Shown one piece after another: positions 1-64,000 of a stretch of DNA of 64,000 nucleotides. Position numbers and translations under genes: made by a program. Where the stretch lies: positions 44,459 to 108,458 of the forward strand of contig JBGSRC010000008.1 in assembly GCA_041737745.1 (NCBI GenBank), given 5' to 3'. The stretch is from Candidatus Caenarcanales bacterium. Lineage in GTDB: Bacteria; Cyanobacteriota; Vampirovibrionia; Caenarcaniphilales; Caenarcanaceae. The notes under the pieces are model-generated. The model did no database searches. It saw only the letters and a list, made by a program, of their open reading frames with translations, and was not told the DNA's origin. Positions within the stretch are counted from its first letter, which is position 1. Each line of letters starts with the position of its first letter.

Positions 1-77
1 CTATTCCGTTTCTGTACAAGAATATCTTCAAGCAAGTTCTCAAAGAAGGCGATCTTAGCGCTCTGGCCGTCAGTAGC

Positions 78-1604
78 GTGATTGTCTTTGCTCTCTTTGT
101 GACTGATTTTTTGCTGCGGAATGTCGGCACAATGCTCTTCATGAAGCAGATGCTCCGGATCGATAAGATGGCCATTCATACCATCATCAGTCGGGCTTTG
201 CATGCGCCGCTCAGTTCTTTTACGACAGTGCATCTTCAGACTTATAAAGATACGCTTTACGATCTGCTCAAAATAAACTCTTCGGTTCTATCTGTGGCTT
301 TGGTCTCTTCTACACAGACACTTTGCACGCTTTTTCCCTTTGCTGTTTTGTGTTTTTTCAGCTGGCGCTTGGGTTTGATCGTTCTTGGTTTCTTGGTTTT
401 GAGCTTTGTAGTGGCTCAGTTTGCTTCGCGCAATGAAAAGAAATATTTTGCTAATCGTGACCAAGGAGAAATCGATACTCGACTCGGTTTTCGCGAAGCG
501 CTAAATAATATCGAAAGCATCAAATCACTGAATATTAGTCAAGAAATAAAATGGGACATGATGCGAAAAATCGAGCGCAATCAACAAGAACAATACAAGC
601 AAGATTTAGTATTGGGTCGGGGTTCGATCATTCTCGATTTGATTGGGAATTTGGGGACTTTTTCCATTCTTTATTTTGGAGCGATCGAAGTGTTGTCCGG
701 CTCTATGGCGAGCGGCATCTTTATCGCTTTCACTTGGTTAGGGCGCAAAATTCTCAAAAACTTCCAGGGTTTTTGCGTTGACGCTATCGAATTTTTGCAA
801 GCAGTAAAATCAATTCGGGAATTTGAAGGAAAGTTCAACAGCGAAAGAGACACTTTCAATCAAGGCGTCAAGCTCAATGAAACTGAGACTTCTTCTTTAG
901 GGCAAATCGAATTTCGCGATGTCTGTTTTCGCTACAAATCAAACGAACCACAAGTACTTTATAACCTGAATTTTTCCATTGCCTCAGGAGAGAAAATCCT
1001 CCTCAAGGGCCCTAGCGGCACTGGTAAGACAACGATTATGCGCCTAATGCAAAAAATTTATAGGGCAGAAGCCGGATCGGTCAGACTAGCAAAATACGAG
1101 ATCGAATATATCAGCGTCGATTCAATAAATGAATTTGTTGGTTTTATCCCCCATGCCCCAATCATTCTCTCTGGCACTATGCTCGACAATATTGCTCTTG
1201 TCAAAAGCAATGCCAGCTATCAAGAGATCAACGCCGCCGCCATTGCTGTAGGCCTAGACCAATATGTCGAAAAACATACGCAAGGCCTAAAAACTGAACT
1301 GGAAAACGGTGGTCTCAGTCTGTCCAACGGTGATAGAGCACGCCTTTCTTTGGCCAGAATGATTCTCCGTAAACCAAAGGTCTTGCTCGTCGACGATGCC
1401 TTTAGCAGTCTGAGCTTCAGTGAAAGAGAGAATATCTACAAAGTGATCTGGACGCATTTCAAAGACGCCACCTGTGTTTTTGCTTCAGATTGTCCACTGC
1501 TAGCCGAAAGAGTAGACAGGGTGATCGCTTTAAGTAGTGACTTTGATCGCGAGCTCGGCGATGATGGATCGAGCTTCGATCTTATCAGAATGCAAAGGGG
1601 TTAA
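78..1604 (+). CDS. ABC transporter, fused permease/ATP-binding protein with degenerate nucleotide-binding domain; reading frame stays open to the window edge, so the true start probably lies upstream
   Basis: Walker A 'LKGPSGTGKTT'. The signature is 'LSNGD' instead of LSGGQ, Walker B is 'VLLVDDA' (catalytic Glu replaced by Asp), and the H-loop His is replaced ('VFASDCPL'). The N-terminal ~270 aa are hydrophobic TM segments. There is no in-frame stop between nt 3 and the GTG at 78. Confidence 0.75.
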   Translation: MIVFALFVTDFLLRNVGTMLFMKQMLRIDKMAIHTIISRALHAPLSSFTTVHLQTYKDTLYDLLKINSSVLSVALVSSTQTLCTLFPFAVLCFFSWRLGLIVLGFLVLSFVVAQFASRNEKKYFANRDQGEIDTRLGFREALNNIESIKSLNISQEIKWDMMRKIERNQQEQYKQDLVLGRGSIILDLIGNLGTFSILYFGAIEVLSGSMASGIFIAFTWLGRKILKNFQGFCVDAIEFLQAVKSIREFEGKFNSERDTFNQGVKLNETETSSLGQIEFRDVCFRYKSNEPQVLYNLNFSIASGEKILLKGPSGTGKTTIMRLMQKIYRAEAGSVRLAKYEIEYISVDSINEFVGFIPHAPIILSGTMLDNIALVKSNASYQEINAAAIAVGLDQYVEKHTQGLKTELENGGLSLSNGDRARLSLARMILRKPKVLLVDDAFSSLSFSERENIYKVIWTHFKDATCVFASDCPLLAERVDRVIALSSDFDRELGDDGSSFDLIRMQRG

Positions 1605-1608
1605 AGCT

Positions 1609-2283
1609 CTAGAGGGCACCTAGACGACTGAGTTCTTCTTTTTCGGCTAATGGAAATGAGGTCATACTCTGCTCAAAGCTGGCATAGCTGACGGGTAAGC
1701 CTGTTTCGGTGTCTACGCCCATATAAGGCGAATGCCTTCTGTTCTTTCTTTCTGTGCCTGTCTCATGGAGCATTTTTCTTTGGAGCGCTAAGAAGCCATG
1801 AAGGAGGGCTTCCGGTCTAGGAGGGCAACCCGGCACATAGACGTCCACAGGGATTATTCTATCGACTCCTTGGACTACTGTGTAGGCGTCGTGAAACATA
1901 CCGCCGGTGATTGTGCAGGCACCCATTGCTATCACGTATTTTGGTTGAGCCATCTGCTCATAAAGGGTGATCAGGGCGGGAGCCATTTTGCGGACTATAG
2001 TTCCTGAGGTGATGATCACGTCTGCCTGTCTGGGAGTGGCTCTGAAGACCTCGAAGCCAAAGCGGGACATATCGTGGTTAGCCATACCGGTGCACATCAT
2101 CTCTATGGCGCAGCAGGATGTTCCGAAGGTCAGGGGCCAGATTGAGTTTGAGCGAGCCCAGTTATAGATCACGTCTACTAGGCTATTGAAGGGGGCCAAT
2201 AGGACATTTGGTTTGAGTTCATCGGGGACTCTTTCGTCGCTGCCTTCTATTTTGAGATATTTTCTGATATCGCCTTGAGTCAT
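1609..2283 (-). CDS. nuoB: NADH-quinone oxidoreductase subunit B family protein (NuoB / [NiFe]-hydrogenase small-subunit-like); isolated gene
   Basis: Collinear with E. coli NuoB over the whole length: 'NSIWPLTFGTSCCAIEMM', 'RFGFEVFRATPRQADVIITSGT', 'MGACTITGGMF', 'VDVYVPGCPPRPEAL'. 224 aa. Confidence 0.8.
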   Translation of the reverse strand: MTQGDIRKYLKIEGSDERVPDELKPNVLLAPFNSLVDVIYNWARSNSIWPLTFGTSCCAIEMMCTGMANHDMSRFGFEVFRATPRQADVIITSGTIVRKMAPALITLYEQMAQPKYVIAMGACTITGGMFHDAYTVVQGVDRIIPVDVYVPGCPPRPEALLHGFLALQRKMLHETGTERKNRRHSPYMGVDTETGLPVSYASFEQSMTSFPLAEKEELSRLGAL

Positions 2284-2340
2284 TGTTTTATTTTTTTCTG
2301 TTTATTTACTCAAATCCTAGCAGCAAGGCTGAGCGTTGAG

Positions 2341-2450
2341 CGCTACCCCTCTCAAACTCCCCCTAAATGTGGATTGAAATTACTTTGGAGGGCTCTTTGG
2401 ACTTATTGCTTTTCTTCAAAGTCAATGGGGGGTGGGGGCGACAGCCCCCA
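2341..2450. repeat. GC-rich palindromic REP/MITE-like repeat cluster ('CTCAAACTCCCCC', 'ATGGGGGGTGGGGGCGACAGCCCCCAT')
   Basis: The motif is shared with more than 12 other intergenic sites in the window. Confidence 0.6.
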
Positions 2451-2495
2451 TTAAATAAACTCTTTTGAGCTACAGTGAAAAGCTAAATAAAAAAA

Positions 2496-3254
2496 CTAAC
2501 CTTTGCTAGCGTGAAACCGCAAACGGACATAATCAGCAAAATAACGCGAATCTTTCTGCAGTTTACCCGCCATCTTCCCGACAGCACTCTCAATAATTCC
2601 CTCATGTTGATGCATAGGAATACTCTCAAAAAACGGAATCCCTAAAACCCGAATCCAAATCCGAAAATCTTCCAGCCCACTCAAAAGATGTGTTGGCCGC
2701 TCAAAAAAGAAACATTGATTCACCCGAAAACCGCATTTTTCGAGAAGCAAAGCATACTCCCCAACAGAAGGAAAAAAGAAAACCTCTTCTCGTTTTCGAG
2801 CCAAAAAGCCAGCCTCTTTGATCGCTTCCACCATGCAGTCTAGGATTGTCGCAACGTTTCCACGACCTCCCATCTCAGCTATAAAGCGCCCTCCAGGCTT
2901 GAGGTTACTATATATCTGATTTAGGGCCTGCTCTTGATCGGTCACAAAATGCATAGTGGCGTTGGAGAGAAAAGCATCGGCCGGTTTCATCAGATCGAAG
3001 TTTCTTAGATCAGCTACCAAAAACTCGCTTTTAGGGTATTTTTCTCTGGCTCTTGCGATCATGCTCTCTGAGCTGTCTAGGCCTAGGACATTGGCGCCAC
3101 TTTTCTCGATTTCATGGCAGAGATCGCCTGTTCCACAGCCTAGATCGACTATATATTCGCCAGTGTGTGGGGCGAGCATGGTGATTAGCTCACGGCCATA
3201 GTCTGAGACGTATTTTAGGGAGGTGTCATAGAGGTGTGCGTCTAGTCTAGACAT
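2496..3254 (-). CDS. Class I SAM-dependent methyltransferase (trans-aconitate methyltransferase Tam-like)
   Basis: Motif I 'VDLGCGTGDL', acidic motif II 'VLGLDSSESM', and Tam-like length (252 aa). Confidence 0.65.
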   Translation of the reverse strand: MSRLDAHLYDTSLKYVSDYGRELITMLAPHTGEYIVDLGCGTGDLCHEIEKSGANVLGLDSSESMIARAREKYPKSEFLVADLRNFDLMKPADAFLSNATMHFVTDQEQALNQIYSNLKPGGRFIAEMGGRGNVATILDCMVEAIKEAGFLARKREEVFFFPSVGEYALLLEKCGFRVNQCFFFERPTHLLSGLEDFRIWIRVLGIPFFESIPMHQHEGIIESAVGKMAGKLQKDSRYFADYVRLRFHASKG

Positions 3255-3352
3255 GGCTTGTTGCGCTCCTAGGTTTTAATTATAAAAAAATTCTAGCAAT
3301 TGAGGCCCTTAAATTAAGCTACTAAGGCGGCAAGTCCTATAATTAGAGAACT

Positions 3353-4534
3353 ATGTTCGAAGAAAAACAGTTTTTGATGATCCCCGGTCCCACTCCAGTA
3401 CCGGAAAAAGCCCTCCTAGCCCTAGCAAAAGCCCCAATGCCCCACCGGAGCAAAGAATTTTCGGAAATCTTGCTGCGCTGTACCCACAACCTAAAAGAAA
3501 TTGCCCAAACAAAAGTTGCTTCACCGCTCATCTACGCCGCCTGCGGCACGGGAGGAATGGAATGCACACTAGTGAATGTGATGAATGTCGGCGATCCGGT
3601 ACTCGCCTGCGTGAACGGAGTCTTTGGGAAAAGGTGGGCCGATATGGCCGAAAGCTTCGGTGCTGATGTCACAAGACTAAATTATGCTCCCGGTCAAGCA
3701 ATCAACGTCGATCAGTTCAAAGAAGCGCTCAGTCAGAAAAAATATCGCCTTGTGCTAGTCACTTTCTCCGAGACCTCTACCGGTGTCGCCAATCCCGTCC
3801 AAGAACTGGCCAAGATTGTTCGTGAGCAGAGCGAAGCGCTCTTTTGCCTCGACGCTATCACTGGCCTAGCTGCCATTCCGATGATGATGGACGAGTGGGG
3901 AGTGGATGTAGTCATCTCTGGCAGCCAAAAGGGCTTTATGATCCCACCTGGTCTTACTTTTAGTTGGGCTAGCGAGAAGGCTTTGCGTTTTCATGGCGAA
4001 TCGAAATTTCCGCGTTTTTATTGGGATTGGACTAAAGCCTTCAAGGCGCTCAGCCAAGATACTACCGCTTTCACCCCAAATGTCTCACTAGTCTGTGCCC
4101 TCGATCAGACTCTTCAGATGATGGTCAAAGAAGGAATGCCAAAAATATGGCTCAGACATAAGCGCCTCCGTGAGACTGTCCGCCAATCGGTAAAGGCGAT
4201 GGGTTTGACTCTACTGGCTGGCGATGAAGATGCTAGTGCAGCTATTACTTCAGTTTTTCCTCCTGAGGGGGTCTCAGTGAAAGATCTTAGACGCAAGCTA
4301 AAAGAAGATTGGCAGATAGTGGTGGCTGATGGACAGCTGGAGCTTCAGGGCAAGATCTTTCGTCTTGGGCATCTCGGTTATGTTTCCGATCGTGATGGTT
4401 TGATGGCTTTGTCGGCTTTGGCGCAAGTACTTGAAGAGCTTGGGCATAAAACTGGGTCTGAGTGGCTGGAAGTTTATAAGAGCACTAAGGCTAAATATCT
4501 TCAGGAGTCTGAGCTATCCGCTGTCAGTATTTGA
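3353..4534 (+). CDS. Class V pyridoxal-phosphate aminotransferase (serine-pyruvate / alanine-glyoxylate aminotransferase family)
   Basis: 393 aa. PLP-lysine motif 'SGSQKGFMIPPG' and an 'ACGTGGMEC' N-terminal region typical of the AGXT family. Confidence 0.75.
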   Translation: MFEEKQFLMIPGPTPVPEKALLALAKAPMPHRSKEFSEILLRCTHNLKEIAQTKVASPLIYAACGTGGMECTLVNVMNVGDPVLACVNGVFGKRWADMAESFGADVTRLNYAPGQAINVDQFKEALSQKKYRLVLVTFSETSTGVANPVQELAKIVREQSEALFCLDAITGLAAIPMMMDEWGVDVVISGSQKGFMIPPGLTFSWASEKALRFHGESKFPRFYWDWTKAFKALSQDTTAFTPNVSLVCALDQTLQMMVKEGMPKIWLRHKRLRETVRQSVKAMGLTLLAGDEDASAAITSVFPPEGVSVKDLRRKLKEDWQIVVADGQLELQGKIFRLGHLGYVSDRDGLMALSALAQVLEELGHKTGSEWLEVYKSTKAKYLQESELSAVSI

Positions 4535-4662
4535 GGTTTAATCACTGTAGATCAGGGTGGGTAAAGCAGCTGACTTAACCCATACCCCGCTAGATTTTAA
4601 GGAACAAGACAATGGACTAGAAATTTTTAGAGAGTTTTGGAGTTATTCAGTACTTCCTTAGC

Positions 4663-5958
4663 CTACAGTGAAAGAGCAATAGCCCCCTTGGCCGCCTCAA
4701 AACCACTAGCGAGCGCCGTCTCCTGACAAGAAAAACCCCGCAAATATTCACCAGCCAAAAAGACCCGCTCAGGGCAGACGCCAAATAGTTTGCTCTTGGC
4801 TAGCTCAAGCCTAGACTTAGCCTGCGGACTCTGGCTCAAGACAGAAGACTTTTGCTTAGAGTGCTTGAATTGTTTTAGTGGGCTGAGCCTGCCCTTACAG
4901 TGGGGGAAATGATCTTCTAGTTCCACCCTAACGCGGTCAAAGAGCGCCTCGCCCTCGTATTTTTGCTTCAAAACAGTCAGCGAAATCAAATGACCGTCTT
5001 TGGCTAGTGAACTGGAAAAGTTTGAGACTTGCGCCCCATAAGTGGCATATGACTCAGGATGACTGGAAATGAAAATCGCTTTCTCGGGATAGAGGCTCAC
5101 TGTGCTCTGAAAATAAACTGTCTGATATTCTTGCCTGCCGTATTCCAGCTCTCCTTGACCGCCAAGCAAATTATAGGAAGTTTCGATCGGAGTAGCTAAA
5201 ATCACAGCCTCAAAATTTTCACTGGGGCTTTCTGGAAAACTCAGCTCAACGCTTCCGGCTCCTTGAGTGATACTACTGACTGGTCTATTCAAAAATAGAG
5301 ACTCTGGGGGAAGCTTGGTGGCTAGGTGCCTTGGGAAGTGACCGATGCCTTGCGCGGGGAAAACGGCGTCCCCTTCAAAGAAGGCTTTGATCACAAACAA
5401 AAATGAACTGGCCGGTACTTCAAGAGCCTCACTGGCAAAAACTCCTCCAAAAAAAGGCCGCAAAAAGGAAATGATCATCTCCGCAGAAAAACCCTTCTGG
5501 TCAAGATAGTTGAGGAGAGTCATTTCACCTTCTATTGGACTATCCAGCAAGCTATCGAAAGAACGAAGCGCCAAATTTGCTCTAAGATTGGTGATTTTTA
5601 GTCTGTCACGCAAGCTGAGAGGAGCATTCAGTAGTGTGCTCATCAACAAATCCGGTCTACGCAATGGGTCAGCCACCAAGATGGGCTTAGCTTTCCGGCT
5701 ACAGACATACATACCGGGAAGCAGTCTTTCCCGAGCTAGTCCACTCAGGTAGCCCAGCTTGTTTAGTTTTTTATAGCTCGGGTAAGCGGCAAGCAAAATC
5801 TGGAAGCCATAATCGAGGCGGTAGCCTCCTTCGGTGATAGTCTCAAGCACCCCACCAAAACGAGGAGCTGCTTCAAAGAGCTTGAAGGGGATATTCTGTT
5901 CTTGAAGTTCTATGGCTGCTGCTAGTCCAGCAAGCCCACCGCCTACTATTGCAATCAA
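4663..5958 (-). CDS. FAD-dependent oxidoreductase (amine-oxidase / protoporphyrinogen-oxidase / phytoene-desaturase-like)
   Basis: N-terminal Rossmann dinucleotide motif 'IAIVGGGLAGLAAAIEL', 431 aa. Subfamily not resolvable by eye. Confidence 0.6.
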   Translation of the reverse strand: MIAIVGGGLAGLAAAIELQEQNIPFKLFEAAPRFGGVLETITEGGYRLDYGFQILLAAYPSYKKLNKLGYLSGLARERLLPGMYVCSRKAKPILVADPLRRPDLLMSTLLNAPLSLRDRLKITNLRANLALRSFDSLLDSPIEGEMTLLNYLDQKGFSAEMIISFLRPFFGGVFASEALEVPASSFLFVIKAFFEGDAVFPAQGIGHFPRHLATKLPPESLFLNRPVSSITQGAGSVELSFPESPSENFEAVILATPIETSYNLLGGQGELEYGRQEYQTVYFQSTVSLYPEKAIFISSHPESYATYGAQVSNFSSSLAKDGHLISLTVLKQKYEGEALFDRVRVELEDHFPHCKGRLSPLKQFKHSKQKSSVLSQSPQAKSRLELAKSKLFGVCPERVFLAGEYLRGFSCQETALASGFEAAKGAIALSL

Positions 5959-6016
5959 TGATTTTCTTCCATTACACGATCATATTAAATCACGCTTCCA
6001 CTTCTGATTTATAATA

Positions 6017-6472
6017 ATGAAATCAATTATGGATACTCAAATTCCGTGTATTCTCGATAATGGTGTAGTTTTTCACAAAAGAGACATCATTCGTGTGCTC
6101 CAGAGCCTCGATCAGGTTGAATATACCGAAGAGATCGATGGAAAAGAAATGCTCAGGCGGATCGGCTTTATCGTTGAGATTTTCGAAGACGAGCAGCAGG
6201 CGACGATTTTCTTCAATAGACGCATTCATATCAACGTCAGTTCTTTTGAGTATTTGAAGATCGAATATTTGACTGACATCTCTGAAGAGCCTCCGGACCC
6301 GAACAAGCCCGACTATAGAGTTGAGTTGGCTATGCCTGGAGCTCGTAAGATCATTTTGCGGCCTATGAGCGATCCTCTCGATAATCCGACTACTTTGATT
6401 GCTGAGGTAGAAGAGAGACGGCGGGCTGCTGTGCAGTGGGAAGAGGTTGTGGTTGCTGAGGATGACGACTGA
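6017..6472 (+). CDS. Hypothetical acidic protein
   Basis: 151-aa ORF in a gene-sized gap between flanking genes; no recognisable motif. Confidence 0.4.
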   Translation: MKSIMDTQIPCILDNGVVFHKRDIIRVLQSLDQVEYTEEIDGKEMLRRIGFIVEIFEDEQQATIFFNRRIHINVSSFEYLKIEYLTDISEEPPDPNKPDYRVELAMPGARKIILRPMSDPLDNPTTLIAEVEERRRAAVQWEEVVVAEDDD

Positions 6473-6475
6473 GGG

Positions 6476-6560
6476 CTAGCGCCCCCAAATCCCCTCTAAT
6501 GAAATCGAAAAGCCTAATCAAAGGGGGTTTGGGGGACGTCAGTCCCCCAAGATAAATAAC
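6476..6560. repeat. REP-like repeat ('CCCCCAAATCCCC...GGGGGTTTGGGGGACGTCAGTCCCCC')
   Basis: Inverted G/C tracts; member of the same dispersed family. Confidence 0.55.
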
Positions 6561-6625
6561 TTCCATAACCTCCAGTGCAAAAATCAAGAGCTAAGATCAA
6601 AGGATTAAGCTAAGCAAAAGAAAAA

Positions 6626-9289
6626 ATGGACTTCGAAAACTTCACAGAAAAAACCCAAGAAGCCCTAGCAAAATGCCAAGTGCTCCTTCAAAGTTTTGCC
6701 CACGGTGCAGTAGAACCGGAACACCTGCTCTTGAGTCTGCTCTCACTCGACGAAACTATACTCTCAAAAGTCCTAGATCAACTCAAAATAGAAAAAAAGT
6801 CCCTCCAAAACCCACTAGAAGAGTCTTTGGCTAAAGCCCCAAAATTAACCGGCCCCCTCGGAAGGCCAGAAGGTTTGGTGGTGTCTAGTCGCTCTCGTGA
6901 GCTGCTCGAACTGGCCGCCGAAAAGAAAAAATTAATCTACGATGAGTTTCTTAGCCCCGAACATATCTTTATAGCCCTATTGGACCCTAAGAGCAAAGGC
7001 TTTGCCAGTGAGCTTTTAGCAAAAAATGGCCTCACCGAACAGAGCTTTTTGATCGCCTTAGCCAAAATCAGAGGCAATCAAAGAATCACCAACTCCAACC
7101 CCGAAGCAGTACACGATGCCCTGAGCAAGTACTGTATCGATCTGACCGAACAAGCACGCCAAAACAAACTTGACCCCGTCATAGGCCGAGACGATGAAGT
7201 GCGTCGAGTGATGCAGATTTTGAGCCGTCGTAGCAAAAACAATCCCGTCTTGGTCGGCGCAGCCGGAGTCGGCAAGACAGCCATAGTGGAAGGACTAGCC
7301 CAAAGAGTAGTGCGCGGTGATGTACCGGAATCACTGAAAAGAGTGCGCGTGCTTTCGCTCGATATGGGCTCCCTGATCGCTGGCGCTAAGTTTAGAGGAG
7401 AGTTTGAAGAAAGGCTGAAGGCGGTGGTGAACTCAGTGCAAAACGCCAAAGACATTGTGCTTTTCATCGACGAGCTGCATACGGTGGTCGGTGCAGGGGC
7501 GCTCAGCTCTGAAGGGGGCGGCATGGACGCCAGCAATCTGCTCAAGCCTGCTCTTGCCCGTGGAGAGCTGCATTGCATTGGGGCGACTACAATCGACGAA
7601 TATAGGCGTTTTATCGAAAAAGACAGCGCTCTAGAAAGGCGTTTTCAGATGATAGCGGTAGGCGAGCCAGATATAGAAGATACTATTTCTATCTTGCGTG
7701 GACTGAAAGAACGTTACGAGATTCATCATGGAGTGCGCATTCGAGATTCAGCCTTGGTCGCCGCTTCTAAGCTTTCTGCCCGCTATATCAAAGACAGACG
7801 CCTTCCCGACAAAGCGATCGATCTGATCGATGAAGCGGCTGCTCGCAGACGCCTTGAGATCGATTCATTGCCGGCTAGCCTAGACGAAGTGGAAAGAAAG
7901 CTGCTTCAGCTCGGGATCGAGAAGGCGGCCCTGCAACGCGAACAAGATTTAGAAGAGTTCAATGCCCAAAAGATTTCTGAGCTAACCCAAGAGATAAATA
8001 CACTGCAAAGCGAATCGGAAGAGATGCGCCGCCAATGGCAAGCAGAAAAAGAGACGATCAGTCGCATTCGGGCGCTCAAAGAAAAAATCAAGACAGTGCG
8101 AGTAGAAGTGGACGAAGCAGAGCGGGCTGCCGATTTGCAGCGAGCAGCAGAGCTAAAATATGGCAAACTCTTTGGCCTAGAGCATGAACTGAAAGAAGCG
8201 GAAGAAATTGCCTCAAAACTAACTAATCGTCTGCTCAAAGAAGCGATAGACGAGGACGATATAGCAGCCATAGTCTCAGCTTGGACACAAATCCCCGTGC
8301 AGAAGCTATTAGACAATGAAATGAATCGTCTTCTGCATCTAGAAGAGGAGCTGCAAGCGCTAGTGATAGGCCAAAACGGAGCGGTGAGAACCATCTCTGA
8401 GGCGATCAGAAGGGCGCGAGCTGGCCTAAAAGATCCCAGTCGTCCGATCGGCTCCTTTCTTTTTCTCGGTCCGACCGGTGTCGGTAAGACTGAGCTGGCC
8501 AAAGCAGTAGCGAGTGTGGTCTTCAGTGGTGTCTCTTCGATGATTCGGCTCGATATGAGTGAGTTCCAAGAAGCGCATTCGCTCTCGAAGCTAATCGGGG
8601 CGCCACCGGGTTATGTCGGCTATGAGCGAGCAGGTCAACTGACTGAGCTGGTTCGCCGCAACCCCTACTCGGTCATTCTTTTTGATGAAGTGGAAAAAGC
8701 GCACCCTGAGATTTTCAATACTCTTCTGCAAGTGCTAGACGAAGGCCAGTTGACCGATTCACAGGGACGGGCTGTCGATTTCAAGAACTGCATTGTGATT
8801 TTGACCAGCAATCTGGCCAGTCAGCTCATCCTTGAGCGGCAACTACGTTCGGCGATCGGGGCTGGCAAGGCTGAGCTTGAGTCTTCCGAAGCGCTTGACT
8901 CACAGATCAAAGAAGTGCTGTCCAGTCACTTTCGGCCAGAGTTTCTCAATAGAATCGATGAAATCGTTGTCTTTCAGTCTTTGCGTACCGGAGATTTGCT
9001 AAAAATCGTCGAAATCCAGCTAGCCAAACTGGAAGAGAGACTAGCGGAAAAACAGCTGCGTTTGACTGTCTCAGCCGCCGCAAAAGAGCATTTGGCTCTA
9101 TCTGGCTACGATCCCATCTACGGTGCTCGCCCCTTGAAGCGTGTGCTGCAAAAAGAGATTGAAAATGTGCTGGCCTCAAAGATCTTAAGCCGCGAGTTCA
9201 ATGCCGGTAGCGCCTTTAGCGTCGATTATGATGATGAAAAGCTAGTGTTTACAAGGCTTGAGGAAGGAGTTCCGGAAAATGACAAATAG
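6626..9289 (+). CDS. clpB: ATP-dependent chaperone ClpB
   Basis: 887 aa. Two AAA+ modules ('[10 protein letters not shown]', '[12 protein letters not shown]'), a long middle coiled-coil, an N-terminal Clp-N repeat and the C-terminal 'GARPLKR' sensor motif. Confidence 0.95.
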
Positions 9290-9639
9290 TTCTCAAAAAG
9301 TCATTGACTTATCTGAAAGGCTCTGACATACTTCAAAAGGATTTACTGAGGAAATGCTTTGACTCTAGCTATTAGCTCCTGTTCAGCCCCTTTTAGATGT
9401 TCTCCAACCTATTCTAGTTCGCCCAGTCGGTCGACTACAGACGCTTCTTCTTCAGAATTCAATAGTGCCTCAAGTAAAGGGCGCAGCGAGAGGGAAGTTA
9501 AGCCATTGGCAAAACAATTTTCCGCAATTTTACAGTTTTTGAGGCTTAATACTCCTCAGACTAGTCTGATTGTTGATGCGCTAAATAAAACTTTGCGTAC
9601 AGCTGAAAATCCTAATTTGGTGATTGCTTAGATTTTCTT

Positions 9640-10404
9640 TTGAGATTTTTCCCTGAGTTTTCGGTTTGCTTTGTTTTTAGCCCGAATTCGTTTTTCTTTT
9701 CTCAGCCGCCAGAATTCAGGACTAATGTAGCTTTCAGCCATAATGCTTCAAGTAATTTTCTGCTGAGAGCGTTGAGCGATTCACAAGCTGAATATTGGGT
9801 TTTTTCTAGCCCTTACGCCGTTCATCTGCTCTTCTCGCTGCTTATCAGGGAAGCTAGCCAAAACTTTCTGGTTCCTAAACTCGCCTGTACAGGCCAAAAG
9901 AGCGCTCAGCTGCTAAAAGGTTTCGGTTATAGCGTCAGTCTTTGTCCAGAACAAGCCGGTTTTCGGAATCTCGCTCCTCTCTTTGACCCTGAAGATCAAA
10001 AGGCAAAAGTGCATTGTTGGCTCGGAGAGCCCAATCAAGCCAGTGAGTTCTGTTCTAAGCTGACCGGCAGAGGTTTTGAGCTCAGCAGCACAATAATTTA
10101 TCAGCAAAAAGAGCTAGCCCAAATAAACTGGCAACCTTGGGAAAAGTTTCTAGCCCAAAAAAAACCAAATAAAGCGCTCTGCTTTGGTAGCAGTGAACAA
10201 GCCAGCATCTTTCTCAAACGCCTCAAGCAGGAGAGAAATCAAGCGCTCAGCGAAGAGCTAGTGCTCATTGCTCTCGGCCAAAAATGTGCTGCGCTCCTGC
10301 AGCAGCTTCAGCCAAATAATCCAATTATCATTCCTGAAGAGTTATCCTTGAACGGAGTAGCTAGAGCCTTGTATGCCAAATATCCTCACCAAAATAGCCG
10401 CTAA
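9640..10404 (+). CDS. Uroporphyrinogen-III synthase (HemD)-like protein; N-terminal boundary uncertain
   Basis: HemD-like half-domain motifs 'WVFSSPYAV', 'LACTGQKSAQLL', 'LIALGQKCAALL'. The first ~40 codons are low-complexity, so the real start is probably internal or non-ATG. It overlaps trpC by 32 nt. Confidence 0.45.
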   Translation: MRFFPEFSVCFVFSPNSFFFSQPPEFRTNVAFSHNASSNFLLRALSDSQAEYWVFSSPYAVHLLFSLLIREASQNFLVPKLACTGQKSAQLLKGFGYSVSLCPEQAGFRNLAPLFDPEDQKAKVHCWLGEPNQASEFCSKLTGRGFELSSTIIYQQKELAQINWQPWEKFLAQKKPNKALCFGSSEQASIFLKRLKQERNQALSEELVLIALGQKCAALLQQLQPNNPIIIPEELSLNGVARALYAKYPHQNSR

Positions 10405-11161
10405 GCGTAGGGAGCGCGTGGCCGAACTTAAGCTCTCTTGCCCCCTAGCCGAGCTGGCAGAACGGGCTAACAATCATTCTAGGTCGCCGATTTCTTTGAT
10501 GCAGTCATTGAAGCAAGTCTCTAGCCACCCGAGGATCATTGCCGAGATCAAACGCCATTCGCCTTCTGCCGGTGGAATCAGACCAGCTCTCGATCCCAGC
10601 GCTATCGCGCTCAGCTATCAAGCTGCTGGGGCGGCTAGTATCTCTGTGCTCACAGAGCCCGATTTTTTCCACGGTTCTGACGAAGATCTTCTGGCCGTGC
10701 GGGCTGCTGTCACTGTTCCTGTTTTGCGGAAAGATTTTACCGTTGACGCTTATCAGCTTTATGAAGCCCGTTTGCTAGGAGCAGACTTGGTCTTGATCAT
10801 CGCTGCCATCACTGACTCTGATAGCCTTGTTGCTTGGTTGGAGCTGGCCAAAACTCTCTCGCTGGAAGCGCTGGTCGAAGTGCATGACGAAGCCGATCTA
10901 AAAAAAGCCCAAATGGCTGGAGCCAGCCTGATCGGGGTTAATAACCGTAACCTACAAGACTTTTCGGTCAGTCTTGAGACTTCTTATGAGCTGATCTCGC
11001 AAAAACAATCTCACGAACTCTGGGTGAGCGAATCGGGCTTGTCTGAACGCCGTGATCTGCTTGCTCTCAGTGAAGCTGGCTATGATGGCTTTTTGATCGG
11101 TACTAGTCTTTTGGAAAACGCAGATCCTGGTCTTGCGCTTGCGAGGCTGATCGAGGGTTAG
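10373..11161 (+). CDS. trpC: Indole-3-glycerol phosphate synthase
   Basis: 262 aa, with 'IAEIKRHSPSAG', 'ISVLTEPDFFHGS', 'PVLRKDF', 'IGVNNRNL' and 'SESG' motifs. No other trp genes are adjacent. Confidence 0.85.
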   Translation: MPNILTKIAAKRRERVAELKLSCPLAELAERANNHSRSPISLMQSLKQVSSHPRIIAEIKRHSPSAGGIRPALDPSAIALSYQAAGAASISVLTEPDFFHGSDEDLLAVRAAVTVPVLRKDFTVDAYQLYEARLLGADLVLIIAAITDSDSLVAWLELAKTLSLEALVEVHDEADLKKAQMAGASLIGVNNRNLQDFSVSLETSYELISQKQSHELWVSESGLSERRDLLALSEAGYDGFLIGTSLLENADPGLALARLIEG

Positions 11162-11162
11162 C

Positions 11163-12380
11163 ATGGAAAGACCGAAAAATCCTCCTCGTGGTACAGCTGA
11201 TTTATTGCCGGCAGAAGCGGAATATTGGCGGCAACTAGAACAAAAAGCTACTGACTTTCTTCGTTGCGCGGGCTTTGGGGAGATTCGGACTCCGATCTTT
11301 GAGCAAACAGAAATCTTTACCCGAGCCACCGGCGAGAGCAGTGACATAGTCAGCAAAGAAATGTACACTTTCCTCGATCGCTCTGATCGCTCGCTCACCT
11401 TGCGGCCTGAAGGTACTGCTGCTGTCGCACGCGCTTATTTGACCAGTGGCCTCGATCGGGCTCCTAAGCCGGTTCGACTTTTCTATTTGGGGGCCATGTT
11501 TCGTTATGAGCGCTCTCAGAAGGGGCGCTTTCGCCAATTTCACCAGCTAGGGGTGGAAATGCTCGGTCTTGGTCGCCTGCAGAGCAGGAGCGGTCAAGAT
11601 TTTGAGGGCATTAAATTGGCTTGGGATTTGTTTGCGGCTCTGGGAGTGAAAGATCTGAGTTTGCAGCTAAATTGTTTAGGAGATAAAGCCTCAAAAGAAT
11701 CTTTTAGTATTGAGCTAAGAAGCTTTCTAGAAGCGCACCAAGCTGAGATCTGCCCAGACTGTCAGCGGCGTCTAGTGACTAATCCGATTCGGGCTCTCGA
11801 CTGCAAAGACCCTAAAGACAGCGCTCTTTATCGTGCCTCTGCCCCAAGGCCTTCGGCTTTTTTGGGTGGGGAAATGAAGAGCGATTTTCTGGATCTTTTA
11901 GCACTTCTCGGTAGAGCGCAGATCCCTTATGTAGTCGATGATTTTTTGGTGAGAGGGCTCGATTATTACACCGGAAATGTTTTTGAGATTAAAGCTTTAG
12001 AAAACGCCTCTCTTGCTACCCAAAACACGATCTGTGCCGGTGGGCGCTATGATGAGCTGCTAGAGCTCTTTGCGGGGCCTGCTACTCCGGCTTTCGGTTG
12101 GGCTTTGGGTCTGGAGCGTTTGCTTGAGCTTTTGGATTTACCTGTGCTCTTGGTTGGCGCTTTGCCTCGGGCTCATCTAGTCGATATGGGGGCTGATTTT
12201 GTGGCTTTAGAGCAGGTTCTTTGTTCGCTGAAGGCGGAAGGTTATGCTGTCACTGTCGACTACAATGTCTCTGAGAGCGTGAATCTGAGCAAGGTAAAAG
12301 ATGACTGTCTGAAGAGAGGAGTATCGCTTTTGTGTGTGTTGGGAGCTGAGTTGCAAAGATTTGAGCTTAGAGCTCGTTAA
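11163..12380 (+). CDS. hisS: Histidyl-tRNA synthetase-like class II aaRS (HisS, or the HisZ-type paralog)
   Basis: 'LRPEGTAAVARAY' (motif 1 region), 'FRYERSQKGRFRQFHQLGVE' (motif 2), 'GGRYDEL' and 'GWALGLERL' (motif 3). At 405 aa it is short, so the HisS versus HisZ call is not certain. Confidence 0.6.
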   Translation: MERPKNPPRGTADLLPAEAEYWRQLEQKATDFLRCAGFGEIRTPIFEQTEIFTRATGESSDIVSKEMYTFLDRSDRSLTLRPEGTAAVARAYLTSGLDRAPKPVRLFYLGAMFRYERSQKGRFRQFHQLGVEMLGLGRLQSRSGQDFEGIKLAWDLFAALGVKDLSLQLNCLGDKASKESFSIELRSFLEAHQAEICPDCQRRLVTNPIRALDCKDPKDSALYRASAPRPSAFLGGEMKSDFLDLLALLGRAQIPYVVDDFLVRGLDYYTGNVFEIKALENASLATQNTICAGGRYDELLELFAGPATPAFGWALGLERLLELLDLPVLLVGALPRAHLVDMGADFVALEQVLCSLKAEGYAVTVDYNVSESVNLSKVKDDCLKRGVSLLCVLGAELQRFELRAR

Positions 12381-12555
12381 GCGAGCATTGAAAAAGACCA
12401 AAGCTCTTTAAAAATTTCTAGTCCAATGCTTTGTTTCTTCAAGTTCTAATGGGGTTTGGGGCATAGTTAGCCCCCTTTTTTGGAGTATTTAGCGTTCTAT
12501 CGAAAAGATTGGGCATAAAAGAAGCAGTAAGGGTTTCCCCTATTTTTTTTCTGCC

Positions 12556-13221
12556 ATGCTCAACTATAACGCTGACTTCAACCGCATCCTAGCCCGCATG
12601 GAGAGTCTACACACAGACTATGCTCTAGACAAAACAGATCAGACCGGTGCGACAGATGAGCCCTTTGCTGATGGTGCTCCTGATTTTGCGCAAATTCTCG
12701 ATACGCTTAAAAGCAAGCTGCCTCAACGTTCCAAAGGCTGGATGATCGAATCGAGCATTGATAAAGCCAGCCGAAGTACTGGCCTCGATCCTAAGCTTTT
12801 GCGGGCGGTGATTGCGCGGGAGTCTGGCGGTGATCCTGACGCTGTTTCTGCTGCTGGCGCCAAGGGTTTGATGCAGCTGATGGACAGTGTGGCTGCTGAG
12901 CAGAATGTTAGAAATTCTTATGATCCGGAAGAAAATGTGATGGCTGGGGCTCGTCACTTAAAAGGTCTTTTGGGCAAATACAAGGGTGATTTGAGCTTGG
13001 CTCTTGCCGCTTACAATGCTGGCTCTGGGGCTGTCGATCGCTATAAGGGCATTCCTCCTTTTGCTGAGACCCAAAAATACGTGAGGGCAATTTTGGCAGA
13101 TCTGGGTGGGGGTAGTGATTTGCCTTCGGGTCTTGCGCGGGGGGTGAAGACTGTTGATTTTCTTGCTAGCCGAGGGACTATCCCGAAGCGGGTCGATTTG
13201 AAGCGTTCGGAGTGGTTTTAA
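12556..13221 (+). CDS. Lytic transglycosylase (SLT domain) protein
   Basis: SLT catalytic region 'ESGGDPDAVSAAGAKGLMQLM' followed by 'AAYNAGSGAV..YKGIPPFAETQKYV'. No obvious N-terminal signal peptide. Confidence 0.7.
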   Translation: MLNYNADFNRILARMESLHTDYALDKTDQTGATDEPFADGAPDFAQILDTLKSKLPQRSKGWMIESSIDKASRSTGLDPKLLRAVIARESGGDPDAVSAAGAKGLMQLMDSVAAEQNVRNSYDPEENVMAGARHLKGLLGKYKGDLSLALAAYNAGSGAVDRYKGIPPFAETQKYVRAILADLGGGSDLPSGLARGVKTVDFLASRGTIPKRVDLKRSEWF

Positions 13222-13261
13222 GAAGTCTTGGTTTTGTTTTTACTGTAGGTTAGGGAAGTTT

Positions 13262-13300
13262 TTGATTATGAGGGGTCTTCGCCCCCTCAAACTCCCCCTT
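13262..13300. repeat. REP/MITE-like repeat end ('GAGGGGTCTTCGCCCCCTCAAACTCCCCC')
   Basis: Hairpin plus the family core CCCCCTCAAACTCCCC. Confidence 0.6.
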
Positions 13301-13462
13301 GAAGTTGAATGAAGAAAATTAACTCTACCAATTAATAAGGGGAGCTAGATGGGCTTCCTGTCTATCGCTAGCTGGTCGTTAGTCTATTGCTAAGCAAACC
13401 CGCAAAATAAAAAAGGAGGACACAAATCCTCCTCCCTGAAAAAAATATTTTGCTCAAACTTC

Positions 13463-14182
13463 CTAGTTCAAGTTGTAGCTAGCATTGACAGTGATTGAAA
13501 CATCTTTGATCTTAGTATTTGTACTATAAATACCATAGTCGCTCACCTCAGTGGAGTTTGGCTCAGTGATCTGAAAAACCCCAACTTTAGCGCTGTTTAA
13601 AGCCCCGACTTTCTTACCACTACCCTTAGCAATGGACTCAGCTCTTTTCTTAGCGTCAGAAGTAGCTTTCTCGATCAAGGTCCTCTTCAGCTCCTGAAGC
13701 TTCTCACCAGTGATGTAATATTCGAGCGAAGAATACTGGGGGATGATGTTTTTTGCCACCATAGCGCTTGGATTGAGTGCCACTTTTTGGAGAACATCAA
13801 TGTTGATAGTAGAAACTAGCACCGGAATACTAAATAAATAACCGGTCATAAAACCGTCTCTATCTTGCTTTTCGGTGACCGAAACAGGATCGACAGAGAT
13901 TTCGTCTGCCTTCAGGCCTTTGCTGAGCAGTAGTTCTAAAAGTGCTTCTTTGTCTCTTTCGATCAGCGTATAGCCTTGAGCATAATCGTTGATCGATATG
14001 TTACGGCTCACTGTGACACGCCATTTGACCAAATCAGAATCTTGGCGCTGAGTAGCTACGCCGACTACTTGGGCGCTCAGGACTGTTTGGTGTGACTGAA
14101 GAAAAAAGAGACCGAAAATGGTTGCAGCCAAGACGATCGAAAAAGGAAGGGCGTTAAGTTTTAGCCAGTCTATGAATTTCAT
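13463..14182 (-). CDS. SIMPL/DUF541-family periplasmic protein with N-terminal TM anchor
   Basis: 239 aa with N-terminal hydrophobic helix 'LPFSIVLAATIFGLFFL'. Overall composition and length resemble the 26-kDa periplasmic immunogenic (SIMPL) family. Confidence 0.5.
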   Translation of the reverse strand: MKFIDWLKLNALPFSIVLAATIFGLFFLQSHQTVLSAQVVGVATQRQDSDLVKWRVTVSRNISINDYAQGYTLIERDKEALLELLLSKGLKADEISVDPVSVTEKQDRDGFMTGYLFSIPVLVSTINIDVLQKVALNPSAMVAKNIIPQYSSLEYYITGEKLQELKRTLIEKATSDAKKRAESIAKGSGKKVGALNSAKVGVFQITEPNSTEVSDYGIYSTNTKIKDVSITVNASYNLN

Positions 14183-14223
14183 GAATATAAATTATATTTT
14201 AGATTCCAAATCTTTGCTAAGGC

Positions 14224-15513
14224 TCAAGAAAGTGCCTGCAATAGATGGCGAATATCTTCCTCAGTACCTGTGCCAGCCTGCTCCATCGCTTTTATGTTCA
14301 GCAGAGACTCGCTCCAAGCTTCCTTTTGCTCCAAGCTCACCCCCAAATGATCGCCAACCACTTGCGAGGCTATCTCTTTTTCTAGCTCTAGACGGTCTCG
14401 ATGATCGCTATTTTTCCAGCTTTGAGCCGTATGTTCTTTAATCGACCAATCGATGATGCATTTGAGAAACCCTAACTCAAGCGCAAGCCCCTCCAGCGCA
14501 AAGAGCTTCTCTCTGCTCACCGCATAGCTTTCTTGTCCCTGAAAACTGAGCCTGATCATCGGTTTGTCTTGCCCTGCGTCTTGCTTTCTGAGAAGTCCGG
14601 CGGCTGCTGCTATTAGATCTTCTTGGTTTGAAAAATTTCGTAGATAAAGTTTGAAGTCTAAATATTTTCTGTTGTAAAAACCAGTGCAAAGTTGATGGTC
14701 TATCTCTCCTTCAGCACTCACTGAGACGTCTAAGACACCACGTGCCACAAACCCTTCGGCAATATTGTTGGCCTCTGTGGAGCCGGGATTGAAGACAAAA
14801 GATTTCTCAAGGGCATCTTCAATCACATAATGCTCGTGAATGTGGCCCATAGCAACATAGTCCACTATTTCTCTCAGCGCCAGCAGATCGCTGTGCCCTA
14901 GGCCGCCTCTATTTAATGGTAGAAAGTTTTCGTGGCCACCGTGAAACCCAAAGATGGTGAAATCAGCTTTGCCTTGCTCGGTTTCTAGCGCCTCAATCCC
15001 TTCTTTGTATTTCTCAAGATAAAAACGACTCTGTGAACCGTGCCACCTAGAGCCAATTAGTCGAATCTTCTTGCTCTGAATCTTGAGATCGATGTAGCCG
15101 CTAAAAGGCGTACTAGCCTTCTTGGGAGGGAGAAGCTGTACTTGGCTACCTTCCAGAAACTTTGGCATTAAAAAGTGAATCAGCCCACTGCGAGCGAGCA
15201 CCGAATACCAAGAACCCGGCAAAGAATTGTGCTCGCTATCGTCGCGCAGATCGTGATTGCCTTCTATTGCATAGACGGGGATCTTGGCGACTTGAAGCTG
15301 CTGGAGCGCTCCTATTGCGTTAACCAGCGTTCTAGGCGAGATTGCTCTCGAATTGAACAGATCCCCAGCAATGAAAACAAAGTCAACAGCTTTACTGACA
15401 GCAAGTTTGCAAGCTTCACTAAAAGCCCTATAGAAATCTTTCTCTCTATCCAAAAGCTTGTATTGCCTGTAGCCAAGGTGGACGTCGGCCATGTGTAAAA
15501 AACGAAAAGTCAC
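14224..15513 (-). CDS. Mre11/SbcD-family DNA-repair metallophosphoesterase (nuclease)
   Basis: Calcineurin-like phosphoesterase motifs 'FLHMADVHLGY', 'FIAGDLFN', 'GNHD', 'GHIHEH'; 429 aa. Confidence 0.75.
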   Translation of the reverse strand: MTFRFLHMADVHLGYRQYKLLDREKDFYRAFSEACKLAVSKAVDFVFIAGDLFNSRAISPRTLVNAIGALQQLQVAKIPVYAIEGNHDLRDDSEHNSLPGSWYSVLARSGLIHFLMPKFLEGSQVQLLPPKKASTPFSGYIDLKIQSKKIRLIGSRWHGSQSRFYLEKYKEGIEALETEQGKADFTIFGFHGGHENFLPLNRGGLGHSDLLALREIVDYVAMGHIHEHYVIEDALEKSFVFNPGSTEANNIAEGFVARGVLDVSVSAEGEIDHQLCTGFYNRKYLDFKLYLRNFSNQEDLIAAAAGLLRKQDAGQDKPMIRLSFQGQESYAVSREKLFALEGLALELGFLKCIIDWSIKEHTAQSWKNSDHRDRLELEKEIASQVVGDHLGVSLEQKEAWSESLLNIKAMEQAGTGTEEDIRHLLQALS

Positions 15514-15517
15514 TGAA

Positions 15518-15865
15518 CTAGTGAGATTTGTTTTTCAATTCGTTCATGTCTGCTCTCAGGCTATCGAGCTGGTGTCTGAGCTCTTTCATGGTGAGAGACA
15601 TTTCTTGGAGAATTTTGTTGTCAGGGCTGGCTGTATGGGCTTCTGAGTGGCAACTTTCGTCATTTATCTCGCGCTTCAGGCCATCGAAGTAACGATCGAT
15701 TTTCGCTTTCACTTCTTCCCGTTTTTGCTCGAGTTCGGCGGCCAAATCTCCTTCTTCGCATTCGACAGAGACTCCTAGTCCGTCGAGGAAGTCACCGATG
15801 TTTTCTTTGATTTCTTTGCGAAAGACTTTGAAGCTAGCTAGAGCTACTTTTCCAAATTTTGCCAT
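15518..15865 (-). CDS. Hypothetical coiled-coil protein, immediately upstream of the Mre11/SbcD-like gene (4-nt gap)
   Basis: 115 aa, charged heptad-rich sequence; probably co-transcribed with 14224..15513. Confidence 0.4.
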   Translation of the reverse strand: MAKFGKVALASFKVFRKEIKENIGDFLDGLGVSVECEEGDLAAELEQKREEVKAKIDRYFDGLKREINDESCHSEAHTASPDNKILQEMSLTMKELRHQLDSLRADMNELKNKSH

Positions 15866-15964
15866 AGTAAAAATAATCCTCAGTTGTCTTTTTAGATTTT
15901 ACTTGCTGGCAGCTTTTCTGAACCATCAGATCGAATAGGGTTATCATGTATATAAGTTTTACTT

Positions 15965-16714
15965 TTGGCAGCTACTACACATATGAACTCCATAAAGTTT
16001 TTGGTTTCCAATCAACCTCTAGTTCAGAGATCTGTTTTTTTGAATGCAGACCACTATCTAAGGCAAAGACAGTCAGAACAAAACTTCACAATTGCAAATT
16101 TGCCTAGTCTACTGGCTAGTGAAAAAGAACTTAAAAGAATGATTCTCGAGCAACTGCAAGGTGTTGACGGCAATACACCGATCCAGTTTTCGCCAGAATT
16201 CCACAATTTTCTGCACAATGCTGGTATATCCAGATTTATTCGAAAAGCTGGTCTGCCAAAGCTACTACCGGAAGAGTATATATATATCAAGCTCAGTACT
16301 TTAGTTCATCGCAGCGAAGGGATTTACAGTTTGGATTTTGAAAAACTCAAAAGCGCTTTTGCCTATTTTGCCAACAAATCTGAACAAACCAAAAGATCTG
16401 ATGCCATGGATAGGTTCCATCTTCATAATTTCGTTGGCGCCAAAAAAGTAAAAGAGCACTACAAAGCAGCCGGTCATGTCCAAGATTTATTCGGTGCGCT
16501 TTATAAGCTGCTTGTCGCAAAAAATACAAATGTCGGTCTTGAACTGAAAATGCTCGAGCCAAACCTTTTGCAAAAGCTAAAACCGATTATCACAGACCCA
16601 GCTAAGCCCTTTGATGGTCTACAAGTCGACATAGTACGTTTCTTTCTAGCCCAAGAGAAGCTAGAAGCAACAAAAACCCCCTCTACAACCCTAAAGAATA
16701 TAGATCCGGTCTGA
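15965..16714 (+). CDS. Hypothetical protein
   Basis: 249-aa ORF with no recognisable motif; convergent with and overlapping aguB by 32 nt. Confidence 0.4.
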   Translation: MAATTHMNSIKFLVSNQPLVQRSVFLNADHYLRQRQSEQNFTIANLPSLLASEKELKRMILEQLQGVDGNTPIQFSPEFHNFLHNAGISRFIRKAGLPKLLPEEYIYIKLSTLVHRSEGIYSLDFEKLKSAFAYFANKSEQTKRSDAMDRFHLHNFVGAKKVKEHYKAAGHVQDLFGALYKLLVAKNTNVGLELKMLEPNLLQKLKPIITDPAKPFDGLQVDIVRFFLAQEKLEATKTPSTTLKNIDPV

Positions 16715-17516
16715 GATCTCTCCTAAAGGGCCATTCGTGCTGATATCGCTTATTTTCGCTCAGGTCTAGAGTCACCAAAGCTATCCCTTCAAGGTCATTC
16801 ATGATGGCTAGCTCTCCCCCAAAGGGGCCATAAGCGCAGCTTGAACCCCAATACTGACTTTCGCCTTCTCTTCCGACTCTATTGGTGGCAAGCACAGGTA
16901 TGCAATTGGTGATGCTGTGTGCTCTATGCACGGTGAGCCAAGCTTGTCTATAAAGCTCTCGGTCTGTTTCGCTGTCATGGGGTACCCAGCCGATCGCTGT
17001 CGGATAGACCAAAAAATCGGCGCCAGCAAGAGCCATACTACGTGCTGCTTCGGGGAACCATTGGTCCCAGCAGATCAGCAGTCCTATTTTGCCGATGGAA
17101 GTCTGGATTGGTTTTAGTGCGTTTTGGCCTTGCCGGAAATAATACTTTTCTTCAAATCCCGGATCTTGGGGGATATGCGTTTTCCGGTACTTGCCCGCTA
17201 TTGACCCGTCTCTTTCTATTATTAGTGCAGTGTTGTAGTAGGCTCCTGTGTTTGAGTCCAGCTCGAAGATTGAGATCACAATTAGTATATTCAGCTCGCT
17301 CGCTAGTTTTGAATAGAGCTCTGAGCTTGGACCCGGTATAGTCTCGGCTAGCTTGAAGTTTTCGGGGTTTTGTTTTTGGCAAAAATAGGGATGATCGTGC
17401 AGTTCGGGCAGTATGACAAGATCTGCTCCTTGCTTTTTTGCTTGGGTGATCAGCTCTGAGCAGGAGCCCGCTTGGCTTTCTGGGAAGGATTTTTGAATGA
17501 GGGCTATTTGAGGCAT
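16683..17516 (-). CDS. aguB: N-carbamoylputrescine amidase (carbon-nitrogen hydrolase family)
   Basis: CN-hydrolase catalytic triad context 'ILPEL' (Glu), 'KTHIP' (Lys) and 'LICWDQWFPEAAR' (Cys), the latter characteristic of AguB; 277 aa. Confidence 0.8.
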   Translation of the reverse strand: MPQIALIQKSFPESQAGSCSELITQAKKQGADLVILPELHDHPYFCQKQNPENFKLAETIPGPSSELYSKLASELNILIVISIFELDSNTGAYYNTALIIERDGSIAGKYRKTHIPQDPGFEEKYYFRQGQNALKPIQTSIGKIGLLICWDQWFPEAARSMALAGADFLVYPTAIGWVPHDSETDRELYRQAWLTVHRAHSITNCIPVLATNRVGREGESQYWGSSCAYGPFGGELAIMNDLEGIALVTLDLSENKRYQHEWPFRRDLRPDLYSLGL

Positions 17517-17600
17517 TCTGGTTTTCTGAATCAGTAGAAGAGAAGCTTGGTCTAACGCTAAAATATCTCATAATCAATCACACAACTCAAAAACTAAAAG

Positions 17601-19877
17601 ATGATTTTCGACCTAGACCTGATCAAAAACTTCTACCAGCAACTCCCAAGCAAGATATCTAAGCTCCGTCAAAGTCACCTTAAAGCTCTGACCCTCACCG
17701 AAAAGATTCTTTTTGCTCACCTAGACGCAGATCAGCCGCTGACGCTAGAGAGAGGCGTAACCTACGGCGAGTTTAAGCCAGACAGAGTGGCCATGCAAGA
17801 CGCCACCGCGCAAATGGCCTTGCTCCAGTTCATGAGCGCTGGCATGGAAAAAGTGGCAGTTCCCAGTACAGTGCACTGCGATCATTTGATTCAAGCGGAA
17901 GTAGGCGCAAAACAAGATCTAGCCTCAGCTGGCCAGCAAAACGCCGAAGTCTACGATTTTCTGGCCTCAGTCTCCAACAAATACGGTCTCGGCTTCTGGA
18001 AGCCCGGCTCAGGGATTATTCACCAAGTTGTCCTCGAAAACTATGCCTTCCCCGGCGGCCTGATGATCGGCACAGACTCACATACCCCCAATGCTGGCGG
18101 CTTAGGAATGCTCGCAATCGGCGTAGGTGGAGCAGACGCAGTCGATGCAATGGTCGGCATGAGTTGGGAACTGAAAGCGCCAAAAATAACCGGCGTTCAC
18201 CTCAAAGGAAAGCTGTCTGGTTGGGCTTCACCAAAAGATATAATCCTAGTCTTGGCCGGTATCCTCACCGTCAAAGGCGGCACAGGACATGTTATCGAAT
18301 ATTTCGGTGAAGGGACAAGCTCACTCAGTTGCACCGGCAAAGCAACTATCTGCAATATGGGCGCCGAGATCGGAGCAACTACTTCTGTTTTCCCCTATGA
18401 CGAGCGGATGGCCAGTTACTTGCAGGCAACAGAAAGAAGCGAACTAGCTAGCTTAGCCGAACAAGTCAAAGAGCACCTGATAGCTGATCCGGAAGTGCTC
18501 GCCAGTCCTCAAGACTATTACGATCGGGTGATCGAGATCGATCTGAGCGCCCTAGAGCCCCACATCAATGGTCCTTTTACGCCCGATAAAGCCTGGAAGC
18601 TCTCTCAGTTCGCCCAAGCCGTCAAGGATAACGATTATCCGGTAGAGCTGAAAGTAGGCCTAATCGGCAGCTGCACCAACTCCAGTTACGAAGACCTTGA
18701 CCGCACAGCTAGTTTAGCCAGCCAAGCCGAAAAACATGGTCTGAAAGCGAAAGCGCAGCTCACGATCACCCCAGGCTCAGAGCAGATCCGGGCGACTATA
18801 GAGCGTGATGGCCAGTTGGCGCAGTTTGAGCGGGTGGGAGCACTTGTGCTTGCCAATGCCTGCGGTCCCTGTATTGGCCAATGGAAACGCCATGATGTAG
18901 CCAAGGGTGAGCGCAACTCGATCATCACTAGCTTCAACCGCAACTTCGCTTCGCGCAATGATTCTAATCCGCAAACCCATGCTTTCGTCGCTGGTCCAGA
19001 GCTAGTGATGGCTTTTGCCTTGGCTGGTTCACTCAGCTTCAATCCGATCACCGATGATTTGCTGGATGCTGAGGGTCAGCCCTTCAAGTTAACTCCGCCG
19101 ATTGGCCGCGAATTGCCAGTCCAAGGCTTTGACCGAGGCGAAGAGGGCTTTACCGCTCCTGCTAGCGATGGCCGTTCCGTGAAGCTTTCGATAGACCCCA
19201 AGAGTGAGCGTTTGCAGCTTTTGGCTCCTTTCAGTGCTTGGGAAGGTACTGATCTAGAGGGCTTATTGCTTCTCGCCAAGATCGCCGGCAAATGCACCAC
19301 CGATCATATCTCTATGGCTGGTCCATGGCTCAGATACAGAGGACATCTGGATAATATCTCCGATAATCTCTTTATCGGCGCCACAAATCATTTCAATGGT
19401 CAGATCAACGAGGTGAAAAACCAGCTTTCTGGTGAGTATGACGCTATTCCCAAAACAGCTCGGGATTACAAGAGCAAGGGACATGGTTGGATAGTTGTCG
19501 GTGATGAAAATTATGGCGAAGGCTCTAGTCGCGAGCATGCAGCGATGGAGCCACGCTGGTTGGGTTGCAGAGCTATAGTCGTCAAATCGTTTGCCCGCAT
19601 TCATGAGACCAACCTCAAGAAGCAGGGGATATTGCCGCTCACTTTCGCCAATCCAGCCGATTATGATCGAATTCAGGAAGCTGATCAGATTTCTATTCGG
19701 GGTTTATTGGATTTCCAGCCGGGCAAATCTTTGCAGATGGTCTTGAAGCATGCTGATTCGACTGAGGATACTATTGAGCTTAAGCACACTTTCAATGCTA
19801 AACAGATTGCGTGGTTTGTTGCTGGTAGCGCTTTGAATTTGATTGCTGCTAAGGCTAAAAGCAATCAGGTGGCTTGA
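17601..19877 (+). CDS. acnA: Aconitate hydratase (mitochondrial-type / AcnA-family, 758 aa)
   Basis: Aconitase motifs 'VHCDHLI', '[13 protein letters not shown]', '[12 protein letters not shown]', '[10 protein letters not shown]', '[11 protein letters not shown]' and '[15 protein letters not shown]'. Confidence 0.9.
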
Positions 19878-20119
19878 TAAGCTTGAAGCTTTGACTTTTT
19901 TGTGGGGGCGGGGATTTGTTTGTGACCGCCTTATTGTCTAAGACTTGGGGATAGGAAAGCCAACAGTGTTTTGGCGGGGACTGGGGGCGTCAATAAGTTC
20001 TTTAATCGCTGTGAAAACAACACTGAATTGCTCGTCATATTTGTTTTCAAGAGCCTCTAGCCTAAGAGAAAGTTCTTTATTGCTGATAATCGCTTCTCTC
20101 ATTTTTACAAATAGTCTTA

Positions 20120-20449
20120 CTATTGTAGGCTGGCTTCAATGGCAACAGGGCTATTAAGGACTGAGGCAAGCATTATTGTTCCGTGTTCGGTGAAAGCAAA
20201 TGGAAGAAAGGACGAGAATTTTAATTTGCTGAGGTGGTCGCAATTTGCGACCACCTCGGACTTCTCTGTCTCAGTCAGCTGAAACATAAAGTCTATAGGA
20301 AATCGGAGTAGATTTCTTTTGACTTGTTCATTGAGTCTTTTTGTTGATACTGCATAGAGATTTGCTAGATCAACATCAAGCATGACGTTTTGCCCTCTGA
20401 TCTCAAGGATTAAGCTTTCAGTCTGAGGTATTGAAGGTAAATCGTTCAA
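20120..20449 (-). CDS. ORF6N-domain protein (phage antirepressor / KilA-N-related DNA-binding domain), stand-alone
   Basis: 'ILEIRGQNVMLDVDLANLYAVSTKRLNEQVKRNLLRFPIDFMFQLT' and 'LPFAFTEHGTIMLASVLNS' match the ORF6N consensus; 109 aa. Confidence 0.55.
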   Translation of the reverse strand: MNDLPSIPQTESLILEIRGQNVMLDVDLANLYAVSTKRLNEQVKRNLLRFPIDFMFQLTETEKSEVVANCDHLSKLKFSSFLPFAFTEHGTIMLASVLNSPVAIEASLQ

Positions 20450-20528
20450 TTAATTTGTAAAATCTGAGGCAAAACGACGAAATATAGCGCGCTTCAACTG
20501 CGATTCAACAGTTTCTAACTCATGCCTC

Positions 20529-22259
20529 TTACTCCCACTCTATAGTTCCAGGCGGCTTAGAAGTGACATCATAGACAACTCGATTGACGCCAGAAACTTC
20601 ATTGATGATCCGAGTGGAAATTTTCTCCAAGACATCATAAGGAAGCTTCGCCCAATCAGCAGTCATTCCGTCTTCGCTCTTGATCGCCCGAATGACGATA
20701 GGCGCAGCATAAGTTCTCTTATCGCCCATCACACCAACTGAACGCACATCAGCTAGCAACACGGTGAAAACCTGCCAGACACTGTCATAAAGACCAGCCT
20801 CTAGTATTTCTTCGTTCGTTATATAGTCGGCTTGACGGAGTAGATTTAGTCTATCTTCTGTCACTTCACCGACTATGCGGATAGCAAGACCAGGACCGGG
20901 GAAAGGATGACGCTTAGTGATGCGCGTCGGAACGCCAAGCTCGCGAGCAACAGCACGCACTTCGTCTTTAAAGAGTTTGTTAAATGGCTCTAGAAGCTTG
21001 AAGTTGATATTTTCCGGTAAGCCGCCGACATTGTGATGGGATTTGATCTTGGAGGCGATTTTTGTGTGATATCCGCCTTCTTTTGGCTGCACGCCGGTGA
21101 TCGAGGTCGGGGCAGCTGCTGACTCGATCACGTCTGAGTAGAGCGTGCCTTGAGCCAAAAAGTCAAATGGTCCGAGCTTGAGCGATTCTTCTTCGAAAAC
21201 TCTGATAAATTCTTCGCCAATGATCTTGCGTTTTTGTTCGGGATCAGTGACTCCGGTCATTTTGTTCTGAAAGCGAACTCGAGCATCGATATAGTGAACG
21301 GGTATCTTGAACTGTTCGCGGAAAACACGAAGAAGCTTTTCCGGTTCGTTCAGGCGCATGAAGCCTTGGTCGATGAACATACAAGTGAGGCTTTCTCCAA
21401 TTGCTTTGTTGAGCAGAAAAGCAAGTGCAGAGCTGTCGACTCCACCGGAGAGAGCGAGTAAGACTTTGCCATCGCCAACGCGACGTCTGATCGCTTCACA
21501 GTTATCGTCAATGAATTTGCCGGTAGTCCAAGAAGCGGTGCAGTTGGCTATACGGTAAGCGAAATTCGAGAGCATTTCCATGCCCTTTTCACTATGGACA
21601 ACTTCTGGATGAAACTGGACGCCATAGAGTTTAAGGTCAGGGTTGCCAATGGCGGCAATCGGCGTACGAGCAGTATGGGCAATAGTCTGAAAGCCTTCGG
21701 GAAGCGAAGAGACGCTATCACCATGACTCATCCAAGTGGCAACAGAAGCCTCTAGGCCACTAAAAAGATCTTCGTGTGAGTCGATGAAAAGACGGGTTTT
21801 GCCGTATTCGCCTGACCCAAAGCGCATCGGGGTCACTTTTCCACCAAGTCCGAGCACCATTGCTTGCATGCCGTAGCAGATGCCGAGGATGGGGATACCG
21901 AGCTTGAAGATTTCTGGGTTGATTTCAGGGGCACCCTGTTCATAGACGCTGGATGGGCCACCGGAGAGAATGATCCCTTTCGGGGCAAGTGCTTTAATCT
22001 TTTCGATCGATGTGGTGTAATGCAGTACTTCCGAATAGACTTTCAGTTCACGAACACGCCTAGCGATCAGCTCAGAGTATTGGGAGCCAAAATCCAAGAC
22101 TAAAATCTCTTCGACACGCTTGATGGAGGCGCTTGGATCTAGGCCTTCGGTGTTTTGATTTTGTCCCTGCAGCTCCAACGGTTCGTCTAGGAGAGCAAAG
22201 GAAGAGCCTTCAGCTCCACCGTGTTGGTATACATTCACTTTTCCAGAATGATCGGACAT
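20529..22259 (-). CDS. guaA: GMP synthase (glutamine-hydrolysing), with ~50-aa N-terminal extension
   Basis: GATase 'ILGICYGMQ', 'HPE'; ATP-PPase 'SGGVDSS'; C-terminal dimerisation domain ending 'PPGTIEWE'. Confidence 0.9.
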
Positions 22260-22357
22260 ATATTTAGCTTTCGGAGGGGGTTGGGAAAGACTTAACTAAA
22301 ACTAATAATAGCAATGCCCCTCAGAAAATTGCACTGCGACTTTTGCTCTCTAGGCGC

Positions 22358-23062
22358 TTATTTTGCCCTTCGCAAAGAGTGATTTACGAGATACTTTTTG
22401 AGCAGGGTGAGTAAAGCATCGGGATTATGTTTTTCTAAAGTCCCAGAGCAGTGCATCGATTTATACAAAGCCAAACTGCCTTGACTGAGCTCGGCTCCAT
22501 GTCTTTCCGGTTCAGCTTGGCAGACTGGACAGATTAAGCCGCCACCGAGTAGGTCGAAAAAAGCCCTACAGGAATTTCCCTCCAAAAAATTGAGCGCGCA
22601 AAGCTCAGGCTCCCCATGCAGGCAAGGACTAGGTTCATAGCCTAAATCACCACAGAGACCCCAGACAAACTGCAAAAAAATGAGCTTAGGATTTGCCTGT
22701 TGCTCGTTGAGGGTGCTCAGGAAAAGTAAAAACTGATCGAAAATAGGCTCCAGTCCCTCAAAGTTTTGCTCGCAACAGGAATCAAGATAACCAGCTCCCT
22801 CCCAAGCTAGCTGCAAGCGATCATAGTCTTCGTAGAGCTTCGGATATGAACCGATGAATTCAGAAGATTTGATATTGAAAATCTCGCGATTTGTTTTGTG
22901 CTCGAAACTATAACGAATATGTACGAAGGGCTCTGATCGTCCGCCTAGTTTGCTACCGGTTAGCTTCAGTAAACCGAGTTCACGGGTGAAGACGGTAAGA
23001 AGCTTATAGCCATTTAGTCGCTGGCAGCGAAGGTTAATCCCCTCAACCCAGCGTTCAGCCAC
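22358..23062 (-). CDS. recO: DNA repair protein RecO
   Basis: N-terminal OB-fold-like region, C-terminal 'CPVCQ' Zn-finger-like motif, RecO-like length (234 aa). Overlaps the metK stop by 1 nt. Confidence 0.55.
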   Translation of the reverse strand: MAERWVEGINLRCQRLNGYKLLTVFTRELGLLKLTGSKLGGRSEPFVHIRYSFEHKTNREIFNIKSSEFIGSYPKLYEDYDRLQLAWEGAGYLDSCCEQNFEGLEPIFDQFLLFLSTLNEQQANPKLIFLQFVWGLCGDLGYEPSPCLHGEPELCALNFLEGNSCRAFFDLLGGGLICPVCQAEPERHGAELSQGSLALYKSMHCSGTLEKHNPDALLTLLKKYLVNHSLRRAK

Positions 23063-24297
23063 TAGCGAATAGCCTTGAGTGAGCTTGCAGCAGCCTTGAT
23101 CGTTTCCACCGCGTCCAGTCTTTCCCAGGGAAGGTCTATATCACCACGCCCAAAGTGCCCATAGGCAGCAGTGTCTTGATAGAAGCGTCCGCCTTTTTTC
23201 GCCGGCAAGTTCTGCAAATCAAATTGCTCGATGATGGCTAGCGGTCTGAGATCGAAGTTCTCCAGTAACAGCTTTCCGATCTCAGAATCTGGAATTAGTC
23301 CTGTGCCATGGGTGAAGACGCTCACTGAGACAGGTCTAGCCATCCCAATAGCATAAGAAACCTGCAATTCGCAGACATGAGCTAGTCCAGCGGCCACGAC
23401 GTTTTTGGCGAGATGGCGGGCGGCATAAGCGGCTGATCTATCTACTTTGCTAGGGTCTTTGCCGGAGAAAGCGCCTCCTCCGTGTCTAGCATAGCCACCG
23501 TAAGTATCGACGATGATCTTACGGCCAGTGAGGCCAGTGTCACCGTGCGGTCCACCGATCACGAAGCGTCCAGAGGGATTGATGATCAGCCTACTGCTCG
23601 AATCAAGCTCTAGGTTATAGGCTTTTAGCACTGGAGCTACTACGAGCTGATTGAGTTCGCTTTCTAGTTGGTCCATCGAGAGCCCCTCTTCGTGTTGTGT
23701 GGAGATAACGATGGTGTCTATCTTGATGGGGACATTATTTTCATATTGGACTGTGACTTGTGTCTTACCATCGGGCTTGAGGTAGGAGAGAATATTTTCT
23801 TTGCGTACTTCTGTCAGTCTCAGCGCTAGTTTGTGGGCGAGTGCGATCGGTAGGGGCATCAGCTCGGGGGTTTCTTTGATGGCGAAGCCGAACATCAATC
23901 CTTGGTCTCCCGCTCCTAGACCGTCTAGTTTTTCGCTGGGGTTTGTGGCGCTAGCGTGGCGTTCTTCATAGGAGTTGGTGACGCCTGAGGCTATATCGGC
24001 TGATTGATTATTGAGGGCTACTTGCACTGAGCAGGTTTCGCTGGAGAAGCAGAGTTGGGGGTCTGTGTAGCCGATCTCTGTGATCACGGCTCTCGCTACA
24101 TCGGCAAAGTTCACCCAAGTGTTTGTGTATATTTCTCCAGCAATCAAGACTAAGCCAGTTGCTACTAGAGTCTCGCAAGCCACTCTTCCTTTGGGGTCTT
24201 TGGTCAGGATGGCGTCTAGGACGGCGTCTGAGATCTTGTCACAGATTTTATCGGGGTGACCTTCGGTGACTGATTCTGAGGTGAAGAGGTGTTTCAT
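23062..24297 (-). CDS. metK: S-adenosylmethionine synthetase
   Basis: '[16 protein letters not shown]', '[12 protein letters not shown]', 'GGGAFSGKD' and 'DRSAAYAAR' motifs; 411 aa. Confidence 0.95.
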
Positions 24298-24381
24298 TTG
24301 TATCTATTAGAACGAGTAGATGGTCTCTGAATTTTGCCACAAGATAGCAGTGTATGTGCAGTCCCTCATATAGCGTGACCC

Positions 24382-26295
24382 TTGCCTTGTAGGCTATATT
24401 TTATAAACGTAAAATTATCAGAAATGAACAGTCACCAATCAAGCCAAGAAATAGACAGAATAGTAATTCGCTTCGCCGGTGACTCAGGCGACGGAATGCA
24501 GCTCACCGGTGGCCAATTCACCAATACCTCAGCCATAGCCGGAAACAGTCTTGCCACTCTCCCCGACTTTCCCGCCGAAATCAGAGCCCCGCAAGGGACG
24601 ATCGCTGGCGTCTCCGGTTTTCAGATCCAGTTTGGGGAAGTGTCTATCCGCACCCCCGGAGACGAACCAGATGTTTTAGTGGCCATGAATCCAGCCGCCC
24701 TCAAAGCTAATCTCTCCACGATCAGAGGTGGCGCCACGATCATCGTCAATGAAGACGCCTTCACCGACAATGGCTTGGCTAAAGCTGGCTATACCTCAAA
24801 CCCACTCACCGATAATTCCCTAGAAGGCTTCAAGCTAGTCAGCATCCCGATCACAAAGCTCACCCGCAATGCCCTTGAAGAGCTTGACTTAGACGGCCGC
24901 AACAAAGACCGCTGCAAAAACTTCTTTGCTTTGGGCCTGATGTACTGGATGTACTCACGTTCGATGGACGCCACGATCAAATGGATCGAGGAAAAATTCG
25001 GGAAAAAACCAATACTGGCTGAAGCAAACCTTAAAGCACTCAAAGCTGGCTTCAATTGCGGCACGGCGATCGAGGCTCTTCCTAGTTTTGTAATTCGTTC
25101 AGCTCCTATTCAGCCCGGTACCTACCGGAATATGACCGGTAACCAAGCGATCAGCATAGGCTTGATTGCTGCTTCGATCAAATCCAAGAAAAAAATTGTC
25201 CTCTCCGCTTATCCGATCACGCCAGCCAGTGAGATTCTGCACGATCTGTCTAAATACAAACAGTTTGATGTGATTACTTTTCAAGCCGAAGACGAAATCG
25301 CTGCTGTCTGCGCTGCTATCGGTGCTTCATATGGTGGATCGCTGGGTGTTACTTCTACTTCAGGTCCTGGCCTAGACCTCAAAGCCGAAGCTTTAGGCTT
25401 AGCGGTGAAAACAGAGTTGCCCTTGGTGGTGATAAATGTCCAAAGAGCAGGTCCCTCCACCGGCTTGCCGACCAAGACCGAACAATCTGACCTGATGCTC
25501 GCTATGTACGGGCGTCACGGCGAGTCTCCGGTTTGCGTGATTGCGCCAGCTAGTCCCTCAGACTGCTACGAGATGGCATACAGAGCCTGCAAAATTGCAC
25601 TCGAGTTCATGACACCGGTGATCTTGCTCACAGACGGCTATATCGCGAACGGTTCTGAGCCTTGGCTCATTCCTAGTCCCGATGATTTGCCTGAGATCGG
25701 AGACTGTCTGATCGATCCAGAAGCAAACCAAGATCAGCCTTTCTTGCCCTATAAGCGTGATGAGCGGGGAGTTCGTCCTTGGGCAATACCGGGTATGAAG
25801 GGTTTTGAGCACAGAATCAGCGGCCTAGAAGGCCAAGTGGACACAGGCAATATCAGCTATGACGCTGAGAACCATGGCCTAATGACGGCTGCAAGAGCGG
25901 CAAAGATCGAGAATATTAAACACACTATTCCGCCTCAAGAAGTCTTCGGTCCAAAGCAGGGAGATTTATTGGTGCTGGGCTGGGGTGGAACTGAAGGTTC
26001 TTTGCGGGCGGCTGTTGAAGAATCACAAAAAGAAGGCTTGTCTGTTGCTCACGCGCAGGTTCGTTACCTGAATCCTTTCCCCGTCAACCTTGAAGAAGTC
26101 TTGAAAAGCTACAAAAAAGTCTTGATTCCTGAGATCAACTGTGGGCAGCTGATTCAGTTGATACGGGCAAAATATCTGGTAGACGCTCAGGCTTTCAATC
26201 TGGTCCGTGGACAGCCTTTCAAGGTGCGAGAACTGAAAGAGGCCATTCGGGCTAATCTATCTGAGCTGAGCTCAGCATCTAATACCGCTAAGTAA
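24382..26295 (+). CDS. korA: 2-oxoglutarate:ferredoxin (2-oxoacid:acceptor) oxidoreductase alpha subunit
   Basis: N-terminal 'IRFAGDSGDGMQLTGGQFT' characteristic of the KorA/OorA family; 637 aa. No korB is present downstream. Confidence 0.8.
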   Translation: MPCRLYFINVKLSEMNSHQSSQEIDRIVIRFAGDSGDGMQLTGGQFTNTSAIAGNSLATLPDFPAEIRAPQGTIAGVSGFQIQFGEVSIRTPGDEPDVLVAMNPAALKANLSTIRGGATIIVNEDAFTDNGLAKAGYTSNPLTDNSLEGFKLVSIPITKLTRNALEELDLDGRNKDRCKNFFALGLMYWMYSRSMDATIKWIEEKFGKKPILAEANLKALKAGFNCGTAIEALPSFVIRSAPIQPGTYRNMTGNQAISIGLIAASIKSKKKIVLSAYPITPASEILHDLSKYKQFDVITFQAEDEIAAVCAAIGASYGGSLGVTSTSGPGLDLKAEALGLAVKTELPLVVINVQRAGPSTGLPTKTEQSDLMLAMYGRHGESPVCVIAPASPSDCYEMAYRACKIALEFMTPVILLTDGYIANGSEPWLIPSPDDLPEIGDCLIDPEANQDQPFLPYKRDERGVRPWAIPGMKGFEHRISGLEGQVDTGNISYDAENHGLMTAARAAKIENIKHTIPPQEVFGPKQGDLLVLGWGGTEGSLRAAVEESQKEGLSVAHAQVRYLNPFPVNLEEVLKSYKKVLIPEINCGQLIQLIRAKYLVDAQAFNLVRGQPFKVRELKEAIRANLSELSSASNTAK

Positions 26296-26400
26296 TCCAC
26301 AAATTAAGGGGGAATGGGGCACAGCCCCATGAAAAAAAAGGATCTTCCCCTCCCTCAGGGAGGGGATAGAGGGGTGGGTGTACGAATCAATTAAGCCCAT
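26296..26400. repeat. REP-like repeat cluster ('ATGGGGCACAGCCCCAT', 'CCCCTCCCTCAGGGAGGGG') directly after korA
   Basis: The palindrome CCCCTCCCTCAGGGAGGGG recurs at ~62125 and, as variants, at 39140 and 57750. Confidence 0.55.
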
Positions 26401-26433
26401 CAAAATCTAGTTATTTGCTGATTTCTATAAGAA

Positions 26434-28824
26434 TTAAACCGAGTTTCGGCTAGCATTGACACTGGCAGCCAGCGATTTCAAGACTAGCTTTTCGAGAGTA
26501 TCACGCCGCTCAGGACTAAGATTAGCCCCGTTCACTCTAAGCTCCTGAAGGGCGTAATGCTGAATGACCAAGAGCGGTAAGACTATGTTTTCCCGCATAG
26601 CAATCGATTTAGCCCCAACGGGATTTGAGGCCATCAGGCTCTCTTCACCGGAGATTTCACGGAGCAGCTTTTCACTAAGCTCGGCTTCGCTCGCTAGAAG
26701 ATGCCAGAAGGACGCAAAGACCGGATCGACACTCAGATAAGCTGTGAGACCGAAATTAGCCTTCAATAAACTCTGCATGGCATTGCCGATCAGTGCCCGA
26801 AAGAAGCGACACTCAGCATACATGCTCTTTAGTTCAGACCAAAGACCTGCTTCTTTGAGCTCAGCAAGAGCACTTCCAAGACCATAGAAGCCCGGTATAT
26901 TTTGTTTCATCTGCGTCCAAGCCCCCACAAAGGGAATAGCCCGCAAATCGGAAAAGGCAAGTTCTTTGTCTGTGCCTCTCTTGTTCGGTCTACTCGCTAT
27001 GGTCAGCTTGTTATAGAAGCGAAGTGGCGTGACCAGCTCTAAATAACTCAAAAAGAGCGGGTGATCCTTGAGGGCTAGATAAGAGCTGAGGGCTTTTTGG
27101 GAGAGCAAATCCAAAATCTCTGTCTCTCGATGGCTTAAATCTTTCCCCTGACTGCGAGCCTCAAGGCCTGCCGTGTAAAGTTGTTCAAGGTTGTAGCTAG
27201 CTGAGCTGGGTGAGCCGTAAGTGGAAGAGATAGTCTGTCCTTGGATCGTCAGGTGAATTTCTTTGAGCGAGATCGATTTGCCGAGAGAGCTATAAAAAAG
27301 ATGCGTATTGCCACCACCGCGCGAAGGTGGGCCACCGCGTCCATCGAAGAAAATCAGCGTGATCCCATGGGCTTTGGCTTGCTCGCTTAGCCTTGTTTTT
27401 GCCTTATAGATCGCCCAATTGGCAGTGATATAGCCCCCGTCTTTTGTGCCATCCGAAAAGCCGACCATGATCGTCTGCTCTTGAAGACGTTCAGCTAGAT
27501 GTTTTTTGTAATGGGGGTCTAAATAGAGCGTCTGCATCACTTCTGTGCTCCGCTCTAGGTCGGTGATAGTCTCAAAGAGCGGTACAAAGTCTAATTTGAT
27601 TGACTGCTCTGGCGACAAGCTCTGAGCCAGCTGAAAGACACCTAAAATATCGTTGGCATTTCGTGTATTGCTAACAATGAAACGCTGCAGGGCGGCTATG
27701 CCGTTTTCGGCTTGAATTTGACTGACAGCTTGGAGACAGTCACGGAGGTCTGCGCTGAGCGGCGAGATAGTCTGGGAATTATCTTTGAGCTCCAAGATCG
27801 CTTCTTCGATCACTCGACTATCTTGCCTAAGGTCTAAGCTCGCAAAATGAAAGCCAAAAGTCCTAATAGCCGCGAGCAAATCATCGAGCTCAGCCAGAAA
27901 GAGGCCGCCATGTTCGGTGATCAGAAGCAGTCTGGTCGCGGCTAGATCGCTTTCCAGTTCTTGGGCAGATAGGTAGGAGTTTGAGTTCAGTCTTACTTGG
28001 ATGGAATGGAGCTTTTCATGGACACCGGCGAAAGTGAGCAGGCGCATCAGTTTCTCGAGGCTTTGTTGGTAACAGCTCAGGATGCTTCTTTTCAGTAGAC
28101 TGGCTACCGCTAAGGTGGTCTCGGCTGTCACATAGGGGTTCCCGTCACGGTCTCCACCGGGCCAGAAGCCTATTTCGAAGGAAGGACTGGTCTTGTTCTT
28201 TAGGTTTTTCAGTTCGCTCTCTAGGCTCGGTAGTACTGGATAAAAGACATTTTCCAGATACCAGATATAGCTCTGGGCTTCGTCTAGGGGGGTCGGTTTG
28301 CGGGTATTGCGGAAGCGTGTTTTTCCGAGTTGGAGTAGTATTTGTCTGATTCGGCCGAGATCATTTTTTTTGACGGCCTCTACTAGACTGCGGGTAATGA
28401 AGAGAATAGTATCGGGGTAAAACTGGGTTGGGTGAGCTGTGAGCACTACGCGGACTTTGTAGTCTTCTAGGGGTTGATTGGGGAGTTTTTCCCAGTCGAA
28501 GCCTGCCAGTGTCCCTAGACCATTTAGATCGTTTAGTTCATTGAAGCTGGCGTCTTCGAGCGCATCGAAGAGGACTACTTGTCTTTCGACGAACTGCATG
28601 ATTTGGAAGAGGGCTTCAGCTGATTTGAGGGGGAAGAAGGACTCGACTATTTCTTTCGGGTATTTGCCTTTTTTCAGTTCTTCTTGGCAACGCAGGGTGA
28701 ATAAAGATAATTGGGCTCCTGTATTGGAGACATCGCTGAAGGGGAGGGTGAGGAAGAGCGCGTTATAGACTTGGTATTTTAGTTCTACTTCGCTGGCGAA
28801 GGTTTCTGAGCGTTTTTCTTTCAT
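26434..28824 (-). CDS. ppc: Phosphoenolpyruvate carboxylase
   Basis: 'VLTAHPTQ', 'GFSDGTKDGGY', 'FFDGRGGPPSRGGG' and C-terminal region motifs; 796 aa. Confidence 0.85.
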   Translation of the reverse strand: MKEKRSETFASEVELKYQVYNALFLTLPFSDVSNTGAQLSLFTLRCQEELKKGKYPKEIVESFFPLKSAEALFQIMQFVERQVVLFDALEDASFNELNDLNGLGTLAGFDWEKLPNQPLEDYKVRVVLTAHPTQFYPDTILFITRSLVEAVKKNDLGRIRQILLQLGKTRFRNTRKPTPLDEAQSYIWYLENVFYPVLPSLESELKNLKNKTSPSFEIGFWPGGDRDGNPYVTAETTLAVASLLKRSILSCYQQSLEKLMRLLTFAGVHEKLHSIQVRLNSNSYLSAQELESDLAATRLLLITEHGGLFLAELDDLLAAIRTFGFHFASLDLRQDSRVIEEAILELKDNSQTISPLSADLRDCLQAVSQIQAENGIAALQRFIVSNTRNANDILGVFQLAQSLSPEQSIKLDFVPLFETITDLERSTEVMQTLYLDPHYKKHLAERLQEQTIMVGFSDGTKDGGYITANWAIYKAKTRLSEQAKAHGITLIFFDGRGGPPSRGGGNTHLFYSSLGKSISLKEIHLTIQGQTISSTYGSPSSASYNLEQLYTAGLEARSQGKDLSHRETEILDLLSQKALSSYLALKDHPLFLSYLELVTPLRFYNKLTIASRPNKRGTDKELAFSDLRAIPFVGAWTQMKQNIPGFYGLGSALAELKEAGLWSELKSMYAECRFFRALIGNAMQSLLKANFGLTAYLSVDPVFASFWHLLASEAELSEKLLREISGEESLMASNPVGAKSIAMRENIVLPLLVIQHYALQELRVNGANLSPERRDTLEKLVLKSLAASVNASRNSV

Positions 28825-28869
28825 TGAGCTTCATTCTAGCTTTTGTAATCTTGAAACTTACTTGAGGTT

Positions 28870-28915
28870 AGGGAAATATATTCCATGGGACTTGCGTCCC
28901 CAAACCCCTCTCGGC
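28870..28915. repeat. REP-like hairpin 'GGGACTTGCGTCCCCAAACCCCTC'
   Basis: Same unit as 38962..38983 (GGGGACGAAGTCCCCAAACCCCTG) and 62150..62175 (GGGGACTTCTTCCCCAAACCCCTA). Confidence 0.6.
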
Positions 28916-28980
28916 CGGAAGGGAAAGTCAAAAAGCTCAAAAGAAAGAGAATAGATTTACGTTTTAACATGGGTCAAAGC

Positions 28981-30078
28981 TCAGCCTTGCAGCAAGACAT
29001 GCTTGATTAAAATTCCAAATTTATCCCCAACCAAAATCAACTCACCACTAGCAATTCTTTTGCCCTTAGCCGTCAAAAACAACTGGCCAGTCAGTAAATC
29101 GTTTAGCGGAAGGGCCATCCCCTCCTGCAAAGATAAAAGCTCTTTCACAGTCAAGCTAACCTCAGCAAACTCTGCCCGCACTTCCACCGGAAAATCCATC
29201 AAACGCGACGCATCTCCCTCCGGTCGATGAGCTGAAGCAACTACTGGCGTAGCAGGAGGAATGTTCTCTTCATCATCGAGATTTTGCCCAAAATCATCAT
29301 TATCATCAAAATCATCCATATCAAAATTATTTAATTCAACAATTCCCTTAGACTCACTAGCATCAAACGAAATATCTAAAGATTCTGTTCCCAAAATCTG
29401 ACCCCGATCGCTGCTACTCTCCTGCAGCAAAATGAAATCACCCGATTCAAGCGAAGCGATCTCTTTCATACTGAGCTCACTAGAGCCAAGCAAGATAGCC
29501 ACTTTTGTGTTCATCAGATCGGCGTAGTCTAAAATCGCCTCTTCATTGATCTGTTCTTCAAGAGCGGGAAAAAGAGATGTCGGCAAAGAAAGCGCCAACT
29601 TTCCCCAGCCAGACCCCAAAGATATATACCAAATCAACTCGACAGAGCCCGCAGCAGCGGAAGCCCGAAGGCCAGAAAGCTTTTCGATGATCGAAACCAG
29701 CAAAGCCTCGAAGATATTACTCTCCAGATCGCTAAGATCCCGACAATGAAACTCACTATCGTCTTCTTTCACTCCTAGTGAGCCTTGGAGCAGCGTAAGA
29801 ATCAGATTTCTATCAAGCCGAAGCTTGAAGTTCACCCCAGCGCGCTGTGGGTCTTCCCATTCAGTCGAAAGCCCCTTCCAAGAATCTATCTCAAGCTCTT
29901 GAGCTATCCCGAGCAGTTTGCAAACCCTCAGTGGCCCGAAGATTTCTTCAAGAGCCTGTCTGGGAAAGTCATACCAAGCAAGCCAATTCGCCCGGGCTAA
30001 ACCGGAGTCATGGAGAGGGCTATTTGTTTTGTTGCCAAGTAATCTGGCTAAAGAAGTAGCAGAAGTCATGGAGTTCAC
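28981..30078 (-). CDS. SpoA-domain protein (FliN/FliM/SctQ-like C-ring component of flagellar or type III secretion systems)
   Basis: C-terminal ~70 aa 'FPVEVRAEFAEVSLTVKELLSLQEGMALPLNDLLTGQLFLTAKGKRIASGELILVGDKFGILI' fits the FliN/YscQ SpoA fold. It is preceded by an acidic low-complexity stretch ('DMDDFDDNDDFGQNLDDEE'). 365 aa. Confidence 0.5.
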   Translation of the reverse strand: MNSMTSATSLARLLGNKTNSPLHDSGLARANWLAWYDFPRQALEEIFGPLRVCKLLGIAQELEIDSWKGLSTEWEDPQRAGVNFKLRLDRNLILTLLQGSLGVKEDDSEFHCRDLSDLESNIFEALLVSIIEKLSGLRASAAAGSVELIWYISLGSGWGKLALSLPTSLFPALEEQINEEAILDYADLMNTKVAILLGSSELSMKEIASLESGDFILLQESSSDRGQILGTESLDISFDASESKGIVELNNFDMDDFDDNDDFGQNLDDEENIPPATPVVASAHRPEGDASRLMDFPVEVRAEFAEVSLTVKELLSLQEGMALPLNDLLTGQLFLTAKGKRIASGELILVGDKFGILIKHVLLQG

Positions 30079-30098
30079 TCATATACTTCTTGCCCAAG

Positions 30099-31652
30099 CT
30101 AGCCCAGTCCGTATTCTTTCCAACGATCTTCCACTTTCTTCTTGAGCTCTGGAGACATATTTAGCTCTGCCGGCCAATCCCGGGTGAAGCCTTCAGTGGA
30201 CCATTTGACCGTTGCATCTAAGCCCATCTTCCCTCCAAGTCCCGCTCTGGTACTAGCATGATCGAGTATGTCGACTGGGCCTTCTGAGAGTACTGTGTCT
30301 CTGAGCGGGTCAGTATTGGCAAAGACCCTCCAAGCTACTTCGCTTAGATCGTGGATATTGACATCATGATCGAGCACTAGGACGTATTTGGTGAGGCTCA
30401 TTTGGCCTGAACCCCAGATCGAATTGATTATTTTTCGGGCATGACCGGGATAGCGTTTCTGAATTTTTATAATTGCACAGCTATGAAAGACGCCTTCCAG
30501 TGGCAGATTCAGGTCGAGGATCTCAGGCATGATGAACTGAAGCATAGGCAAAAAGATTCTTTCAGTCGCCTTCCCCAGATAACAATCTTCTTGAGGTGGT
30601 TTGCCGACGATTGTCGCTTGATAAATAGCCTTACGTTTGCGGGTGAGAGCGGTGAGCCGGAAGACCGGAAAATCACCAGCCAAAGAATAGAAGCCAGTAT
30701 GATCACCAAAAGGCCCCTCCCAACGCAGCTCATCTAGATCGACATAGCCCTCTAAAATAATCTCGGCGTCAGCTGGTACTTCCAGCTCGATGGTCTTGCA
30801 TTTGACCATGTCTACTGGTTTTTTTCGCAAGAAGCCAGCGAAGATCATCTCGTCTATCCCGGAAGGCAAGGGTGCTGTAGCCGCGTAAGTGATGCTGGGG
30901 TCAGCGCCGATGGCGACAGCTACTGGGATTTTGCGAAGACCACCGAATTTGGCGCCTAGCTTGAGGCCATGGGCTTCTGCTTCGCGTCTATCGAGTGCGC
31001 TTTCATTGGGGTTGGCTTGCAGATCCCGCGCTTTCTTGAAATGTTCAGCTGCGTCATGGTGCCAATGGACGTGAAAGCCGGTTTCAGTATTTGAATATTT
31101 TTGCATCCGATACATGCCGACGTTTCTAGTGCCCGTTGTGGGGTCTTTGGTGAAGACGAGGGGCAGGGTGATGAAAGGGCCACCATCGGCTGGCCAGCAT
31201 TTGAGGATGGGGAGCTGGTCTAGGAGCTTGTCTCCGTTAGCGGCTAGAAAGACTTCTTCTTGGCAGGGGGCTGAGAAGTTTTGGTGCACTCTGGGGGCGA
31301 AATTGGCGGCTTCGGCTAATTTGGGGAGGAGCGAGAGCTTGCCTAGGAGGCCTTGGGGGATGTTTTTGGCTAGGCCCAGATACTCGGCTATTCTTGCGCC
31401 TATTTCGTCTAGGTTATCGACATCGAAAGCGATGTTTAGACGTTGGTAGGAGCCTAGGGCATTGATCAGCAGGGGCATTTCATAGCCGATGACGTTCTCG
31501 AATAGAAGAGCTTTGTTTTTTGTGCCTTTTTCTTTGCTCACTCTGTCGGTGATCTCGGTGATTTCCAGTTCGGCCGTTACTGGTGCTGTGATCCGAATTA
31601 GTTCATTGGCTGCTTCTAGTTGGGAGACAAAAGTCTGAAGATCTCTGTTCAT
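30099..31652 (-). CDS. UbiD-family (prFMN-dependent) decarboxylase, quinone biosynthesis (ubiquinone or futalosine-pathway menaquinone)
   Basis: 517 aa, collinear with 3-octaprenyl-4-hydroxybenzoate carboxy-lyase family (e.g. 'PLVFTKDPTTGTRNVGMYRMQ', 'HHDAAEHF', 'GADP', 'GYFLRKKPVDMVKCKTIELEVPADAEIILEG'). Confidence 0.85.
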   Translation of the reverse strand: MNRDLQTFVSQLEAANELIRITAPVTAELEITEITDRVSKEKGTKNKALLFENVIGYEMPLLINALGSYQRLNIAFDVDNLDEIGARIAEYLGLAKNIPQGLLGKLSLLPKLAEAANFAPRVHQNFSAPCQEEVFLAANGDKLLDQLPILKCWPADGGPFITLPLVFTKDPTTGTRNVGMYRMQKYSNTETGFHVHWHHDAAEHFKKARDLQANPNESALDRREAEAHGLKLGAKFGGLRKIPVAVAIGADPSITYAATAPLPSGIDEMIFAGFLRKKPVDMVKCKTIELEVPADAEIILEGYVDLDELRWEGPFGDHTGFYSLAGDFPVFRLTALTRKRKAIYQATIVGKPPQEDCYLGKATERIFLPMLQFIMPEILDLNLPLEGVFHSCAIIKIQKRYPGHARKIINSIWGSGQMSLTKYVLVLDHDVNIHDLSEVAWRVFANTDPLRDTVLSEGPVDILDHASTRAGLGGKMGLDATVKWSTEGFTRDWPAELNMSPELKKKVEDRWKEYGLG

Positions 31653-31859
31653 ATTTGCGGGGTGTGATTGCTTTGGGAAACGCCTTATGTCTTCAAATCA
31701 TAGCGGGGTTTGGGGTGAAGATCCTTCGATGTTTCACTGCTGAAAGCGGCTGCTTAGCAAGAGTCTAGCTAGTCCCCCATACAAAACTGATTCTCATAAC
31801 CACAAATGCAAGCCTCAGCCTTGTAAGAAGCTAGAATGTCAAGAATCATCAATCACTAA

Positions 31860-32363
31860 ATGAACGAAACCGAATCTCTCAAAAACGAAATAGAAGTTCT
31901 TTTGTATTGCCGTAACGAAGCAGTCAGCCTCAAAGAAATCGGCGAGCTTCTGGACATAAAACGCAGCCAAATAGAACCAGCCCTAGGAGAGTTGCTCCGC
32001 GAATACGATCTCAGAGAAACTGGCCTCTGCATCCTTTGCCACGAAGGAAAATACGCGCTAGCAGCCAGACCAGAATATGAATCCTTGGTCAGACGCCTAA
32101 TAAAACCAGAACTCAGAGACGCCCTTCTGAAGACACTCGCAATCATCGCCCTCAAACAACCTGTCCGCCAGTCAGATATAGTCCGGAGGCGTGGCTCCAT
32201 AGCCTATGAGCACATTCACGATCTCGAAGAACGGAAGCTGATCGTCAGGGAAAAGAGCGGCTCGAGTTATTTGCTAAAAACCAGTCCAAAATTCAATCGT
32301 GACTACGATCTAAGCGAAGAAAAGCTATTAGCCCTGAGCGAACGCGCCGAGGCGGATCAATAA
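31860..32363 (+). CDS. scpB: Segregation and condensation protein B
   Basis: Tandem winged-helix pattern 'LLYCRNEAVSLKEIGELL...' and 'ALLKTLAIIALKQPVRQSDIVRRRG'; 167 aa. Confidence 0.8.
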   Translation: MNETESLKNEIEVLLYCRNEAVSLKEIGELLDIKRSQIEPALGELLREYDLRETGLCILCHEGKYALAARPEYESLVRRLIKPELRDALLKTLAIIALKQPVRQSDIVRRRGSIAYEHIHDLEERKLIVREKSGSSYLLKTSPKFNRDYDLSEEKLLALSERAEADQ

Positions 32364-32440
32364 TCACCCCTTAAAGCTGCTCTTTCATCATAAATGTAAG
32401 CCGAGGGAAAACCCCTGAGCTTAGAGGAGTCACCCAGCCG

Positions 32441-33016
32441 ATGAAACCAGCAACGCTTATATTTATCACGATCATCAATGCCCTTGTCTGCTTTGAAGTA
32501 GGCGCAATCAGAGACTACATTAGCCTTGGTCTCTTGCCCATCCCAAGCCAGCTAGAGATGTTGTTTCCTTTAGTCAGTCAAGCTAGATTTAGTTCTAGTC
32601 AGCCTTCCTTGCCTGAGCCGAGTTTTGAGGGTAGGTTAAAGGGAGCCAGTTGGCCTATAGCTGAAGTGTTGACCTCTAAACCTGGCCTAGTCTATGAAGT
32701 GAAGGAACTGAGTCGAAACAGCACTGGAGCGCTCGCATTGAGTTGGGATCTGGTGAATGCTTCTGGTGAAACCCTTTATTTGGGCGATCCCAATAAAAGT
32801 GACTTTCGGCCTGAACTAGTCGCTCTTACTTTGCACACCAAGGGAGTCTCATTGGGATCTGCTGAGGGTTCTTGTATCTTACCGGAGATGATTGGGGTTG
32901 GAGAGCGCGTTATCTGTAATCTTTTTTATCCACAGACTAGGCTCCCTGCTACGGGAACAGCTTCGGTGAGATTGCCTGCTAGTCAGCAAAACCTTAAGCT
33001 TTTTCTCAATATTTAG
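32441..33016 (+). CDS. Hypothetical secreted protein
   Basis: N-terminal signal-peptide-like hydrophobic segment 'ATLIFITIINALVCFEVGA'; 191 aa. Confidence 0.4.
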   Translation: MKPATLIFITIINALVCFEVGAIRDYISLGLLPIPSQLEMLFPLVSQARFSSSQPSLPEPSFEGRLKGASWPIAEVLTSKPGLVYEVKELSRNSTGALALSWDLVNASGETLYLGDPNKSDFRPELVALTLHTKGVSLGSAEGSCILPEMIGVGERVICNLFYPQTRLPATGTASVRLPASQQNLKLFLNI

Positions 33017-33080
33017 ACTGAAAAAATTTCCCCCAAGACCCCAGTTTTTTTGAGGAATCAGCTTGAAACAGAATGAATTA

Positions 33081-34064
33081 TCATTGCTTTACTTCAGTTT
33101 CTTTTTTTGAATCAGGCTTTGCGATTGGCTTTGTCACAGCTGCTTTTTTGACTGGCTTACTCTTCTTTTTCTTGTAACGCGTCTTACTGCTGGATTTGGC
33201 TCTAATTGGAGCCTTTGGCTTCGGAAGATAAGGCGCTACTAAAGCTAGATTTTTACTGGCTGAAGTGAATTCCGGATCAAGGCTTAAAGCTTGCGAAAAA
33301 TAAGCTCCAGCTTTTGTGAAATCACCCTGATCATAATGAGCAACCCCTAGATTGTTCCAGATCTTAGGGTCATTGGGGTTAAGATCTTTTGCCCGCTCGA
33401 AATACTCGATAGCTTCATGTACTTGAGCTTTCCCAAAGTAAATCAAGCCAAGATTGTAGTAGGAATATGGATTGTTGCCATCGAGCACAATCACCCGCTC
33501 AAAAGAACGAATGGCTCTATTTAGATCGTTTAAATCGATCATGATCGCCCCAAGCAATAAATGACCGCTAGCATAGTTGGGATCTAGCTTCAGCGCCTCA
33601 ACGGCATACTTGAGCGCTCTTTCAGTATTGCCAAGGCGCAAATGAGCCTCAGCCACGCTGGCATAAATCCGAGGATCGGGAGTTGTCTTGTCTAAAACAG
33701 TCTCGTAAAGCGCAATGGCATCGGCAAAACGACCAGCTTCATGGAGTGCAAGCGCTTGAACCAAAGGATCGCTCTGGTCTGGCCCTACGGGCACGTCGTA
33801 AGCGCCGGCTACAGCGCTCGGATCGAGAAAAGGGGCACCATTGCCACCATAGGGAGGCATCATCTGTGCTTGCGGCATCTGTTGTTGCTGGTCATAACCG
33901 GCTGGCCCATAGGGCATGGCTTGAGCATTGCCGTACATACCGGCTGGATCGTAGCCAGGATAATAACCGCTCGGATCACCGGCCAATGAAGCGCTAGCAA
34001 GCCAGCAGACCGCTAAAAGCAATGAAGATGTAAGAATTTTATCTTTCACTGAAAAGCTTTGCAC
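33081..34064 (-). CDS. TPR-repeat protein with signal peptide, Q/P/G/Y-rich region and Lys-rich C-terminal tail
   Basis: Several 34-aa TPR units (e.g. 'AEAHLRLGNTERALKYAVEALKLDPNYA', 'NLGLIYFGKAQVHEAIEYFERAKDLNPND'), N-terminal signal sequence and a C-terminal 'KSSSKTRYKKKKSKPVKK' tail. Confidence 0.7.
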   Translation of the reverse strand: MQSFSVKDKILTSSLLLAVCWLASASLAGDPSGYYPGYDPAGMYGNAQAMPYGPAGYDQQQQMPQAQMMPPYGGNGAPFLDPSAVAGAYDVPVGPDQSDPLVQALALHEAGRFADAIALYETVLDKTTPDPRIYASVAEAHLRLGNTERALKYAVEALKLDPNYASGHLLLGAIMIDLNDLNRAIRSFERVIVLDGNNPYSYYNLGLIYFGKAQVHEAIEYFERAKDLNPNDPKIWNNLGVAHYDQGDFTKAGAYFSQALSLDPEFTSASKNLALVAPYLPKPKAPIRAKSSSKTRYKKKKSKPVKKAAVTKPIAKPDSKKETEVKQ

Positions 34065-34081
34065 TCCTATGTTTATATAAA

Positions 34082-35365
34082 CTAAATACTACTAATCAAC
34101 TCTGACGAAGAGATGCCTTGCTTAGAGCCCAGATATTTTTCTTGAGTGTAATCGAGGATTTTGGCTGCTATTTCTCTTTTTGGCGCTTTACTGACAAGCA
34201 CTGGCTCTGGTTGCTCTGGGCTGATCAGATAGACTTCGTTGAAATCTGAACCTAAACCAAAGCCGGGGTTGGTGATTTCGTTGGCGACTATCACATCTAG
34301 TTTTTTATCGAGCATTTTTTGGGAAGCATTTTGGATGATGTTTTCCGACTCAGCGGCGAAGCCGATAAGAATTTGCCCTTCTTTTTTGATCCGGCCCAAG
34401 GTGGACAATATATCGGGGCTCTTCGTGAGATGTAGCACTAGGTCTTGATCGCCTTTGCTCTTTTTGATTTTGCGCGGGGAAACGCTAGTCGGTCTATAGT
34501 CTGAGACGGCCGCAGCCATGATCAGTATTCTGTTGTGGTCAAAATGTCTCTCCACTTCTTTCATCATTTCTAAAGCTGACTCAACCTGAACGGTCGGATA
34601 AGGTCTGTGCGCTCCAGTGGTGGTGATCAAAGTGACTTCTGCCCCACGAGCATGAGCTTCGTCAGCTAAAGCAATGCCCATCTTGCCAGAGCTTCTGTTG
34701 CTGATATAACGCACTGGGTCAATCTCTTCTCTGGTACCTCCTGCCGTTACCAGTACAGTCAAACCAGCCAACGGACTATCAATAGGAGCCAAAAAAGGCT
34801 CGGCGAAAATCTCTTCAATAGTATTTAGGACTGTTTCTAGCTCTGCAAGCTTCCCCAAACCTTCTGTTTTGCAGGCCAATTCGCCATAGATGGGAGGAAT
34901 GACTGTGACGTCTAGCTCTTTTTCTAGTTTGCGCAGATTTGCTTGCACTAGTGGGTTCTCCCACATGGCTGTATTCATCGCTGGAGCTAGTACTTTTTTG
35001 CCGGGAAAGGCGCAGGCAACGGTAGTGATCAAATCATCAGCAATACCAGAAGCAAGCTTCCCGATCAAATTGGCGGTGGCCGGTAATAGAAGCAATAAAT
35101 CAGCTTCCCGAACCAGTTCTATATGAAGCGGAGCACAAAGATCATAATCGAACTGATCTGTGTAAACTTCACGGTCTGTGAGAGTTTTGAAGGTAAGTGC
35201 AGAGACAAACTCGCAAGCATGCTTTGAGAGCAATACTTGTACTTGGTAGCCTGCTTTCTTGAGAAGCGAGCAGAGTTCGCAGGCTTTATAAGAGGCTATT
35301 CCGCCGCTGATTGCCAGCAGAATCTTTTTTGAATTGAATGGTTTTGGGAAAGAGGAGGCGCTCAC
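34082..35365 (-). CDS. coaBC: Bifunctional phosphopantothenoylcysteine decarboxylase / phosphopantothenate-cysteine ligase
   Basis: Flavoprotein N-domain 'KKILLAISGGIASYK', 'PAMNTAMWENP'; CoaB C-domain 'VTAGGTREEIDPVRYISNRSSGKMG'; 427 aa. Confidence 0.9.
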   Translation of the reverse strand: MSASSFPKPFNSKKILLAISGGIASYKACELCSLLKKAGYQVQVLLSKHACEFVSALTFKTLTDREVYTDQFDYDLCAPLHIELVREADLLLLLPATANLIGKLASGIADDLITTVACAFPGKKVLAPAMNTAMWENPLVQANLRKLEKELDVTVIPPIYGELACKTEGLGKLAELETVLNTIEEIFAEPFLAPIDSPLAGLTVLVTAGGTREEIDPVRYISNRSSGKMGIALADEAHARGAEVTLITTTGAHRPYPTVQVESALEMMKEVERHFDHNRILIMAAAVSDYRPTSVSPRKIKKSKGDQDLVLHLTKSPDILSTLGRIKKEGQILIGFAAESENIIQNASQKMLDKKLDVIVANEITNPGFGLGSDFNEVYLISPEQPEPVLVSKAPKREIAAKILDYTQEKYLGSKQGISSSELISSI

Positions 35366-35419
35366 AAACTGACTAGTACTTGTTAGGCTATAAGCGCTAT
35401 TTTACCTTAAGAGTTGGAC

Positions 35420-35755
35420 TTACTCTGTTCCACCACAGATTTCGTGGATCATGTCCGTTGCGAGATTACTCAGCTCTTCGTTGGTGAGACCGTTGAAATG
35501 GCTCCAGAGTAGCTCCACATATTGGCTCTGTTCGGCTAGCTCGGGGTAGACGCTAAAAAGATCTTTGGGGCGCGGATAAGCTCTGAAACTATTTACGGCG
35601 CGCAGAAGATCGAGCGATTGACTCAATTCTTTAATGGAACGCTCTGGTTTACCTGTTCTTCGAAGTGAGTGCTCACAAGCGTTAAGAAAGCGTGACCAGA
35701 GTTCGTTGTTGTAGCTGATTACGGCATTTGTGTCTTCGTTGTGGTAGTTGTTCAT
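35420..35755 (-). CDS. Hypothetical protein
   Basis: 111-aa ORF with no recognisable motif. Confidence 0.35.
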   Translation of the reverse strand: MNNYHNEDTNAVISYNNELWSRFLNACEHSLRRTGKPERSIKELSQSLDLLRAVNSFRAYPRPKDLFSVYPELAEQSQYVELLWSHFNGLTNEELSNLATDMIHEICGGTE

Positions 35756-35878
35756 TCTGTAACTCTCATTAGGCTTGACTTATGTCTATGATGGGCAGCA
35801 AAGCTTAAAGATAGGTTTAGGTGGGCTTAGGGAAGAGCCTTAGCTTTTCAGTTCTACTAAATCAAGTAAAATTTTTTT

Positions 35879-36955
35879 ATGAATGTAGAAGCAAAAATAA
35901 ATAGAGCCTTAGAAGCGCTCAAAACAGTAGATGATCCAGACCTAAAGCAAGATCTAGTCAAACTAAATATGGTCCGCGATCTTACGATTGGCGATAGGGG
36001 TCAGCTGAAATTTACTCTAGTGCTCACCACACCAGCTTGCCCGCTGAAAGCGCAGATTGAAGATGATTGTAGAAAAGCGCTTCGCTTTGCTGGTTTCGAA
36101 GACATCGAAATGTTTACAACGGCTGAAGTTAGAAGCTTTCGGGGTGTAGGAGCCAATGCGCCCGTTACCGGAGTCGCTAATATTCTCGCTATAAGCTCCG
36201 GTAAAGGCGGAGTAGGTAAATCGACTGTCAGTGTCAATCTGGCAATCTCACTAGCACGTTTGGGAGCGAGGGTAGGCTTGTTAGACGCCGATATCACTGG
36301 CCCCAATATCCCATTGATGCTCGGCATCAAAGACAAACCGGGAAGCACACCTGATGGCAAAAAAATCCTCCCGCTAGAAGCTCACGGCATCAAAGCGATT
36401 TCGATGGGTATGTTAGTCAAAGACGATGAGCCGGTAGTTTGGAGGGGGCCTATGCTTCATAGCGCCATCAATCAGTTCTTTCGTGATGTCGAATGGGGTC
36501 AGCTCGATTATTTGCTAGTAGATCTGCCGCCAGGTACCAGTGACGCGCAGTTGACTATTTGTCAGGCTGTGCCGCTGGCTGGGGCTGTTGTTGTCTCCAC
36601 TCCTCAAGACGTTGCATTGCTCGATAGCAAAAAAGGCTTCATGATGTTCAAGAAGATGAACGTAGCCGTCTTAGGTGTGATCGAAAATATGAGCTATTTC
36701 ATTGCTCCTGATACCGGTGCTCGTTATGAGATTTTTGGGCATGGTGGAGCGGAAAAGATTGCGGCTAGCTGGGGGGTTGATTTTCTCGGTGCTCTCCCGC
36801 TTTTTCCGGGGATCAGGCAGGCTAGTGATGAGGGAGTCCCTCTTGTGGTAAGTGATCCTGATTCAGAAGTGGCTCAGCTCTTTTCGAAGATTGCTCAGCA
36901 GATTGCGGCCAGAATTAGTATTCAAGTTGCTTCAGAGCTAGAGGTGCCTGTATGA
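35879..36955 (+). CDS. apbC: Fe-S cluster carrier ATPase Mrp/ApbC (with N-terminal DUF59/MIP18 domain)
   Basis: P-loop 'SGKGGVGKSTVS', deviant Walker A lysine, Fe-S ligand motif 'CQAV' region, N-terminal 'MIP18' domain; 358 aa. Confidence 0.9.
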   Translation: MNVEAKINRALEALKTVDDPDLKQDLVKLNMVRDLTIGDRGQLKFTLVLTTPACPLKAQIEDDCRKALRFAGFEDIEMFTTAEVRSFRGVGANAPVTGVANILAISSGKGGVGKSTVSVNLAISLARLGARVGLLDADITGPNIPLMLGIKDKPGSTPDGKKILPLEAHGIKAISMGMLVKDDEPVVWRGPMLHSAINQFFRDVEWGQLDYLLVDLPPGTSDAQLTICQAVPLAGAVVVSTPQDVALLDSKKGFMMFKKMNVAVLGVIENMSYFIAPDTGARYEIFGHGGAEKIAASWGVDFLGALPLFPGIRQASDEGVPLVVSDPDSEVAQLFSKIAQQIAARISIQVASELEVPV

Positions 36956-37299
36956 GCGAAGATGCACTTTTGTTCACTGAGATCTCTGCTCTAGAGCTAC
37001 AAGCAAGGCAGGGAGCTGGCGAGGTCTTGGCTTTGCTCGATGTGCGCGAGGCTTTTGAGCTGGAGCTAGCCAGTCTGGAGGGGGCTTTGCATTGTCCGCT
37101 CAGTGATTTTGTGGTGTCTTTGGAGCGCTTAGCTCTTGATCCTAAGCAAAAATTGGTTGTTTTTTGCCATCATGGCCGAAGAAGTGTTACGGCTGCTCAG
37201 CATCTCAGTGAGGTCTTGGGTTTCAGTGAGGTGATGAATTTGACCGGTGGGATCGATGCTTGGTCTCTTGAGGTCGATAGTTCTGTCTCGCGGTATTGA
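36952..37299 (+). CDS. Rhodanese-domain sulfurtransferase (single domain)
   Basis: Active-site loop 'CHHGRRS'; 115 aa. Start overlaps the mrp stop by 4 nt. Confidence 0.8.
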   Translation: MSEDALLFTEISALELQARQGAGEVLALLDVREAFELELASLEGALHCPLSDFVVSLERLALDPKQKLVVFCHHGRRSVTAAQHLSEVLGFSEVMNLTGGIDAWSLEVDSSVSRY

Positions 37300-37386
37300 G
37301 GGAGCTAAAGTAAATTCCCCGAAAAAGCTATGATGAATAAAGATCGGGATCAAATTAGCTAAACTCCAGTCTGTATATTTAAGAAA

Positions 37387-38256
37387 GTGAATAACAATAA
37401 ACCTACAAAGCCCATGCGTGAAAAAATGAGTGAAAGAAACTCCGGAAATACTGACTTCCCTCACTTCTGGGATACAAACAAAAATCAAACAGATCCCTAT
37501 ACAGAAGAAAGATTGACCGAAGAAGGCGTCAAGCTAAAAAGAAAATCTGTTCGCCTTCCCCAAATCTCCACAGAAGACTTCAACCCAGAAAGAAATATAA
37601 AGCCAATTGAAAACGAAAAAGACTTGCTCTTTACAGCCAATAAAAGACGTGAAGACGAATACAGAGAAGTACAACGCTTCCTACAGACTAAAACTTCTAA
37701 TTTTTCGAATGATATAAAGCCAGTAATAGCCGAAAATAACTATATATTGCCAGAGCCAGAACTTCATGTTCCTGTCTTGCCTTCCGATCTATTGGCTGTT
37801 GCTGAGCCACCGCTCAAAGTAGAACCCGAGCCCTCTGATTTTCCTTTGCACTTGGTGAGCTGGCTAGGTTTGGCGCTTGTTTTGTCGCTTGGCACTTTAA
37901 ATTTGCTCTATATGCTTGAGATCAAAGAGACAGAACAGCTCTTGCTCAAACGCCTTGACGCTCTAAGTACTCAAATAGCTCGTGGAGAGAACACCCAAAC
38001 TGAAACTCCCCCCAGCTTTTTAGAAGAAGATCCCAGTAGCTATGAAGAAGTTGTTGTTTCCTCTGAAACACCGCAAGCCCAACCAGAAAAGACAGTAAAC
38101 CCAATTGAAAAGCCTTTAGCTTTAGCTGGTAAAGCTTGGAAGAAAGCCCAGCAACTGATCACACCACAAACTAAGCCAAAAGAGAAGATCTATTCGCCTC
38201 TACTCCCTTCCGAAGAGAGTCCAGAAGAGGAAAACCCTTGGTCTTCCAGTCAATAA
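37387..38256 (+). CDS. Hypothetical single-pass membrane protein, Pro/Glu-rich
   Basis: One TM helix 'LVSWLGLALVLSLGTLNLLYML'; remainder charged low complexity; 289 aa. Confidence 0.4.
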   Translation: MNNNKPTKPMREKMSERNSGNTDFPHFWDTNKNQTDPYTEERLTEEGVKLKRKSVRLPQISTEDFNPERNIKPIENEKDLLFTANKRREDEYREVQRFLQTKTSNFSNDIKPVIAENNYILPEPELHVPVLPSDLLAVAEPPLKVEPEPSDFPLHLVSWLGLALVLSLGTLNLLYMLEIKETEQLLLKRLDALSTQIARGENTQTETPPSFLEEDPSSYEEVVVSSETPQAQPEKTVNPIEKPLALAGKAWKKAQQLITPQTKPKEKIYSPLLPSEESPEEENPWSSSQ

Positions 38257-38257
38257 A

Positions 38258-39772
38258 CTAATCCCAAGTTTCTCGGTAAACACCAGCCGGATCATAAATG
38301 TTCGCTTGGCGCTCAGGATTGAACACTCGGTCACGGGGATCGTTGCCTGTGCCGGCTAGATAAGCCCAATTCCCCCAATTGCTATAAACGTCATAATCGA
38401 CCAGAACACTCTCGAAATACTCGGCTCCTAGGCGCCAGTCCAAACAAAGCACTTTTGCGAGATAACTGGCGACGTTTTGCCTTGCTCTGTTGCTGGTGTA
38501 GCCAGTGCTGGCCAGTTCTTTCATTCCAGCGTCAATGAGTCTTTCGCCGGTTTTGCCTTGCTTCCAATGCTCAAAAGCGTTTTTGTCTTGGCGAAAGAAA
38601 GAAGCTTTGCCTGAGACCCCTGCCTTAGAGAAGAAAGCTTTGCCGTGCAACATGAACTGCCAGCGAAAAAAGTCGCGCCACAAGAGCTCAAAATACAACC
38701 AATAAGTTGACTCGTTTGCTCCTCGCTCGGCTTCATAGCTTTTCAGTTCTGCATAAATCTCCCGAGCTGAGATACAGCCTAGAGCGAGATAAACAGAAAA
38801 CTTGGAAGAGTTATCTTGGCCTAAGAGATTATTTCGGGTTTCTTTGTAGGTAGCTATGCAGTCTGTATCCCAGAGATAATGCTTCAGTCTTTTTAGGCCT
38901 GCTTCTCTTCCCCCTTGCAGGCCTAGGATCAAACTTCTATTTTCACTGTAGGTTTGGGGATTGTTTTCTATGGGGACGAAGTCCCCAAACCCCTGATTAT
39001 CTTTGAGGGATTGGGGTACTGCCAAAGCTCCTTGCAACCCTGCAATTATGCTTTGAGGGTATTCGTCGAGTAACTGTTCATGAACTTCCTGTCTTGGTAG
39101 GGTTTGGGGCGAAGCCCCATCAGGAAAAATCTCCCCATCCCTTAGGGAGGGGGTAGGGGGTGGGAAGGGATCAGTGCAAGAGCCTAAAAAAAGTGAGTTG
39201 CACTCTCCTGTCCAGTCTGGAAGAGGCGGAAGCAGGTCAGGTGCCCTCACAGGACTAGTGACAGTCCCCAAGCTCTCTAGTCTCTTTCGGAAAGAGGTAA
39301 ACTGCGGGCCAACGCTCTCTAGGGGAAACCCTAGATCATTTTTTTTATAGAGTGAGCCTGTCTCAAATTCCCTGACTTCTATCCCTAGGTGACGAATCTC
39401 GGCTAAGTCGGCTTCCTCTTCTGGCGCTGGCTCAGCGCTGACATGCACCAGTATTTGCTCAGGAGTAAGGCCAGAAAGCTCCATTAGTTGACTGAAGACA
39501 CTAGCTGCAGAGCCCTGCCGGATAAAGAGGCTAGAGCCTAGCTCAGTGAGAGCTTCTGACAAAGAATCCAAGCATTCTTGTAGGTGCTTACTTCGTCTCA
39601 GGGATAGACGAGGAAGTCTGCTAAGACGAGCCGGAGCCAGTTGGGTTGGGGTGAATAGATAGAGCGGTAAAAAACTCTGACAGCTCTCAGTCAGCTCAAG
39701 CAGCCCGGCATTATCGGCTAGGCGTAGGTCGTTTCGGAACCAAAAAATACCTAATTCTTTTTTTGCCTGCAC
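38258..39772 (-). CDS. Cryptochrome/photolyase family protein (CRY-DASH-like); interdomain linker contains repeat-derived sequence
   Basis: N-terminal photolyase alpha/beta domain ('GIFWFRNDLRLADN') and C-terminal FAD-binding domain ('WRDFF', 'TGYTSNRARQNVASYL', 'NWGNWAYLAG'). 504 aa. Confidence 0.85.
   Translation of the reverse strand: MQAKKELGIFWFRNDLRLADNAGLLELTESCQSFLPLYLFTPTQLAPARLSRLPRLSLRRSKHLQECLDSLSEALTELGSSLFIRQGSAASVFSQLMELSGLTPEQILVHVSAEPAPEEEADLAEIRHLGIEVREFETGSLYKKNDLGFPLESVGPQFTSFRKRLESLGTVTSPVRAPDLLPPLPDWTGECNSLFLGSCTDPFPPPTPSLRDGEIFPDGASPQTLPRQEVHEQLLDEYPQSIIAGLQGALAVPQSLKDNQGFGDFVPIENNPQTYSENRSLILGLQGGREAGLKRLKHYLWDTDCIATYKETRNNLLGQDNSSKFSVYLALGCISAREIYAELKSYEAERGANESTYWLYFELLWRDFFRWQFMLHGKAFFSKAGVSGKASFFRQDKNAFEHWKQGKTGERLIDAGMKELASTGYTSNRARQNVASYLAKVLCLDWRLGAEYFESVLVDYDVYSNWGNWAYLAGTGNDPRDRVFNPERQANIYDPAGVYRETWD
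38950..39170. repeat. Two REP-like units embedded in-frame in the photolyase/cryptochrome interdomain linker
   Basis: 'GGGGACGAAGTCCCCAAACCCCTG' (38962..38983) and 'GGGTTTGGGGCGAAGCCCCAT...CCCCATCCCTTAGGGAGGGGGTAGGGGGTGGG' (39101..39164) lie inside CDS 38258..39772. Confidence 0.6.
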
Positions 39773-39864
39773 TCTAATATGCTCTCAGGTCTTGGCAAGT
39801 GTGGCTTTAAGAAGCTATGATAATTAAATTAATATAAAGTAAAGCTTAAGGAAAAATATCGATA

Positions 39865-41163
39865 GTGCAAGCAATAGGACGAACATCGAAGATTGGCTTT
39901 TTGCGTTTGCTCGGCCAGCTCTTTAGCAGTCCGCAGATCTCTCGCCTAAAGGCCTTTTCGACTGTTGCGCCGATAGCTCTCGGTATACCGGCTGCTCTTT
40001 GCATGCCTCTCACTAATCTGGCTAAAAATCCTGAAGCAGTGGTGAAGCCCAGTGACGAAAATAGACAGGCTTGGTTGGGGGCAATCTATCCACTGTGTTT
40101 TTTTGGGACCATGCTGAACAATGTCCTGTTGGCTCTCTTAGACGCCTCACCAACCAAGCTCCTCAGTTATCTTCCTTTCTTGCCCTTGGCTTTCAAACAT
40201 GCCTCCAATGAATTCAAGTTGATGGGGATTGCTAGGAAAATTCGGGCAGCGGAAAGAGAGCTTCAAGCTTGTCAGGATCAGAGTAGTCACACTCTCTTAG
40301 AACGAGACTTGGCGGGGCTTTATGCCGACGGGAAAAAAATCGACGCTCAGCTTAGCTTCTTTGGGCGAATTCTTTTTACATTGCTTTTGATTCCTACTTT
40401 TGTGGCTACAATGGCGAGGCTCTCTGGGCGAGCGTCTTTTGCTGGGAAAAATTGTCTTACCGAGTCAGTAAGAGGAAGCAATGTCGCCGAGCATCTGACT
40501 GGCTACGGAAAACTCTTTATGGTAAATCTGGAAAAAGAAATGCTTTGCTTGCGGGAATCAGCTCGTCAGTTCTTGAATCCGGCTAAATGGGGACAGTTGC
40601 ACAAACAACATCAATCGATGGTTCGAGCGGAGATCTCGTCTGGAGGACTGAAGGGGATAGGGGCTTTTGTGGCTAGCCTCGGTGGGGGAATGATTCCGAT
40701 CGGTACAAATTTCTTCAATATGATTTTGCGTTTGCTGGGAGGTGCTAGTAGTTATTTGGCGTATCGTCGTTTTGGTGATAGTTACCTAAACCGAAATACT
40801 CCATATGACGATGAGGCGAGCAAAGCGAAGCGGGCAGAGGCGCCAGCTGGCGATCAGCTTCTCGATAAGCTTTCTAACACCACAGTGTCTTTGAGTCGGC
40901 TTTTGTCCGGTTGTTCTAATGTCAGTGCTGGACTGAATCCGACTTTTGCGACGAATTATGGTTCTTTGGCTGTGGGGGGGAATTTGTTTGGTGGGGGCTT
41001 ATATTGTTTATCTTTTTTGCCGACGATTTTAGGTTTGACTGGTTTGGAGAATACCTTGCAGATTTCCGCTTCTAGTCTTATTTTTGCGGCCAATGGGGCT
41101 CAGAATTTGCATAAGGATTTGGAAAGTGAGTTTGTTGCTAGGAGGTCTTTAGGAAAGCTTTGA
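39865..41163 (+). CDS. Hypothetical hydrophobic protein
   Basis: 432 aa with several hydrophobic segments and Gly-rich C-terminal part; starts at a non-ATG codon in the ORF track. Confidence 0.4.
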   Translation: MQAIGRTSKIGFLRLLGQLFSSPQISRLKAFSTVAPIALGIPAALCMPLTNLAKNPEAVVKPSDENRQAWLGAIYPLCFFGTMLNNVLLALLDASPTKLLSYLPFLPLAFKHASNEFKLMGIARKIRAAERELQACQDQSSHTLLERDLAGLYADGKKIDAQLSFFGRILFTLLLIPTFVATMARLSGRASFAGKNCLTESVRGSNVAEHLTGYGKLFMVNLEKEMLCLRESARQFLNPAKWGQLHKQHQSMVRAEISSGGLKGIGAFVASLGGGMIPIGTNFFNMILRLLGGASSYLAYRRFGDSYLNRNTPYDDEASKAKRAEAPAGDQLLDKLSNTTVSLSRLLSGCSNVSAGLNPTFATNYGSLAVGGNLFGGGLYCLSFLPTILGLTGLENTLQISASSLIFAANGAQNLHKDLESEFVARRSLGKL

Positions 41164-41241
41164 AATATTTCTGAGCCTAAAAACTACTCAAACAAGCCTA
41201 CAGACAAACCTGAGAATGTTACTATAATTGGATATTGAGTC

Positions 41242-41316
41242 GCGAACGTAGTTCAGTGGTAGAACATCTCCTTGCCAAGGAGAGGGTCGAGGGTTCGAAT
41301 CCCTTCGTTCGCTCCA
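41242..41316 (+). tRNA. tRNA-Gly (anticodon GCC)
   Basis: Cloverleaf read by eye: acceptor 'gcgaacg'/'cgttcgc', D-arm 'agttcagtggtagaac', anticodon stem-loop 'tctcc-ttGCCaa-ggaga', T-arm 'ggttcgaatcc', 3' CCA encoded. Confidence 0.85.
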
Positions 41317-41390
41317 TAATTTGCTAGATCATTTGAGCTGATTTTTGAGTGATAATTTAGTGAAATATTCTCACTAGAATCACAAACTCA

Positions 41391-43313
41391 ATGATCTCAG
41401 TTATTCTCCCCGATAAATCAAGCAAACAATTACCAGAAGGCTCCTCAGGACTGGATCTCGCCAAAAGCATAGGAGAAAGACTAGCCAAAGAAGCCGTAGG
41501 ACTAAGCCTAAACGGCGAACTCTGCGATCTCAACACTACCCTCCCAGATGGTGCTAGCATCCAAATCATCAGTCCTAGAGACCTACTGAGCCTAGAGTTT
41601 TTGCGCCACACTAGCGCTCATATACTAGGCTGCGCCGTCCAGAGGCTCTATCCCCAAGCTCGCATCGCCATTGGCCCAACAATTGAAAATGGCTTCTATT
41701 ACGATTTCTTGATCCCTGGCGCAAGCATTTCCATCGAAGATCTGCCCCGGATCGAAGCGGAAATGCAAAAGATCATCGACGCAAACTATAAGCTCACTAG
41801 AAGCGCTATTGAAGATCCGATTGCCCGTATCGCCCAGTTCCAAGGCCAAGGCGAAAAGTTCAAAGCCGAACTCTTGGAAAAATACCAAAACGATAATCCC
41901 ACCCAGTACAGCTTTACGGACGAGCAAGGCGAATCGGTCTGGAGCGATCTCTGTCGCGGGCCTCATTTGGCAAGCACAGGCCAAGTGAAAGCCTTCAAAC
42001 TACTCTCTGTTTCGGCCTCCTATTGGCAGGGAAATGAAAAACTAGACTCGCTCCAACGGATCTATGGCACCAGCTGGTGGAGCAAAAAAGACCTGCAAAC
42101 CCACCTCGATAATATTGCCGAAGCGGAAAAGCGCGATCACCGCAAGCTTGGCCGTGAGCATTCTTTCTTCTCCACCCACGAAGAAGCCGGTCCAGGCCTG
42201 ATCTTCTGGCACCCAAAACTCGCCTATCTCCGCAATAAAATCGAAACGCTTTGGCGCGCCAAACACGAAGAATCTGGCTACGAGCTGGTCTTCACTCCGC
42301 ACATAGCCGGTAGTGAGCTCTGGCAGACCTCCGGTCACCTCGACTATTATCGGGAAAATATGTTCAAGCTTGCCCCCATCGACGAGAAGGACTATCTCCT
42401 GAAGCCGATGAATTGCCCTTTTCACGTTTTGATCTATTCGTCTACTCGTCATAGCTACCGTGAGTTGCCGATTCGCTTGGCTGAGCTGGGGACAGTCTAT
42501 CGCTACGAACGCTCTGGCGCTCTGCATGGTCTAGTTCGTGTCCGTGGCTTTACGCAAGATGACGCTCATATCTTTTGCACGCGCGCTCAGCTTGTTGAAG
42601 AAGTCTGTGCTGTGATCGCTCTCACCCGAGAGATCTATGCCGAATTTGGCTTAAATTTCACTGCTGAGCTCTCTACCCGTCCAGAGGACAGAATCGGCGG
42701 AGAAGAGTTCTGGGATCTAGCTGAGGGTGGTCTCAGGCAAGCTCTTGAGACTGCTCAGCTCGAATATACGGTAAACGAAGGCGATGGCGCTTTTTATGGT
42801 CCAAAAATCGACTTTAAGCTCCGTGATTCTCTCGGAAGAGCATGGCAGGGAGCGACGATCCAGCTTGATTTCAACTTACCCGAACGCTTTGATCTGAAAT
42901 ATGTGAACTCGGAAGGGCAATTCGAACGACCGGTGATGCTGCATAGAGCTATCTTCGGTTCACTGGAGCGCTTTGTCGGTACTTTGATCGAGCATTATGC
43001 TGGTGCTTTCCCCTTCTGGCTCTGTTACACACAAGTCACCATTTTGCCCATTGCTGATAGGCACTGCCAGTATGCCCGTGAGCTCGCTCTAGAACTCCGC
43101 AAACATAAAATTCGGGTGAAAGTCGATGAGCGCATGGAGAAGGTGAACGCTAAGATCCGTGACGCTCAGCTCGATCAGATTCCCTACATGCTCGTGATCG
43201 GCGACAAAGAACTGGCTGAAAAACAAGTAGCTGTTCGGGAGCGTCGTCAGGGCGATCTTGGTGTGATGAATCTAGCTGCTTTCCTCGAGCTAATCGCTGG
43301 AGAACAAAGATAG
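41391..43313 (+). CDS. thrS: Threonyl-tRNA synthetase
   Basis: N-terminal TGS domain, editing domain 'HTSAHILG', class II core 'FRYERSGALHGLVRVRGFTQDDAHIF', anticodon-binding C-domain; 640 aa. Confidence 0.95.
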   Translation: MISVILPDKSSKQLPEGSSGLDLAKSIGERLAKEAVGLSLNGELCDLNTTLPDGASIQIISPRDLLSLEFLRHTSAHILGCAVQRLYPQARIAIGPTIENGFYYDFLIPGASISIEDLPRIEAEMQKIIDANYKLTRSAIEDPIARIAQFQGQGEKFKAELLEKYQNDNPTQYSFTDEQGESVWSDLCRGPHLASTGQVKAFKLLSVSASYWQGNEKLDSLQRIYGTSWWSKKDLQTHLDNIAEAEKRDHRKLGREHSFFSTHEEAGPGLIFWHPKLAYLRNKIETLWRAKHEESGYELVFTPHIAGSELWQTSGHLDYYRENMFKLAPIDEKDYLLKPMNCPFHVLIYSSTRHSYRELPIRLAELGTVYRYERSGALHGLVRVRGFTQDDAHIFCTRAQLVEEVCAVIALTREIYAEFGLNFTAELSTRPEDRIGGEEFWDLAEGGLRQALETAQLEYTVNEGDGAFYGPKIDFKLRDSLGRAWQGATIQLDFNLPERFDLKYVNSEGQFERPVMLHRAIFGSLERFVGTLIEHYAGAFPFWLCYTQVTILPIADRHCQYARELALELRKHKIRVKVDERMEKVNAKIRDAQLDQIPYMLVIGDKELAEKQVAVRERRQGDLGVMNLAAFLELIAGEQR

Positions 43314-43318
43314 AGAAC

Positions 43319-44392
43319 TTGTTTACTTCTGGCTTTGAGTCCATTAGAGATTTGATTTTGGGTAGGAGCGCTGGGAGTTTTGAGGAGCTTGCTTTGTCGC
43401 TTTTTGCTTATCAGTCATCTCAGAACCTCAGCTATGCTAGATATATTCAAGCGGCTGGACTGGAGAGCTTCAAGCCGCAGCGCTGGTCTGAAATTCCCCT
43501 TATGCGAGCTGATTCATTTAAGCGACTCAGGCATTATTGCTCAGTTGAAGAGCCTGTGCTCTGTTTTCGCTCTAGTGGCACGACTGATTCGATCCGCAGC
43601 GAGCATCATTTGAGCGCTCAAGAACTTGAGTTGTATGAGTTGTCGCTTTGGGCAAGTTTTAGTGAAGCTTTTCCCCTTGTTTCCACCAATGCCCCTGTTC
43701 AGGTCTTCTTTCTTTCAGAGCCCTATACGGAGCGTTTAGATTCTTCGCTTTTCTATATGTTCGAGTGTATCCGGGGGCGTCTAAACCAACCCGAGAGCGC
43801 TTATTTATTGCAGTCAGGAAGCTTTGATCTGGAGCCGCTCAGGGGGGCTATCAAGCTGGGAGATAAGCCCATTCTCTTGCTGGGGACAGCCTATGCGTTC
43901 GCTGAGCTGCTTGAAAAGAGCAACGAGCCTTTGAGTTTGCCGGCTGGATCGGCTCTAATGGAGACTGGAGGTTTCAAAACTAGCAAAGTGACTCTTAGCA
44001 AGCAAGAGCTCTATGCCAGTCTCTCTGAGTGCTTTGCTTTGCCAGAGAGTTCTATAGTCGGCCAATACGGGATGAGTGAGCTTGGTAGCCAATATTATGA
44101 TCAGTCTTATGTGCTGGGTGAGCCTAAAGCCAGAATGAAGCTAGCCAAGCCTTGGTGTCAGTTTCGGATTTTACGTCCTACTGATCTGAGTCAAGACTGC
44201 ACCGAGGGAGAGCTTGGGCTGATTGCGCATTATGATCTGACAAATTGTGATTCTTTGGCTTTCATTCTTAGTCAAGATCTGGGCAGACAGGTTGCTGGTG
44301 GTTTTGAGTTGATCGGTCGGGCTCCTAAGGCTGTCTTGCAGGGTTGTTCTCTGGATAGTGAGGCCTATCTGACCGCTAGGAGGGAGCTTTGA
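43319..44392 (+). CDS. Putative adenylate-forming acyl-protein/acyl-CoA synthetase-like protein (LuxE/PaaK-like)
   Basis: 357 aa. 'FRSSGTTDS' resembles the acyl-adenylate P-loop-like motif of the LuxE/PaaK family. Weak assignment. Its stop overlaps the GT2 start by 4 nt. Confidence 0.4.
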   Translation: MFTSGFESIRDLILGRSAGSFEELALSLFAYQSSQNLSYARYIQAAGLESFKPQRWSEIPLMRADSFKRLRHYCSVEEPVLCFRSSGTTDSIRSEHHLSAQELELYELSLWASFSEAFPLVSTNAPVQVFFLSEPYTERLDSSLFYMFECIRGRLNQPESAYLLQSGSFDLEPLRGAIKLGDKPILLLGTAYAFAELLEKSNEPLSLPAGSALMETGGFKTSKVTLSKQELYASLSECFALPESSIVGQYGMSELGSQYYDQSYVLGEPKARMKLAKPWCQFRILRPTDLSQDCTEGELGLIAHYDLTNCDSLAFILSQDLGRQVAGGFELIGRAPKAVLQGCSLDSEAYLTARREL

Positions 44393-45531
44393 TTTTAATT
44401 TTTTTATATTTCTTCGCTGCGCTCAGCTTAGCCATCTGGATCTTCTATTTGCTACGGATCCGCGAGTCTATTCGCCAAGACATTCCCCTCACTAGTTCTG
44501 AGATCATTGGCCAGCCGAGCCTCTCAATCTTGATCCCGGCCTATAACGAAGAGCAAAATATCTCTACTATCCTTAGTAGCTGCCTATTTACGCTCAAAGA
44601 CTACAAGTATCTCTACGAAATCTTAGTTCTAGACGACAATTCGCAAGATAAGACCACTGCTGAACTGGAAAGTTTCAAGCGAGCTCATCCCAGCCTCAAT
44701 TTGAAGCATTGGGTGGGTACTGAAACCCCTGCTGGTTGGACGGGGAAAAATTGGGCTTGCGCTCAGCTTTCTCAGAGAGCAACTGGTGATTATTTATTGT
44801 TTCTGGACGCCGATGTGCGTTTGCTGGCCGGAGGATTGGAGCTTGCTCTCTCTTATGCTCAAAAAAATCAAAGTGCTCTTTTGAGTGGCACACCGGATTT
44901 GCTCTGCGAGCATTGGTCAGAGATCTTGGTGCAGCCTTTGCTCGTTGCTGGGGCTAGGTCTCATTTTAATTTTGAGCGAGTGAACGATCCCTTGGCAGAA
45001 GAGGCTTTTGCTTCTGGGCCTTTTATGCTTTTTGAGCGAGGGGCATATTTTGCTTCTGGCGGTCATGAGGCTGTGGCTGCAGAGATTGTGGAAGATGTTT
45101 CTCTTTCCAAGCTTTTCAAGTCTTTGGGTCTTCGAGTGGCTTTGGTGGATGCCAGCAAGGTTTATCAGCTCCAGATGTACAGTTCTTTTGGGCAGCTTTG
45201 GGAGGGGTGGACTAAAAACGTTCATTTGGCTTTTGGGCGAAAATTTGAGGTTACGTCGCTTTATGCTTTGGTTCAGCTTTTCACCAATCTGGCTCCTTTT
45301 GGTCTTTTGGTTGGGGCTGTGGTGTTTAAGAGTTGGGTTGTTTTTGGGGTGAGTTTATTTTGTTTTTGGGCGCAGGGATATATTTTTGGTCTTGTTGCGC
45401 CGAGGTATTGGTTTTATTTTTGGGTGAGTCCTATTGGTTCTTTGATTGTTTTTGCTATTTTTCTGGGATCTATTTGGAAGACTGAGACGGGCTTGGGTTG
45501 GACATGGCGAGGCAGGCAGTTGAGGTTGTAG
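44389..45531 (+). CDS. Family 2 glycosyltransferase with C-terminal membrane domain
   Basis: GT-A fold motifs 'LSILIPAYNEE', 'VLDDNSQDKT', 'FLDADV' (DxD), and multiple C-terminal TM helices; 380 aa. Confidence 0.75.
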   Translation: MILIFLYFFAALSLAIWIFYLLRIRESIRQDIPLTSSEIIGQPSLSILIPAYNEEQNISTILSSCLFTLKDYKYLYEILVLDDNSQDKTTAELESFKRAHPSLNLKHWVGTETPAGWTGKNWACAQLSQRATGDYLLFLDADVRLLAGGLELALSYAQKNQSALLSGTPDLLCEHWSEILVQPLLVAGARSHFNFERVNDPLAEEAFASGPFMLFERGAYFASGGHEAVAAEIVEDVSLSKLFKSLGLRVALVDASKVYQLQMYSSFGQLWEGWTKNVHLAFGRKFEVTSLYALVQLFTNLAPFGLLVGAVVFKSWVVFGVSLFCFWAQGYIFGLVAPRYWFYFWVSPIGSLIVFAIFLGSIWKTETGLGWTWRGRQLRL

Positions 45532-45815
45532 AGGTTTTAGACTCATCCCCCCAGCCCCTTAAACCCCTCAGAGCAAGGACATTACTGAGACGGGCTTGGG
45601 TTGGACATGGCGTGGTAGGCAGTTAAGGAAAGACTGAATAACTCAATCAAGGGGGAGTTTGAGGGGGCCTTAGGTCCCCTCATAACAAATACTTCAAGTA
45701 ACCTCAAGTGACTCCAAACATTCCCTTAAGAACCAAACCAGAGTGAGACGGGCTCAAGTTGGACATGGCGAGGTAGACAATTGAGGTTCTAGAGGTTTTT
45801 ACTCATCCCCCAGCC
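45481..45815 (+). repeat. Three copies of the GT2 gene 3'-terminal segment (45481..45560 including the stop, 45583..45625, 45741..45815) interleaved with a REP/MITE unit (45645..45695)
   Basis: 'ACTGAGACGGGCTTGGGTTGGACATGGCGAGGCAGGCAGTTGAGGTT(G/C)TAGAGGTTTT(T)ACTCATCCCCC' is repeated with ~85-90% identity. Confidence 0.7.
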
Positions 45816-45928
45816 CTCTTCTCAAGAAGGGGGAGTAAAGAAAAGATTCTAAGAGGTTGAGGTTCTGAAAATTACTCAACTCAAGACCTTAAACGTGTAT
45901 ATGATTGTTAGTAAAAGTATTTTGACTT

Positions 45929-46126
45929 ATGAAAATAAAAGCGATCATTCATGAAGCGGAAGAAGGCGGCTATTGGGCGGAAGTGCCTATTTTTGCTGGT
46001 TGTTATACTCAAGGCGAAACGATTGAAGAGACTATCGAAAATCTCAAAGAAGCAATAAATCTTTATGTAGATGATGATCCCCAAATGTCCAGTCCTAGCG
46101 ACACTCTTGTAGAACTTAGCTTGTGA
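45929..46126 (+). CDS. hicB: HicB-family antitoxin (minimal, UPF0150 domain only)
   Basis: 'IIHEAEEGGYWAEVP..GCYTQGETIEE' HicB N-domain signature; 65 aa. Translationally coupled (ATGA overlap) to the downstream hicA. Confidence 0.75.
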   Translation: MKIKAIIHEAEEGGYWAEVPIFAGCYTQGETIEETIENLKEAINLYVDDDPQMSSPSDTLVELSL

Positions 46127-46326
46127 AGTCGGTTTCAGGAAAAAAATTGGCTAAGGTTTTAGAAAAGCTTGGCTGGCAGCTTGTGAGAGTTTGCGGAAGC
46201 CATCATCGTTATTCGAAAGGGAAAGAGAGTATTTCTATACCGGTTCATGCCAATCAAGATCTTAAGCTAGGTATTTTGAGGAGCATTATGAAGCAAGCTG
46301 GTCTTCAAGCTGAAGATTTGCTCTGA
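46123..46326 (+). CDS. hicA: HicA-family mRNA interferase toxin
   Basis: 'KKLAKVLEKLGW..VR..GSHHRYSKG' YcfA/HicA dsRBD-like fold with the catalytic His; 67 aa. Confidence 0.8.
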   Translation: MKSVSGKKLAKVLEKLGWQLVRVCGSHHRYSKGKESISIPVHANQDLKLGILRSIMKQAGLQAEDLL

Positions 46327-46339
46327 ACTTATAACCCCC

Positions 46340-47071
46340 TCAGCCTTTCTCTCGCACTAACACGATCTCCCCGTAAAACTTCTCCTGCCAAAGCTCAGCC
46401 TTGCCCCCATGCGAATAAAAGAGAGCCGCCAAAAATGTATCGGTACAATCCAAAAACAACGAATCAAATGAACTGAGTGGCACTCTCTCCCCTCTCAAAA
46501 CAGACTTCTCAAAGAAAGTAGTAAAGAGCTCAATCTTTGCCTCCAAGTTTTCCTCATGAGCGATCTCCAACGCCTCAGTGTCTTCATCCTCCCGCATCGA
46601 AATCTCATCATCTAGTGCTAGATCGCGGAGCGAGTTGCGCTTGCGCTTCACCAGACGAGGAGCTTGCGTTTCCACTTCTTTGAAAAGAGCGACCAGTTCA
46701 TCTAAAGTGACGCTTCTAGTGCGATTTGGGCGAAGAAGAGCTTCTTTGCGTTGCAGAAAATCACGTGAATTCTGAGGAGAGCTCAGTAAAGCCTCTACCT
46801 CACTGTCTTCATAATCAAAATCCCCGAAGTCAACCAAATCACCTTCCTCAGCACCAAACTGAGGAACGAAAAGTCGCTCTGATTTGAGACGCAAAAGCAC
46901 TGAGACAGACAAGATGATCTGCGCCGCCTCTTGCAGCTCACGCGAGCCCTTTTTAGCGAGCAGTTCTTCGAAAAGCCTTTCGATCACTTTCACCAGATCG
47001 ACGTCCCACGGGTCAATCTCCCGCCGACCGGACATCTGAATCAAGAGTTCAATGGGTATATTTGCTTCCAT
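46340..47071 (-). CDS. scpA: Segregation and condensation protein A (kleisin)
   Basis: N-terminal 'DPWDVDLVKVIERLFEEL' and 'ILSVSVLLRLKSERLFVP' kleisin motifs; winged-helix C-terminus; 243 aa. Confidence 0.75.
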   Translation of the reverse strand: MEANIPIELLIQMSGRREIDPWDVDLVKVIERLFEELLAKKGSRELQEAAQIILSVSVLLRLKSERLFVPQFGAEEGDLVDFGDFDYEDSEVEALLSSPQNSRDFLQRKEALLRPNRTRSVTLDELVALFKEVETQAPRLVKRKRNSLRDLALDDEISMREDEDTEALEIAHEENLEAKIELFTTFFEKSVLRGERVPLSSFDSLFLDCTDTFLAALFYSHGGKAELWQEKFYGEIVLVREKG

Positions 47072-47080
47072 CTACCTATA

Positions 47081-48184
47081 ATGATGGGTGTTATGACCGA
47101 AAAAGAGCAAGTTCTGATCTGGCAAAAGCATTTCTTCAAAGTAGCCACCATTATCGGTTACTTGTTGTTGGGCTTTGGATTACTTTGGCTTTGCTCGCTC
47201 TTTCAACAGGTTTGTAGCATTGTCGGCTATGCCATTTTGCTTTCGTATATCTTAGTGGGGCCTGTCGATTGGTTGCAGAAAAAAACCCCGCTCAAAGGGC
47301 GCCTCTTTCCCGTTGCTTTGGTCTATATTTCTGTAGTCACTCTATTGGTGGGTTTTGTAATCTTGGTTACTCCCAAGTTAGCCGTTCAGCTCAAAATTCT
47401 CGCCCATGAAGCTCCCGGTTATCTAGACCGGCTCGAAGAGCTTTTGTTGAATATACCTGGTTTGCGCGATCTGGGCGTCAGTAGCGAATTTTTATCTAGA
47501 GAGAAGTTTGCTGAGCTCTTGAGGGAGTCTTTTGATACTTTGGCCCTTCGCTTGCTTCAGTTTGCCACTGGGACTTTCAGTTTCATGCTCTTTGCTTTTG
47601 CTTCTTTGGTGCTCTCTGTTTATTTTCTCATTGATGGTCCTCGGCTTTGGCGCGGGGTCAGTCAGCTTTGTAGCCCTCGCTATTTGCGTGATTTGCACAA
47701 TCTTAGGCATGAACTAGACCGGAATCTGAGAGCTTATTTCATTGGCCAAGTTCAGCTGGCAAGCTTGAGCGGGGTTTTTGTCTTTGCCATGTACTCGAGC
47801 ATGGGATCGAGCTTTGCTCTTTTGTTGGGGATTTGGCAGGCTCTGGTGGAGATCATTCCGGTGGTCGGTGGCTTGATTGGGATTTTGTCTGGGGTCATTG
47901 TTTTATTGCTTACTCAGCAAAACCCATGGCTTGCGCTGATCGCTTTTGTGGTCTATATGATTTACACGCAACTCTTCAAAGATAATTTTCTGACTCCACG
48001 AATTATTGGGAACGCTATCGGTCTGCATCCTGTAGTGGTCTTGTTGGTCGTGATCATGGGCGCTGAGCTGGCCGGTGTGAATGGAGCCGTCTTTGCCTTG
48101 CCGCTCGCTGGTATAGTCAATGTTATGGGTGGTTTTATCCTATCTAGAGCAGCTAAAAGACAAAGTCATGAGCTCAACCAGTGA
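47081..48184 (+). CDS. AI-2E family transporter (PerM/UPF0118 permease)
   Basis: Eight predicted TM helices with the family-typical 'IIPVVGGLIG' and C-terminal 'LPLAGIVN' segments. The track ORF starts at TTG 46931 and overlaps scpA by 140 nt. The in-frame ATG at 47081 is the more likely start. Confidence 0.7.
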   Translation: MMGVMTEKEQVLIWQKHFFKVATIIGYLLLGFGLLWLCSLFQQVCSIVGYAILLSYILVGPVDWLQKKTPLKGRLFPVALVYISVVTLLVGFVILVTPKLAVQLKILAHEAPGYLDRLEELLLNIPGLRDLGVSSEFLSREKFAELLRESFDTLALRLLQFATGTFSFMLFAFASLVLSVYFLIDGPRLWRGVSQLCSPRYLRDLHNLRHELDRNLRAYFIGQVQLASLSGVFVFAMYSSMGSSFALLLGIWQALVEIIPVVGGLIGILSGVIVLLLTQQNPWLALIAFVVYMIYTQLFKDNFLTPRIIGNAIGLHPVVVLLVVIMGAELAGVNGAVFALPLAGIVNVMGGFILSRAAKRQSHELNQ

Positions 48185-48198
48185 GAAGGTGAACTGAG

Positions 48199-49872
48199 AT
48201 GCTGCAAGAATTGCGCTTGCAAAACTATCTTTTAGTACCTGAAGCTTGCCTGAGCTTTGGGGCTGGTCTAAATGTGATTTTGGGCGAGACAGGCTCTGGA
48301 AAGTCTATTTTGCTCGATTCGATCATTCATCTTTTTAGCTCTAGGCTCACTGGCGATCTGATTCGTTCTGGCCAGTCAAGAGCCAGTCTTGAGGCTAGTT
48401 TTAGCAAGACTAGTCTTCTTCAGTACTGGCTGGAGAGTACTGATCTAGAGCTGAGCGAAGAATCAGATCTGGTTTCTTTTAGTCGCGAAATAGGGGAGAA
48501 AGGAAGTAAGGCCAGACTGGATGGCACTCTGATTCCCTCAAAGATTTTGCCGGCTGCGCGCAAGGCTTTGCTGAGCTTTCATGGACAAGGAGAAGAGGAG
48601 CAGATCTTTCAGGAAGAGAGTCTGCTCGCTTTGCTGGACGAGAGAGCAGAAGATCCGAACCTTCTCACTAAATACAAAACGAGCTATAAGCTTTGGTCAG
48701 AACAGAAAGCTGCTCTTAGAGCCTTGGAGAAACGATCGGGGGATTTGGAGCGGGAAAAAGAGTTCTTGGCCTTTCAGTTGGCCGAGCTGGTCAACGCTAA
48801 ACTCACTAGCCCCGATGAAGAAGAGCTTCTGCAGGCCGAGTTGAATTTAATTGGCTCGAAAATCCAGCTGAAACAAATTCAGGCTGGCTTAGAGCAGACG
48901 GCTACCCCCTTCAAGCGGGCTTGTTACGCTGCAGCAAAAAAACTAGAAATTAATCCAGCCCTAGCCCAGCTCGCTACCCGGCTAAAATCGCTCGATCTAG
49001 AAACGCAAGATCTGCTCGCAACACTCAGTGAGCTACTTGGTGGTCTAGAGGAGACAGATAAAAAAACAGACCAGCTCAATGAACGCATTCATGCTCTTCA
49101 GCTCCTGCGCCGCAAATATAATCAAAGCGATCTATCCGCTCTGATTGCTAGGCGCGATGGGCTAGAACGAGAAAAACTGACACTCGATAATTTCGACTAT
49201 GAGTTGGCCAGTGGCCAAAGACAGCTGGCTTTGCGTGAGCAAGAACTGGCTCATTTGGCTCAGGATCTGTCGGCTCAAAGAGAAAAAGCAGCCCAAATGA
49301 TTTCTCAAGAGCTTTTGGCCAGAATCTCCGGTCTGGGACTAGAGAGAGCAAGAGTGAACTTTAGTGTGCAGCGCAAAGAGAGTTTTTGCCTTAGTGGGCG
49401 GGATAGAGCGAGCTTGCTTTTCAGTTCAAACCCCGGTGAAAAGCTCACTGACGTCTTGGAGACAGCTTCTGGTGGGGAATTGTCGCGCTTGGCGCTTGGT
49501 TTGCACACACTATCTAGCCAACTGGGCGCTCAGGTGCTGCTTTTTGACGAGATAGACAGAGGTACCAGTGGCCGTATTGCCGAGAGGATCGGTTGTTTAT
49601 TGGCTGAGCTAGCTACTAGAAATCAGATCATCTGTGTCACTCACCAGCCTCTGATCGCTTGCTTTGCCGAAAGGATTTTCAAGGTTTCTAAAAGCTTTGT
49701 CGGTGAAAGTACTGCTGTTGAGTTTCGGATGCACCAAAAAGAAGAAGAGATTGTTAGTGACTTGGGAGAGCTGATCTCAGGAGAGGGAGAAGAGGATAAG
49801 ATAGCTGCTTATGAATATGCCAAAGGACTTCGTGAAAAAGCATTACAGCTCAGCTCCCGCTCCGCTTTTTAG
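48199..49872 (+). CDS. recN: DNA repair protein RecN
   Basis: N-terminal Walker A 'ILGETGSGKSILLD', long coiled-coil middle, C-terminal 'SGGELSRLALGL' signature and 'LLFDEIDRG' Walker B; 557 aa. Confidence 0.9.
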   Translation: MLQELRLQNYLLVPEACLSFGAGLNVILGETGSGKSILLDSIIHLFSSRLTGDLIRSGQSRASLEASFSKTSLLQYWLESTDLELSEESDLVSFSREIGEKGSKARLDGTLIPSKILPAARKALLSFHGQGEEEQIFQEESLLALLDERAEDPNLLTKYKTSYKLWSEQKAALRALEKRSGDLEREKEFLAFQLAELVNAKLTSPDEEELLQAELNLIGSKIQLKQIQAGLEQTATPFKRACYAAAKKLEINPALAQLATRLKSLDLETQDLLATLSELLGGLEETDKKTDQLNERIHALQLLRRKYNQSDLSALIARRDGLEREKLTLDNFDYELASGQRQLALREQELAHLAQDLSAQREKAAQMISQELLARISGLGLERARVNFSVQRKESFCLSGRDRASLLFSSNPGEKLTDVLETASGGELSRLALGLHTLSSQLGAQVLLFDEIDRGTSGRIAERIGCLLAELATRNQIICVTHQPLIACFAERIFKVSKSFVGESTAVEFRMHQKEEEIVSDLGELISGEGEEDKIAAYEYAKGLREKALQLSSRSAF

Positions 49873-50380
49873 TCTGTTTTTGTTTTCGCTTATCGCTCTA
49901 GGAGCTTATCCTGTCTTTGCCTTAGAGGTCCAAAAGCTCGCTGGTGTAGCGCTCAAAAAAGAGAATGAGAGCACTTGTAATGAGAACGCAGACCAACTGA
50001 GAGGGCTTGTTGCTAGTCCTAGTCAGTATTTGAATAAAGAAGTTTGTATTGCTGGAGATTTTGATTCTTTCTCTTCGACTTTGGCTTTGGACTATAGTCC
50101 AGCTCAGCGTGAGGGGAAAGATTTTTTGTCTTTGGTGATTGCACGCCCCAAGACCAAGATTCCTCTTTCAGAGTTGAAGCTGGCTGTTCGCATCAAAGAC
50201 GCTCAGAAGCATTTGGCTTTAGCTAAAATCCAAGAAGGCGATAGAATTTTCTTAAAAGGAATTGTCTTCAGTGCGGCTCTAGGTGAGGCTTGGGTTGATG
50301 TGTCTGAGCTGAAGGTGATTCCTTTGCCCGGTCGAAAGAAAGAAGAGGAGTCTTTGATCGATTCGATGGACGAAGAGTGA
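49811..50380 (+). CDS. Hypothetical secreted protein
   Basis: N-terminal signal-like 'LFSLFLFSLIALGAYPVFA'. The ORF overlaps the recN 3' end by 62 nt, so the start may be further downstream (non-ATG). Confidence 0.4.
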   Translation: MNMPKDFVKKHYSSAPAPLFSLFLFSLIALGAYPVFALEVQKLAGVALKKENESTCNENADQLRGLVASPSQYLNKEVCIAGDFDSFSSTLALDYSPAQREGKDFLSLVIARPKTKIPLSELKLAVRIKDAQKHLALAKIQEGDRIFLKGIVFSAALGEAWVDVSELKVIPLPGRKKEEESLIDSMDEE

Positions 50381-50435
50381 GGTTTTTCAGTGCCGCCTGA
50401 AATGTGTATAAGATAGAAAGTAAGAGCAAAAAAAC

Positions 50436-50630
50436 ATGAAAATCCAAGTGATAGTTCACGAAGCGGAAGAAGGGGGCTATTGGGCAGAAGTGCCCTCATT
50501 GCCTGGCTGCGTCACTGAAGGCGACACAATGGAAGAGCTTCAAGAGATGCTCAAAGAAGCGATAACTCTTTATCTCAGACCTCTTCCCGAATCTCATCCA
50601 ACGGGCAAAATCCTAGAACTAACGCTTTGA
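50436..50630 (+). CDS. hicB: HicB-family antitoxin (second copy, minimal)
   Basis: 'VIVHEAEEGGYWAEVPSLPGCVTEGDTMEE'; about 65% identical to the 45929 copy; 64 aa. ATGA overlap with the downstream hicA. Confidence 0.75.
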   Translation: MKIQVIVHEAEEGGYWAEVPSLPGCVTEGDTMEELQEMLKEAITLYLRPLPESHPTGKILELTL

Positions 50631-50830
50631 AACAAATCTCCGGCAAGAAGCTAGCAAAAATCTTGGAGCACTTAGGCTGGAAACTTGTTGACGTTGAAGG
50701 CAGCCATTTCAAATACAGAAAAGGCGAGCGCACGGCTATTATCCCCATCCACGCTAATCGCGATCTTCGCATTGGCACATTAAAATCAATAATGAAAGCA
50801 GCAGGCTTGACTGAAGCAGACTTGCTTTGA
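50627..50830 (+). CDS. hicA: HicA-family mRNA interferase toxin (second copy)
   Basis: 'KKLAKILEHLGWKLVDVEGSHFKYRKG'; paralog of 46123..46326; 67 aa. Confidence 0.8.
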   Translation: MKQISGKKLAKILEHLGWKLVDVEGSHFKYRKGERTAIIPIHANRDLRIGTLKSIMKAAGLTEADLL

Positions 50831-50855
50831 TGAATAAAAAAGAGCTCTAAAAAAC

Positions 50856-50927
50856 TGGGCCATGCGGGACTCGAACCTGCAACCAACTGATTAAGAGTCA
50901 GCTGCTCTACCATTGAGCTAATGACCC
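50856..50927 (-). tRNA. tRNA-Lys (anticodon CTT); CCA not encoded
   Basis: Minus-strand cloverleaf: acceptor 'gggtcat'/'atggccc', D-arm 'agctcaatggtagagc', anticodon stem-loop 'gctga-ctCTTaa-tcagt', T-arm 'ggttcgagtcc'. Confidence 0.8.
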
Positions 50928-51108
50928 ACTCAAGGCTAGTGAGTATAGCCCAAAATTTAGAAACTGTGTCCGACAAAAAATGAAAGCTTGAGCTGCTTGC
51001 CTGCAGCATTAAAGATTCTTTACTAGTTTAGACCGGTCAGGCATCACCTTAATATTCTCTTCACATGATAAATTTATTAATAGAGAAATTTATTAATTTT
51101 AGATTAAG

Positions 51109-52455
51109 TTGTCTATCGCTAACACAACACCAGTTCAAGGCAAGGGAGGAGTCTTTCGGCAATTAGCCAAAATGACCCAACTCTTTACCCTGCCTAGTAG
51201 TGAAAGCAAGGCCACACTCTTCACTAAAATCCCCATAGCCGTTTCGGTTACCTGTTTTTTGCCTATACTACTTGGGCTCATTGCCAGAAAACAAGTAGAC
51301 AAGCGCATGCTCGAAGTCTATGAAAACCCTGATAGTGAGCAAGCCAAACTTTCTCCTCTCACTACTTTTCTGTCGAAGATGTATACGGTCGCTTTTGCTG
51401 TGACTGCTCTTGGTGGCGCCGTCAATGGTCTTGCCTATGCCTCTTTTTGCCGAATGTTCTCTTACATGGCCATGTTCGTTGGGGCTTTGTTCAATATGCG
51501 CAACGAGTTTCGGGTGATCAACAACACAAACCAAGCAATTGAGCTCAGCAATGATATCCACAAAGCACAAAAGAAAGACTTTGGGAGCAAAGACACCCGT
51601 CACATCGAAGAAATTAAAAAAGAGCTCCAAGAAACTATCCAAAAAGCCAATCAAGGAGTGGGTTGGCTAGCCTTCTTCTCGCGTTTCTTGTACCCGATTT
51701 TCCTCGCTCTCACTTTCTTTTCCAATGTCAATCAACTGCTCGGTAAAGGCCACAAAAATATACGTTGCTTAGTGCCTGAAGGTGCCACCAATGGTCAGAT
51801 GTGGCAAAACATCAAAAAGAACTTTTGGCCAAATGCCCGTAAAGAATTTCAGACTGGCGGTATGTTCAGCCGAAAACTGCTTTCTGGGAAACACTGGGGG
51901 GAAGTCTTTGGGGCTATTGGTACTGGTTTTAAGACTGGTAAGTGGCAGGGTCTTTCGGCCAGTGGTTTCGATGCTAGTTTTATCTTAATGAACATGTGGT
52001 CTAGAGTCTTGATGGCTGTGGGTACTATGGTTGGGATGGTGGGTCTAGGTGGTCCTAAGGCTTTCTTGGTGGGGACACCTCTCTTTGAAAAATCCGATCC
52101 TGAGGTGCGGGCAATCAGTGAACAGGCCAAAGGCAAGAAGAAGTTTTTCAAGGGGCTTTTTGATACATCACTTTTGATCCAAAACCTCAGTCTCTTTTCG
52201 ATGGGGACCTCATCGGTGATGATGGGCTTCAATGCTGAGTATGCAAAGAACTTCGGGACTATTCCGTCTACTCTGCAGAAAATCGGGGGTGGCTTGTTGG
52301 GTGCTTCACCTGTTTTCGATCAGATGAATCTCTTTGTGGTTGGGGCAATTTCTAAGCTACTTAGCAACACTGTTTTGCAGCTTGCTAATGCTTTTGGTTT
52401 AGCGAAGAAGTTTGTGGATAAAGCTGGACCTATTGCTAGGGCTGTGAAGGTTTAG
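51109..52455 (+). CDS. Hypothetical membrane protein with bilobed hydrophobic segments
   Basis: 448 aa. Long paired hydrophobic stretches ('IPIAVSVTCFLPILLGLIA', 'YTVAFAVTALGGAVNGLAYASFCRMFSYMAMFVGALF') and Gly-rich C-terminal region. TTG start in the track (ATG at 51172 is an alternative). Confidence 0.45.
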   Translation: MSIANTTPVQGKGGVFRQLAKMTQLFTLPSSESKATLFTKIPIAVSVTCFLPILLGLIARKQVDKRMLEVYENPDSEQAKLSPLTTFLSKMYTVAFAVTALGGAVNGLAYASFCRMFSYMAMFVGALFNMRNEFRVINNTNQAIELSNDIHKAQKKDFGSKDTRHIEEIKKELQETIQKANQGVGWLAFFSRFLYPIFLALTFFSNVNQLLGKGHKNIRCLVPEGATNGQMWQNIKKNFWPNARKEFQTGGMFSRKLLSGKHWGEVFGAIGTGFKTGKWQGLSASGFDASFILMNMWSRVLMAVGTMVGMVGLGGPKAFLVGTPLFEKSDPEVRAISEQAKGKKKFFKGLFDTSLLIQNLSLFSMGTSSVMMGFNAEYAKNFGTIPSTLQKIGGGLLGASPVFDQMNLFVVGAISKLLSNTVLQLANAFGLAKKFVDKAGPIARAVKV

Positions 52456-52488
52456 AGTGGCTTGTTGCTTTGTATTTTCTATATATAT

Positions 52489-52620
52489 AAGGGGAGTTTG
52501 AGGGGCAAAGCCCCTTTTGCGAAAGTTTTTTACCACAATCGATCTTAGGGTTTTGAGCTCACTTAAGGTTACTTGAAATATTTACCATGAGGGGACCTAC
52601 GGCCCCCTCAAACTCCCCCT
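52489..52620. mobile_element. Complete ~130-bp MITE-like element with terminal inverted repeats GGGGAGTTTGAGGGG / CCCCTCAAACTCCCC
   Basis: Left end 'AAGGGGAGTTTGAGGGGCAAAGCCCC' and right end 'GAGGGGACCTACGGCCCCCTCAAACTCCCCCT'. The internal segment 'CACTTAAGGTT..ATGAGGGG' is shared with the copies at ~56960 and ~57570. Confidence 0.6.
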
Positions 52621-52831
52621 GACAATTTGAAACGTAAGCCTAAAGTGATCTCAAAGTTTGGTTTTATTGCTGGAGGTTATGGGTTTTTCAGTGTTTCTTT
52701 AAGGTTAGAGAAATTCATCTAAACGGGGCTCCGCCCACAAGCACCTTTTCTTAGAGAGGGGAAAACAAGGCAAGATTTCAGTATTTTAAAGCAAGAGCTT
52801 GATTAACATTAGTGAGCTCAAAATCATCTCC

Positions 52832-53092
52832 CTAAGGCCTAAGCAAAGACTTCAAAATAGAAACCATAAAAACTAAAATCATCGGCGACAAATCAAATCT
52901 CCCCCCAAGCGGTGGAATGATCCGTCTAATTGGCTGCAATAGATAATTGAAAAAACGGTCAAGATTTTGGTAAAAAGCGTTTTGCTGGAGATTTGGTAGC
53001 CAACTAAAAGCCACCCAAACCAAAAGAGCCAAACTGAATACGTCCAATAAACTACTGAGTGCTGCCCCAAAATTAAATGATGTCTGTTCCAT
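52832..53092 (-). CDS. YggT-family small membrane protein
   Basis: 'LLQPIRRIIPPLGGRFDLSPMILVFMVSIL' matches the YggT/Ycf19 consensus; 86 aa. Confidence 0.6.
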   Translation of the reverse strand: MEQTSFNFGAALSSLLDVFSLALLVWVAFSWLPNLQQNAFYQNLDRFFNYLLQPIRRIIPPLGGRFDLSPMILVFMVSILKSLLRP

Positions 53093-53159
53093 ATATGCTG
53101 AGATCCTAGCAAAAAAATGCTATTATCGTTACCATAATGAGTCTTTAAGTATTTGTGTA

Positions 53160-53855
53160 ATGATTAAGCCAGTCACACATAAAAATCTTGCAAATAATAA
53201 TTTTTGGCCAAATCTACGCCTAAACCTCCTCAATCCTCGAAAAATAGGATTGGCTCTCTCGATGAGCGCCCTCTGGTCTTTGATCGTCGAGCGGAAGAAG
53301 CAAGGCCAAGAGAGCCTGCCTGATCATGACCACACCTTCAACAATCTTCTTACTGGTGTTTTGGCCACAGCGAGCACGATTTTTTTAGATGCTCTATTGC
53401 CTCACCTTGGAAAAAATCTGCAATTTAGAGCTTCTCCGGAATGGCGGGCGGCTGGAGGAAACATAGGGAAATTCGTTAGCTCTGTTTTTACTCCAAACAT
53501 TGTCGCTTTGATCTTGGGCACTGCTTCTCTGGTTGGCATAGTTGATGGTTTGGCTAGCAAGGCTGCTGAGGGCGTTGATCCTAAGCGGGCTGGGGTGATT
53601 GATTTGTTGGGGACAATCAGTAAAATACCGGTTATTATCGGCTTTGCGCGGCTTTTGAGTGGTCAGAGAGGGTCCATGCTTTCGCTCTTGACCAATTTTT
53701 CTTGTCCTTGTTGTGCCTTGCCTTTTTGTGGGGTGGAGCTAGCCAATATCACCAAGTCTTTGGGGGATCTGATGGTGAAGTCTTTCAAGCATCAAGATCT
53801 CGGTGAGATGTACTTCAAGGAAGGCTCAAAAAACCCAGGAAACAGTGGTGGGTAA
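53160..53855 (+). CDS. Hypothetical membrane protein
   Basis: 231 aa with hydrophobic helices ('LTGVLATASTIFLDALL', 'IVALILGTASLVGIVDGLA'); no motif. Confidence 0.4.
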   Translation: MIKPVTHKNLANNNFWPNLRLNLLNPRKIGLALSMSALWSLIVERKKQGQESLPDHDHTFNNLLTGVLATASTIFLDALLPHLGKNLQFRASPEWRAAGGNIGKFVSSVFTPNIVALILGTASLVGIVDGLASKAAEGVDPKRAGVIDLLGTISKIPVIIGFARLLSGQRGSMLSLLTNFSCPCCALPFCGVELANITKSLGDLMVKSFKHQDLGEMYFKEGSKNPGNSGG

Positions 53856-53925
53856 AGCCATTGTGGAAGCGCTGAAAACTCAAAACTCTTTAAGATCTTC
53901 TCGTTTTTTCTTACTTTATTAAAAT

Positions 53926-53955
53926 TTAAGGGGAGTTTGAGGGGCTAGAGTAAAT
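53926..53955. repeat. Solo MITE end 'AAGGGGAGTTTGAGGGGCTAGAG'
   Basis: Same terminal motif as the 52489 element. Confidence 0.5.
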
Positions 53956-53964
53956 CACCCTAAC

Positions 53965-54516
53965 CTACAACGAGCGCTCAGTCACCACCAAGTCCACATG
54001 TTTATCCCACAAATCTAAAGGCAAATCTGCTCTGAGAAGAGCCTCGGGTATAACTCCAACAGTCTTTACTGCGCTAAGGCCAGCAAGCTCATCAATGAGT
54101 CTATCGTAAAAACCTAAGCCCTGACCTAGTCTGGCTCCTGAGGGTGTGAATAATAGTCCCGGTACCAAACAACAATTCAGCTCAGCTAGATTGAGATTCA
54201 GGGGCAAATATTGAGCTTTTAGTTCAGACCAAGTAAGCTCCCGAAAGCTTGGAGCAAAATGATTTTGAATGAGATGAACTTGTGCTCCCGCTGCGAGCAG
54301 CTTTTGATGGAGATCGCTTAGATCAAGCTCGCGGGGTCTGGCCTGATAGCTCAAGACTACTAGCTCTGAGTGGAAGTTTACTTTGCAGATCTCAAGAAGC
54401 TCAACAAAAAGTTTGCGGGAAATCAAAACCGATAGCTCTCCCCAAAACAAAAGAGAGGATAGACTTCTCGCCTCCTCTCTCAGTGTTTGTTTTTTTCTTG
54501 GAATATTAGCAATCAA
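53965..54516 (-). CDS. 5-formyltetrahydrofolate cyclo-ligase
   Basis: C-terminal 'GARLGQGLGFYDRL' (GxGxGYYDR motif), N-terminal Arg-rich folate-binding region; 183 aa. Confidence 0.8.
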   Translation of the reverse strand: MIANIPRKKQTLREEARSLSSLLFWGELSVLISRKLFVELLEICKVNFHSELVVLSYQARPRELDLSDLHQKLLAAGAQVHLIQNHFAPSFRELTWSELKAQYLPLNLNLAELNCCLVPGLLFTPSGARLGQGLGFYDRLIDELAGLSAVKTVGVIPEALLRADLPLDLWDKHVDLVVTERSL

Positions 54517-54525
54517 GACTAGAAA

Positions 54526-55485
54526 TTAGTTTCCGCAACCACCGCCAGCAGCCATCGGTGAATTAGCTGAAGCTGATTCGACTAATTGTTGATCGCATTC
54601 TTTGGGGGCTTTGGTGAAGCCTTTGCAGATTGCTTTGAGGAAGCCATTGGCCGATCTTTCGCCATTGTACTTTTCGCCATTGATGATGATGGTCGGTGAG
54701 CCTTCTGCGCCATATTTTTCCATAGCTGCTTTTTGCTCATCGAACATTGTTGCCATTTCAGGACCATTGAAGCATTTGTTTACGCCCTCAATGTCTACTC
54801 CAGTCATGTTGGCTGCTCGTTCAAAACATCCTTGTGAGAGGTCTCTTGAGTTGTAGCAGAGCTCGTTGAAGTTTTTTAGGTAAGACCAGTATTTATTCTT
54901 CTGATTTTTGAAGATACAGAGCTGGCGGCCATCTTCTTTGGCTTCGTCGGTGCCATGCATAGAGCAATATTTGCCGTTGGGGTCTGTGCAATATTTGTCG
55001 GCATTTGGTCCAACAGGGTAGCTGTTGATGATGTAAAAAGGCACAAAATCGATCTTGTCACCCAAGGCTTCGATTGCTGGGGCAATAGTATTTTCGGCGA
55101 TCACACCGTAAGGACAAGCTGACATCACGAAGAGCTGCACTAGCGGCTTAGCTTGCTTGGGGATCAGCGGTTTACTCATATCGCGCATACCTTGCTGAGC
55201 GAAATAGCGACCGTCATGGGAGATTGTCACTTTGCTCATTTGTTTCTGAGCGTATTGAGGGGTGGATATTTCGATATTGACCTCAAAGACGCCGTTTTTA
55301 TCTACTACGTCTTTGGCTGGGTCGACTAGCTTGGCTGTGTAGCCTGCTGGTAAGTAATTTTCGGATAAAAATTTGGTGGCTTTTTCGCCTGCAACTTTCT
55401 TGCTTACCTTGACGCAGCTAGCGAGGCTGGGCAGGATTAGGGCTAGAAGTAAAAACGATGAACATACACGTAGTATTGATTTCAT
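54526..55485 (-). CDS. Putative lipoprotein with thioredoxin-like/DsbA-like Cys-rich domain
   Basis: Signal peptide plus lipobox 'LPSLASC', multiple Cys pairs, Gly-rich C-terminus; 319 aa. Fold assignment is tentative. Confidence 0.4.
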   Translation of the reverse strand: MKSILRVCSSFLLLALILPSLASCVKVSKKVAGEKATKFLSENYLPAGYTAKLVDPAKDVVDKNGVFEVNIEISTPQYAQKQMSKVTISHDGRYFAQQGMRDMSKPLIPKQAKPLVQLFVMSACPYGVIAENTIAPAIEALGDKIDFVPFYIINSYPVGPNADKYCTDPNGKYCSMHGTDEAKEDGRQLCIFKNQKNKYWSYLKNFNELCYNSRDLSQGCFERAANMTGVDIEGVNKCFNGPEMATMFDEQKAAMEKYGAEGSPTIIINGEKYNGERSANGFLKAICKGFTKAPKECDQQLVESASANSPMAAGGGCGN

Positions 55486-55538
55486 TCTTTAGCTGATTTG
55501 ACATTTCAACTTTTAGCACTTATTTGGCTTCTTGTGCA

Positions 55539-56888
55539 TTAGCTCTTCACCGCTCTCGAACCGAACAAACTCCAAGCCGTCACCCTATCGATATTTACTT
55601 TCACCAGATCACCGGCCTGATCCCCTTCTAGCACTGGAAATAAACATAATTTCCCTCCACGGGTCCGACCCTGCCAGAGATCGGCGTTTCTAGAATTAAC
55701 CCCCTCGATCAAAATCTCTTCAGAACTTCCCTCATAGAGCAAAAGAGCACGTTTTTCGACTGTCTCATCTACAAGAGCGTTCAAATAGCGCAAACGCTCC
55801 CGCTTGGCCTCCTCAGGGACACGCAAAGCATCATCTTTCTCCCACTCGCCGCCTTTTGTTCCACGCCGTGGTGAGTACATTGCTGTGATACATGAATCGA
55901 ACCCAATGCGCTCAACAGCCGCGCAGGTATTCAAAAACTGACGCTCGGTTTCCCCGGGGAAGCCGACGATGAAATCACTGGTGACAGTTGCCCTAGGCAT
56001 AGCGCTACGCATAGCCCCGACCATCTCTTCATATTTTGAGACTGTATAGATTCTGGCCATCCGTCTGAGCGTTTCGTCGTCACCGGCTTGCATCGGTATA
56101 TGAAAGTGCTCGCAGACCTTGGGGAGCGCTGCCACTGTCTCGATCAGCTCTTGGTCAACGTGATGAGGATGACCGGTCAGAAAACGAATTCGCTCTATCC
56201 CTTCGATCTGATGGACGTCTCTGAGCAGGCTAGCCAGCGTTGAGTTTATATCTTGGCCATAGGCTGTCACGTTTTGGCCGAGCAGAGTCACTTCCTTGAA
56301 GCCTTCTTGAGCGAGAGTGCGCACCTCACCACAAATAAACTGGCTGCTCCGGCTCTTTTCGCGCCCACGGACTTGCGGGACTATGCAGTAAGTACAGTTG
56401 AAATCGCAACCGAGGATCACATTCACCCAAGCCGTGACGCTGGTTTGTCTAATGATTGGGGTTTCGGGGATTTCTTCTGGGAGATTTTCATAGAGTTCGC
56501 AGACTGATTTTTTGTCATTTAGTACTTGAAGGACGAGATCCGGTAGACGGTGCAGGTTGTGAGTGCCGAAGACTAGGTCTATATGGGGCATTCTTTTTTG
56601 GATTGCTTGGCCTTTTTCTTGGGCGAGGCAGCCGGCTAGGCCGATCAGCATTTCTGGTTTTTGTTTTTTCAGGTCGGCCCAGCGTCCGAGGTTGCTATAG
56701 GCTCTATCGGCTGCGCCTTCGCGGATGGTGCAGGTATTGAGGATCAAGAGATCGGCGTCTTGAAGTTTTTCTGTGTTTTGGTAGCCTATTTCGGCGAGAA
56801 GCCCGAGCATGCGCTCTGAGTCGGCTTTGTTCATTTGGCAGCCATAGGTTTCTATGAAGCAGCTGCGTTTATTTGCGGTTTGGGTCAT
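55539..56888 (-). CDS. miaB: tRNA-i6A37 methylthiotransferase MiaB (radical-SAM MTTase)
   Basis: N-terminal MTTase Fe-S 'IETYGCQMNKADSE', radical-SAM 'CDFNCTYC', C-terminal TRAM domain; 449 aa. Confidence 0.85.
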   Translation of the reverse strand: MTQTANKRSCFIETYGCQMNKADSERMLGLLAEIGYQNTEKLQDADLLILNTCTIREGAADRAYSNLGRWADLKKQKPEMLIGLAGCLAQEKGQAIQKRMPHIDLVFGTHNLHRLPDLVLQVLNDKKSVCELYENLPEEIPETPIIRQTSVTAWVNVILGCDFNCTYCIVPQVRGREKSRSSQFICGEVRTLAQEGFKEVTLLGQNVTAYGQDINSTLASLLRDVHQIEGIERIRFLTGHPHHVDQELIETVAALPKVCEHFHIPMQAGDDETLRRMARIYTVSKYEEMVGAMRSAMPRATVTSDFIVGFPGETERQFLNTCAAVERIGFDSCITAMYSPRRGTKGGEWEKDDALRVPEEAKRERLRYLNALVDETVEKRALLLYEGSSEEILIEGVNSRNADLWQGRTRGGKLCLFPVLEGDQAGDLVKVNIDRVTAWSLFGSRAVKS

Positions 56889-56930
56889 GATATTTATTCA
56901 TACTATTTTAAGCTATTGGCATAGTTAGAC

Positions 56931-57023
56931 TGGTTCTCTTGTCTTTCAGTTAGCGAAGCGATTTATGAACACTTAAGGTTTTTGGAAGTAATAGCTATGA
57001 GGGGCAAACTAAGCTTGCATCAG
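56931..57023. repeat. MITE-family copy (direct repeat A) upstream of miaB
   Basis: 'TGGTTCTCTTGTCTTTCAGTTAGCGAAGCGATTTATGAACACTTAAGGTTTTTGGAAGTAATAGCTATGAGGGG' is about 90% identical to 57537..57612. Confidence 0.65.
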
Positions 57024-57247
57024 TTATTTCGAAGCATTGCTCTGAAGTCTTTGTAAGATTTTATGTTCTGCTCTTCTCTAAGGGGGGAGTTTGTGGGATC
57101 GCCGAAGGCCGAGTGCACAAAGTGCCGAGCTTTAGCCTTCATAGCCCGACTTGACACTGGAATAGACAGGGTTACTAGCAAGGTCTTTAAAGCTTTGCTT
57201 CAATTTATTGCCAAGCTGGCTTTTCCCGCCTTTAGATATAAGTCTAT

Positions 57248-57499
57248 CTAGGGGGCTTTGCGGGTTGCTCTCAGGCGCCGATCCTCTTCGTCCTGCTTGA
57301 TTACGTTGCGATTCAGATTGTCTACCAGCAACTGGGCTGTCCGATCCGCTTGCTCGCGGTTGGTTTCCTTGCGGACGTTCCCCGAGGAATCCTTGATATA
57401 CCCTTTCGGAAGAGGTTCCGTCTCTGCGAAGCTGTTCGAGTTGTTCTTTAAGTTCTGAATAAAGGCTTTCTCTATCACGATTATACCCCGTTTTCTCAA
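57248..57499 (-). CDS. Hypothetical basic 83-aa ORF bracketed by ~80-bp direct repeats (may not be a real gene)
   Basis: Lys/Arg-rich ORF lying between repeat copies 56931..57023 and 57537..57635. Confidence 0.25.
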   Translation of the reverse strand: MRKRGIIVIEKAFIQNLKNNSNSFAETEPLPKGYIKDSSGNVRKETNREQADRTAQLLVDNLNRNVIKQDEEDRRLRATRKAP

Positions 57500-57536
57500 T
57501 GTTTTCGAGTGTCGTTACAAAGGCTTCCCCTTACTT

Positions 57537-57635
57537 GGTTCTCTTATCCTCCAGTTAGCGAAGCGATTAACAACACACTTAAGGTTTTTGGAAGTAATAG
57601 CTATGAGGGACCTGCGGCTACTCAAACTCCCCGCT
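57537..57635. repeat. MITE-family copy (direct repeat B) ending in '...ATGAGGGACCTGCGGCTACTCAAACTCCCC'
   Basis: Matches 56931..57023 and the right half of the 52489 element. Confidence 0.65.
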
Positions 57636-57675
57636 TCTTAAGATCCATTGTGGTTTTAGAGGGTGACTTCCCAAA

Positions 57676-57704
57676 AAGAAAAAACCCTCGCAGAGGAGGG
57701 CTTT
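57676..57704 (-). terminator. Rho-independent-terminator-like hairpin (CCCTC-GCAGAG-GAGGG) flanked by A6 and T-run; stronger on the minus strand
   Basis: 'AAAAAACCCTCGCAGAGGAGGGCTTT'; an identical copy lies at 57921..57950. Confidence 0.45.
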
Positions 57705-57920
57705 AAACGCTTCTATTGCAAATCGAAAAGTAAGTTTGTGCCCACCCCCCTGCCCCTCCGGTGGAGGGGAGTTAATTTCTATGGGGGCTCTGCGTATCGG
57801 CCTAGCTAGGCACTCTTGCTACGCAGCCCCAAACCCCCTTCAAAAACAAGGGAAAACTAAAAATTTGCAAAAGACGTCAAAGTAATATCTCGATCCAGAT
57901 GATGCAAACTAAGTTTGCAA

Positions 57921-57950
57921 AAGAAAAAACCCTCGCAGAGGAGGGCTTTT
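57921..57950 (-). terminator. Second copy of the same terminator-like hairpin
   Basis: 'GAAAAAACCCTCGCAGAGGAGGGCTTTT'. Confidence 0.45.
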
Positions 57951-58453
57951 GGATTGAAGGAGGAACTGTATTACGAATAAATCAATCAATAATCGTCTTA
58001 ATTGTAAATAAAAACAATAAAGACTTATGTACTGATAATCACTCGAATATCTATTGAAAAAAATAATGAACTTGCAAATGTTTCACCTTAGGGTGGGTTA
58101 AACCCTAAAGATCCACAAACAAGATAATACACTAGCTGAACTAAAAAGTCATGACCTATGGGTGAAATCTTGCTAAGAGCTTTCAGGCGATCGGGCTAAG
58201 CAAAGCCGTTTCGACTGATTAGATCCAGCAAAAGACTCTCCTAGTCCTAGAAGTTACTGTCAGTCTCTATGACAAAGTCCTTTCAGGGCAGTGATCCGGC
58301 CGAAGCTGCAATAATCAAAAGTGTGTAAAGGGTTTACACGAGCCGGATTCCAGAGCCTATATCGCCAAGTCCAATACTCCACTTCTCTCGTTTGCCTTCT
58401 CAAATGAATCCCCCGAATCGGAGTCCGGTTTTTACTTTTTTTGGAGAGTATCT

Positions 58454-59023
58454 ATGGAAAATACCAATAGTCCACCCCCTCAAGTTATCCCCCCAAGCGA
58501 TAATCAAGTCCCCCAAGCAGATCAAGCAGTCTCTTGGAAAGAAGCAACCAGTATCTTAAATGAAACTATAGCCCACAGCCCAGCCCTAGAGCGCGTAGCG
58601 CAAGAACAAGGCTATCACTGCTTTGAAGAAGCTTATTTTCAGCATTACGGAAATTATCTGCAAGCGCTGAAAGCTTCTTCCTCAGACCCGCAAGCGAGAG
58701 CGATCACCGGTCAGCTGGAAGGGCTCTGGTTCGCCGGAAAATACGCTGATGCTCTGCAAGTCGCTTCTCGTTACTTTGGGAAAGTGGCTCAAACAAGCCA
58801 AGCTCCTCAAAGCCTGCAGCCCAGACACCAAAGCGGCAATGAGGGATATTTGGGGGCTTATCCCTTTCGCTCTCGCCAAGAGTACCAACAAGCTTCCCGT
58901 TCGCAAGACCCTAGAATGCGCGAAATGGCCCAAAAAGCCTGGAGAACATGGCTAACTACCTATCGCCGCGATTCTAATAATCCTCAAACCCCCTACCCAA
59001 TGGAGACTAACCCCAATGCCTAA
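58454..59023 (+). CDS. Hypothetical Pro/Gln-rich protein (candidate scaffold/cargo of the downstream HK97-fold protein)
   Basis: 189 aa, disordered Pro-rich N-terminus, Gln/Ala-rich. Overlaps the next gene by 8 nt (translational coupling). Confidence 0.4.
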   Translation: MENTNSPPPQVIPPSDNQVPQADQAVSWKEATSILNETIAHSPALERVAQEQGYHCFEEAYFQHYGNYLQALKASSSDPQARAITGQLEGLWFAGKYADALQVASRYFGKVAQTSQAPQSLQPRHQSGNEGYLGAYPFRSRQEYQQASRSQDPRMREMAQKAWRTWLTTYRRDSNNPQTPYPMETNPNA

Positions 59024-59936
59024 TATCACTCGCTCATCGTTGAGCGCTCAGTTTTCTAATCCTGTTGCCGATAAGATCCTCGAATATCTTTACGATTATC
59101 TGATCTTTGCGCCGCAATTTTTTGATGCCGAACATGGCAACCTGATCTCACAAGATCCGATGGACAAACGCCCGAAGATCTTCGATGCCTCAAAGTATGT
59201 CAAACGGGCTTATTCTCGTGGCGAGACGATCAAAATCCCCAACATACCGCGCCTCTATGCCCAAGATAAACTAGCAGACACCGAGATCACCGATCAGTCG
59301 CTAAACGTTAGCAGCGTCTCGCTCACTATCACCACCCACAAGTATGTCAGCGTGGTTTTGGAAGATTCGGCCGAGGCTTTCGACAATACAGCTATGGTCG
59401 AAGAGATGGCTAAGCGCGAAGCTCGTGCGCTTGCCGAAGCCTTTGAAGATTCGGTGATCGCTACTTTCGGTGACTTTGCCACAGTAAATGGAGGCGGAGT
59501 TGGTGATGTTTTGAGTTTCGATGATTTTGCGGTTTGGAATAGGACTTTCTTCAAGAAAGGCGTCAATCTCGATCATTCACCGGCTTGGGCTATTCTCACT
59601 CCCGAGCAGTATTCTGTATTGGCCACCACTCGTGATGAGTTCACTGTGGCTGGCGAAAAAGGGCTTGGCACCTTCAATTCTGGCCGAATCATAGAGACTC
59701 CCCATGGGATTTATGCGCTTCGTTCGAATCGTCTCAGTTCATCTGGTGGGTCTGCTACTGGTCTATGCTTTACTGAGAATGCTTTGATGTGTGCTTTTGC
59801 GATCATGCCTCGTTTCGTTGAGACTCGCGATGATCGGAAGGTTGGGATTCGTTTTTATGCTGACTTTATGGCTGGAGTGGCTAAGCTGAGAGACGAAGAA
59901 GGTATTAGGCTGAACTTTGACGCTGATAGCGTTTGA
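59016..59936 (+). CDS. HK97-fold major capsid protein / encapsulin-like shell protein
   Basis: By eye it is collinear with T. maritima encapsulin and T7 gp10 over the E-loop/P-domain region. The matches are 'LEDSAEAFDNTAMVEEMAKREARALAEAFEDSVIATFG' to '...LDLWELDNLE..VAEFEDEVIFRG', and 'SGRIIETPHGIYAL' to 'GGKIITTPRIEDAL'. 306 aa. Confidence 0.5.
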   Translation: MPNITRSSLSAQFSNPVADKILEYLYDYLIFAPQFFDAEHGNLISQDPMDKRPKIFDASKYVKRAYSRGETIKIPNIPRLYAQDKLADTEITDQSLNVSSVSLTITTHKYVSVVLEDSAEAFDNTAMVEEMAKREARALAEAFEDSVIATFGDFATVNGGGVGDVLSFDDFAVWNRTFFKKGVNLDHSPAWAILTPEQYSVLATTRDEFTVAGEKGLGTFNSGRIIETPHGIYALRSNRLSSSGGSATGLCFTENALMCAFAIMPRFVETRDDRKVGIRFYADFMAGVAKLRDEEGIRLNFDADSV

Positions 59937-60089
59937 TGTTGATGCAATTACTTGATTGGTTTTATTAAGCATAGGAGCCTCTTAAAGAATTTACGGGGCC
60001 AAAGCCCCAAGCCGCCTTTCTTAATTTGAAGAACAACCCACTTTTTGAAGTAACTAAAATCCCCAACTAAAAAAAAGAGAAAAAAATAA

Positions 60090-60893
60090 ATGATCGACTT
60101 TGAAAAATTCGTCGGCGATCTGGAAGCCCTCAAAAACCATGGAGGTTCCTCCAAACGCCTTAACCACTTCGACCCTCGTGACCAAAAAAAGCTAAAACAA
60201 GCCTCCCAAGATCTCGTCCTCCTGAATAATACCGGCAGACGCCTCTTCATCACCAATCAACTCGGCTTTGTAAATTATTTCAATGTCCAACCCGATGGAG
60301 TCAAGCACCTAGTCGATCTGATCAGACCCTATTGGCTCGGCCTCCCCAATACCTTTGAACAACCGCTCTTCGATACAGCCAGTCAAGTACAAAGCTTCAT
60401 CACCGAACGCCTAGTGGCCGACTTGGTCGAGATGGTCTCCTCTTGGCGCCTGAACTTTGACCGGAATCCTGTCCCAATCAGAAAAAAAGGCCTAAGAAGC
60501 TTCAAGGGCTACAAATCTCGCCCCTACCGCGAATGGTTCAAAGATCACTTTGCCGAGAGTACCTATACCTACGATGTCGTGATCGCTCTAGCCGAAGACA
60601 AACCGCTCACTATCCCCCGCAAAACTGAGCTTTGGGGCATGGGCGGAGAGCTGCTGAGCGAAGAAGAAGAGCTACTGGTCAGGCAAGATCTCTCGGCTGA
60701 TCCTAAACCAAAGCTGCTCCAGTTCATCGAATCTGTCCCAAGCGATCTCTGGGAAATAAAATCTCAAGCTCGCACTGGCCTAGAAGAGCTAGAGCTGAGA
60801 GGAAAAATGCAACAGCTCGAAAAAGAAATAGAAAGCCTGAAAAATCTAAAAACATCCCTCACCAAACAAAAAGGAAAAGAAAATAATGTCTGA
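60090..60893 (+). CDS. Hypothetical protein with C-terminal coiled coil
   Basis: 267 aa; C-terminus 'ELELRGKMQQLEKEIESLKNLKTSL'. No motif. Confidence 0.4.
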   Translation: MIDFEKFVGDLEALKNHGGSSKRLNHFDPRDQKKLKQASQDLVLLNNTGRRLFITNQLGFVNYFNVQPDGVKHLVDLIRPYWLGLPNTFEQPLFDTASQVQSFITERLVADLVEMVSSWRLNFDRNPVPIRKKGLRSFKGYKSRPYREWFKDHFAESTYTYDVVIALAEDKPLTIPRKTELWGMGGELLSEEEELLVRQDLSADPKPKLLQFIESVPSDLWEIKSQARTGLEELELRGKMQQLEKEIESLKNLKTSLTKQKGKENNV

Positions 60894-61257
60894 AATAGCA
60901 AACATGATTTTGTGCAATGGCACAGTAGATCTCACCAATGGCAGTAGTGGCGTGACTTTTAAGGTCGATCGGGCGGGAGATCTGATACTGGGCGAATGTT
61001 TTGTCGAACTTTTGACCGGAGTAGTAGGCACAACTACTGCCCCTATTGTCGGCATTTCTATAGCTGGTGCTGAGCAGGGTTCAGTTACTGCCCCCAATGC
61101 TAGACCGGCTGGCGATTTGCTGCGTTTTGCGCCCACTACACAAAGAGGGCCTGCTATCAGGCTTTCAGCCGGTGAGACAGTTCGAGTCTTCACCAAGACC
61201 GCTGCTGCTGGGGGCGTTCCTGCTGGCAGTTTGCGCGTGTTTCTTGCCTTGAAGTGA
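60886..61257 (+). CDS. Hypothetical small Gly/Ala/Thr-rich beta-type protein (possible phage decoration/fiber-like)
   Basis: 123 aa; overlaps the upstream gene by 8 nt. Composition typical of small beta-sandwich phage structural proteins. Confidence 0.35.
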   Translation: MSEIANMILCNGTVDLTNGSSGVTFKVDRAGDLILGECFVELLTGVVGTTTAPIVGISIAGAEQGSVTAPNARPAGDLLRFAPTTQRGPAIRLSAGETVRVFTKTAAAGGVPAGSLRVFLALK

Positions 61258-61269
61258 TTTCTTAAAACT

Positions 61270-61956
61270 ATGCCATCACAAATACTTGAAATAGTGAATC
61301 AAGCCCTAGCGAGGCTAGGGGAAACGCCTCTGAGTGCAGCCGAATATGACTTTGGTTTGGAGCGACATCAGCTCATTTTGCGCGAGGCCGTTCGTGAGTT
61401 TTGGGAGAAGACCATCAATCTAGCCAAAGACGATCTGAAATATTATTTCGAGCTGAGCACTGTCACTGGGCAGGGTCTTTACGCTCTTGGTTTTGAGCCT
61501 CTTGAGCTTGCTAGCACTCAGCTTTTTCTGCTCGATCCAAGCGCAGGGCAAGATAGACTTTTAGGCCGAGTCTTAGAAAAAGACTTGCTGGTGGATACTG
61601 GGGGAGATCTAGCAAATCTTCCTTCCGGCAAGCCTAGAGATTGGTTTGTGGCTCATACCAGTTTGGCCGGTGAGAGTAGGCTCGGTTTTGCTCCAATTCC
61701 GGATAATATTTACACGATTCGGATCTATAGGCAGCTGGCTCCGGCGGCTCTTAGTGCTAGCTCTGTCTTGATGGCCAATCGTTTGGCTCTAAGTGCTATG
61801 CGTCATTATTTGGAGTGGGTTTTGGTTCGTGAGGAGGGATTTTCTTCTGCTCCAGATTTTGAGCGTCGTTTTGAGGAGGCTTGGCATGAGTACATTGGGC
61901 GGAGCGCATCTTCAGAAAAGCGTAATCTTTTTCAATGGCCTTATCAGCAGAGCTAG
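61270..61956 (+). CDS. Hypothetical protein with N-terminus resembling podovirus tail tubular protein A (T7 gp11-like adaptor)
   Basis: 'IVNQALARLGETPLSAAEYD' versus T7 gp11 'VNDILASIGEPPVSTLEGD' (recalled from memory); 228 aa. Confidence 0.35.
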   Translation: MPSQILEIVNQALARLGETPLSAAEYDFGLERHQLILREAVREFWEKTINLAKDDLKYYFELSTVTGQGLYALGFEPLELASTQLFLLDPSAGQDRLLGRVLEKDLLVDTGGDLANLPSGKPRDWFVAHTSLAGESRLGFAPIPDNIYTIRIYRQLAPAALSASSVLMANRLALSAMRHYLEWVLVREEGFSSAPDFERRFEEAWHEYIGRSASSEKRNLFQWPYQQS

Positions 61957-62100
61957 AGTCCCCAAACCCCTATTCAATTTGAGCGACTTAACAATATATA
62001 GCGTGGCTTTTTAGAGCTGTTCAGCGTTTCATGAAGAACAGGTGGAGTTTGAGGGCGCTAGCCCTCAAGGAAATAAACTTCACTAACCGCAAGTGAGCCC
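61957..62100. repeat. 143-bp direct repeat, copy 1 (starts right after the stop of 61270..61956)
   Basis: About 93% identical to 62162..62304; contains 'GTCCCCAAACCCC' and 'GGTGGAGTTTGAGGGCGCTAGCCCTCAAGG'. Confidence 0.75.
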
Positions 62101-62161
62101 TAAAATCCCACCCCCAGCCCCTCCCTCAGGGAGGGGAGAAACTTTTTACTATGGGGACTTC

Positions 62162-62304
62162 TTCCCCAAACCCCTATTCAATTTGAGCGACTTATCAATA
62201 TATAGCGTGGCTTTTTAGAGTTATTCAGCGATTCATGAAGAACAGGTGGAGTTTGAGGGCGCTAGCCCTTAAGGAAATAAACTTCACTAACCGACAGTGT
62301 AAGC
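62162..62304. repeat. 143-bp direct repeat, copy 2 (ends at the stop of the recombinase-like gene)
   Basis: See copy 1. The 61-bp spacer carries the palindrome CCCCTCCCTCAGGGAGGGG. Confidence 0.75.
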
Positions 62305-63165
62305 TCAGCCTTCTAAAACCTCAAAGACCTTCTCGTGAATTCTTCTCAATACCCCAAGATCAAACTTGCTTTTCTTAACCAGAGAGGCAAGTTTTTTCCT
62401 ACCGACCATCTCCCGCGCAAAGAACAATCCATCTTTCTCAATCAGTGAACGCTCAGCATAATCTTGCAGATCTACCGGTGAAAGATCTAAGCCAAAGATT
62501 TTTTTCGCAAGTCGCCTAACAGCCGTAGCCAAATAAACTGGCTCAGTCTTCTCTCCCTTCCCCTTGCAAAAGACGAACTCGGCACTTTTAGCCTGCTTTC
62601 TAGATTCTTCTATCAAATCCACCAAATTTGGATCAATTGGCAAAACGCGCATCCGACCCTTCCGCCCAAGCGTGATATGCGATTTCCGACCCAGACTGAG
62701 ATCTAACCAGCGCAATTGGGAGATCTCCTCAAGCGAGGCCCCAGTAAAAGCCAATAGCGCTAAAAGCAATCGCTGAGCCGGCTTGAGTGTTTCATTGTCT
62801 GCTAGCAAAAGCTCCAGATTGGCTGCTGAGAGGCTTTGCGCTTTGGGAGATTGTTTGGCTTCTTTTGCCTTAAAGCGCCAAGGTAAAGCTAGACGTTGAT
62901 CTATGCTCGCTAGCTTCTTTTCCCCCAGCCAGAGCAGAAAACATCTGATATTTGTAGCTCTTCGCTGCCCGATTCGACGACTGCAGTCGCCTACTAAATC
63001 TAGAATCTTTTCGCTATTTAGAATACTAAAATCGAGTTTGCCTGAGCTGGCCGTTGCTGCGAAGAGAAAGTTTAAGTCGAGTTGGTAGAGTTTGGCGCTG
63101 CTCTCTAGGAGGGCTTTGTCTAAAATAAAATCATCTATAAACCCTTGGAATTCGCTCTCAGTCAT
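62305..63165 (-). CDS. Tyrosine-recombinase (XerC/XerD/phage-integrase) homolog with all catalytic residues substituted (predicted inactive)
   Basis: Collinear with XerD: a SAM-like N-domain ('RRATNIRCFLLWL'), then 'LLALLAFTGASLEEISQLRWLDL' aligned to 'LEVLYATGLRVSELVGL' (Arg to Ala/Ser), 'GRKGRMRVLPIDPNLVDLI' aligned to 'GKGNKERLVPLGEEAVYWL', 'LSPVDLQDYAERSL' aligned to 'LSPHVLRHAFATHL', and 'MVGRKKLASLVKKSKFD' aligned to 'LLGHSDLSTTQIYTH' (Tyr to Phe). 286 aa. Confidence 0.5.
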   Translation of the reverse strand: MTESEFQGFIDDFILDKALLESSAKLYQLDLNFLFAATASSGKLDFSILNSEKILDLVGDCSRRIGQRRATNIRCFLLWLGEKKLASIDQRLALPWRFKAKEAKQSPKAQSLSAANLELLLADNETLKPAQRLLLALLAFTGASLEEISQLRWLDLSLGRKSHITLGRKGRMRVLPIDPNLVDLIEESRKQAKSAEFVFCKGKGEKTEPVYLATAVRRLAKKIFGLDLSPVDLQDYAERSLIEKDGLFFAREMVGRKKLASLVKKSKFDLGVLRRIHEKVFEVLEG

Positions 63166-63458
63166 CGGATGCCGTATTCAGCTAGTCTCTTAACCACATC
63201 TTTTTTGGAAAAAGAACAACCGTTGATTGCCTCAAAGGCTTTTTCTTCCGTTTGCTCTTGCAGAGCAAGAAGCTCCAAACCAAATTCTTGACAAGCAGCT
63301 CTCAGCGCCTGATAGTATTGATCGAAGAGCGCTTTTTTGATCGGTTCCGGCACAGTCTCAAATATGCCGATGGTCTCGTCCCAGAGAAGATCTGTTCTAA
63401 ACTTTACGATCGCCGCCAGAACCAGTTCTTGCGATGTTTGTTTGTTTTGCTCCATCAC
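63162..63458 (-). CDS. Hypothetical protein, translationally coupled upstream of the recombinase-like gene
   Basis: 98 aa; 4-nt overlap with 62305..63165. Confidence 0.4.
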   Translation of the reverse strand: MMEQNKQTSQELVLAAIVKFRTDLLWDETIGIFETVPEPIKKALFDQYYQALRAACQEFGLELLALQEQTEEKAFEAINGCSFSKKDVVKRLAEYGIR

Positions 63459-63462
63459 CGGC

Positions 63463-63972
63463 TCAGCTCAAACTCCGGCTTAATACAGCCATCTCCAGAG
63501 CAGCCAACATCGCTTCGCGCCCTTTATTTCCCATAGAGCCGCCAGCCCTAGCTAAGGCTTGTTCGAGATCGTTGGTGGTCAGCACGCCCATCCCTATTGG
63601 GACACCGGAAGCAAGACCAATCTCTCCCAGTGCTGGAAAGACAAATGACGCAATGTATTGATCATGATCTGTTTCGCCCTTAATGATCGTACCAAGGCAG
63701 ACGAGAGCATCGTATTTGCCGCTTTCAGCGAGCTTTTTGGCCAGAAAAGGCAACTCATAAGAACCTGGCACAAAATAAAATTTGATGTTTTCAGACTTCC
63801 CTTCCAGTTCAGTGAAACAATCAAAAGCCCCCTGAAGAAGCTTGGCGTTCACTGCTTCGTTCCAGCGAGCCATCAGCACAGCAACCTTCAGATCGCGAGC
63901 AGAAGGATTTTCGCTAGAAGGTCTAGGCGGACTAAAACCCATTAGACATTCACCAGCTTGCGGCCAGAGCAA
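63463..63972 (-). CDS. ribH: 6,7-dimethyl-8-ribityllumazine synthase
   Basis: 'KVAVLMARWNEAVNAKLLQGA', 'FVPGSYELPF' and 'GETDHDQYIASFV' motifs. Probable start at the internal Met ('MGFSPP', ~63942). Confidence 0.8.
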   Translation of the reverse strand: MLWPQAGECLMGFSPPRPSSENPSARDLKVAVLMARWNEAVNAKLLQGAFDCFTELEGKSENIKFYFVPGSYELPFLAKKLAESGKYDALVCLGTIIKGETDHDQYIASFVFPALGEIGLASGVPIGMGVLTTNDLEQALARAGGSMGNKGREAMLAALEMAVLSRSLS

Positions 63973-64000
63973 AGAGTCTGGTTCTCGCTTCTAAGCTCAA

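What the first reader, a model, noticed from the sequence alone, without database searches (positions are those of the whole stretch)
2341..62304. Family of GC-rich palindromic REP/MITE-like repeats populating most intergenic spacers
Recurrent modules include GGGGAGTTTGAGGGG and its complement CCCCTCAAACTCCCC, found at 2349, 13279, 45651, 52491/52605, 53928, 57083, 57621, 62044 and 62244. GGGGAC-N3-5-GTCCCCAAACCCC is found at 28877, 38962, 62152 and as a variant at 6536. CCCCTCCCTCAGGGAGGGG is found at 26350, 62125, 39140 and 57750. Longer elements carry terminal inverted repeats (52489..52620). The family is mosaic, abundant at more than 15 copies in 64 kb, and occasionally enters coding sequence. 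This mosaic, abundant pattern is typical of actively spreading REP/BIME or MITE systems, which often depend on a REP-associated tyrosine transposase (RAYT) or IS200-like transposase encoded elsewhere.
Basis: seen in the sequence. Interest (0 to 1): 0.5.

Follow-up and report, generated by a model that had tools for sequence, protein, structure and literature searches.

The report
Triplex-type hairpin repeats in intergenic spacers
The window, from an uncultured relative of cyanobacteria, is peppered with a real family of short G/C-rich hairpin repeats whose extra mirror-image tail would let the single strand fold into a three-stranded helix; this kind of bacterial repeat is already known (E. 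coli BoxC/TMECO), so it is a good new example rather than a new phenomenon.

Summary
All ten GGGGAGTTTGAGGGG-type sites, the CCCCAAACCCC sites and the CCCCTCCCTCAGGGAGGGG sites exist and are far above chance. They resolve into two modules. Type A is a ~58-nt unit: 5' box CACTnnAGGTTA, an A/T spacer, a G-rich hairpin, AAA, then a C-tail. There are 9 full and about 15 partial copies. Type B is CCCCTCCC-loop-GGGAGGGG-linker-GGGGTGGG, in four clear copies. In both, the tail mirrors a hairpin arm, the design of an intrastrand triplex (classes I/III and II/IV). Variant families in other genomes keep this mirror rule. That matches the published PIT/BoxC/TMECO intrastrand triplex motifs (Holder 2015). 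The host is a Melainabacteria (Caenarcaniphilales-like) MAG, and its nearest relatives lack the family. Elements sit mainly in 3' spacers, in either orientation and often as inverted pairs. A three-module cluster is read in frame inside a CRY-DASH gene. The REP-like reading is supported. RAYT dependence is untested: no transposase lies in the window, and the whole genome could not be searched. 'Actively spreading' is not supported, since median copy identity is 62%, and no target-site duplications were seen. In passing, the core TGAGGGG-loop-CCCCTCAAACTCCCC recurs exactly across many phyla, on a rolling-circle plasmid and in two microviruses. Verdict: a new member of a known kind.

The parts
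2348..2362 (+). Type A, truncated 3' part (CCTCTCAAACTCCCC); it forms an inverted pair with the 2424-2450 copy
   Evidence: (1 mismatch)
2424..2450 (-). Type A short copy: GGGGGC-TGTC-GCCCCC-A-CCCCCC (hairpin plus mirror C-tail)
   Evidence: hairpin -8.7 kcal/mol, z = -3.3
6470..6497 (+). Type A short copy: GGGC-TAGC-GCCC-CCAAATCCCC; it starts in the stop codon of ORF 6017..6472
6519..6592 (-). Type A full-length copy (GGGGGAC-TGAC-GTCCCCC-AAA-CCCCC). The Logan contig L246 ends inside it.
   Evidence: (E = 9e-14)
12437..12475 (-). Type A short copy: GGGGGC-TAACTAT-GCCCC-AAA-CCCC
   Evidence: (D6/D7)
13236..13306 (+). Type A full-length copy (GAGGGG-TCTTCGC-CCCCTC-AAA-CTCCCC), in a convergent spacer
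   Evidence: (E = 1e-15)
26305..26330 (-). Type A short copy: GGGGC-TGT-GCCCC-ATT-CCCCC
   Evidence: z = -2.95
26347..26381 (+). Type B (class II, TMECO-like): CCCCTCCC-TCA-GGGAGGGG-ATAGA-GGGGTGGG
28852..28916 (+). Type A full-length copy (GGGAC-TTGC-GTCCC-CAAA-CCCC), antisense between two minus-strand genes
   Evidence: E = 2e-12
31691..31716 (-). Type A truncated copy (CCCCAAACCCC only), in a divergent spacer
   Evidence: (D6/D7)
38937..39001 (+). Type A full-length copy inside the CRY-DASH ORF 38258..39772(-); translated antisense as ...NQGFGDFVPIENNPQTYS...
   Evidence: (E = 1e-11)
39085..39125 (-). Type A short copy (GGGGC-TTC-GCCCC-AAA-CCCT) inside the CRY-DASH ORF
39134..39166 (+). Type B (CCCATCCC-TTA-GGGAGGGG-GTA-GGGGGTGGG) inside the CRY-DASH ORF; translated as PFPPPTPSLRDGE
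45646..45722 (-). Type A full-length copy, 87-90% identical to the 52552 copy. The Logan contig L001 ends inside it, at 45657.
   Evidence: I1; E = 5e-15
45796..45842 (+). Degenerate type B-like module (CATCCCCCAG-CCCTCTTCT-CAAG-AAGGGGGAG)
   Evidence: (D8); weak
52484..52520 (-).
52552..52624 (+). Type A full-length copy; right arm of the inverted pair
   Evidence: (E = 2e-14)
52690..52752 (+). Degenerate type A copy
   Evidence: D3; E = 0.1
53926..53990 (-). Type A copy lacking the 5' hairpin arm; it overlaps the 3' end of ORF 53965..54516
   Evidence: E = 6e-6
56969..57005 (+). Type A 5' half only, cut after ATGAGGGG. It is part of a ~73-nt segment that recurs 605 nt downstream.
   Evidence: D5, D20; E = 2e-6
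57084..57098 (-). Isolated inverted 3' fragment of type A (the + strand reads GGGGAGTTTGTGGGA)
57568..57638 (+). Type A full-length copy with a decayed hairpin
   Evidence: E = 5e-13; no stable fold
57741..57771 (-). Type B: CCCCTCC-ACC-GGAGGGG-CA-GGGGGGTGGG
57772..57845 (+). Type A variant with a long hairpin (GGGGGCTCTGCGTA...TACGCAGCCCC) followed by AAA-CCCCC
61957..61972 (+). Type A tail fragment (GTCCCCAAACCCCT), directly after the stop of ORF 61270..61956. It is the start of a 137-nt unit that recurs 204 nt downstream.
   Evidence: (D1)
62039..62108 (-). Type A full-length copy (GAGGGC-TAGC-GCCCTC-AAA-CTCCAC)
   Evidence: E = 5e-15; z = -2.6
62104..62137 (-). Type B: CCCCTCCC-TGA-GGGAGGGG-CTG-GGGGTGGG
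62138..62175 (+). Type A copy without the 5' box (GGGGA-CTTCT-TCCCC-AAA-CCCC)
   Evidence: (D3)
62243..62312 (-). Type A full-length copy that overlaps the stop codon of ORF 62305..63165. The Logan contig L245 ends inside it.
   Evidence: (E = 2e-14)

Best explanation
This is a lineage-specific family of short, non-coding, REP-like interspersed repeats of the 'intrastrand triplex motif' kind (PIT elements, E. coli BoxC/TMECO). It sits in the chromosome of an uncultured Melainabacteria (Caenarcaniphilales-like) bacterium.

Anatomy, shown directly. Every module is a G/C hairpin plus a third segment that mirrors one arm. In type A, the purine arm GAGGGG pairs with CCCCTC, and after AAA comes CTCCCC. 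On the complementary strand this reads GGGGAG-TTT-GAGGGG-loop-CCCCTC. In type B, CCCCTCCC pairs with GGGAGGGG, followed by GGGGTGGG.

Mechanism, inferred. When the DNA is single-stranded (lagging-strand template, repair or transfer intermediates), the G-rich strand can fold twice into a purine-motif triple helix (G*G-C, A*A-T, T*A-T). The C-rich strand, or an RNA copy, can form only the weaker, acid-favoured pyrimidine motif. Such folds obstruct polymerases and favour slippage and recombination. That would account for the local duplications, truncated copies and mosaic clusters.

Population behaviour, inferred. The elements behave as selfish or neutral passengers. They accumulate where they do least harm (3' spacers, a protein linker), in either orientation. 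What disperses them is unknown. A trans-acting enzyme that reads ssDNA hairpins, encoded outside the window, is the most plausible agent, but this is not shown.
For: 1. Over-representation: (0 of 100 shuffles reach the observed counts).
2. Defined unit: alignments A1/A3 and the profile search give 9 full and about 7 partial type A copies. Six more hits lie in the 8.4 kb left of the window.
3. Hairpins are predicted in all intact copies, with the tail left unpaired.
4. Mirror rule. In 1.7 Mb of window plus fetched loci, hairpins with a purine arm carry the mirror tail far more often than the same-composition direct tail: GAGGGG 153 against 3, although those loci were selected for this motif. 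Variant families not selected for also keep the rule: GAGAGGGG/CTCTCCCC, GGGGAGG/CCCCTCC, GGGGGAA/CCCCCTT, GAGAGGGAC/CTCTCCCTG.
5. All four type B copies align antiparallel as 7 G*G-C plus 1 T*A-T triplets.
6. Published precedent: TMECO/BoxC (CCCTCNCCC-N3-6-GGGNGAGGG-N3-GGGNGAGGG). Its triplex was shown by CD/NMR as ssDNA, G/C-rich motifs are abundant in Enterobacteria and Cyanobacteria, and the motif is linked to local genomic instability (PMC4666352).
7. Insertion behaviour: a ~70-residue insert absent from 7 CRY-DASH homologues consists of three modules read in frame. Copies also overlap stop codons at 6470, 53965 and 62305.
8. Local rearrangements occur at copies (D1, D5, D20), and all three Logan contigs end inside a copy.
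9. There is no orientation bias (12 + against 11 -; sense roughly equals antisense), which is as reported for BoxC.
10. Lineage-specific: absent from 20-kb loci of four relatives with 64-68% ThrRS identity, and no full-length copy in the metagenome scan.
Against: Triplex folding is only a sequence inference here. For TMECO, in vivo DMS footprinting did not detect a stable triplex (PMC4666352).

Several type A copies have triplex stems of only 4-6 nt, at or below the ITxF minimum. A generic triplex scan is only moderately enriched (k = 5: 9 loci against 1.8 in shuffles, maximum 6).

Most mirror-tail counts come from loci I selected with the GAGGGG pattern. The independent variants number only about four families.

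The conserved 5' box (CACTnnAGGTTA) is unexplained by the triplex model. It shows no covariation with the 3' end.

No dispersal mechanism has been demonstrated.
Confidence: 0.7

Rival explanations
1. Classical REP/REPIN system: the hairpins are substrates of a REP-associated tyrosine transposase (RAYT, Y1 HUH family) encoded elsewhere in the genome. It would excise and insert them, singly or as inverted pairs, via ssDNA at the replication fork.
For: The elements are short, extragenic, imperfect palindromes in high copy number. They form inverted pairs 25-72 nt apart (2348/2424, 6473/6519, 52484/52552, 61957/62039, 62138/62243) and a BIME-like cluster at L246:7813-8022. They are biased to 3' ends: 4 of 7 convergent against 2 of 10 divergent spacers (census). 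The same core motif lies beside HUH enzymes on a rolling-circle plasmid and in microviruses, so HUH proteins may read such hairpins.
Against: No Y1_Tnp/RAYT is present among the window ORFs. phmmer with E. coli RayT found nothing in about 1 Mb of window plus loci containing the motif (a weak negative). There is no conserved GTAG/CGTC head at the foot of the palindrome; GTAG occurs in only 3 of 10 5' boxes, about 25 nt away. Copies are only about 62% identical. BoxC/TMECO, the closest known relative, has no known RAYT. RAYT recognition does not explain the mirror tail.
Confidence: 0.2
2. RNA-level elements: hairpins at gene 3' ends that end transcription or protect mRNA 3' ends from exonucleases, as E. 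coli REPs can. The C-tail might form a pyrimidine-motif RNA triplex that reinforces the block.
For: The elements prefer co-directional and convergent spacers and sit directly after stop codons (6470, 61957, 62305). The hairpins are stable. In rumen Bacteroidales the same core lies 50-60 nt downstream of tRNA/tmRNA genes on the same strand, and in dsDNA phage contigs it precedes an SD sequence.
Against: No U-tract follows the hairpin in either orientation. Orientation relative to the upstream gene is random (about half antisense). One cluster lies inside an ORF. There is no Rfam match. Runs of four or five C+ triplets are disfavoured at neutral pH, and the purine motif cannot form in RNA (PMC4666352). 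PIT/BoxC elements showed no promoter or terminator activity.
Confidence: 0.12
3. MITEs derived from a DDE-type insertion sequence: terminal inverted repeats mobilised in trans by a parent IS, inserting with target-site duplications.
For: The 132-nt unit 52484-52624 and the 137-nt units at 61959 and 62163 have inverted ends. The family is mosaic and abundant.
Against: No target-site duplications flank any full copy (my inspection of the flanks). The basic 58-nt unit is asymmetric. The spacing and content between inverted copies differ at every site. The window contains no IS or transposase.
Confidence: 0.05
4. Chance or compositional artefact: G-runs and C-runs that recur simply because the intergenic DNA is biased.
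For: A loose triplex scan with 4-nt stems is barely above shuffles (22 against 13.4).
Against: Specific 15-19-mers recur 5-10 times against 0-0.13 expected. The 58-nt profile hits reach E = 1e-15.
Confidence: 0.01

Closest known systems
E. coli BoxC = PIT element = TMECO intrastrand triplex motif (Hoyne/Maher 2000; Holder et al. 2015, PMC4666352)
   Same: Both are short, G/C-rich interspersed intergenic repeats built from three consecutive blocks: a pyrimidine arm, a purine arm and a mirror G-block. Window type B (CCCCTCCC-TCA-GGGAGGGG-CTG-GGGGTGGG) has the same block order (class II), similar loop lengths, and even the same T*A-T 'mismatch' as TMECO (CCCTCGCCC-CTTT-GGGGAGAGGG-TTA-GGGTGAGGGG). 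Both occur in either orientation, sometimes as palindromic pairs, with no associated gene function and with local rearrangements.
   Different: The sequences differ and there is no detectable homology. The dominant window module (type A) has the opposite block order (class I/III), shorter triplex stems (4-6 nt) and an extra conserved 5' box plus A/T spacer, which makes a 58-nt unit. The host is a Melainabacteria MAG, not a proteobacterium. Density is far higher: about 29 modules in 64 kb, against 23 TMECO in the 4.6-Mb MG1655 genome.
REP / BIME / REPIN elements with RAYT transposases (enterobacteria, pseudomonads)
   Same: Both are extragenic imperfect palindromes that form inverted pairs and mosaic clusters. 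Both are biased to gene 3' ends, are lineage-specific and reach high copy number.
   Different: There is no GTAG/CGTC head and no RAYT was found in the sequence available. The mirror-repeat tail is not a REP feature. Copies are more diverged than typical REPIN populations.
[quoted passage not shown]
   Same: The host belongs to the sister lineage of the photosynthetic cyanobacteria. Chamaesiphon and Synechococcales loci carry double units of the same design: CTGGGGG-loop-CCCCCAG-A-CCCCC followed by GAGGGG-loop-CCCCTC-AAA-CTCCCC. A microbial-mat contig carries both window subtypes in tandem.
   Different: The 58-nt unit with its 5' box was not found in any of them. The published survey gives counts, not this motif.
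Rickettsia palindromic elements (RPE) (my own knowledge)
   Same: Both are palindromic repeats that insert in frame into protein-coding genes and are translated as extra peptide segments in tolerant loops. Here, about 70 residues are added to the interdomain linker of CRY-DASH.
   Different: RPEs are 100-150 nt long, A/T-rich and unrelated in sequence. Only one in-frame case is seen here.

Membership tests
Intrastrand triplex motif (PIT / BoxC / TMECO; ITxF classes I-IV) | Three consecutive blocks on one strand: a purine block, its Watson-Crick pyrimidine complement, and a third block that is the mirror of one of them, in an allowed order | tested here: met
   Type A reads GAGGGG-loop-CCCCTC-AAA-CTCCCC (class III; class I on the other strand). 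Type B reads CCCCTCCC-TCA-GGGAGGGG-CTG-GGGGTGGG (class II/IV)..
Intrastrand triplex motif (PIT / BoxC / TMECO; ITxF classes I-IV) | ITxF size limits: stems of 6-15 nt, loops of 1-6 nt, at most one mismatch if the stem is at least 7 nt | tested here: inconclusive
   Type B meets them (8-nt stems, loops of 2-5 nt). Type A GAGGGG copies have 6-nt purine stems, but the hairpin 'loop' is 7-9 nt if only purines are counted. GGGG/CCCC copies have 4-5-nt stems, below the limit.
Intrastrand triplex motif (PIT / BoxC / TMECO; ITxF classes I-IV) | The third block covaries with the stem according to triplex rules rather than being a direct or inverted repeat | tested here: met
   Mirror tails far outnumber direct tails: GAGGGG 153 against 3 (loci selected for this motif). 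Unselected variants also comply: GAGAGGGG/CTCTCCCC, GGGGAGG/CCCCTCC, GGGGGAA/CCCCCTT. Independent families are few (about 4).
Intrastrand triplex motif (PIT / BoxC / TMECO; ITxF classes I-IV) | The isolated strand actually folds into a triplex (CD, NMR, melting) | not testable with these tools
   ViennaRNA models only Watson-Crick pairs and leaves the tail single-stranded.
REP / REPIN - RAYT system | Short extragenic imperfect palindrome in many copies, singly, in inverted pairs or in clusters | tested here: met
REP / REPIN - RAYT system | Conserved tetranucleotide head (GTAG or CGTC) at the foot of the palindrome | tested here: not met
   The positions flanking the hairpin are (T)AT/CAT and AAAC. 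GTAG occurs only in 3 of 10 5' boxes, about 25 nt upstream (alignment A1).
REP / REPIN - RAYT system | A cognate RAYT (Y1 HUH transposase) gene in the same genome, usually flanked by the REPs | tested here: inconclusive
   None is present in the 64-kb window, and phmmer with E. coli RayT found nothing. The 8.4-kb left extension was checked only through the precomputed Pfam annotation of its called genes, which lists no transposase family. The rest of the genome (a 198-kb contig and others) could not be searched.
MITE (DDE-transposon derived) | Terminal inverted repeats flanked by target-site duplications | tested here: not met
   Some composite units have inverted ends, but no duplications flank any copy (flanks), and the 58-nt unit is asymmetric.
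MITE (DDE-transposon derived) | A parent autonomous IS with the same ends | tested here: inconclusive
   None is present in the window. The genome is not available.
Intrinsic (Rho-independent) terminator | G/C hairpin immediately followed by a U-tract on the transcribed strand | tested here: not met
   The hairpin is followed by AAACYCCCC on one strand and by an A-rich spacer on the other. The terminator scan picks up only type B fragments and other hairpins.
Known structured RNA family (Rfam 15) | Match to a curated covariance model | tested here: not met
   Only the two tRNAs match at gathering scores. Nothing else matches at E <= 1 in 45400-62400, and nothing matches at the motif in 18 foreign loci.

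The most novel reading that the evidence does not exclude
The exact core T-GAGGGG-(variable, covarying loop)-CCCCTC-A-AA-CTCCCC is not peculiar to this genome. Its G-rich strand lies on the coding strand of three replicons with an ssDNA stage: one Collinsella rolling-circle plasmid and two microviruses. That is the strand taken here, from general knowledge of these replicons, to be the packaged or displaced one. The most novel reading not excluded is that this triplex hairpin is a portable, horizontally spreading ssDNA signal. It might be a complementary-strand priming site or single-strand origin, or a recognition structure for HUH nucleases. The chromosomal 'REP-like' families, including the one in this window, would then be its fossils or domesticated copies.
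Probability: 0.1. Interest if true: 0.7.

Novelty: new member of a known kind. Interest (0 to 1): 0.4.

Why it matters
What bacterial intrastrand triplex repeats (BoxC/PIT/TMECO) do, and how they spread, has been open since 2000.

This window adds a very dense example: about one module per 2.2 kb, in a little-studied lineage (Melainabacteria). Both block orders occur side by side, and an in-frame insertion lies in a conserved enzyme.

In addition, the mirror-tail rule holds across several unrelated sequence variants. One exact core recurs across phyla and on ssDNA replicons. Together these give concrete oligonucleotides and replicons on which the triplex and ssDNA-signal ideas could be tested.

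For annotation, these repeats break short-read assemblies and add spurious residues to gene models.

Tried and rejected
1. HIP1 (GCGATCGC) is absent, so this is not a typical cyanobacterial repeat.
2. My first guess, that the host was a Chlamydiae (prompted by two Chlamydiales MAG hits), was rejected by the ThrRS homologues (Caenarcaniphilales/Melainabacteria).
3. Comparison of orthologous spacers was not possible. The nearest relatives are only 64-68% identical in ThrRS, share no synteny and lack the family.
4. The RAYT search (phmmer with E. coli RayT against 6196 ORFs of the window plus 125 fetched loci) returned nothing. This is a weak negative, because those loci are only 8 kb each.
5. 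The metagenome scan for the full unit (AGGTT-N28-38-CCCTCAAACTCCCC) gave 117 loci, but none matches the 5' half. Only the hairpin+tail is shared.
6. The sigma-70 promoter reading of the 5' box (TTGAGG-N17-TATGAG) failed: the promoter scan is not enriched and does not call the boxes.
7. Pairing of the 5' box with the tail occurs in 2 copies, but the box does not covary with the subfamily. It is not a conserved structure.
8. RNAalifold on the MAFFT alignment misaligned the hairpins and was uninformative.
9. A literature search for the motif as text found no relevant paper.
10. The Xer-like ORF beside the 62-kb cluster seems to lack the box I arginine and scores far below the family cut-offs. I did not pursue it as the mobilising enzyme.
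11. blastn-short could not extend the unit beyond about 60 nt.

Full report
**1. The observation**

The window is chromosomal DNA with 47% G+C and no HIP1 sites. It carries housekeeping genes: ClpB, aconitase, PEP carboxylase, ThrRS, HisRS, GuaA, MetK, a 2-oxoacid:ferredoxin oxidoreductase, UbiD and CRY-DASH.

- GGGGAGTTTGAGGGG or its complement occurs at 10 sites with at most 2 mismatches, against 0.13 expected.
- CCCCAAACCCC occurs 8 times exactly, against 0.62 expected for exact plus one-mismatch sites.
- The palindrome CCCCTCCCTCAGGGAGGGG occurs 3 times, plus one variant.

In every case, 0 of 100 dinucleotide shuffles reached the observed count.

**2. What the repeats are**

Aligning the contexts shows that the first two motif classes are the 3' ends of a single unit of about 58 nt, which I call type A (A1). 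It consists of a 5' box CACTnnAGGTTA(GGGAA), about 12 nt of A/T-rich spacer, (T)ATG, a G/C hairpin, AAA, and a C-run.
- A profile search finds 9 full-length copies (E from 1e-11 to 1e-15) and about 7 partial ones.
- Shorter copies keep only hairpin+AAA+C-run: 2424, 6470, 12437, 26305, 39085, 52484.
- The third motif class is a separate module, type B, with four clear copies.
- About 29 modules lie in the 64 kb. Six more hits lie in the 8.4 kb to the left of the window (L246).

From the spacer listing, the elements occupy 12-13 of 34 spacers of at least 40 nt. They occupy 11 of the 17 spacers longer than 120 nt. By spacer class, they are in 4 of 7 convergent, 6-7 of 17 co-directional and 2 of 10 divergent spacers. 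Their orientation is unbiased (12 on +, 11 on -), and about half are antisense to the upstream gene. They often form inverted pairs 25-72 nt apart.

**3.

In type A, the tail is the mirror image of the hairpin's 3' arm: GAGGGG-loop-CCCCTC-AAA-CTCCCC. In the other subfamily it is GGGG(AC)-loop-(GT)CCCC-AAA-CCCC.

A mirror repeat cannot be produced by copying either strand. A symmetric protein dimer cannot read it either. It is, however, exactly the layout of an intrastrand triple helix.
- On the C-rich strand, the tail runs parallel to the purine arm (C+*G-C, T*A-T; class III).
- On the G-rich strand, GGGGAG-TTT-GAGGGG-loop-CCCCTC is a purine-motif class I triplex (G*G-C, A*A-T).
- Type B reads CCCCTCCC-TCA-GGGAGGGG-CTG-GGGGTGGG in all four copies. 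Aligned antiparallel, the tail gives seven G*G-C triplets and one T*A-T triplet, with no mismatch.

I tested the rule on 1.7 Mb of sequence (the window plus all fetched loci).
- Hairpins with a non-symmetric purine arm carry the mirror tail far more often than the equally C-rich direct tail. For GAGGGG the count is 153 against 3, although those loci were selected with that motif.
- Variant families that I did not select for also obey the rule: GAGAGGGG..CCCCTCTC-AAA-CTCTCCCC, GGGGAGG..CCTCCCC-AAG-CCCCTCC, GGGGGAA..TTCCCCC-GGA-CCCCCT and GAGAGGGAC..GTCCCTCTC-GGG-CTCTCCCTG.
- Watson-Crick folding predicts the hairpin in every intact copy and leaves the tail free.

**4. This kind of element is already known**

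Hoyne and Maher (2000) and Holder et al. (2015, PMC4666352) described 'potential intrastrand triplex' elements.
- The E. coli BoxC repeat, renamed TMECO, is CCCTCNCCC-N3-6-GGGNGAGGG-N3-GGGNGAGGG (class II).
- It occurs 3610 times in 262 proteobacterial genomes.
- It forms a very stable triplex as isolated ssDNA (CD and NMR, Tm 70-82 °C).
- In vivo DMS footprinting did not detect the triplex.
- It has no promoter or terminator activity and shows no orientation or gene-function correlation.
- It is associated with elevated local rearrangement.
- G/C-rich motifs of this type are especially abundant in cyanobacteria.

Window type B is architecturally the same as TMECO. Type A has the reverse block order, with shorter stems and an added 5' box. 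The exact window motifs do not appear in that paper or its held supplements, nor anywhere else in the searchable literature.

**5. Host and distribution**

ThrRS is 64-68% identical to proteins labelled Candidatus Caenarcaniphilales or Melainabacteria.

The exact window proteins occur only on one NCBI contig of 197,985 nt and in the Logan assembly of SRR28170465.

Three Logan contigs are involved. One was compared base by base and is identical to window 31391-45657. All three end inside a repeat copy, at window positions 45657, 6549 and about 62240. That is what a multi-copy repeat does to a de Bruijn assembly.

Four relatives' ThrRS loci (about 20 kb each) lack the family and share no synteny with the window. 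A metagenome scan found no full-length unit elsewhere. The 58-nt unit is therefore lineage-specific.

**6. Evidence on mobility and age**

A cluster of three modules (type A at 38937-39001, short type A at 39085-39125, type B at 39134-39166) lies inside the CRY-DASH ORF. It accounts for a ~70-residue insertion in the interdomain linker that seven homologues lack. The reading frame and both domains are intact.

Other copies supply or overlap stop codons (6470, 53965, 62305).

Local duplications occur at copies. A 137-nt unit repeats 204 nt apart at 95% identity. A ~73-nt segment that includes half an element repeats 605 nt apart, next to an inverted 3' fragment.

Against recent activity, the full copies are 53-88% identical, with a median of 62%. 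No target-site duplications are visible.

No transposase of any kind is encoded in the window. A RayT phmmer search over the window and the loci fetched up to that point was empty.

The ORF next to the 62-kb cluster is a divergent Xer-like tyrosine recombinase. It appears to have lost the box I arginine and scores far below the family cut-offs. I do not regard it as the mobilising enzyme.

**7. Most likely mechanism**

Shown:
- the three-block anatomy;
- its covariation with the stem;
- the spacer and orientation statistics;
- the in-frame insertion;
- the local duplications.

Inferred:
- Whenever a copy becomes single-stranded, the G-rich strand folds into a purine-motif triplex. This is the pH-independent form proven for TMECO. 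RNA cannot adopt it (PMC4666352), which fits the lack of any transcriptional orientation bias.
- The fold stalls polymerases and promotes slippage and recombination, generating the mosaic clusters.
- The elements persist as neutral or selfish passengers where insertions are tolerated.
- Long-range dispersal needs an agent that is not identified. A RAYT-like HUH enzyme is possible (about 0.2) but untested.

**8. A side observation that may matter more**

My own estimate of the chance expectation is about 2 hits for uniform composition and under 15 even at 70% G+C.

The hits span Rhodobacteraceae, Acetobacteraceae, Collinsella, rumen Bacteroidales, Chloroflexia (in tandem arrays), Chamaesiphon and Synechococcales, Desulfovibrio, Nitrospirae, Dehalococcoidia, Paceibacterota and Chlamydiales. 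The core is almost always preceded by T. The loops vary, and the stem extensions covary. It also occurs in 23 IMG/VR contigs.

Contexts differ between hosts:
- In Bacteroidales, the core lies 50-60 nt downstream of tRNA or tmRNA genes on the same strand.
- In dsDNA phage contigs, it is followed by a segment that pairs with the tail, and then by an SD sequence.
- On a 3.1-kb Collinsella rolling-circle plasmid (Mob_Pre + Rep_OBD), the G-rich version is on the coding strand.
- In two ~4.65-kb contigs that I read as microviruses (capsid-like ORF plus a Rep with an RPHYH motif, judged by eye from the translations), the G-rich version is likewise on the coding strand. From general knowledge, that is the strand which exists as ssDNA in these replicons.

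Three cases are only anecdotal. They do suggest a testable idea: the triplex hairpin may be an ssDNA signal, either a priming site or an HUH recognition structure. I give this about 10%.

**9. Verdict**

The finding is real and correctly located. The REP-like reading is broadly right. The more precise classification is intrastrand triplex motif repeats (the BoxC/TMECO kind): a new, unusually dense member, in a Melainabacteria genome. The RAYT, MITE and 'actively spreading' parts of the interpretation are unsupported or untested. Interest is moderate.

Noticed in passing
The loops vary and the stem extensions covary. The contexts are lineage-specific: a second hairpin in Acetobacteraceae, GGGATATTT..AGAAGAAG in Rhodobacteraceae, and tandem arrays of about 50 or about 68 nt period in a Chloroflexia MAG (L093, L049).
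   Followed up: partly
L050 (Collinsella aerofaciens, 3181-nt contig), L247 and L250 (IMG/VR, ~4.65 kb): The same core lies on a small rolling-circle plasmid (Mob_Pre + Rep_OBD), 130 nt upstream of mob. It also lies in intergenic regions of two contigs read as microviruses. In all three, the G-rich (purine-motif) version is on the coding strand, which I take from general knowledge to be the strand that exists as ssDNA.
   Followed up: partly
L005, L007, L057, L080 (rumen Bacteroidales MAGs): The core motif lies 50-60 nt downstream of tRNA-Pro, tRNA-Ala or tmRNA genes on the same strand, as if it marked the end of those transcripts.
   Followed up: no
window 38258-39772 (-): The CRY-DASH photolyase homologue carries a ~70-residue insertion in its interdomain linker that is made entirely of repeat modules. 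The frame and both domains are intact, so repeat DNA is being translated.
   Followed up: yes
window 45479-45799: There are three copies (75-87% identical) of a separate 60-nt repeat (ACTGAGACGGGCTTGGGTTGGACATGGCGAGGCAGGCAGTTGAGGTT...) within 320 nt. The first copy encodes the last ~16 residues of the glycosyltransferase ORF 44389..45531.
   Followed up: no
window 45929-46326 and 50436-50573: A HicB-like antitoxin and HicA toxin pair sits in the repeat-rich 808-nt spacer. A second HicB-like 5' fragment (76% DNA identity) lies 4.5 kb away, next to tRNA-Lys. The minus-strand ORF 50575..51009 that covers the tRNA is probably spurious.
   Followed up: partly
window 58454-63165: A phage-like gene cluster lies here: Phage_capsid_4 (59016..59936), SU10 adaptor (61270..61956) and, on the opposite strand, a divergent Xer-like tyrosine recombinase (62305..63165) that seems to lack the box I arginine. 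A 1.5-kb non-coding, repeat-rich region (56889-58453) precedes it. This may be a prophage or satellite remnant.
   Followed up: partly
window 57675-57710 and 57918-57955: Two copies of a canonical bidirectional terminator-like hairpin (AAAAAACCCTCGCAGAGGAGGGCTTTT) lie here. They are unrelated to the triplex repeats.
   Followed up: no
window 4596-4660 vs 12378-12442; also 45623-45651 vs 62211-62239: A further, A/T-richer repeat module (..TTTTTAGAG..GTTATTCAG..) lies next to several type A copies. It suggests that the mobile or duplicated unit is sometimes longer than 58 nt.
   Followed up: no
L001, L245, L246 (Logan SRR28170465 contigs): All three short-read contigs that cover the window end inside a repeat copy, at window positions 45657, about 62240 and 6549. 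The family fragments assemblies of this genome.
   Followed up: yes
window 62104-62137, 26355-26381, 39143-39166: The G-rich strand of type B carries four G-runs (GGGAGGGGCTGGGGGTGGG). It also fits the G-quadruplex consensus, which is an alternative fold to the triplex.
   Followed up: no

Follow-up and report, generated by a model that had tools for sequence, protein, structure and literature searches.

The CRY-DASH gene of this Candidatus Caenarcanales genome carries an in-frame, repeat-derived insertion; its open reading frame is intact, and its nearest relative is free of the insert. Positions throughout are those of the window, the whole 64,000-nucleotide stretch of DNA that was analysed. 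Most probably, a cluster or dimer of repeats landed in a tolerant surface linker of the protein and is carried as a passenger in a gene that still codes. The proposed course of events is that a cluster of the genome's dispersed hairpin repeats, made up of two tail-to-tail units, a probable third fragment, and a spacer of ∼75 nt (216 nt in total), would have entered the CRY-DASH gene where the linker that joins the alpha/beta domain to the FAD-binding helical domain ends. The allele may have persisted owing to a length that is a multiple of three, an in-phase frame free of stops, and a site in a surface loop, and the gene would still encode a two-domain photolyase-fold protein with an excursion of ∼72 residues. 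We infer that a REP/REPIN- or MITE-like element gave rise to the insertion, through either transposition or recombination. The full-length protein is presumably made, and the insert would be a neutral passenger that has brought no gain of function. A terminator-like hairpin and T run in sense orientation inside the insert could, however, lower the amount of full-length mRNA.

The host gene and its extra segment

The alpha/beta DNA_photolyase domain of the protein is followed by the helical FAD_binding_7 domain, the order required of a CRY-DASH member, and the Pfam match to the latter (PF03441) covers residues 361-503 (E 2.2e-40). In a phmmer search of the PDB, the top matches were the CRY-DASH structures 6kii, 1np7, and 2j4d (E 1e-96 to 1e-88), CRY-DASH entries taken together reached E 1e-96 to 1e-86, as compared to only ∼1e-35 for class I photolyases, and the named database matches of the protein read "DASH family cryptochrome". 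Judged by these comparisons, CRY-DASH is the closest photolyase/cryptochrome class. The C-terminus of the protein corresponds to residue 431 of solved CRY-DASH chains, which are 489-490 aa long. A C-terminal truncation was rejected because many homologues of 409-450 aa stop at the same point, and the protein is a normal short-tailed form.

The insertion was delimited by comparison with homologues. Residues 4-203 and 279-503 of the query align to residues 4-204 and 207-431 of 6kii (phmmer, PDB). An alignment was made of the query and 29 CRY-DASH homologues from many phyla, in which E166 and G287 are invariant, and the segment bounded by these two residues measures 120 aa in the query vs 47-51 aa in all 29 homologues. 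The initial annotation, made from the sequence alone, had proposed an insertion at residues ∼195-275, adding about 70 residues between the alpha/beta and FAD-binding domains; the alignment bears this out and refines the boundaries to residues 204-275 (nt 38948-39163), or 72 codons with no match in the 29 homologues. Orthologues with a linker of the same length, which had been named as the counter-evidence to look for, were not seen among these homologues or in the nearest relative. The linker had also been singled out as the only part of photolyases able to tolerate an insertion of this kind, a statement that the alignment does not support: this segment is near-constant in length across the 29 homologues, and it is the C-terminal tail that varies instead.

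The nearest relative, designated P0078, is a 409-aa CRY-DASH encoded on a related metagenomic contig. It lacks the insert, with 14 residues across the insert region vs 100 in the query, and the FAD domains of the two proteins are 60% identical. Both share the lineage-specific DYDVYSNWGNWAYLAG, and RecN lies near CRY-DASH in the same divergent arrangement in the window and on the P0078 contig. No orthologue closer than P0078 was found among 5.8 billion clustered proteins, and the next best match has ∼40% identity overall.

The claim that the reading frame is preserved proved correct, as the 216 nt are in phase and the 504-codon ORF (38258..39772, minus strand) runs without interruption. In an AlphaFold2 model built on the 30-sequence alignment (mean pLDDT 81, pTM 0.81), pLDDT is mostly 89-96 in the alpha/beta domain and mostly 86-98 in the FAD domain, with the larger part of each domain above 90. 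Residues 191-278 form the sole low-confidence segment (pLDDT below 50), within which the model places three short helices (residues 230-237, 241-247, and 254-257). A Foldseek search with the model returned the CRY-DASH structures 6kii, 2vtb, and 1np7 as top structural matches (TM 0.75-0.79). The insert is probably a disordered excursion of ∼72 aa from a two-domain photolyase fold. No true homologue of the 72-aa peptide was found among 1.84e9 representative proteins; two weak matches are unrelated tandem-repeat proteins.

Other kinds of intervening sequence were considered and rejected. An intron or ribozyme is contradicted by the absence of an Rfam match and by an RNA fold no stabler than that of shuffled sequences (z -0.94); an Rfam search that took in the insert, the entire window, and ten further loci yielded only two tRNAs. 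An intein is contradicted by the size of the insert, as 72 aa is too small, and by the lack of a Cys/Ser start, a His-Asn end, and intein motifs.

Hairpin repeats inside and outside the gene

Units of the repeat family are ∼55-70 nt long and consist of a variable 5' module, (T/C)ATG(A), a hairpin of the form GGGGnC-loop-GnCCCC, and a tail (TC)AAAC(T)CCCC. Another type of unit has a further hairpin upstream, CCCCTCCCTnAGGGAGGGG, with a T run after it. Hairpin stems are 5-6 bp and loops 3 nt. Taking as significant those copies with nhmmer E below 1e-3, 13 of the 15 copies in the 64-kb window are intergenic, and the other two, the pair in the CRY-DASH gene, are the sole ones inside any gene. Noncoding DNA makes up 14.6% of the window, giving a binomial P of ∼1e-9 for two or fewer copies in coding sequence. 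Intergenic units also occur as convergent pairs, at 6473-6577, 61958-62097, and 62121-62299. No other invaded gene was found in the window, where the remaining coding matches to the nhmmer profile were noise (E above 7). The sole other intragenic cluster of G4/C4 runs, at 31266-31355 in a UbiD-family gene, is ordinary coding sequence, and the 42 aa that this gene has in excess of its NCBIfam model show no repeat character.

The two units in the CRY-DASH gene (Table 1) lie in opposite orientation and converge tail to tail. Unit 1 comprises the 5' module ACTGTAGGTTTGGGGATTGTTTTCT, ATG, the hairpin GGGGAC-GAA-GTCCCC (38972-38986), and the tail AAACCCC (38987-38993), and it belongs to family D3 in repeat finding over the window. 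Unit 2, which falls in families D8 and D15, comprises hairpin A, CTCCCTAAGGGATGGGGAG (39149-39131), a T run, ATG, hairpin B, GGGGC-TTC-GCCCC (39118-39106), and the tail AAACCC. The outer ends of the two units lie within a few nucleotides of the boundaries of the protein insertion.

Table 1 Features of the CRY-DASH gene, its insert, and related intergenic repeat copies in the window
Feature	Position	Strand	Remarks
CRY-DASH (cryptochrome/photolyase family) CDS	38258..39772	-	504 codons, GTG start; ORF list
N-terminal alpha/beta (DNA_photolyase) domain, residues 9-170	39263..39748	-	Pfam PF00875, E 4.6e-21
Helical FAD-binding domain, residues 279-503	38264..38938	-	aligned with 6kii 207-431
In-frame insertion, 216 nt = 72 codons, residues 204-275	38948..39163	-	no counterpart in 29 aligned homologues and nearest relative
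Repeat unit 1, antisense to gene	38943..38996	+	nhmmer E 1.5e-5, model positions 4-62
Repeat unit 2, sense to gene, two-hairpin type	39100..39165	-	blastn E 2e-9; nhmmer 39148-39102, E 4.9e-5
Probable third, degenerate unit fragment GAGGGATTGGGGTACTGCC, inverted tail and half hairpin	39005..39023	-	weak; not significant alone
Insert middle, ∼75 nt, with palindromes TTGCAACCCTGCAA and GTTCATGAAC	39024..39099		nothing significant by blastn among the repeat copies of the window
Intrinsic-terminator-like hairpin, then ATTTTT	39131..39149	-	sense, inside CDS; pattern match only
Sigma-70-like promoter match TTGGCA-18-GATAAT, 10/12	38996..39025	-	sense, inside insert; pattern match only
Closest intergenic two-hairpin copy	62106..62182	+	family D1; part of a 204-nt tandem pair of convergent units, 61957-62299
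Intergenic two-hairpin copy	26310..26378	-	blastn
Intergenic single-hairpin copy, CAAACTCCCC tail variant	13240..13304	+	19 nt past the stop of a co-directional gene
Intergenic single-hairpin copy, CCCCAAACCCC tail variant	28856..28914	+	blastn, nhmmer

The strings quoted in the initial annotation were found where it had placed them (GGGGACGAAGTCCCCAAACCCC at 38972-38993, GGGTTTGGGGCGAAGCCCC at 39100-39118, and CCCTTAGGGAGGGGGTAGGGGGTGGG at 39139-39164). A search of the window for a second copy of the full strings, exact or with 3 mismatches, returned none; string searches of this kind fail to show the repeats, and profile and blastn comparisons were therefore needed. When 38930-39185 was compared with the window by blastn, 39100-39165 matched intergenic 62173-62106 (83%, E 2e-9), 39100-39164 matched 26310-26378 (78%, E 2e-9), 38964-39010 matched 62145-62190 (E 4e-5), and 38945-38994 matched 28860-28909 (E 8e-4). 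An nhmmer profile trained on seven intergenic copies only, with the gene copies left out, likewise recovers both units at the E values listed in Table 1. The proposed comparison with intergenic copies, once run, thus gives a match at both ends of the insert, and the assertion that intergenic-type repeat units lie inside the coding sequence is upheld by both methods. That assertion had counted two REP units. Two repeat copies are indeed present, but they are apparently one cluster or dimer and not independent insertions, because the units are opposed and a probable third fragment and ∼75 nt lie between them.

The third fragment aligns with an inverted partial unit that follows a full unit elsewhere in the window (6577-6517/6473-6498), and the insert region also holds an internal direct repeat (38939-38959 with 38996-39016). 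Along its full length the insert aligns with the reverse complement of 62095-62305, strongly at its ends and weakly in its middle, and alignment of its spacer with the spacers of other convergent pairs is no better than that of shuffles. No transposase was found among ten small ORFs of the window, nor was a target-site duplication or a clean terminal inverted repeat detected at the insert. The hexamer TGATCC stands on both sides and was considered as a target-site duplication, but this reading was rejected since it gives a 244-nt, frame-breaking insert that consumes conserved codons; we judge the flanking hexamers to be a coincidence.

Consequences for the host gene

It is unlikely that CRY-DASH is decaying into a pseudogene, disabled or down-tuned by the insertion, either alone or together with relaxed selection, with an open frame that is transient. 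None of the other 29 aligned sequences diverges as far as the query, which departs from the consensus at 11 of 103 near-invariant columns, as compared to 0-6 for the others; this fits relaxed constraint. The changes include E115P, which falls in a conserved EE pair of the N-terminal domain, as well as M426T and G430A, both within the TGFMSNRGRQ motif; most of the 11 are not common to P0078. The insert also contains a terminator-like hairpin in sense orientation, and the protein has been seen in one genome only. Against such decay, the ORF is intact over all 504 codons, though only the gene's own frame is open among the six frames of the insert and the other five carry 2-4 stops. Both domains fold with high confidence in the AlphaFold2 model, and 92 of the 103 near-invariant residues are kept, including W365, W446, N465, and W469 of the FAD domain, which are putative FAD-pocket or electron-transfer residues. 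Going by the window's housekeeping proteins, the organism belongs with Melainabacteria, and the best named matches of its ThrRS are from Candidatus Caenarcaniphilales (64-68% identity). The genome, moreover, is a long branch overall, ThrRS and RecN being 69% and 33% identical to their nearest relatives, so divergence would be expected on this ground alone.

Far less probable is a change of expression or function brought about by the insert, in which terminator- or promoter-like sites split transcription, or the disordered segment serves as a new interaction or regulatory loop. The terminator-like hairpin with its T run (39149-39131) and the sigma-70-like site matching at 10 of 12 positions (39025-38996) both lie on the sense strand. 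The intergenic counterparts of the former, at 62118-62150 and 26347-26320 (reverse complement), have the same hairpin followed by a T run. These sites are, however, consensus pattern matches only, and no start codon or ribosome-binding site was identified for a separate C-terminal product. The short predicted helices noted above would suit a loop with a function of its own, but the peptide is without a homologue and shows no sign of conservation or reuse.

That the long linker is ancestral and resembles the repeats by chance, or that the insert is an assembly artefact, is scarcely credible: while the middle 75 nt have no repeat match and no close orthologue is available for comparison, the units match intergenic copies to E 2e-9 and are both found by a separate profile, their outer edges fall only a few nucleotides away from those of the protein insertion, the segment is missing from all 29 homologues and from the nearest relative, and the identical 504-aa protein is on record from both the NCBI and the Logan source, which speaks against an artefact of assembly.

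Known intragenic repeats and the wider hairpin core

A repeat cluster carried as a passenger in the CRY-DASH gene is a new case of a known phenomenon, in-frame intragenic repeat insertion, and extends it to another lineage and another host gene. To our knowledge, such repeats have not been described in non-photosynthetic Melainabacteria. It is a clean, well-delimited example of a selfish hairpin repeat carried inside a gene that looks to be working, and it amounts to a natural experiment on how much additional loop length the interdomain linker of a photolyase can bear.

One close parallel is provided by intragenic REPs. RAYTs are usually single-copy, and no Y1_Tnp match, the mark of a RAYT, was found among ten small or unassigned ORFs in these 64 kb of the genome. 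Several species have been reported to carry occasional REPs lying wholly inside ORFs of known proteins; dimers or clusters are frequent among them, as are host genes for replication or repair such as uvrA, uvrB, and recB, and it was suggested that flexible linkers or loops tolerate such inserts (Di Nocera et al. 2013, PMC3733652). The CRY-DASH case fits this earlier observation on both counts, DNA-repair genes and flexible linkers. Like intragenic REPs (PMC3733652), the present units are short GC-rich hairpins that are mostly intergenic, lie 3' of co-directional genes, and form inverted dimers or clusters, and they share with REPs sensu stricto, which are imperfect palindromes of 20-40 bp, the short palindrome and a dispersed, mainly intergenic distribution (13 of the 15 significant copies in the 64-kb window). 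Unlike the two described REP superfamilies, which are defined by a GTAG or CGTC end tag (PMC3733652), they have no such tag and instead carry the head ATG(A) and the tail AAAC(T)CCCC; a GTAG does stand ∼25 nt upstream of the hairpin in just two of the copies (38947 and 13244), but it is not a conserved feature. The insert is also longer, at 72 aa vs the 20-30 aa typical of intragenic REP dimers (PMC3733652). With no GTAG/CGTC tag and no RAYT found among the ORFs searched, the label REP given at the outset stands by analogy only.

A second parallel is provided by Rickettsia RPEs, for which Ogata et al. (2000) is said to be the original report. In-frame intragenic RPEs and intragenic MITEs have been reviewed (PMC10969869), and RPEs are described as palindromic selfish repeats that sit in frame in unrelated protein genes and encode a fold-compatible, typically surface-exposed peptide (PMC10969869, PMC3733652). 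The insert resembles them as an in-frame palindromic repeat that adds a fold-compatible segment. RPEs differ, however, in being Rickettsia elements, ∼100-150 bp long, and present in many genes per genome with a conserved peptide per family, whereas here a single gene in 64 kb is affected, the peptide is free of homologues, the sequence is unrelated, and the host is of Melainabacteria type. The insert is neither a GTAG/CGTC REP, because it has no such tag, nor an RPE, because its sequence is unrelated and it encodes no conserved peptide.

Paired elements offer a third comparison. REPINs reportedly are REP doublets, as put forward by Bertels and Rainey in 2011. Like MITEs and REPIN doublets, the insert has inverted units around a spacer, a length of ∼200 nt, many intergenic copies, and the possibility of translational fusion. 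It seems to depart from them in having no clear terminal inverted repeat, its best inverted arms being 19 nt at 74% identity, and no target-site duplication was detected; the ∼106-nt spacer between its units is not conserved with other pairs. Among MITEs, in-frame fusions are known for ERIC, BOX, and Anabaena MITEb/e (PMC10969869).

The CRY-DASH insert on its own leaves known concepts unchanged, and any wider value lies in a hairpin core that crosses phyla. Somewhat speculatively, and with odds that we regard as low, the repeat may be part of an undescribed cross-phylum hairpin superfamily, pointing to the shared site of a horizontally spreading HUH nuclease or relaxase-type enzyme, of which the CRY-DASH insert would be a rare coding landing. 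The proposed form of this superfamily has the head ATG(A), a 6-9 bp stem GGGGnC/GnCCCC, and an invariant single-strand tail (TC)AAAC(T)CCCC. A hairpin with a fixed single-strand tail is the usual shape of an HUH nuclease substrate, and the link between such an enzyme and the present hairpin-plus-tail is offered as an idea only, by analogy. The hairpin motif has no matching Rfam family, and a literature search for it returned no match.

Searches beyond this genome with the pattern ATGAGGGGN{5,9}CCCCCTCAAACTCCCCC, which has 25 fixed bases, gave at least 120 metagenome loci, with GC contents of 0.38-0.72. Among the matches listed for ATGGGGN7CCCCAAACCCC in genomes were Rhodobacterales, Myxococcota, Clostridia, cyanobacteria, Actinomycetota, and others. 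The two stem positions that the pattern does not fix pair in 122 and 112 of 126 instances among the matches listed, through several pair types, so the hairpin is kept by compensatory change. Among the matches listed, the core is shared base by base between very distant bacteria and small plasmids, and the superfamily reading would have dispersed intergenic copies of the hairpin form in Melainabacteria, Rhodobacterales, Myxococcota, Clostridia, cyanobacteria, and others. In the Rhodobacterales-like loci listed, the motif lies 7-57 nt past the stop of a co-directional gene. Some 58 of the gut-metagenome loci listed have the motif ∼45 nt upstream of a MobV-type relaxase gene, and in gut loci it adjoins iterons and a Rep gene on contigs of ∼2.9 kb.

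Distribution of the repeat core

The core of the window's dispersed repeat consists of ATG(A), a GGGGnC hairpin and a (TC)AAAC(T)CCCC tail, and the hairpin's stem positions show covariation. An identical core was found in very many unrelated bacteria among the matches listed from two collection scans (loci L123-L242 and L001-L119), with locus GC in these matches spanning 0.34 to 0.74. The core matched no family in Rfam, and a literature search found no matching paper.

Among the matches listed, seven human-gut metagenome loci (L187, L200, L129, L164, L188, L222 and L242) and about 50 more carry the core ~45 nt upstream of a gene for a MobV-type relaxase with the motif HxDExxPHxH. These contigs are small (about 2.9 kb) and high-GC, with a Rep-like gene near the core, and are laid out as other GC hairpins, then the core, then iteron-like triplets. 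Several of them have the core at each end, pointing to a circular replicon or else to an assembly break at the repeat. On these gut contigs, the core may represent an oriT- or origin-associated site.

Repeat modules in the window and a possible repeat on a related contig

The two-hairpin repeat type begins with CCCCTCCCTnAGGGAGGGG followed by a T run, a module that resembles an intrinsic terminator. Many repeat copies closely follow the end of a co-directional gene, so members of the family may also act in transcription termination or form hairpins at RNA 3' ends. A 204-nt unit composed of convergent repeat units occurs twice in tandem between two convergent genes (137-nt core 95% identical), and this unit is the best full-length counterpart of the 72-codon insert in the CRY-DASH gene. 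A related repeat may also be present on L120, a low-GC (38%) metagenomic contig that carries the nearest-relative CRY-DASH gene without the insert: in the spacer downstream of that gene (11330-11570) lie a GCCCCAAACCCCC motif and several GC-rich hairpins (CCCCCACTCGGGGG...), even though the family-A repeat profile gave no hit there.

Coordinates of features in the window
Feature	Position	Strand	Remark
Repeat core	13267-13299
Repeat core	52588-52620
Repeat core	45647-45680	rc
Two-hairpin type, first module	62118-62150	+
Two-hairpin type, first module	26347-26320	-
Two-hairpin type, first module	39149-39125	-
Tandem pair of 204-nt unit	61957-62299
289-aa ORF, CRY-DASH neighbour	37387-38256	+
CRY-DASH gene	38258-39772	-
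432-aa ORF, CRY-DASH neighbour	39865-41163	+
UbiD-family decarboxylase	30099-31652	-	about 42 aa extra vs NCBIfam model
2-oxoacid oxidoreductase alpha subunit	24382-26295	+	about 36 aa extra vs NCBIfam model
PEP carboxylase	26434-28824	-	NCBIfam score 430 bits vs cut-off 815

Protein-coding genes of the window

Several housekeeping proteins exceed the length of their NCBIfam models or are only partly covered by them. No repeat character was found in the extra segment of the UbiD-family decarboxylase.

Neither neighbour of the CRY-DASH gene matched Pfam or NCBIfam. The convergent CRY-DASH stop codon falls one base past the end of the 289-aa ORF, leaving practically zero intergenic DNA. Identity of CRY-DASH to its nearest relative is 33% in the N-terminal (antenna-binding) domain as compared to 60% in the FAD domain. 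At several positions (41, 57, 63, 115, 148 and 155) the N-terminal domain has lost the residue that 29 homologues all share, one Glu of the conserved EE pair being among those lost. This lineage may have an altered folate antenna site or may have lost it.

Follow-up and report, generated by a model that had tools for sequence, protein, structure and literature searches.

The 64,000-nucleotide stretch of the Candidatus Caenarcanales genome analysed here (the window) contains two short, diverged gene pairs, 4.5 kb apart, that resemble hicB-hicA toxin-antitoxin modules. All four open reading frames (ORFs) were found where the original prediction had placed them, on the plus strand and in the order hicB then hicA, and, as judged from their sequences, they very probably make up two compact hicBA operons (Class 2 of Gerdes), independent of each other and each an intact type II toxin-antitoxin system. 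No additional hicA or hicB copies were found in the 64-kb window.

Gene products, gene overlaps, and surroundings

The antitoxin genes hicB1 (positions 45929..46126) and hicB2 (50436..50630) code for proteins of 65 and 64 amino acids (aa), respectively. In the Pfam search, both proteins matched HicB_lk_antitox (PF15919; 35.8 bits for HicB1 and 36.2 bits for HicB2, against a gathering cut-off of 27) and PF21748 (31.7 and 31.5 bits, cut-off 27.3), as well as UPF0150, also above its cut-off. All these matches were confined to residues 5-50, and neither protein matched any DNA-binding family in Pfam. The PDB sequence matches of HicB1 consisted of the N-domains of HicB proteins and the 67-aa protein TTHA1756. 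The AF2 model of HicB1 (pLDDT 80.6) has a beta-beta-beta-alpha arrangement (strands 6-9, 15-18, and 26-29 and helix 32-47), after which there is just a floppy, low-confidence tail of 18 residues (residues 48-65, pLDDT ~60), and strand four of the HicB fold is missing from this monomer model. The 18 best Foldseek matches of the model (probability 0.90-1.00, TMq up to 0.74) were all HicB N-domains or stand-alone homologs from Thermus. These results agree with the earlier description of a minimal HicB, whose 64-65 residues make up a partial RNase H fold, the N-domain that binds the toxin, and nothing else.

The toxin genes hicA1 (46123..46326, GTG start) and hicA2 (50627..50830, TTG start) each code for a 67-aa protein that matches HicA_toxin (PF07927; HicA1 72.6 bits, HicA2 66.6 bits, gathering cut-off 27) from residue 6 to residue 61 of HicA and along the whole profile (positions 1-58 of 58); the phrog_353 profile, annotated as "toxin", also matches HicA (E value 3.5e-17). 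The Gly-Ser-His motif has been kept, as predicted, and is invariant in both copies (Gly25-Ser26-His27). HicA1 aligns with the PDB HicA chains 4C26 and 6G26 (E value 2e-9), and its His27 falls at the catalytic-His position of HicA from Burkholderia pseudomallei, occupied by Ala in 4C26 (GSAHH versus GSHHR), the H24A mutant. His24 and Gly22 have been named as key residues of the B. pseudomallei toxin (PMC11594946). The AF2 model of HicA1 (pLDDT 84.7, from an alignment input of only 2 sequences) shows an alpha-beta-beta-beta-alpha arrangement (helix 6-15, strands 19-24, 27-32, and 35-40, and helix 49-59), and its top Foldseek matches, 6G26_E (TM 0.75-0.81, rmsd 1.7, 42% identity), 1WHZ, 4C26, and 4P78_C, are all HicA-type folds. 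HicA is a 67-residue protein with a fold like that of the double-stranded-RNA-binding domain and the conserved Gly-Ser-His active-site motif. No exact copy of the HicA2 sequence was present in the protein collection, and the public annotations that were looked up lack a call for this gene.

In each pair, hicA starts within the last 4 nt of hicB. The length of this overlap is as predicted, but its sequence is GTGA in pair 1 and TTGA in pair 2 and not ATGA. An overlap of 4 nt was seen in 62 of the 67 related cassettes surveyed, with ATG (42 cassettes), GTG (13 cassettes), or TTG (7 cassettes) as the start codon of hicA. Upstream of the two hicB genes, on the same strand, lies a 31-nt element, found at 45887..45917 in pair 1 (CCTTAAACGTGTATATGATTGTTAGTAAAAG; -42 to -12 from the hicB1 ATG, with a candidate -10 box TATGAT) and at 50396..50426 in pair 2 (CCTGAAATGTGTATAAGATAGAAAGTAAGAG; -40 to -10 from the hicB2 ATG, with a candidate -10 box TAAGAT). 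The two copies are identical at 24 of the 31 positions (at most 20-21 of 31 in controls), and the core GTGTATAWGAT has exact matches in the window only at the two cassettes and does not occur in ~250 kb of related loci. This element could be a leader/promoter, but a scan for consensus promoters detected none of the sigma-70 type ahead of hicB1 or hicB2, so its assignment as a promoter is weak.

Between pair 1 and pair 2 lie the core genes scpA, recN, and that of an AI-2E transporter, in accordance with the original prediction, as well as an ORF of 189 aa (ORF189). Both cassettes are accessory genes located at convergent gene ends. No defence-system genes were found among the neighbours of the pairs, so the genomic context offers nothing in favour of an anti-phage role. 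Three copies of the 3' end of a glycosyltransferase gene, which resemble att scars, are located immediately upstream of pair 1.

Divergence and origin of the two pairs

The proteins of pair 1 and pair 2 are similar far beyond chance (BLASTP E values 1e-26 and 4e-31), although the ~65% identity initially assigned to them proved too high for either protein (58% for HicB and 63% for HicA) and for the cassette DNA (62%). Non-synonymous differences between the pairs amount to 0.27-0.31 per site and synonymous differences to 0.5-1.0, and this excess of synonymous divergence points to purifying selection on the pairs. Homologs of 64-68 aa number in the thousands. The nearest relatives of HicB1 (77-78% identical) and HicB2 (75-78%) are mostly cyanobacterial, with some metagenomic sequences, and 119 of the 230 cluster representatives are closer to HicB1 than HicB2 is (HicB2 ranks 120th in the pooled set), whereas 155 of the 230 are closer to HicB2 than HicB1 is (HicB1 ranks 156th). 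The pairs can therefore be called paralogous in the loose sense but not in the sense of a recent duplication within this genome, since so many foreign representatives are closer to each copy than its partner in the window. Members of both HicB sub-lineages are present in Geminocystis herdmanii, so the split between them is older than the genome represented by the window. Sequence comparison thus places pair 1 and pair 2 in separate sub-lineages of a single widespread subfamily, which is most common in cyanobacteria. The hicB-hicA pairing is found in other genomes, contrary to the lack of paired relatives that the original prediction had named as counter-evidence, and the architecture of 198-nt and 204-nt genes with a 4-nt overlap recurs in two Synechocystis genomes and one metagenome contig.

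Base composition differs between the pairs. Pair 1, with a GC content of 41% (6th percentile) and a GC3 of 0.32-0.37 (versus 0.47-0.54 in host genes), looks compositionally foreign, while pair 2 is host-like (GC 46.3%, z -0.25; GC3 0.43-0.49). Repeated acquisition of the pairs is plausible, mainly because of the low GC content of pair 1 and the foreign nearest relatives. Attributing it to site-specific integration that placed pair 2 at the 3' end of a tRNA gene, a classic hotspot, as had been suggested, appears unlikely to be correct. Pair 2 does adjoin tRNA-Lys(CTT), which was identified by ARAGORN and Rfam (70.1 bits) on the minus strand at 50855..50928, convergent with hicA2, with 24 nt between the hicA2 stop codon and the 3' end of the tRNA. 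Such a route would be in line with the closer foreign relatives of each HicB, the low GC content of pair 1, the three att-scar-like gene ends upstream of that pair, and a Caenarcaniphilales metagenome-assembled genome (MAG) in which no hicBA comes after the conserved recN-ORF189 unit. However, the 22-nt segment from the 3' end of tRNA-Lys occurs only once in the 64 kb, even with 3 mismatches allowed, and the repeat search of the window returned no direct-repeat pair involving this end. There is no integrase next to tRNA-Lys on its 3' side, where just the 450-nt cassette of pair 2 lies between ORF189 and the tRNA, and the sole integrase-like ORF (62305-63165) is found at a distance of 11 kb, on the tRNA's 5' side, in a separate phage-derived segment. 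The pair with the atypical composition is pair 1, the one that is not beside tRNA-Lys, and the att-like repeats near it are all on one flank. Convergent gene ends are the least harmful place for any insertion, so the location of both cassettes is explained without a tRNA-specific mechanism, and the proposed link to a tRNA integration hotspot was not borne out. The RecN protein of the host is closest to those of Melainabacteria, with nearest relatives only 31-34% identical, and the gene order around those relatives is unconserved except for recN-ORF189; no close relative of the host was found among the GTDB representatives.

It is slightly less probable still that a single cassette was duplicated in the host lineage long ago, giving rise to old true paralogs that have retained a common promoter/leader. 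In favour of this, the 31-nt leader is common to these two cassettes only, whereas the leaders are unlike in cassette pairs that are much closer to each other (L003 versus L005 and L006 versus L007), and the genomes of the host lineage are almost unsampled, so intermediate forms could be missing. Such an old duplication fits poorly with the identity of only 58% between the two HicBs, given that each reaches 75-78% with proteins from cyanobacteria or metagenomes, and with the occurrence of both sub-lineages in Geminocystis herdmanii. In addition, the GC3 values of the two pairs are unequal, and codon identity at shared residues (0.58 between the window copies, 0.53-0.54 between window and foreign copies) is judged no higher within the window than outside it.

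Proposed mode of action and control

In two independent, intact hicBA operons, free HicA would be expected, by analogy with characterised HicAB systems, to cleave RNA without needing the ribosome and to arrest growth, and HicB would bind HicA and bury its catalytic histidine. The toxin would then be set free once the labile antitoxin is lost, be it under stress, upon phage infection, or because the locus itself disappears. Masking of the catalytic His by HicB does not depend on the type of DNA-binding domain in the antitoxin (PMC11594946; bioRxiv 10.1101/2023.12.08.570793). As the window HicBs lack such a domain, autorepression by HicB at an operator, in its classical form, should not be able to operate. 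The anatomy of the cassettes suggests instead that transcription begins at the short promoter/leader common to both and that dosage is probably set post-transcriptionally, with terminating ribosomes re-initiating at the weak non-ATG start of hicA, so that the toxin would never be produced without the antitoxin and would be produced in smaller amounts.

The GTG and TTG start codons, together with the absence of HicA2 from the protein collection, could also indicate that at least one of the modules is a silent relic, in which the toxin is untranslated or inactive and HicB serves as an orphan antitoxin or does nothing. Decay of this kind does occur in the subfamily: hicA is truncated (<60 aa) in 12 of the 67 surveyed cassettes (18%), among them the nearest pair-2-like cassettes (L006 and L007), where it is disrupted by a nonsense codon and an internal deletion, respectively, while hicB is intact in both. 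Nevertheless, both hicA ORFs in the window are full length with an intact Gly-Ser-His motif, their non-synonymous divergence is well under the synonymous one, and a GTG or TTG start at the same overlapping position is found in 19 of the 49 full-length homologs (TTG in 7 of the 49), which argues that such starts are functional. Silent relics are accordingly regarded as improbable.

For the operons as intact modules, a rather speculative suggestion, with even less probability attached to it, is that the leader is a common cis-regulatory site, read by a host factor or targeted at the RNA level by the HicA-HicB complex or HicA itself. If true, this would explain in concrete terms how hicBA operons whose HicB has no DNA-binding domain are controlled.

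Comparison with known HicBA systems

Classical HicB proteins are ~135-150 aa long and some short HicBs really are truncations (bioRxiv 10.1101/2023.12.08.570793), but the idea that the window hicB genes are pseudogenes, derived from classical hicB by a truncation that removed the DNA-binding domain, is effectively refuted by the thousands of homologs of the same 64-68-aa length, the embedding of the hicA start in the stop codon of hicB in 62 of the 67 surveyed cassettes, and the absence of any remnant of a DNA-binding domain 3' of both hicB genes, where hicA starts. The classical HicAB/HicBA systems (those of Escherichia coli K-12, B. pseudomallei [6G26], Yersinia pestis HicA3B3 [4P78], and Streptococcus pneumoniae [5YRZ]; Gerdes Classes 3 and 4) share with the window pairs the HicA fold with its catalytic His and the fold of the HicB N-domain, which is the domain that masks the active site of the toxin. 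In addition, the classical HicB has at its C-terminus an HTH or RHH domain that dimerises and represses the operon at palindromic operators; no such domain is present in the window HicBs, so regulation of this form cannot exist there. Membership of the pairs in Classes 3 and 4 was ruled out by the 64-65-aa length of HicB, the lack of a match to a DNA-binding family, and the start of hicA at the hicB stop codon.

Similar proteins from Thermus thermophilus have been solved by structural genomics and left functionally uncharacterised by the depositors. TTHA1756 (2YZT, 67 aa) and TTHA0281 (2DSY) have the size and fold of the window HicBs (Foldseek probability 1.00 for 2YZT versus HicB1), and 1WHZ has those of HicA1 (TM 0.87), at an identity of just 22-24%. 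Much closer in sequence are the cyanobacterial cassettes with a 65-aa HicB and a 67-aa HicA, such as those from Synechocystis sp. PCC 7339 (L003 and L004) and Geminocystis herdmanii (L007), which have the same gene lengths and 4-nt overlap as the window pairs, with 75-78% identity in HicB and 61-67% in HicA. They differ from the window pairs in the ATG start of hicA (ATGA junction as opposed to GTG and TTG starts) and in their unrelated upstream leaders; the toxins of Geminocystis and L006 have decayed, while hicA in the window is full length.

The closest match in architecture is the compact hicBA module of Class 2, in which hicB is located upstream, HicB has 57-94 aa and no DNA-binding domain, and HicA is a single-domain protein of 60-85 aa (Gerdes, bioRxiv 10.1101/2023.12.08.570793). 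The genes of such operons are closely linked or overlapping, suggesting translational coupling, and the operons are among the most prevalent HicA contexts, although modules of Classes 1 and 2 had no experimental tests as of the 2023 survey (bioRxiv 10.1101/2023.12.08.570793). Both window pairs show the same order, with HicB of 65 and 64 aa, HicA of 67 aa in each, and overlaps of 4 nt. The minimal HicB is not unusual in this company, as it defines Class 2. The example modelled for that class is from Campylobacter sp. RM12654 (MBZ7977437.1/MBZ7977438.1), and the Class 2 folds are also the same as in the window (HicB beta-beta-beta-alpha[-beta], HicA alpha-beta-beta-beta-alpha). No class-defining difference from Class 2 was seen; what sets the window apart is the poorly sampled lineage of its host, the presence of two diverged copies, and the 31-nt leader that they have in common. 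Both pairs are real but ordinary examples of a very common, already catalogued compact hicBA module.

Layout and identity of the two hicBA cassettes

Each of the two cassettes consists of a minimal hicB followed by hicA, with all four small ORFs co-directional and, in the ORF listing, located exactly where the original prediction had placed them. The first, hicBA1, is made up of hicB1 (45929-46126, + strand; 65 aa, ATG start) and hicA1 (46123-46326, + strand; 67 aa, GTG start), and the second, hicBA2, of hicB2 (50436-50630, + strand; 64 aa, ATG start) and hicA2 (50627-50830, + strand; 67 aa, TTG start). No further copies of either gene are present in the 64-kb window. The predicted overlap between the two genes is indeed 4 nt long, but it is not ATGA: the junctions read ...AGC TTG TGA AGT... 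in pair 1 and ...ACG CTT TGA AAC... in pair 2, so that the overlaps are GTGA and TTGA, respectively. The identity between the pairs, put at about 65%, was measured at 58% for HicB, 63% for HicA, and 62% for the cassette DNA. Between the pairs lie scpA (PF02616), the AI-2E transporter gene (PF01594), recN (best match TIGR00634, with a score below the cut-off of that model), and a 189-aa ORF, ORF189.

The gene identities agree with family, fold, and motif evidence alike. HicA1 and HicA2 match the Pfam HicA_toxin family end to end (72.6 and 66.6 bits, with a gathering score of 27), and HicB1 and HicB2 match HicB_lk_antitox (35.8 and 36.2 bits; gathering score 27) as well as UPF0150. The HicB family matches span residues 5-50 only, and neither protein matches any DNA-binding family in Pfam; no NCBIfam model matches these short HicA and HicB proteins. 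Among PDB sequences, HicA1 matches HicA from Burkholderia pseudomallei (4C26, 6G26; E = 2e-9), and the Gly-Ser-His27 motif, invariant in HicA1 and HicA2, falls on the catalytic-histidine position of that protein, leaving the motif intact in both copies. HicB1, in turn, finds its matches in the N-domain of HicB from B. pseudomallei and E. coli and in TTHA1756, a stand-alone Thermus thermophilus protein of 67 aa. For HicB1, AlphaFold2 modelling from 24 homologs (pLDDT, 80.6) gives three strands and a long helix, after which 18 residues form a low-confidence tail; the 18 top-ranking PDB matches of this model in Foldseek are, without exception, HicB N-domains or the stand-alone Thermus homologs. 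The HicA1 model (pLDDT, 84.7) is folded as alpha-beta-beta-beta-alpha and superposes with an rmsd of 1.7 Å on the toxin chain of the HicAB complex from B. pseudomallei. Profile, PDB, and model evidence thus bear out a minimal HicB, devoid of a DNA-binding domain, paired with a HicA that has an intact catalytic motif.

The hicA2 gene is absent from a 15-billion-protein collection; its TTG start caused gene callers to miss it. Logan gene calls include a 144-aa antisense ORF (50575-51009, - strand) that spans hicA2 and the tRNA-Lys gene and is almost certainly spurious.

Conservation, toxin decay, and inferred expression of the cassettes

The paired arrangement is conserved. In the closest HicB1 relatives, a 198-nt hicB overlaps a 204-nt hicA by 4 nt, the same geometry as in the window, and this 198 + 204-nt cassette occurs in two Synechocystis genomes and one cyanobacterial-type metagenome contig. 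A scripted survey of 85 further loci yielded 67 cases in which a complete hicA could be called after hicB, with the 4-nt overlap in 62 of the 67; within these 62, hicA starts with ATG in 42 cases, GTG in 13, and TTG in 7. Since GTG or TTG also starts 19 of the 49 full-length toxins surveyed (39%), the non-ATG junctions of the window are ordinary variants and not a sign of decay. Divergence between the two pairs amounts to 0.27-0.31 per non-synonymous site and from 0.50 to saturation at synonymous sites, and the low non-synonymous value fits selection acting on both proteins.

Truncated toxins (hicA of <60 aa) were found in 12 of the 67 surveyed cassettes, among them the two closest pair-2-like cassettes, L006 and L007. 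In the former (3195-3400), hicB is intact and hicA carries a TGA nonsense codon directly after GSHFKY; in the latter, from Geminocystis herdmanii (3195-3300), hicB is likewise intact and an internal deletion takes out the catalytic region of hicA. A third locus, L008, is listed with these two among the dead-hicA cassettes closest to pair 2. Such decayed hicA genes beside intact hicB point to toxin loss with antitoxin retention as a common fate; the window copies have been spared it until now.

What this analysis establishes is the family to which each protein belongs, the folds, the catalytic motif, the order of the genes, and their overlap; the mechanism proposed here builds on these. By analogy with characterised HicAB systems, HicA would cleave RNA independently of the ribosome. 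The helix of the HicB N-domain is expected to pack on the HicA sheet and bury the catalytic histidine regardless of a DNA-binding domain, so the N-domain alone should neutralise the toxin. Because there is neither a DNA-binding domain nor a third gene, classical operator autorepression is inapplicable. Upstream of each hicB, where a search for an autoregulatory operator had been suggested, only 6-bp inverted repeats are present, TTTCAG-N6-CTGAAA in pair 2 and GTTGAG-N14-CTCAAC in pair 1; their shortness makes them indistinguishable from chance, and HicB lacks a domain that could bind them.

Neither hicA1 nor hicA2 is preceded by a Shine-Dalgarno-like sequence, as read from the DNA, and in both pairs the hicA start codon lies within the hicB stop; translation of hicA is therefore most likely to proceed by re-initiation, with ribosomes that terminate on hicB restarting on hicA. 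Re-initiation would be less efficient at GTG and TTG, so that toxin output would not exceed that of the antitoxin.

Upstream of hicB, the similarity of the cassettes extends past the ATG into a 31-nt leader, found at -42 to -12 in pair 1 and -40 to -10 in pair 2, with 24 of the 31 positions identical. No control, whether among the regions upstream of 71 other hicB genes or among 300 shuffles, exceeds 20-21 of 31, and the leaders of far closer cassette pairs are unlike each other. The leader core, GTGTATAWGAT, contains a plausible TAnnnT -10 box; no consensus sigma-70-type promoter was detected upstream of either hicB, where counts are no higher than in shuffles. The leader may be a promoter or leader sequence that this lineage has retained in both cassettes, or one inherited from unsampled donors; that it is a shared regulatory site is less likely. 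Gene conversion between hicB1 and hicB2 is hinted at by their lower synonymous divergence; where residues are shared, however, codons agree at 0.58 for the window copies versus 0.53-0.54 for window/cyanobacterial comparisons, and with no specific excess of this kind, conversion into hicB is unsupported and was rejected. A general host promoter was dismissed as well, given that exact matches to the core within the window are confined to the two cassettes. In ~250 kb of related loci, the core is absent.

Origin and genomic neighbourhood

Foreign HicB1 relatives at 75-78% identity include proteins from Synechocystis, Cronbergia, and Sphaerospermopsis, and those of HicB2 at the same level come from Geminocystis and metagenomes. 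The host RecN shows at most 31-34% identity to its counterparts in metagenome-assembled genomes (MAGs) of Caenarcaniphilales and Obscuribacterales, and a GTDB scan with it gave a single 26%-identical Rhodothermales match among the matches listed and no close relative. All window proteins are singletons, seen in one NCBI contig and one Logan contig of the same locus, and the host assignment, which draws on RecN and ORF189 only, is tentative. The contrast between HicB, 77% identical to cyanobacterial proteins, and RecN, whose best known match reaches 34%, suggests that the cassettes moved horizontally, an argument weakened by the different rates at which HicB and RecN evolve. Pair 1 (45929-46326) is compositionally atypical, with a GC content of 41% (6th percentile of 400-nt windows) and GC3 of 0.32-0.37 versus 0.47-0.54 in host genes; the composition of pair 2 is host-like.

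Gene order is not shared with the nearest RecN contigs, except for recN-ORF189. ORF189 (49811-50380) overlaps the recN end by 62 nt and is matched by no family in Pfam, NCBIfam, or PHROG. In a Caenarcaniphilales MAG contig, an ORF that likewise overlaps the recN end (L090, 7805-8437) shares 55% identity with it along 119 aa; ORF189 may be a conserved recN-associated gene. After recN-ORF189, the Caenarcaniphilales MAG has neither hicBA nor tRNA, which agrees with hicBA2 being accessory, although that locus is not a clean empty site.

Among 230 pooled cluster representatives, HicB2 comes only 120th by closeness to HicB1, and HicB1 156th by closeness to HicB2, and both HicB sub-lineages are present in Geminocystis herdmanii; on these grounds, the pairs are not products of a recent duplication in this genome.

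Integration at the tRNA-Lys(CTT) gene (50855-50928, - strand; ARAGORN and Rfam), whose 3' end faces the hicA2 stop across 24 nt, was proposed as a hotspot for repeated acquisition and found no positive evidence, with repeat, integrase, and composition all negative. No second copy of the 22-nt 3' segment of the tRNA exists in the window, even with up to 3 mismatches, and the 450-nt stretch from ORF189 to the tRNA gene contains only the cassette. No integrase or transposase was found near either pair among the ORFs checked. The only integrase-like gene, a tyrosine integrase (62305-63165, - strand), lies 11 kb away on the 5' side of the tRNA, separate from both pairs. It belongs to a phage-derived segment (58454-63165; 6-12 kb from tRNA-Lys) located between miaB and ribH, which also carries a major-head-protein-like ORF (59016-59936; PF25209, phrog_267) and an SU10-type head-tail adaptor gene (61270-61956). 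Both cassettes sit at convergent gene ends, where insertion disturbs least; the hicA1 stop is 13 nt from that of scpA. A plasmid or phage source was rejected, as the only relatives found there, in plasmids of Helicobacter and in phages of Helicobacter and Streptococcus, are ~50% identical; IMG/VR gave one weak match. A defence-island context was dropped after PADLOC returned no defence match for the four HicA/HicB proteins or six neighbours.

The spacer just upstream of hicBA1 has a peculiarity of its own. The 3' end of a GT2 glycosyltransferase gene (44389-45531) is present in three copies (45479-45820, with spacings of 103 and 158 nt), a repeat confined to this spacer, and these encode, in the frame of the gene, the C-terminus TETGLGWTWRGRQLRL, then ...RKD, and then SETGSSWTWRGRQLRF, each followed by a stop. 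They look like att-type scars of integration at the 3' end of the gene; all copies are on one side of cassette 1. The repeat-rich spacer RNA has no unusual fold (z = -0.58), and the tRNA is the sole known RNA family in the region and this spacer.

On the far side of tRNA-Lys, a 448-aa ORF (51109-52455) is matched by nothing in Pfam, NCBIfam, PADLOC, or PHROGs and, judged by eye, seems to include hydrophobic stretches. The 22-nt A-rich sequence TAAAAAAGAGCTCTAAAAAACT (50835-50856, in the hicA2-tRNA gap) recurs with 20 of 22 matches within this ORF (51615-51636), probably by chance in view of its low complexity.

Relation to compact Class 2 hicBA systems

The view of a minimal HicB as unusual was overstated. 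Homolog searches returned 2,219 matches for HicB1 and 3,689 for HicB2, nearly all 64-68 aa long, and a metagenome scan confirmed at least 588 relatives (588 of the 600 stretches listed). Many of these homologs already carry the name "type II toxin-antitoxin system HicB family antitoxin" (NCBI) or "RNase H-like HicB family nuclease" (JGI). HicB proteins lacking a DNA-binding domain are common according to a 2024 review (PMC11594946). In the Gerdes survey (bioRxiv 10.1101/2023.12.08.570793), Class 2 combines a HicB of 57-94 aa without a DNA-binding domain and a HicA of 60-85 aa, encoded in a hicBA operon whose genes usually overlap; Classes 1 and 2 are the most prevalent HicA contexts, and their regulation was described there as an open question, with no experimental tests by then.

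The sole link of the window pairs to an open question is the regulation of compact hicBA without a DNA-binding domain. The weak GTG or TTG starts in 39% of full-length toxin genes bear on it, and two diverged cassettes with one shared leader offer a convenient natural pair for studying promoter or leader function and cross-neutralisation. The outcome is mainly one of correct annotation: two intact members are added to a very large, already described class, which is thereby placed in a lineage that is akin to Melainabacteria and has been little sampled. In contrast to the classical Classes 3 and 4, which have a C-terminal HTH or RHH domain that is absent from the window HicBs, both pairs display every defining feature of Class 2 and are new members of this known and very common class.
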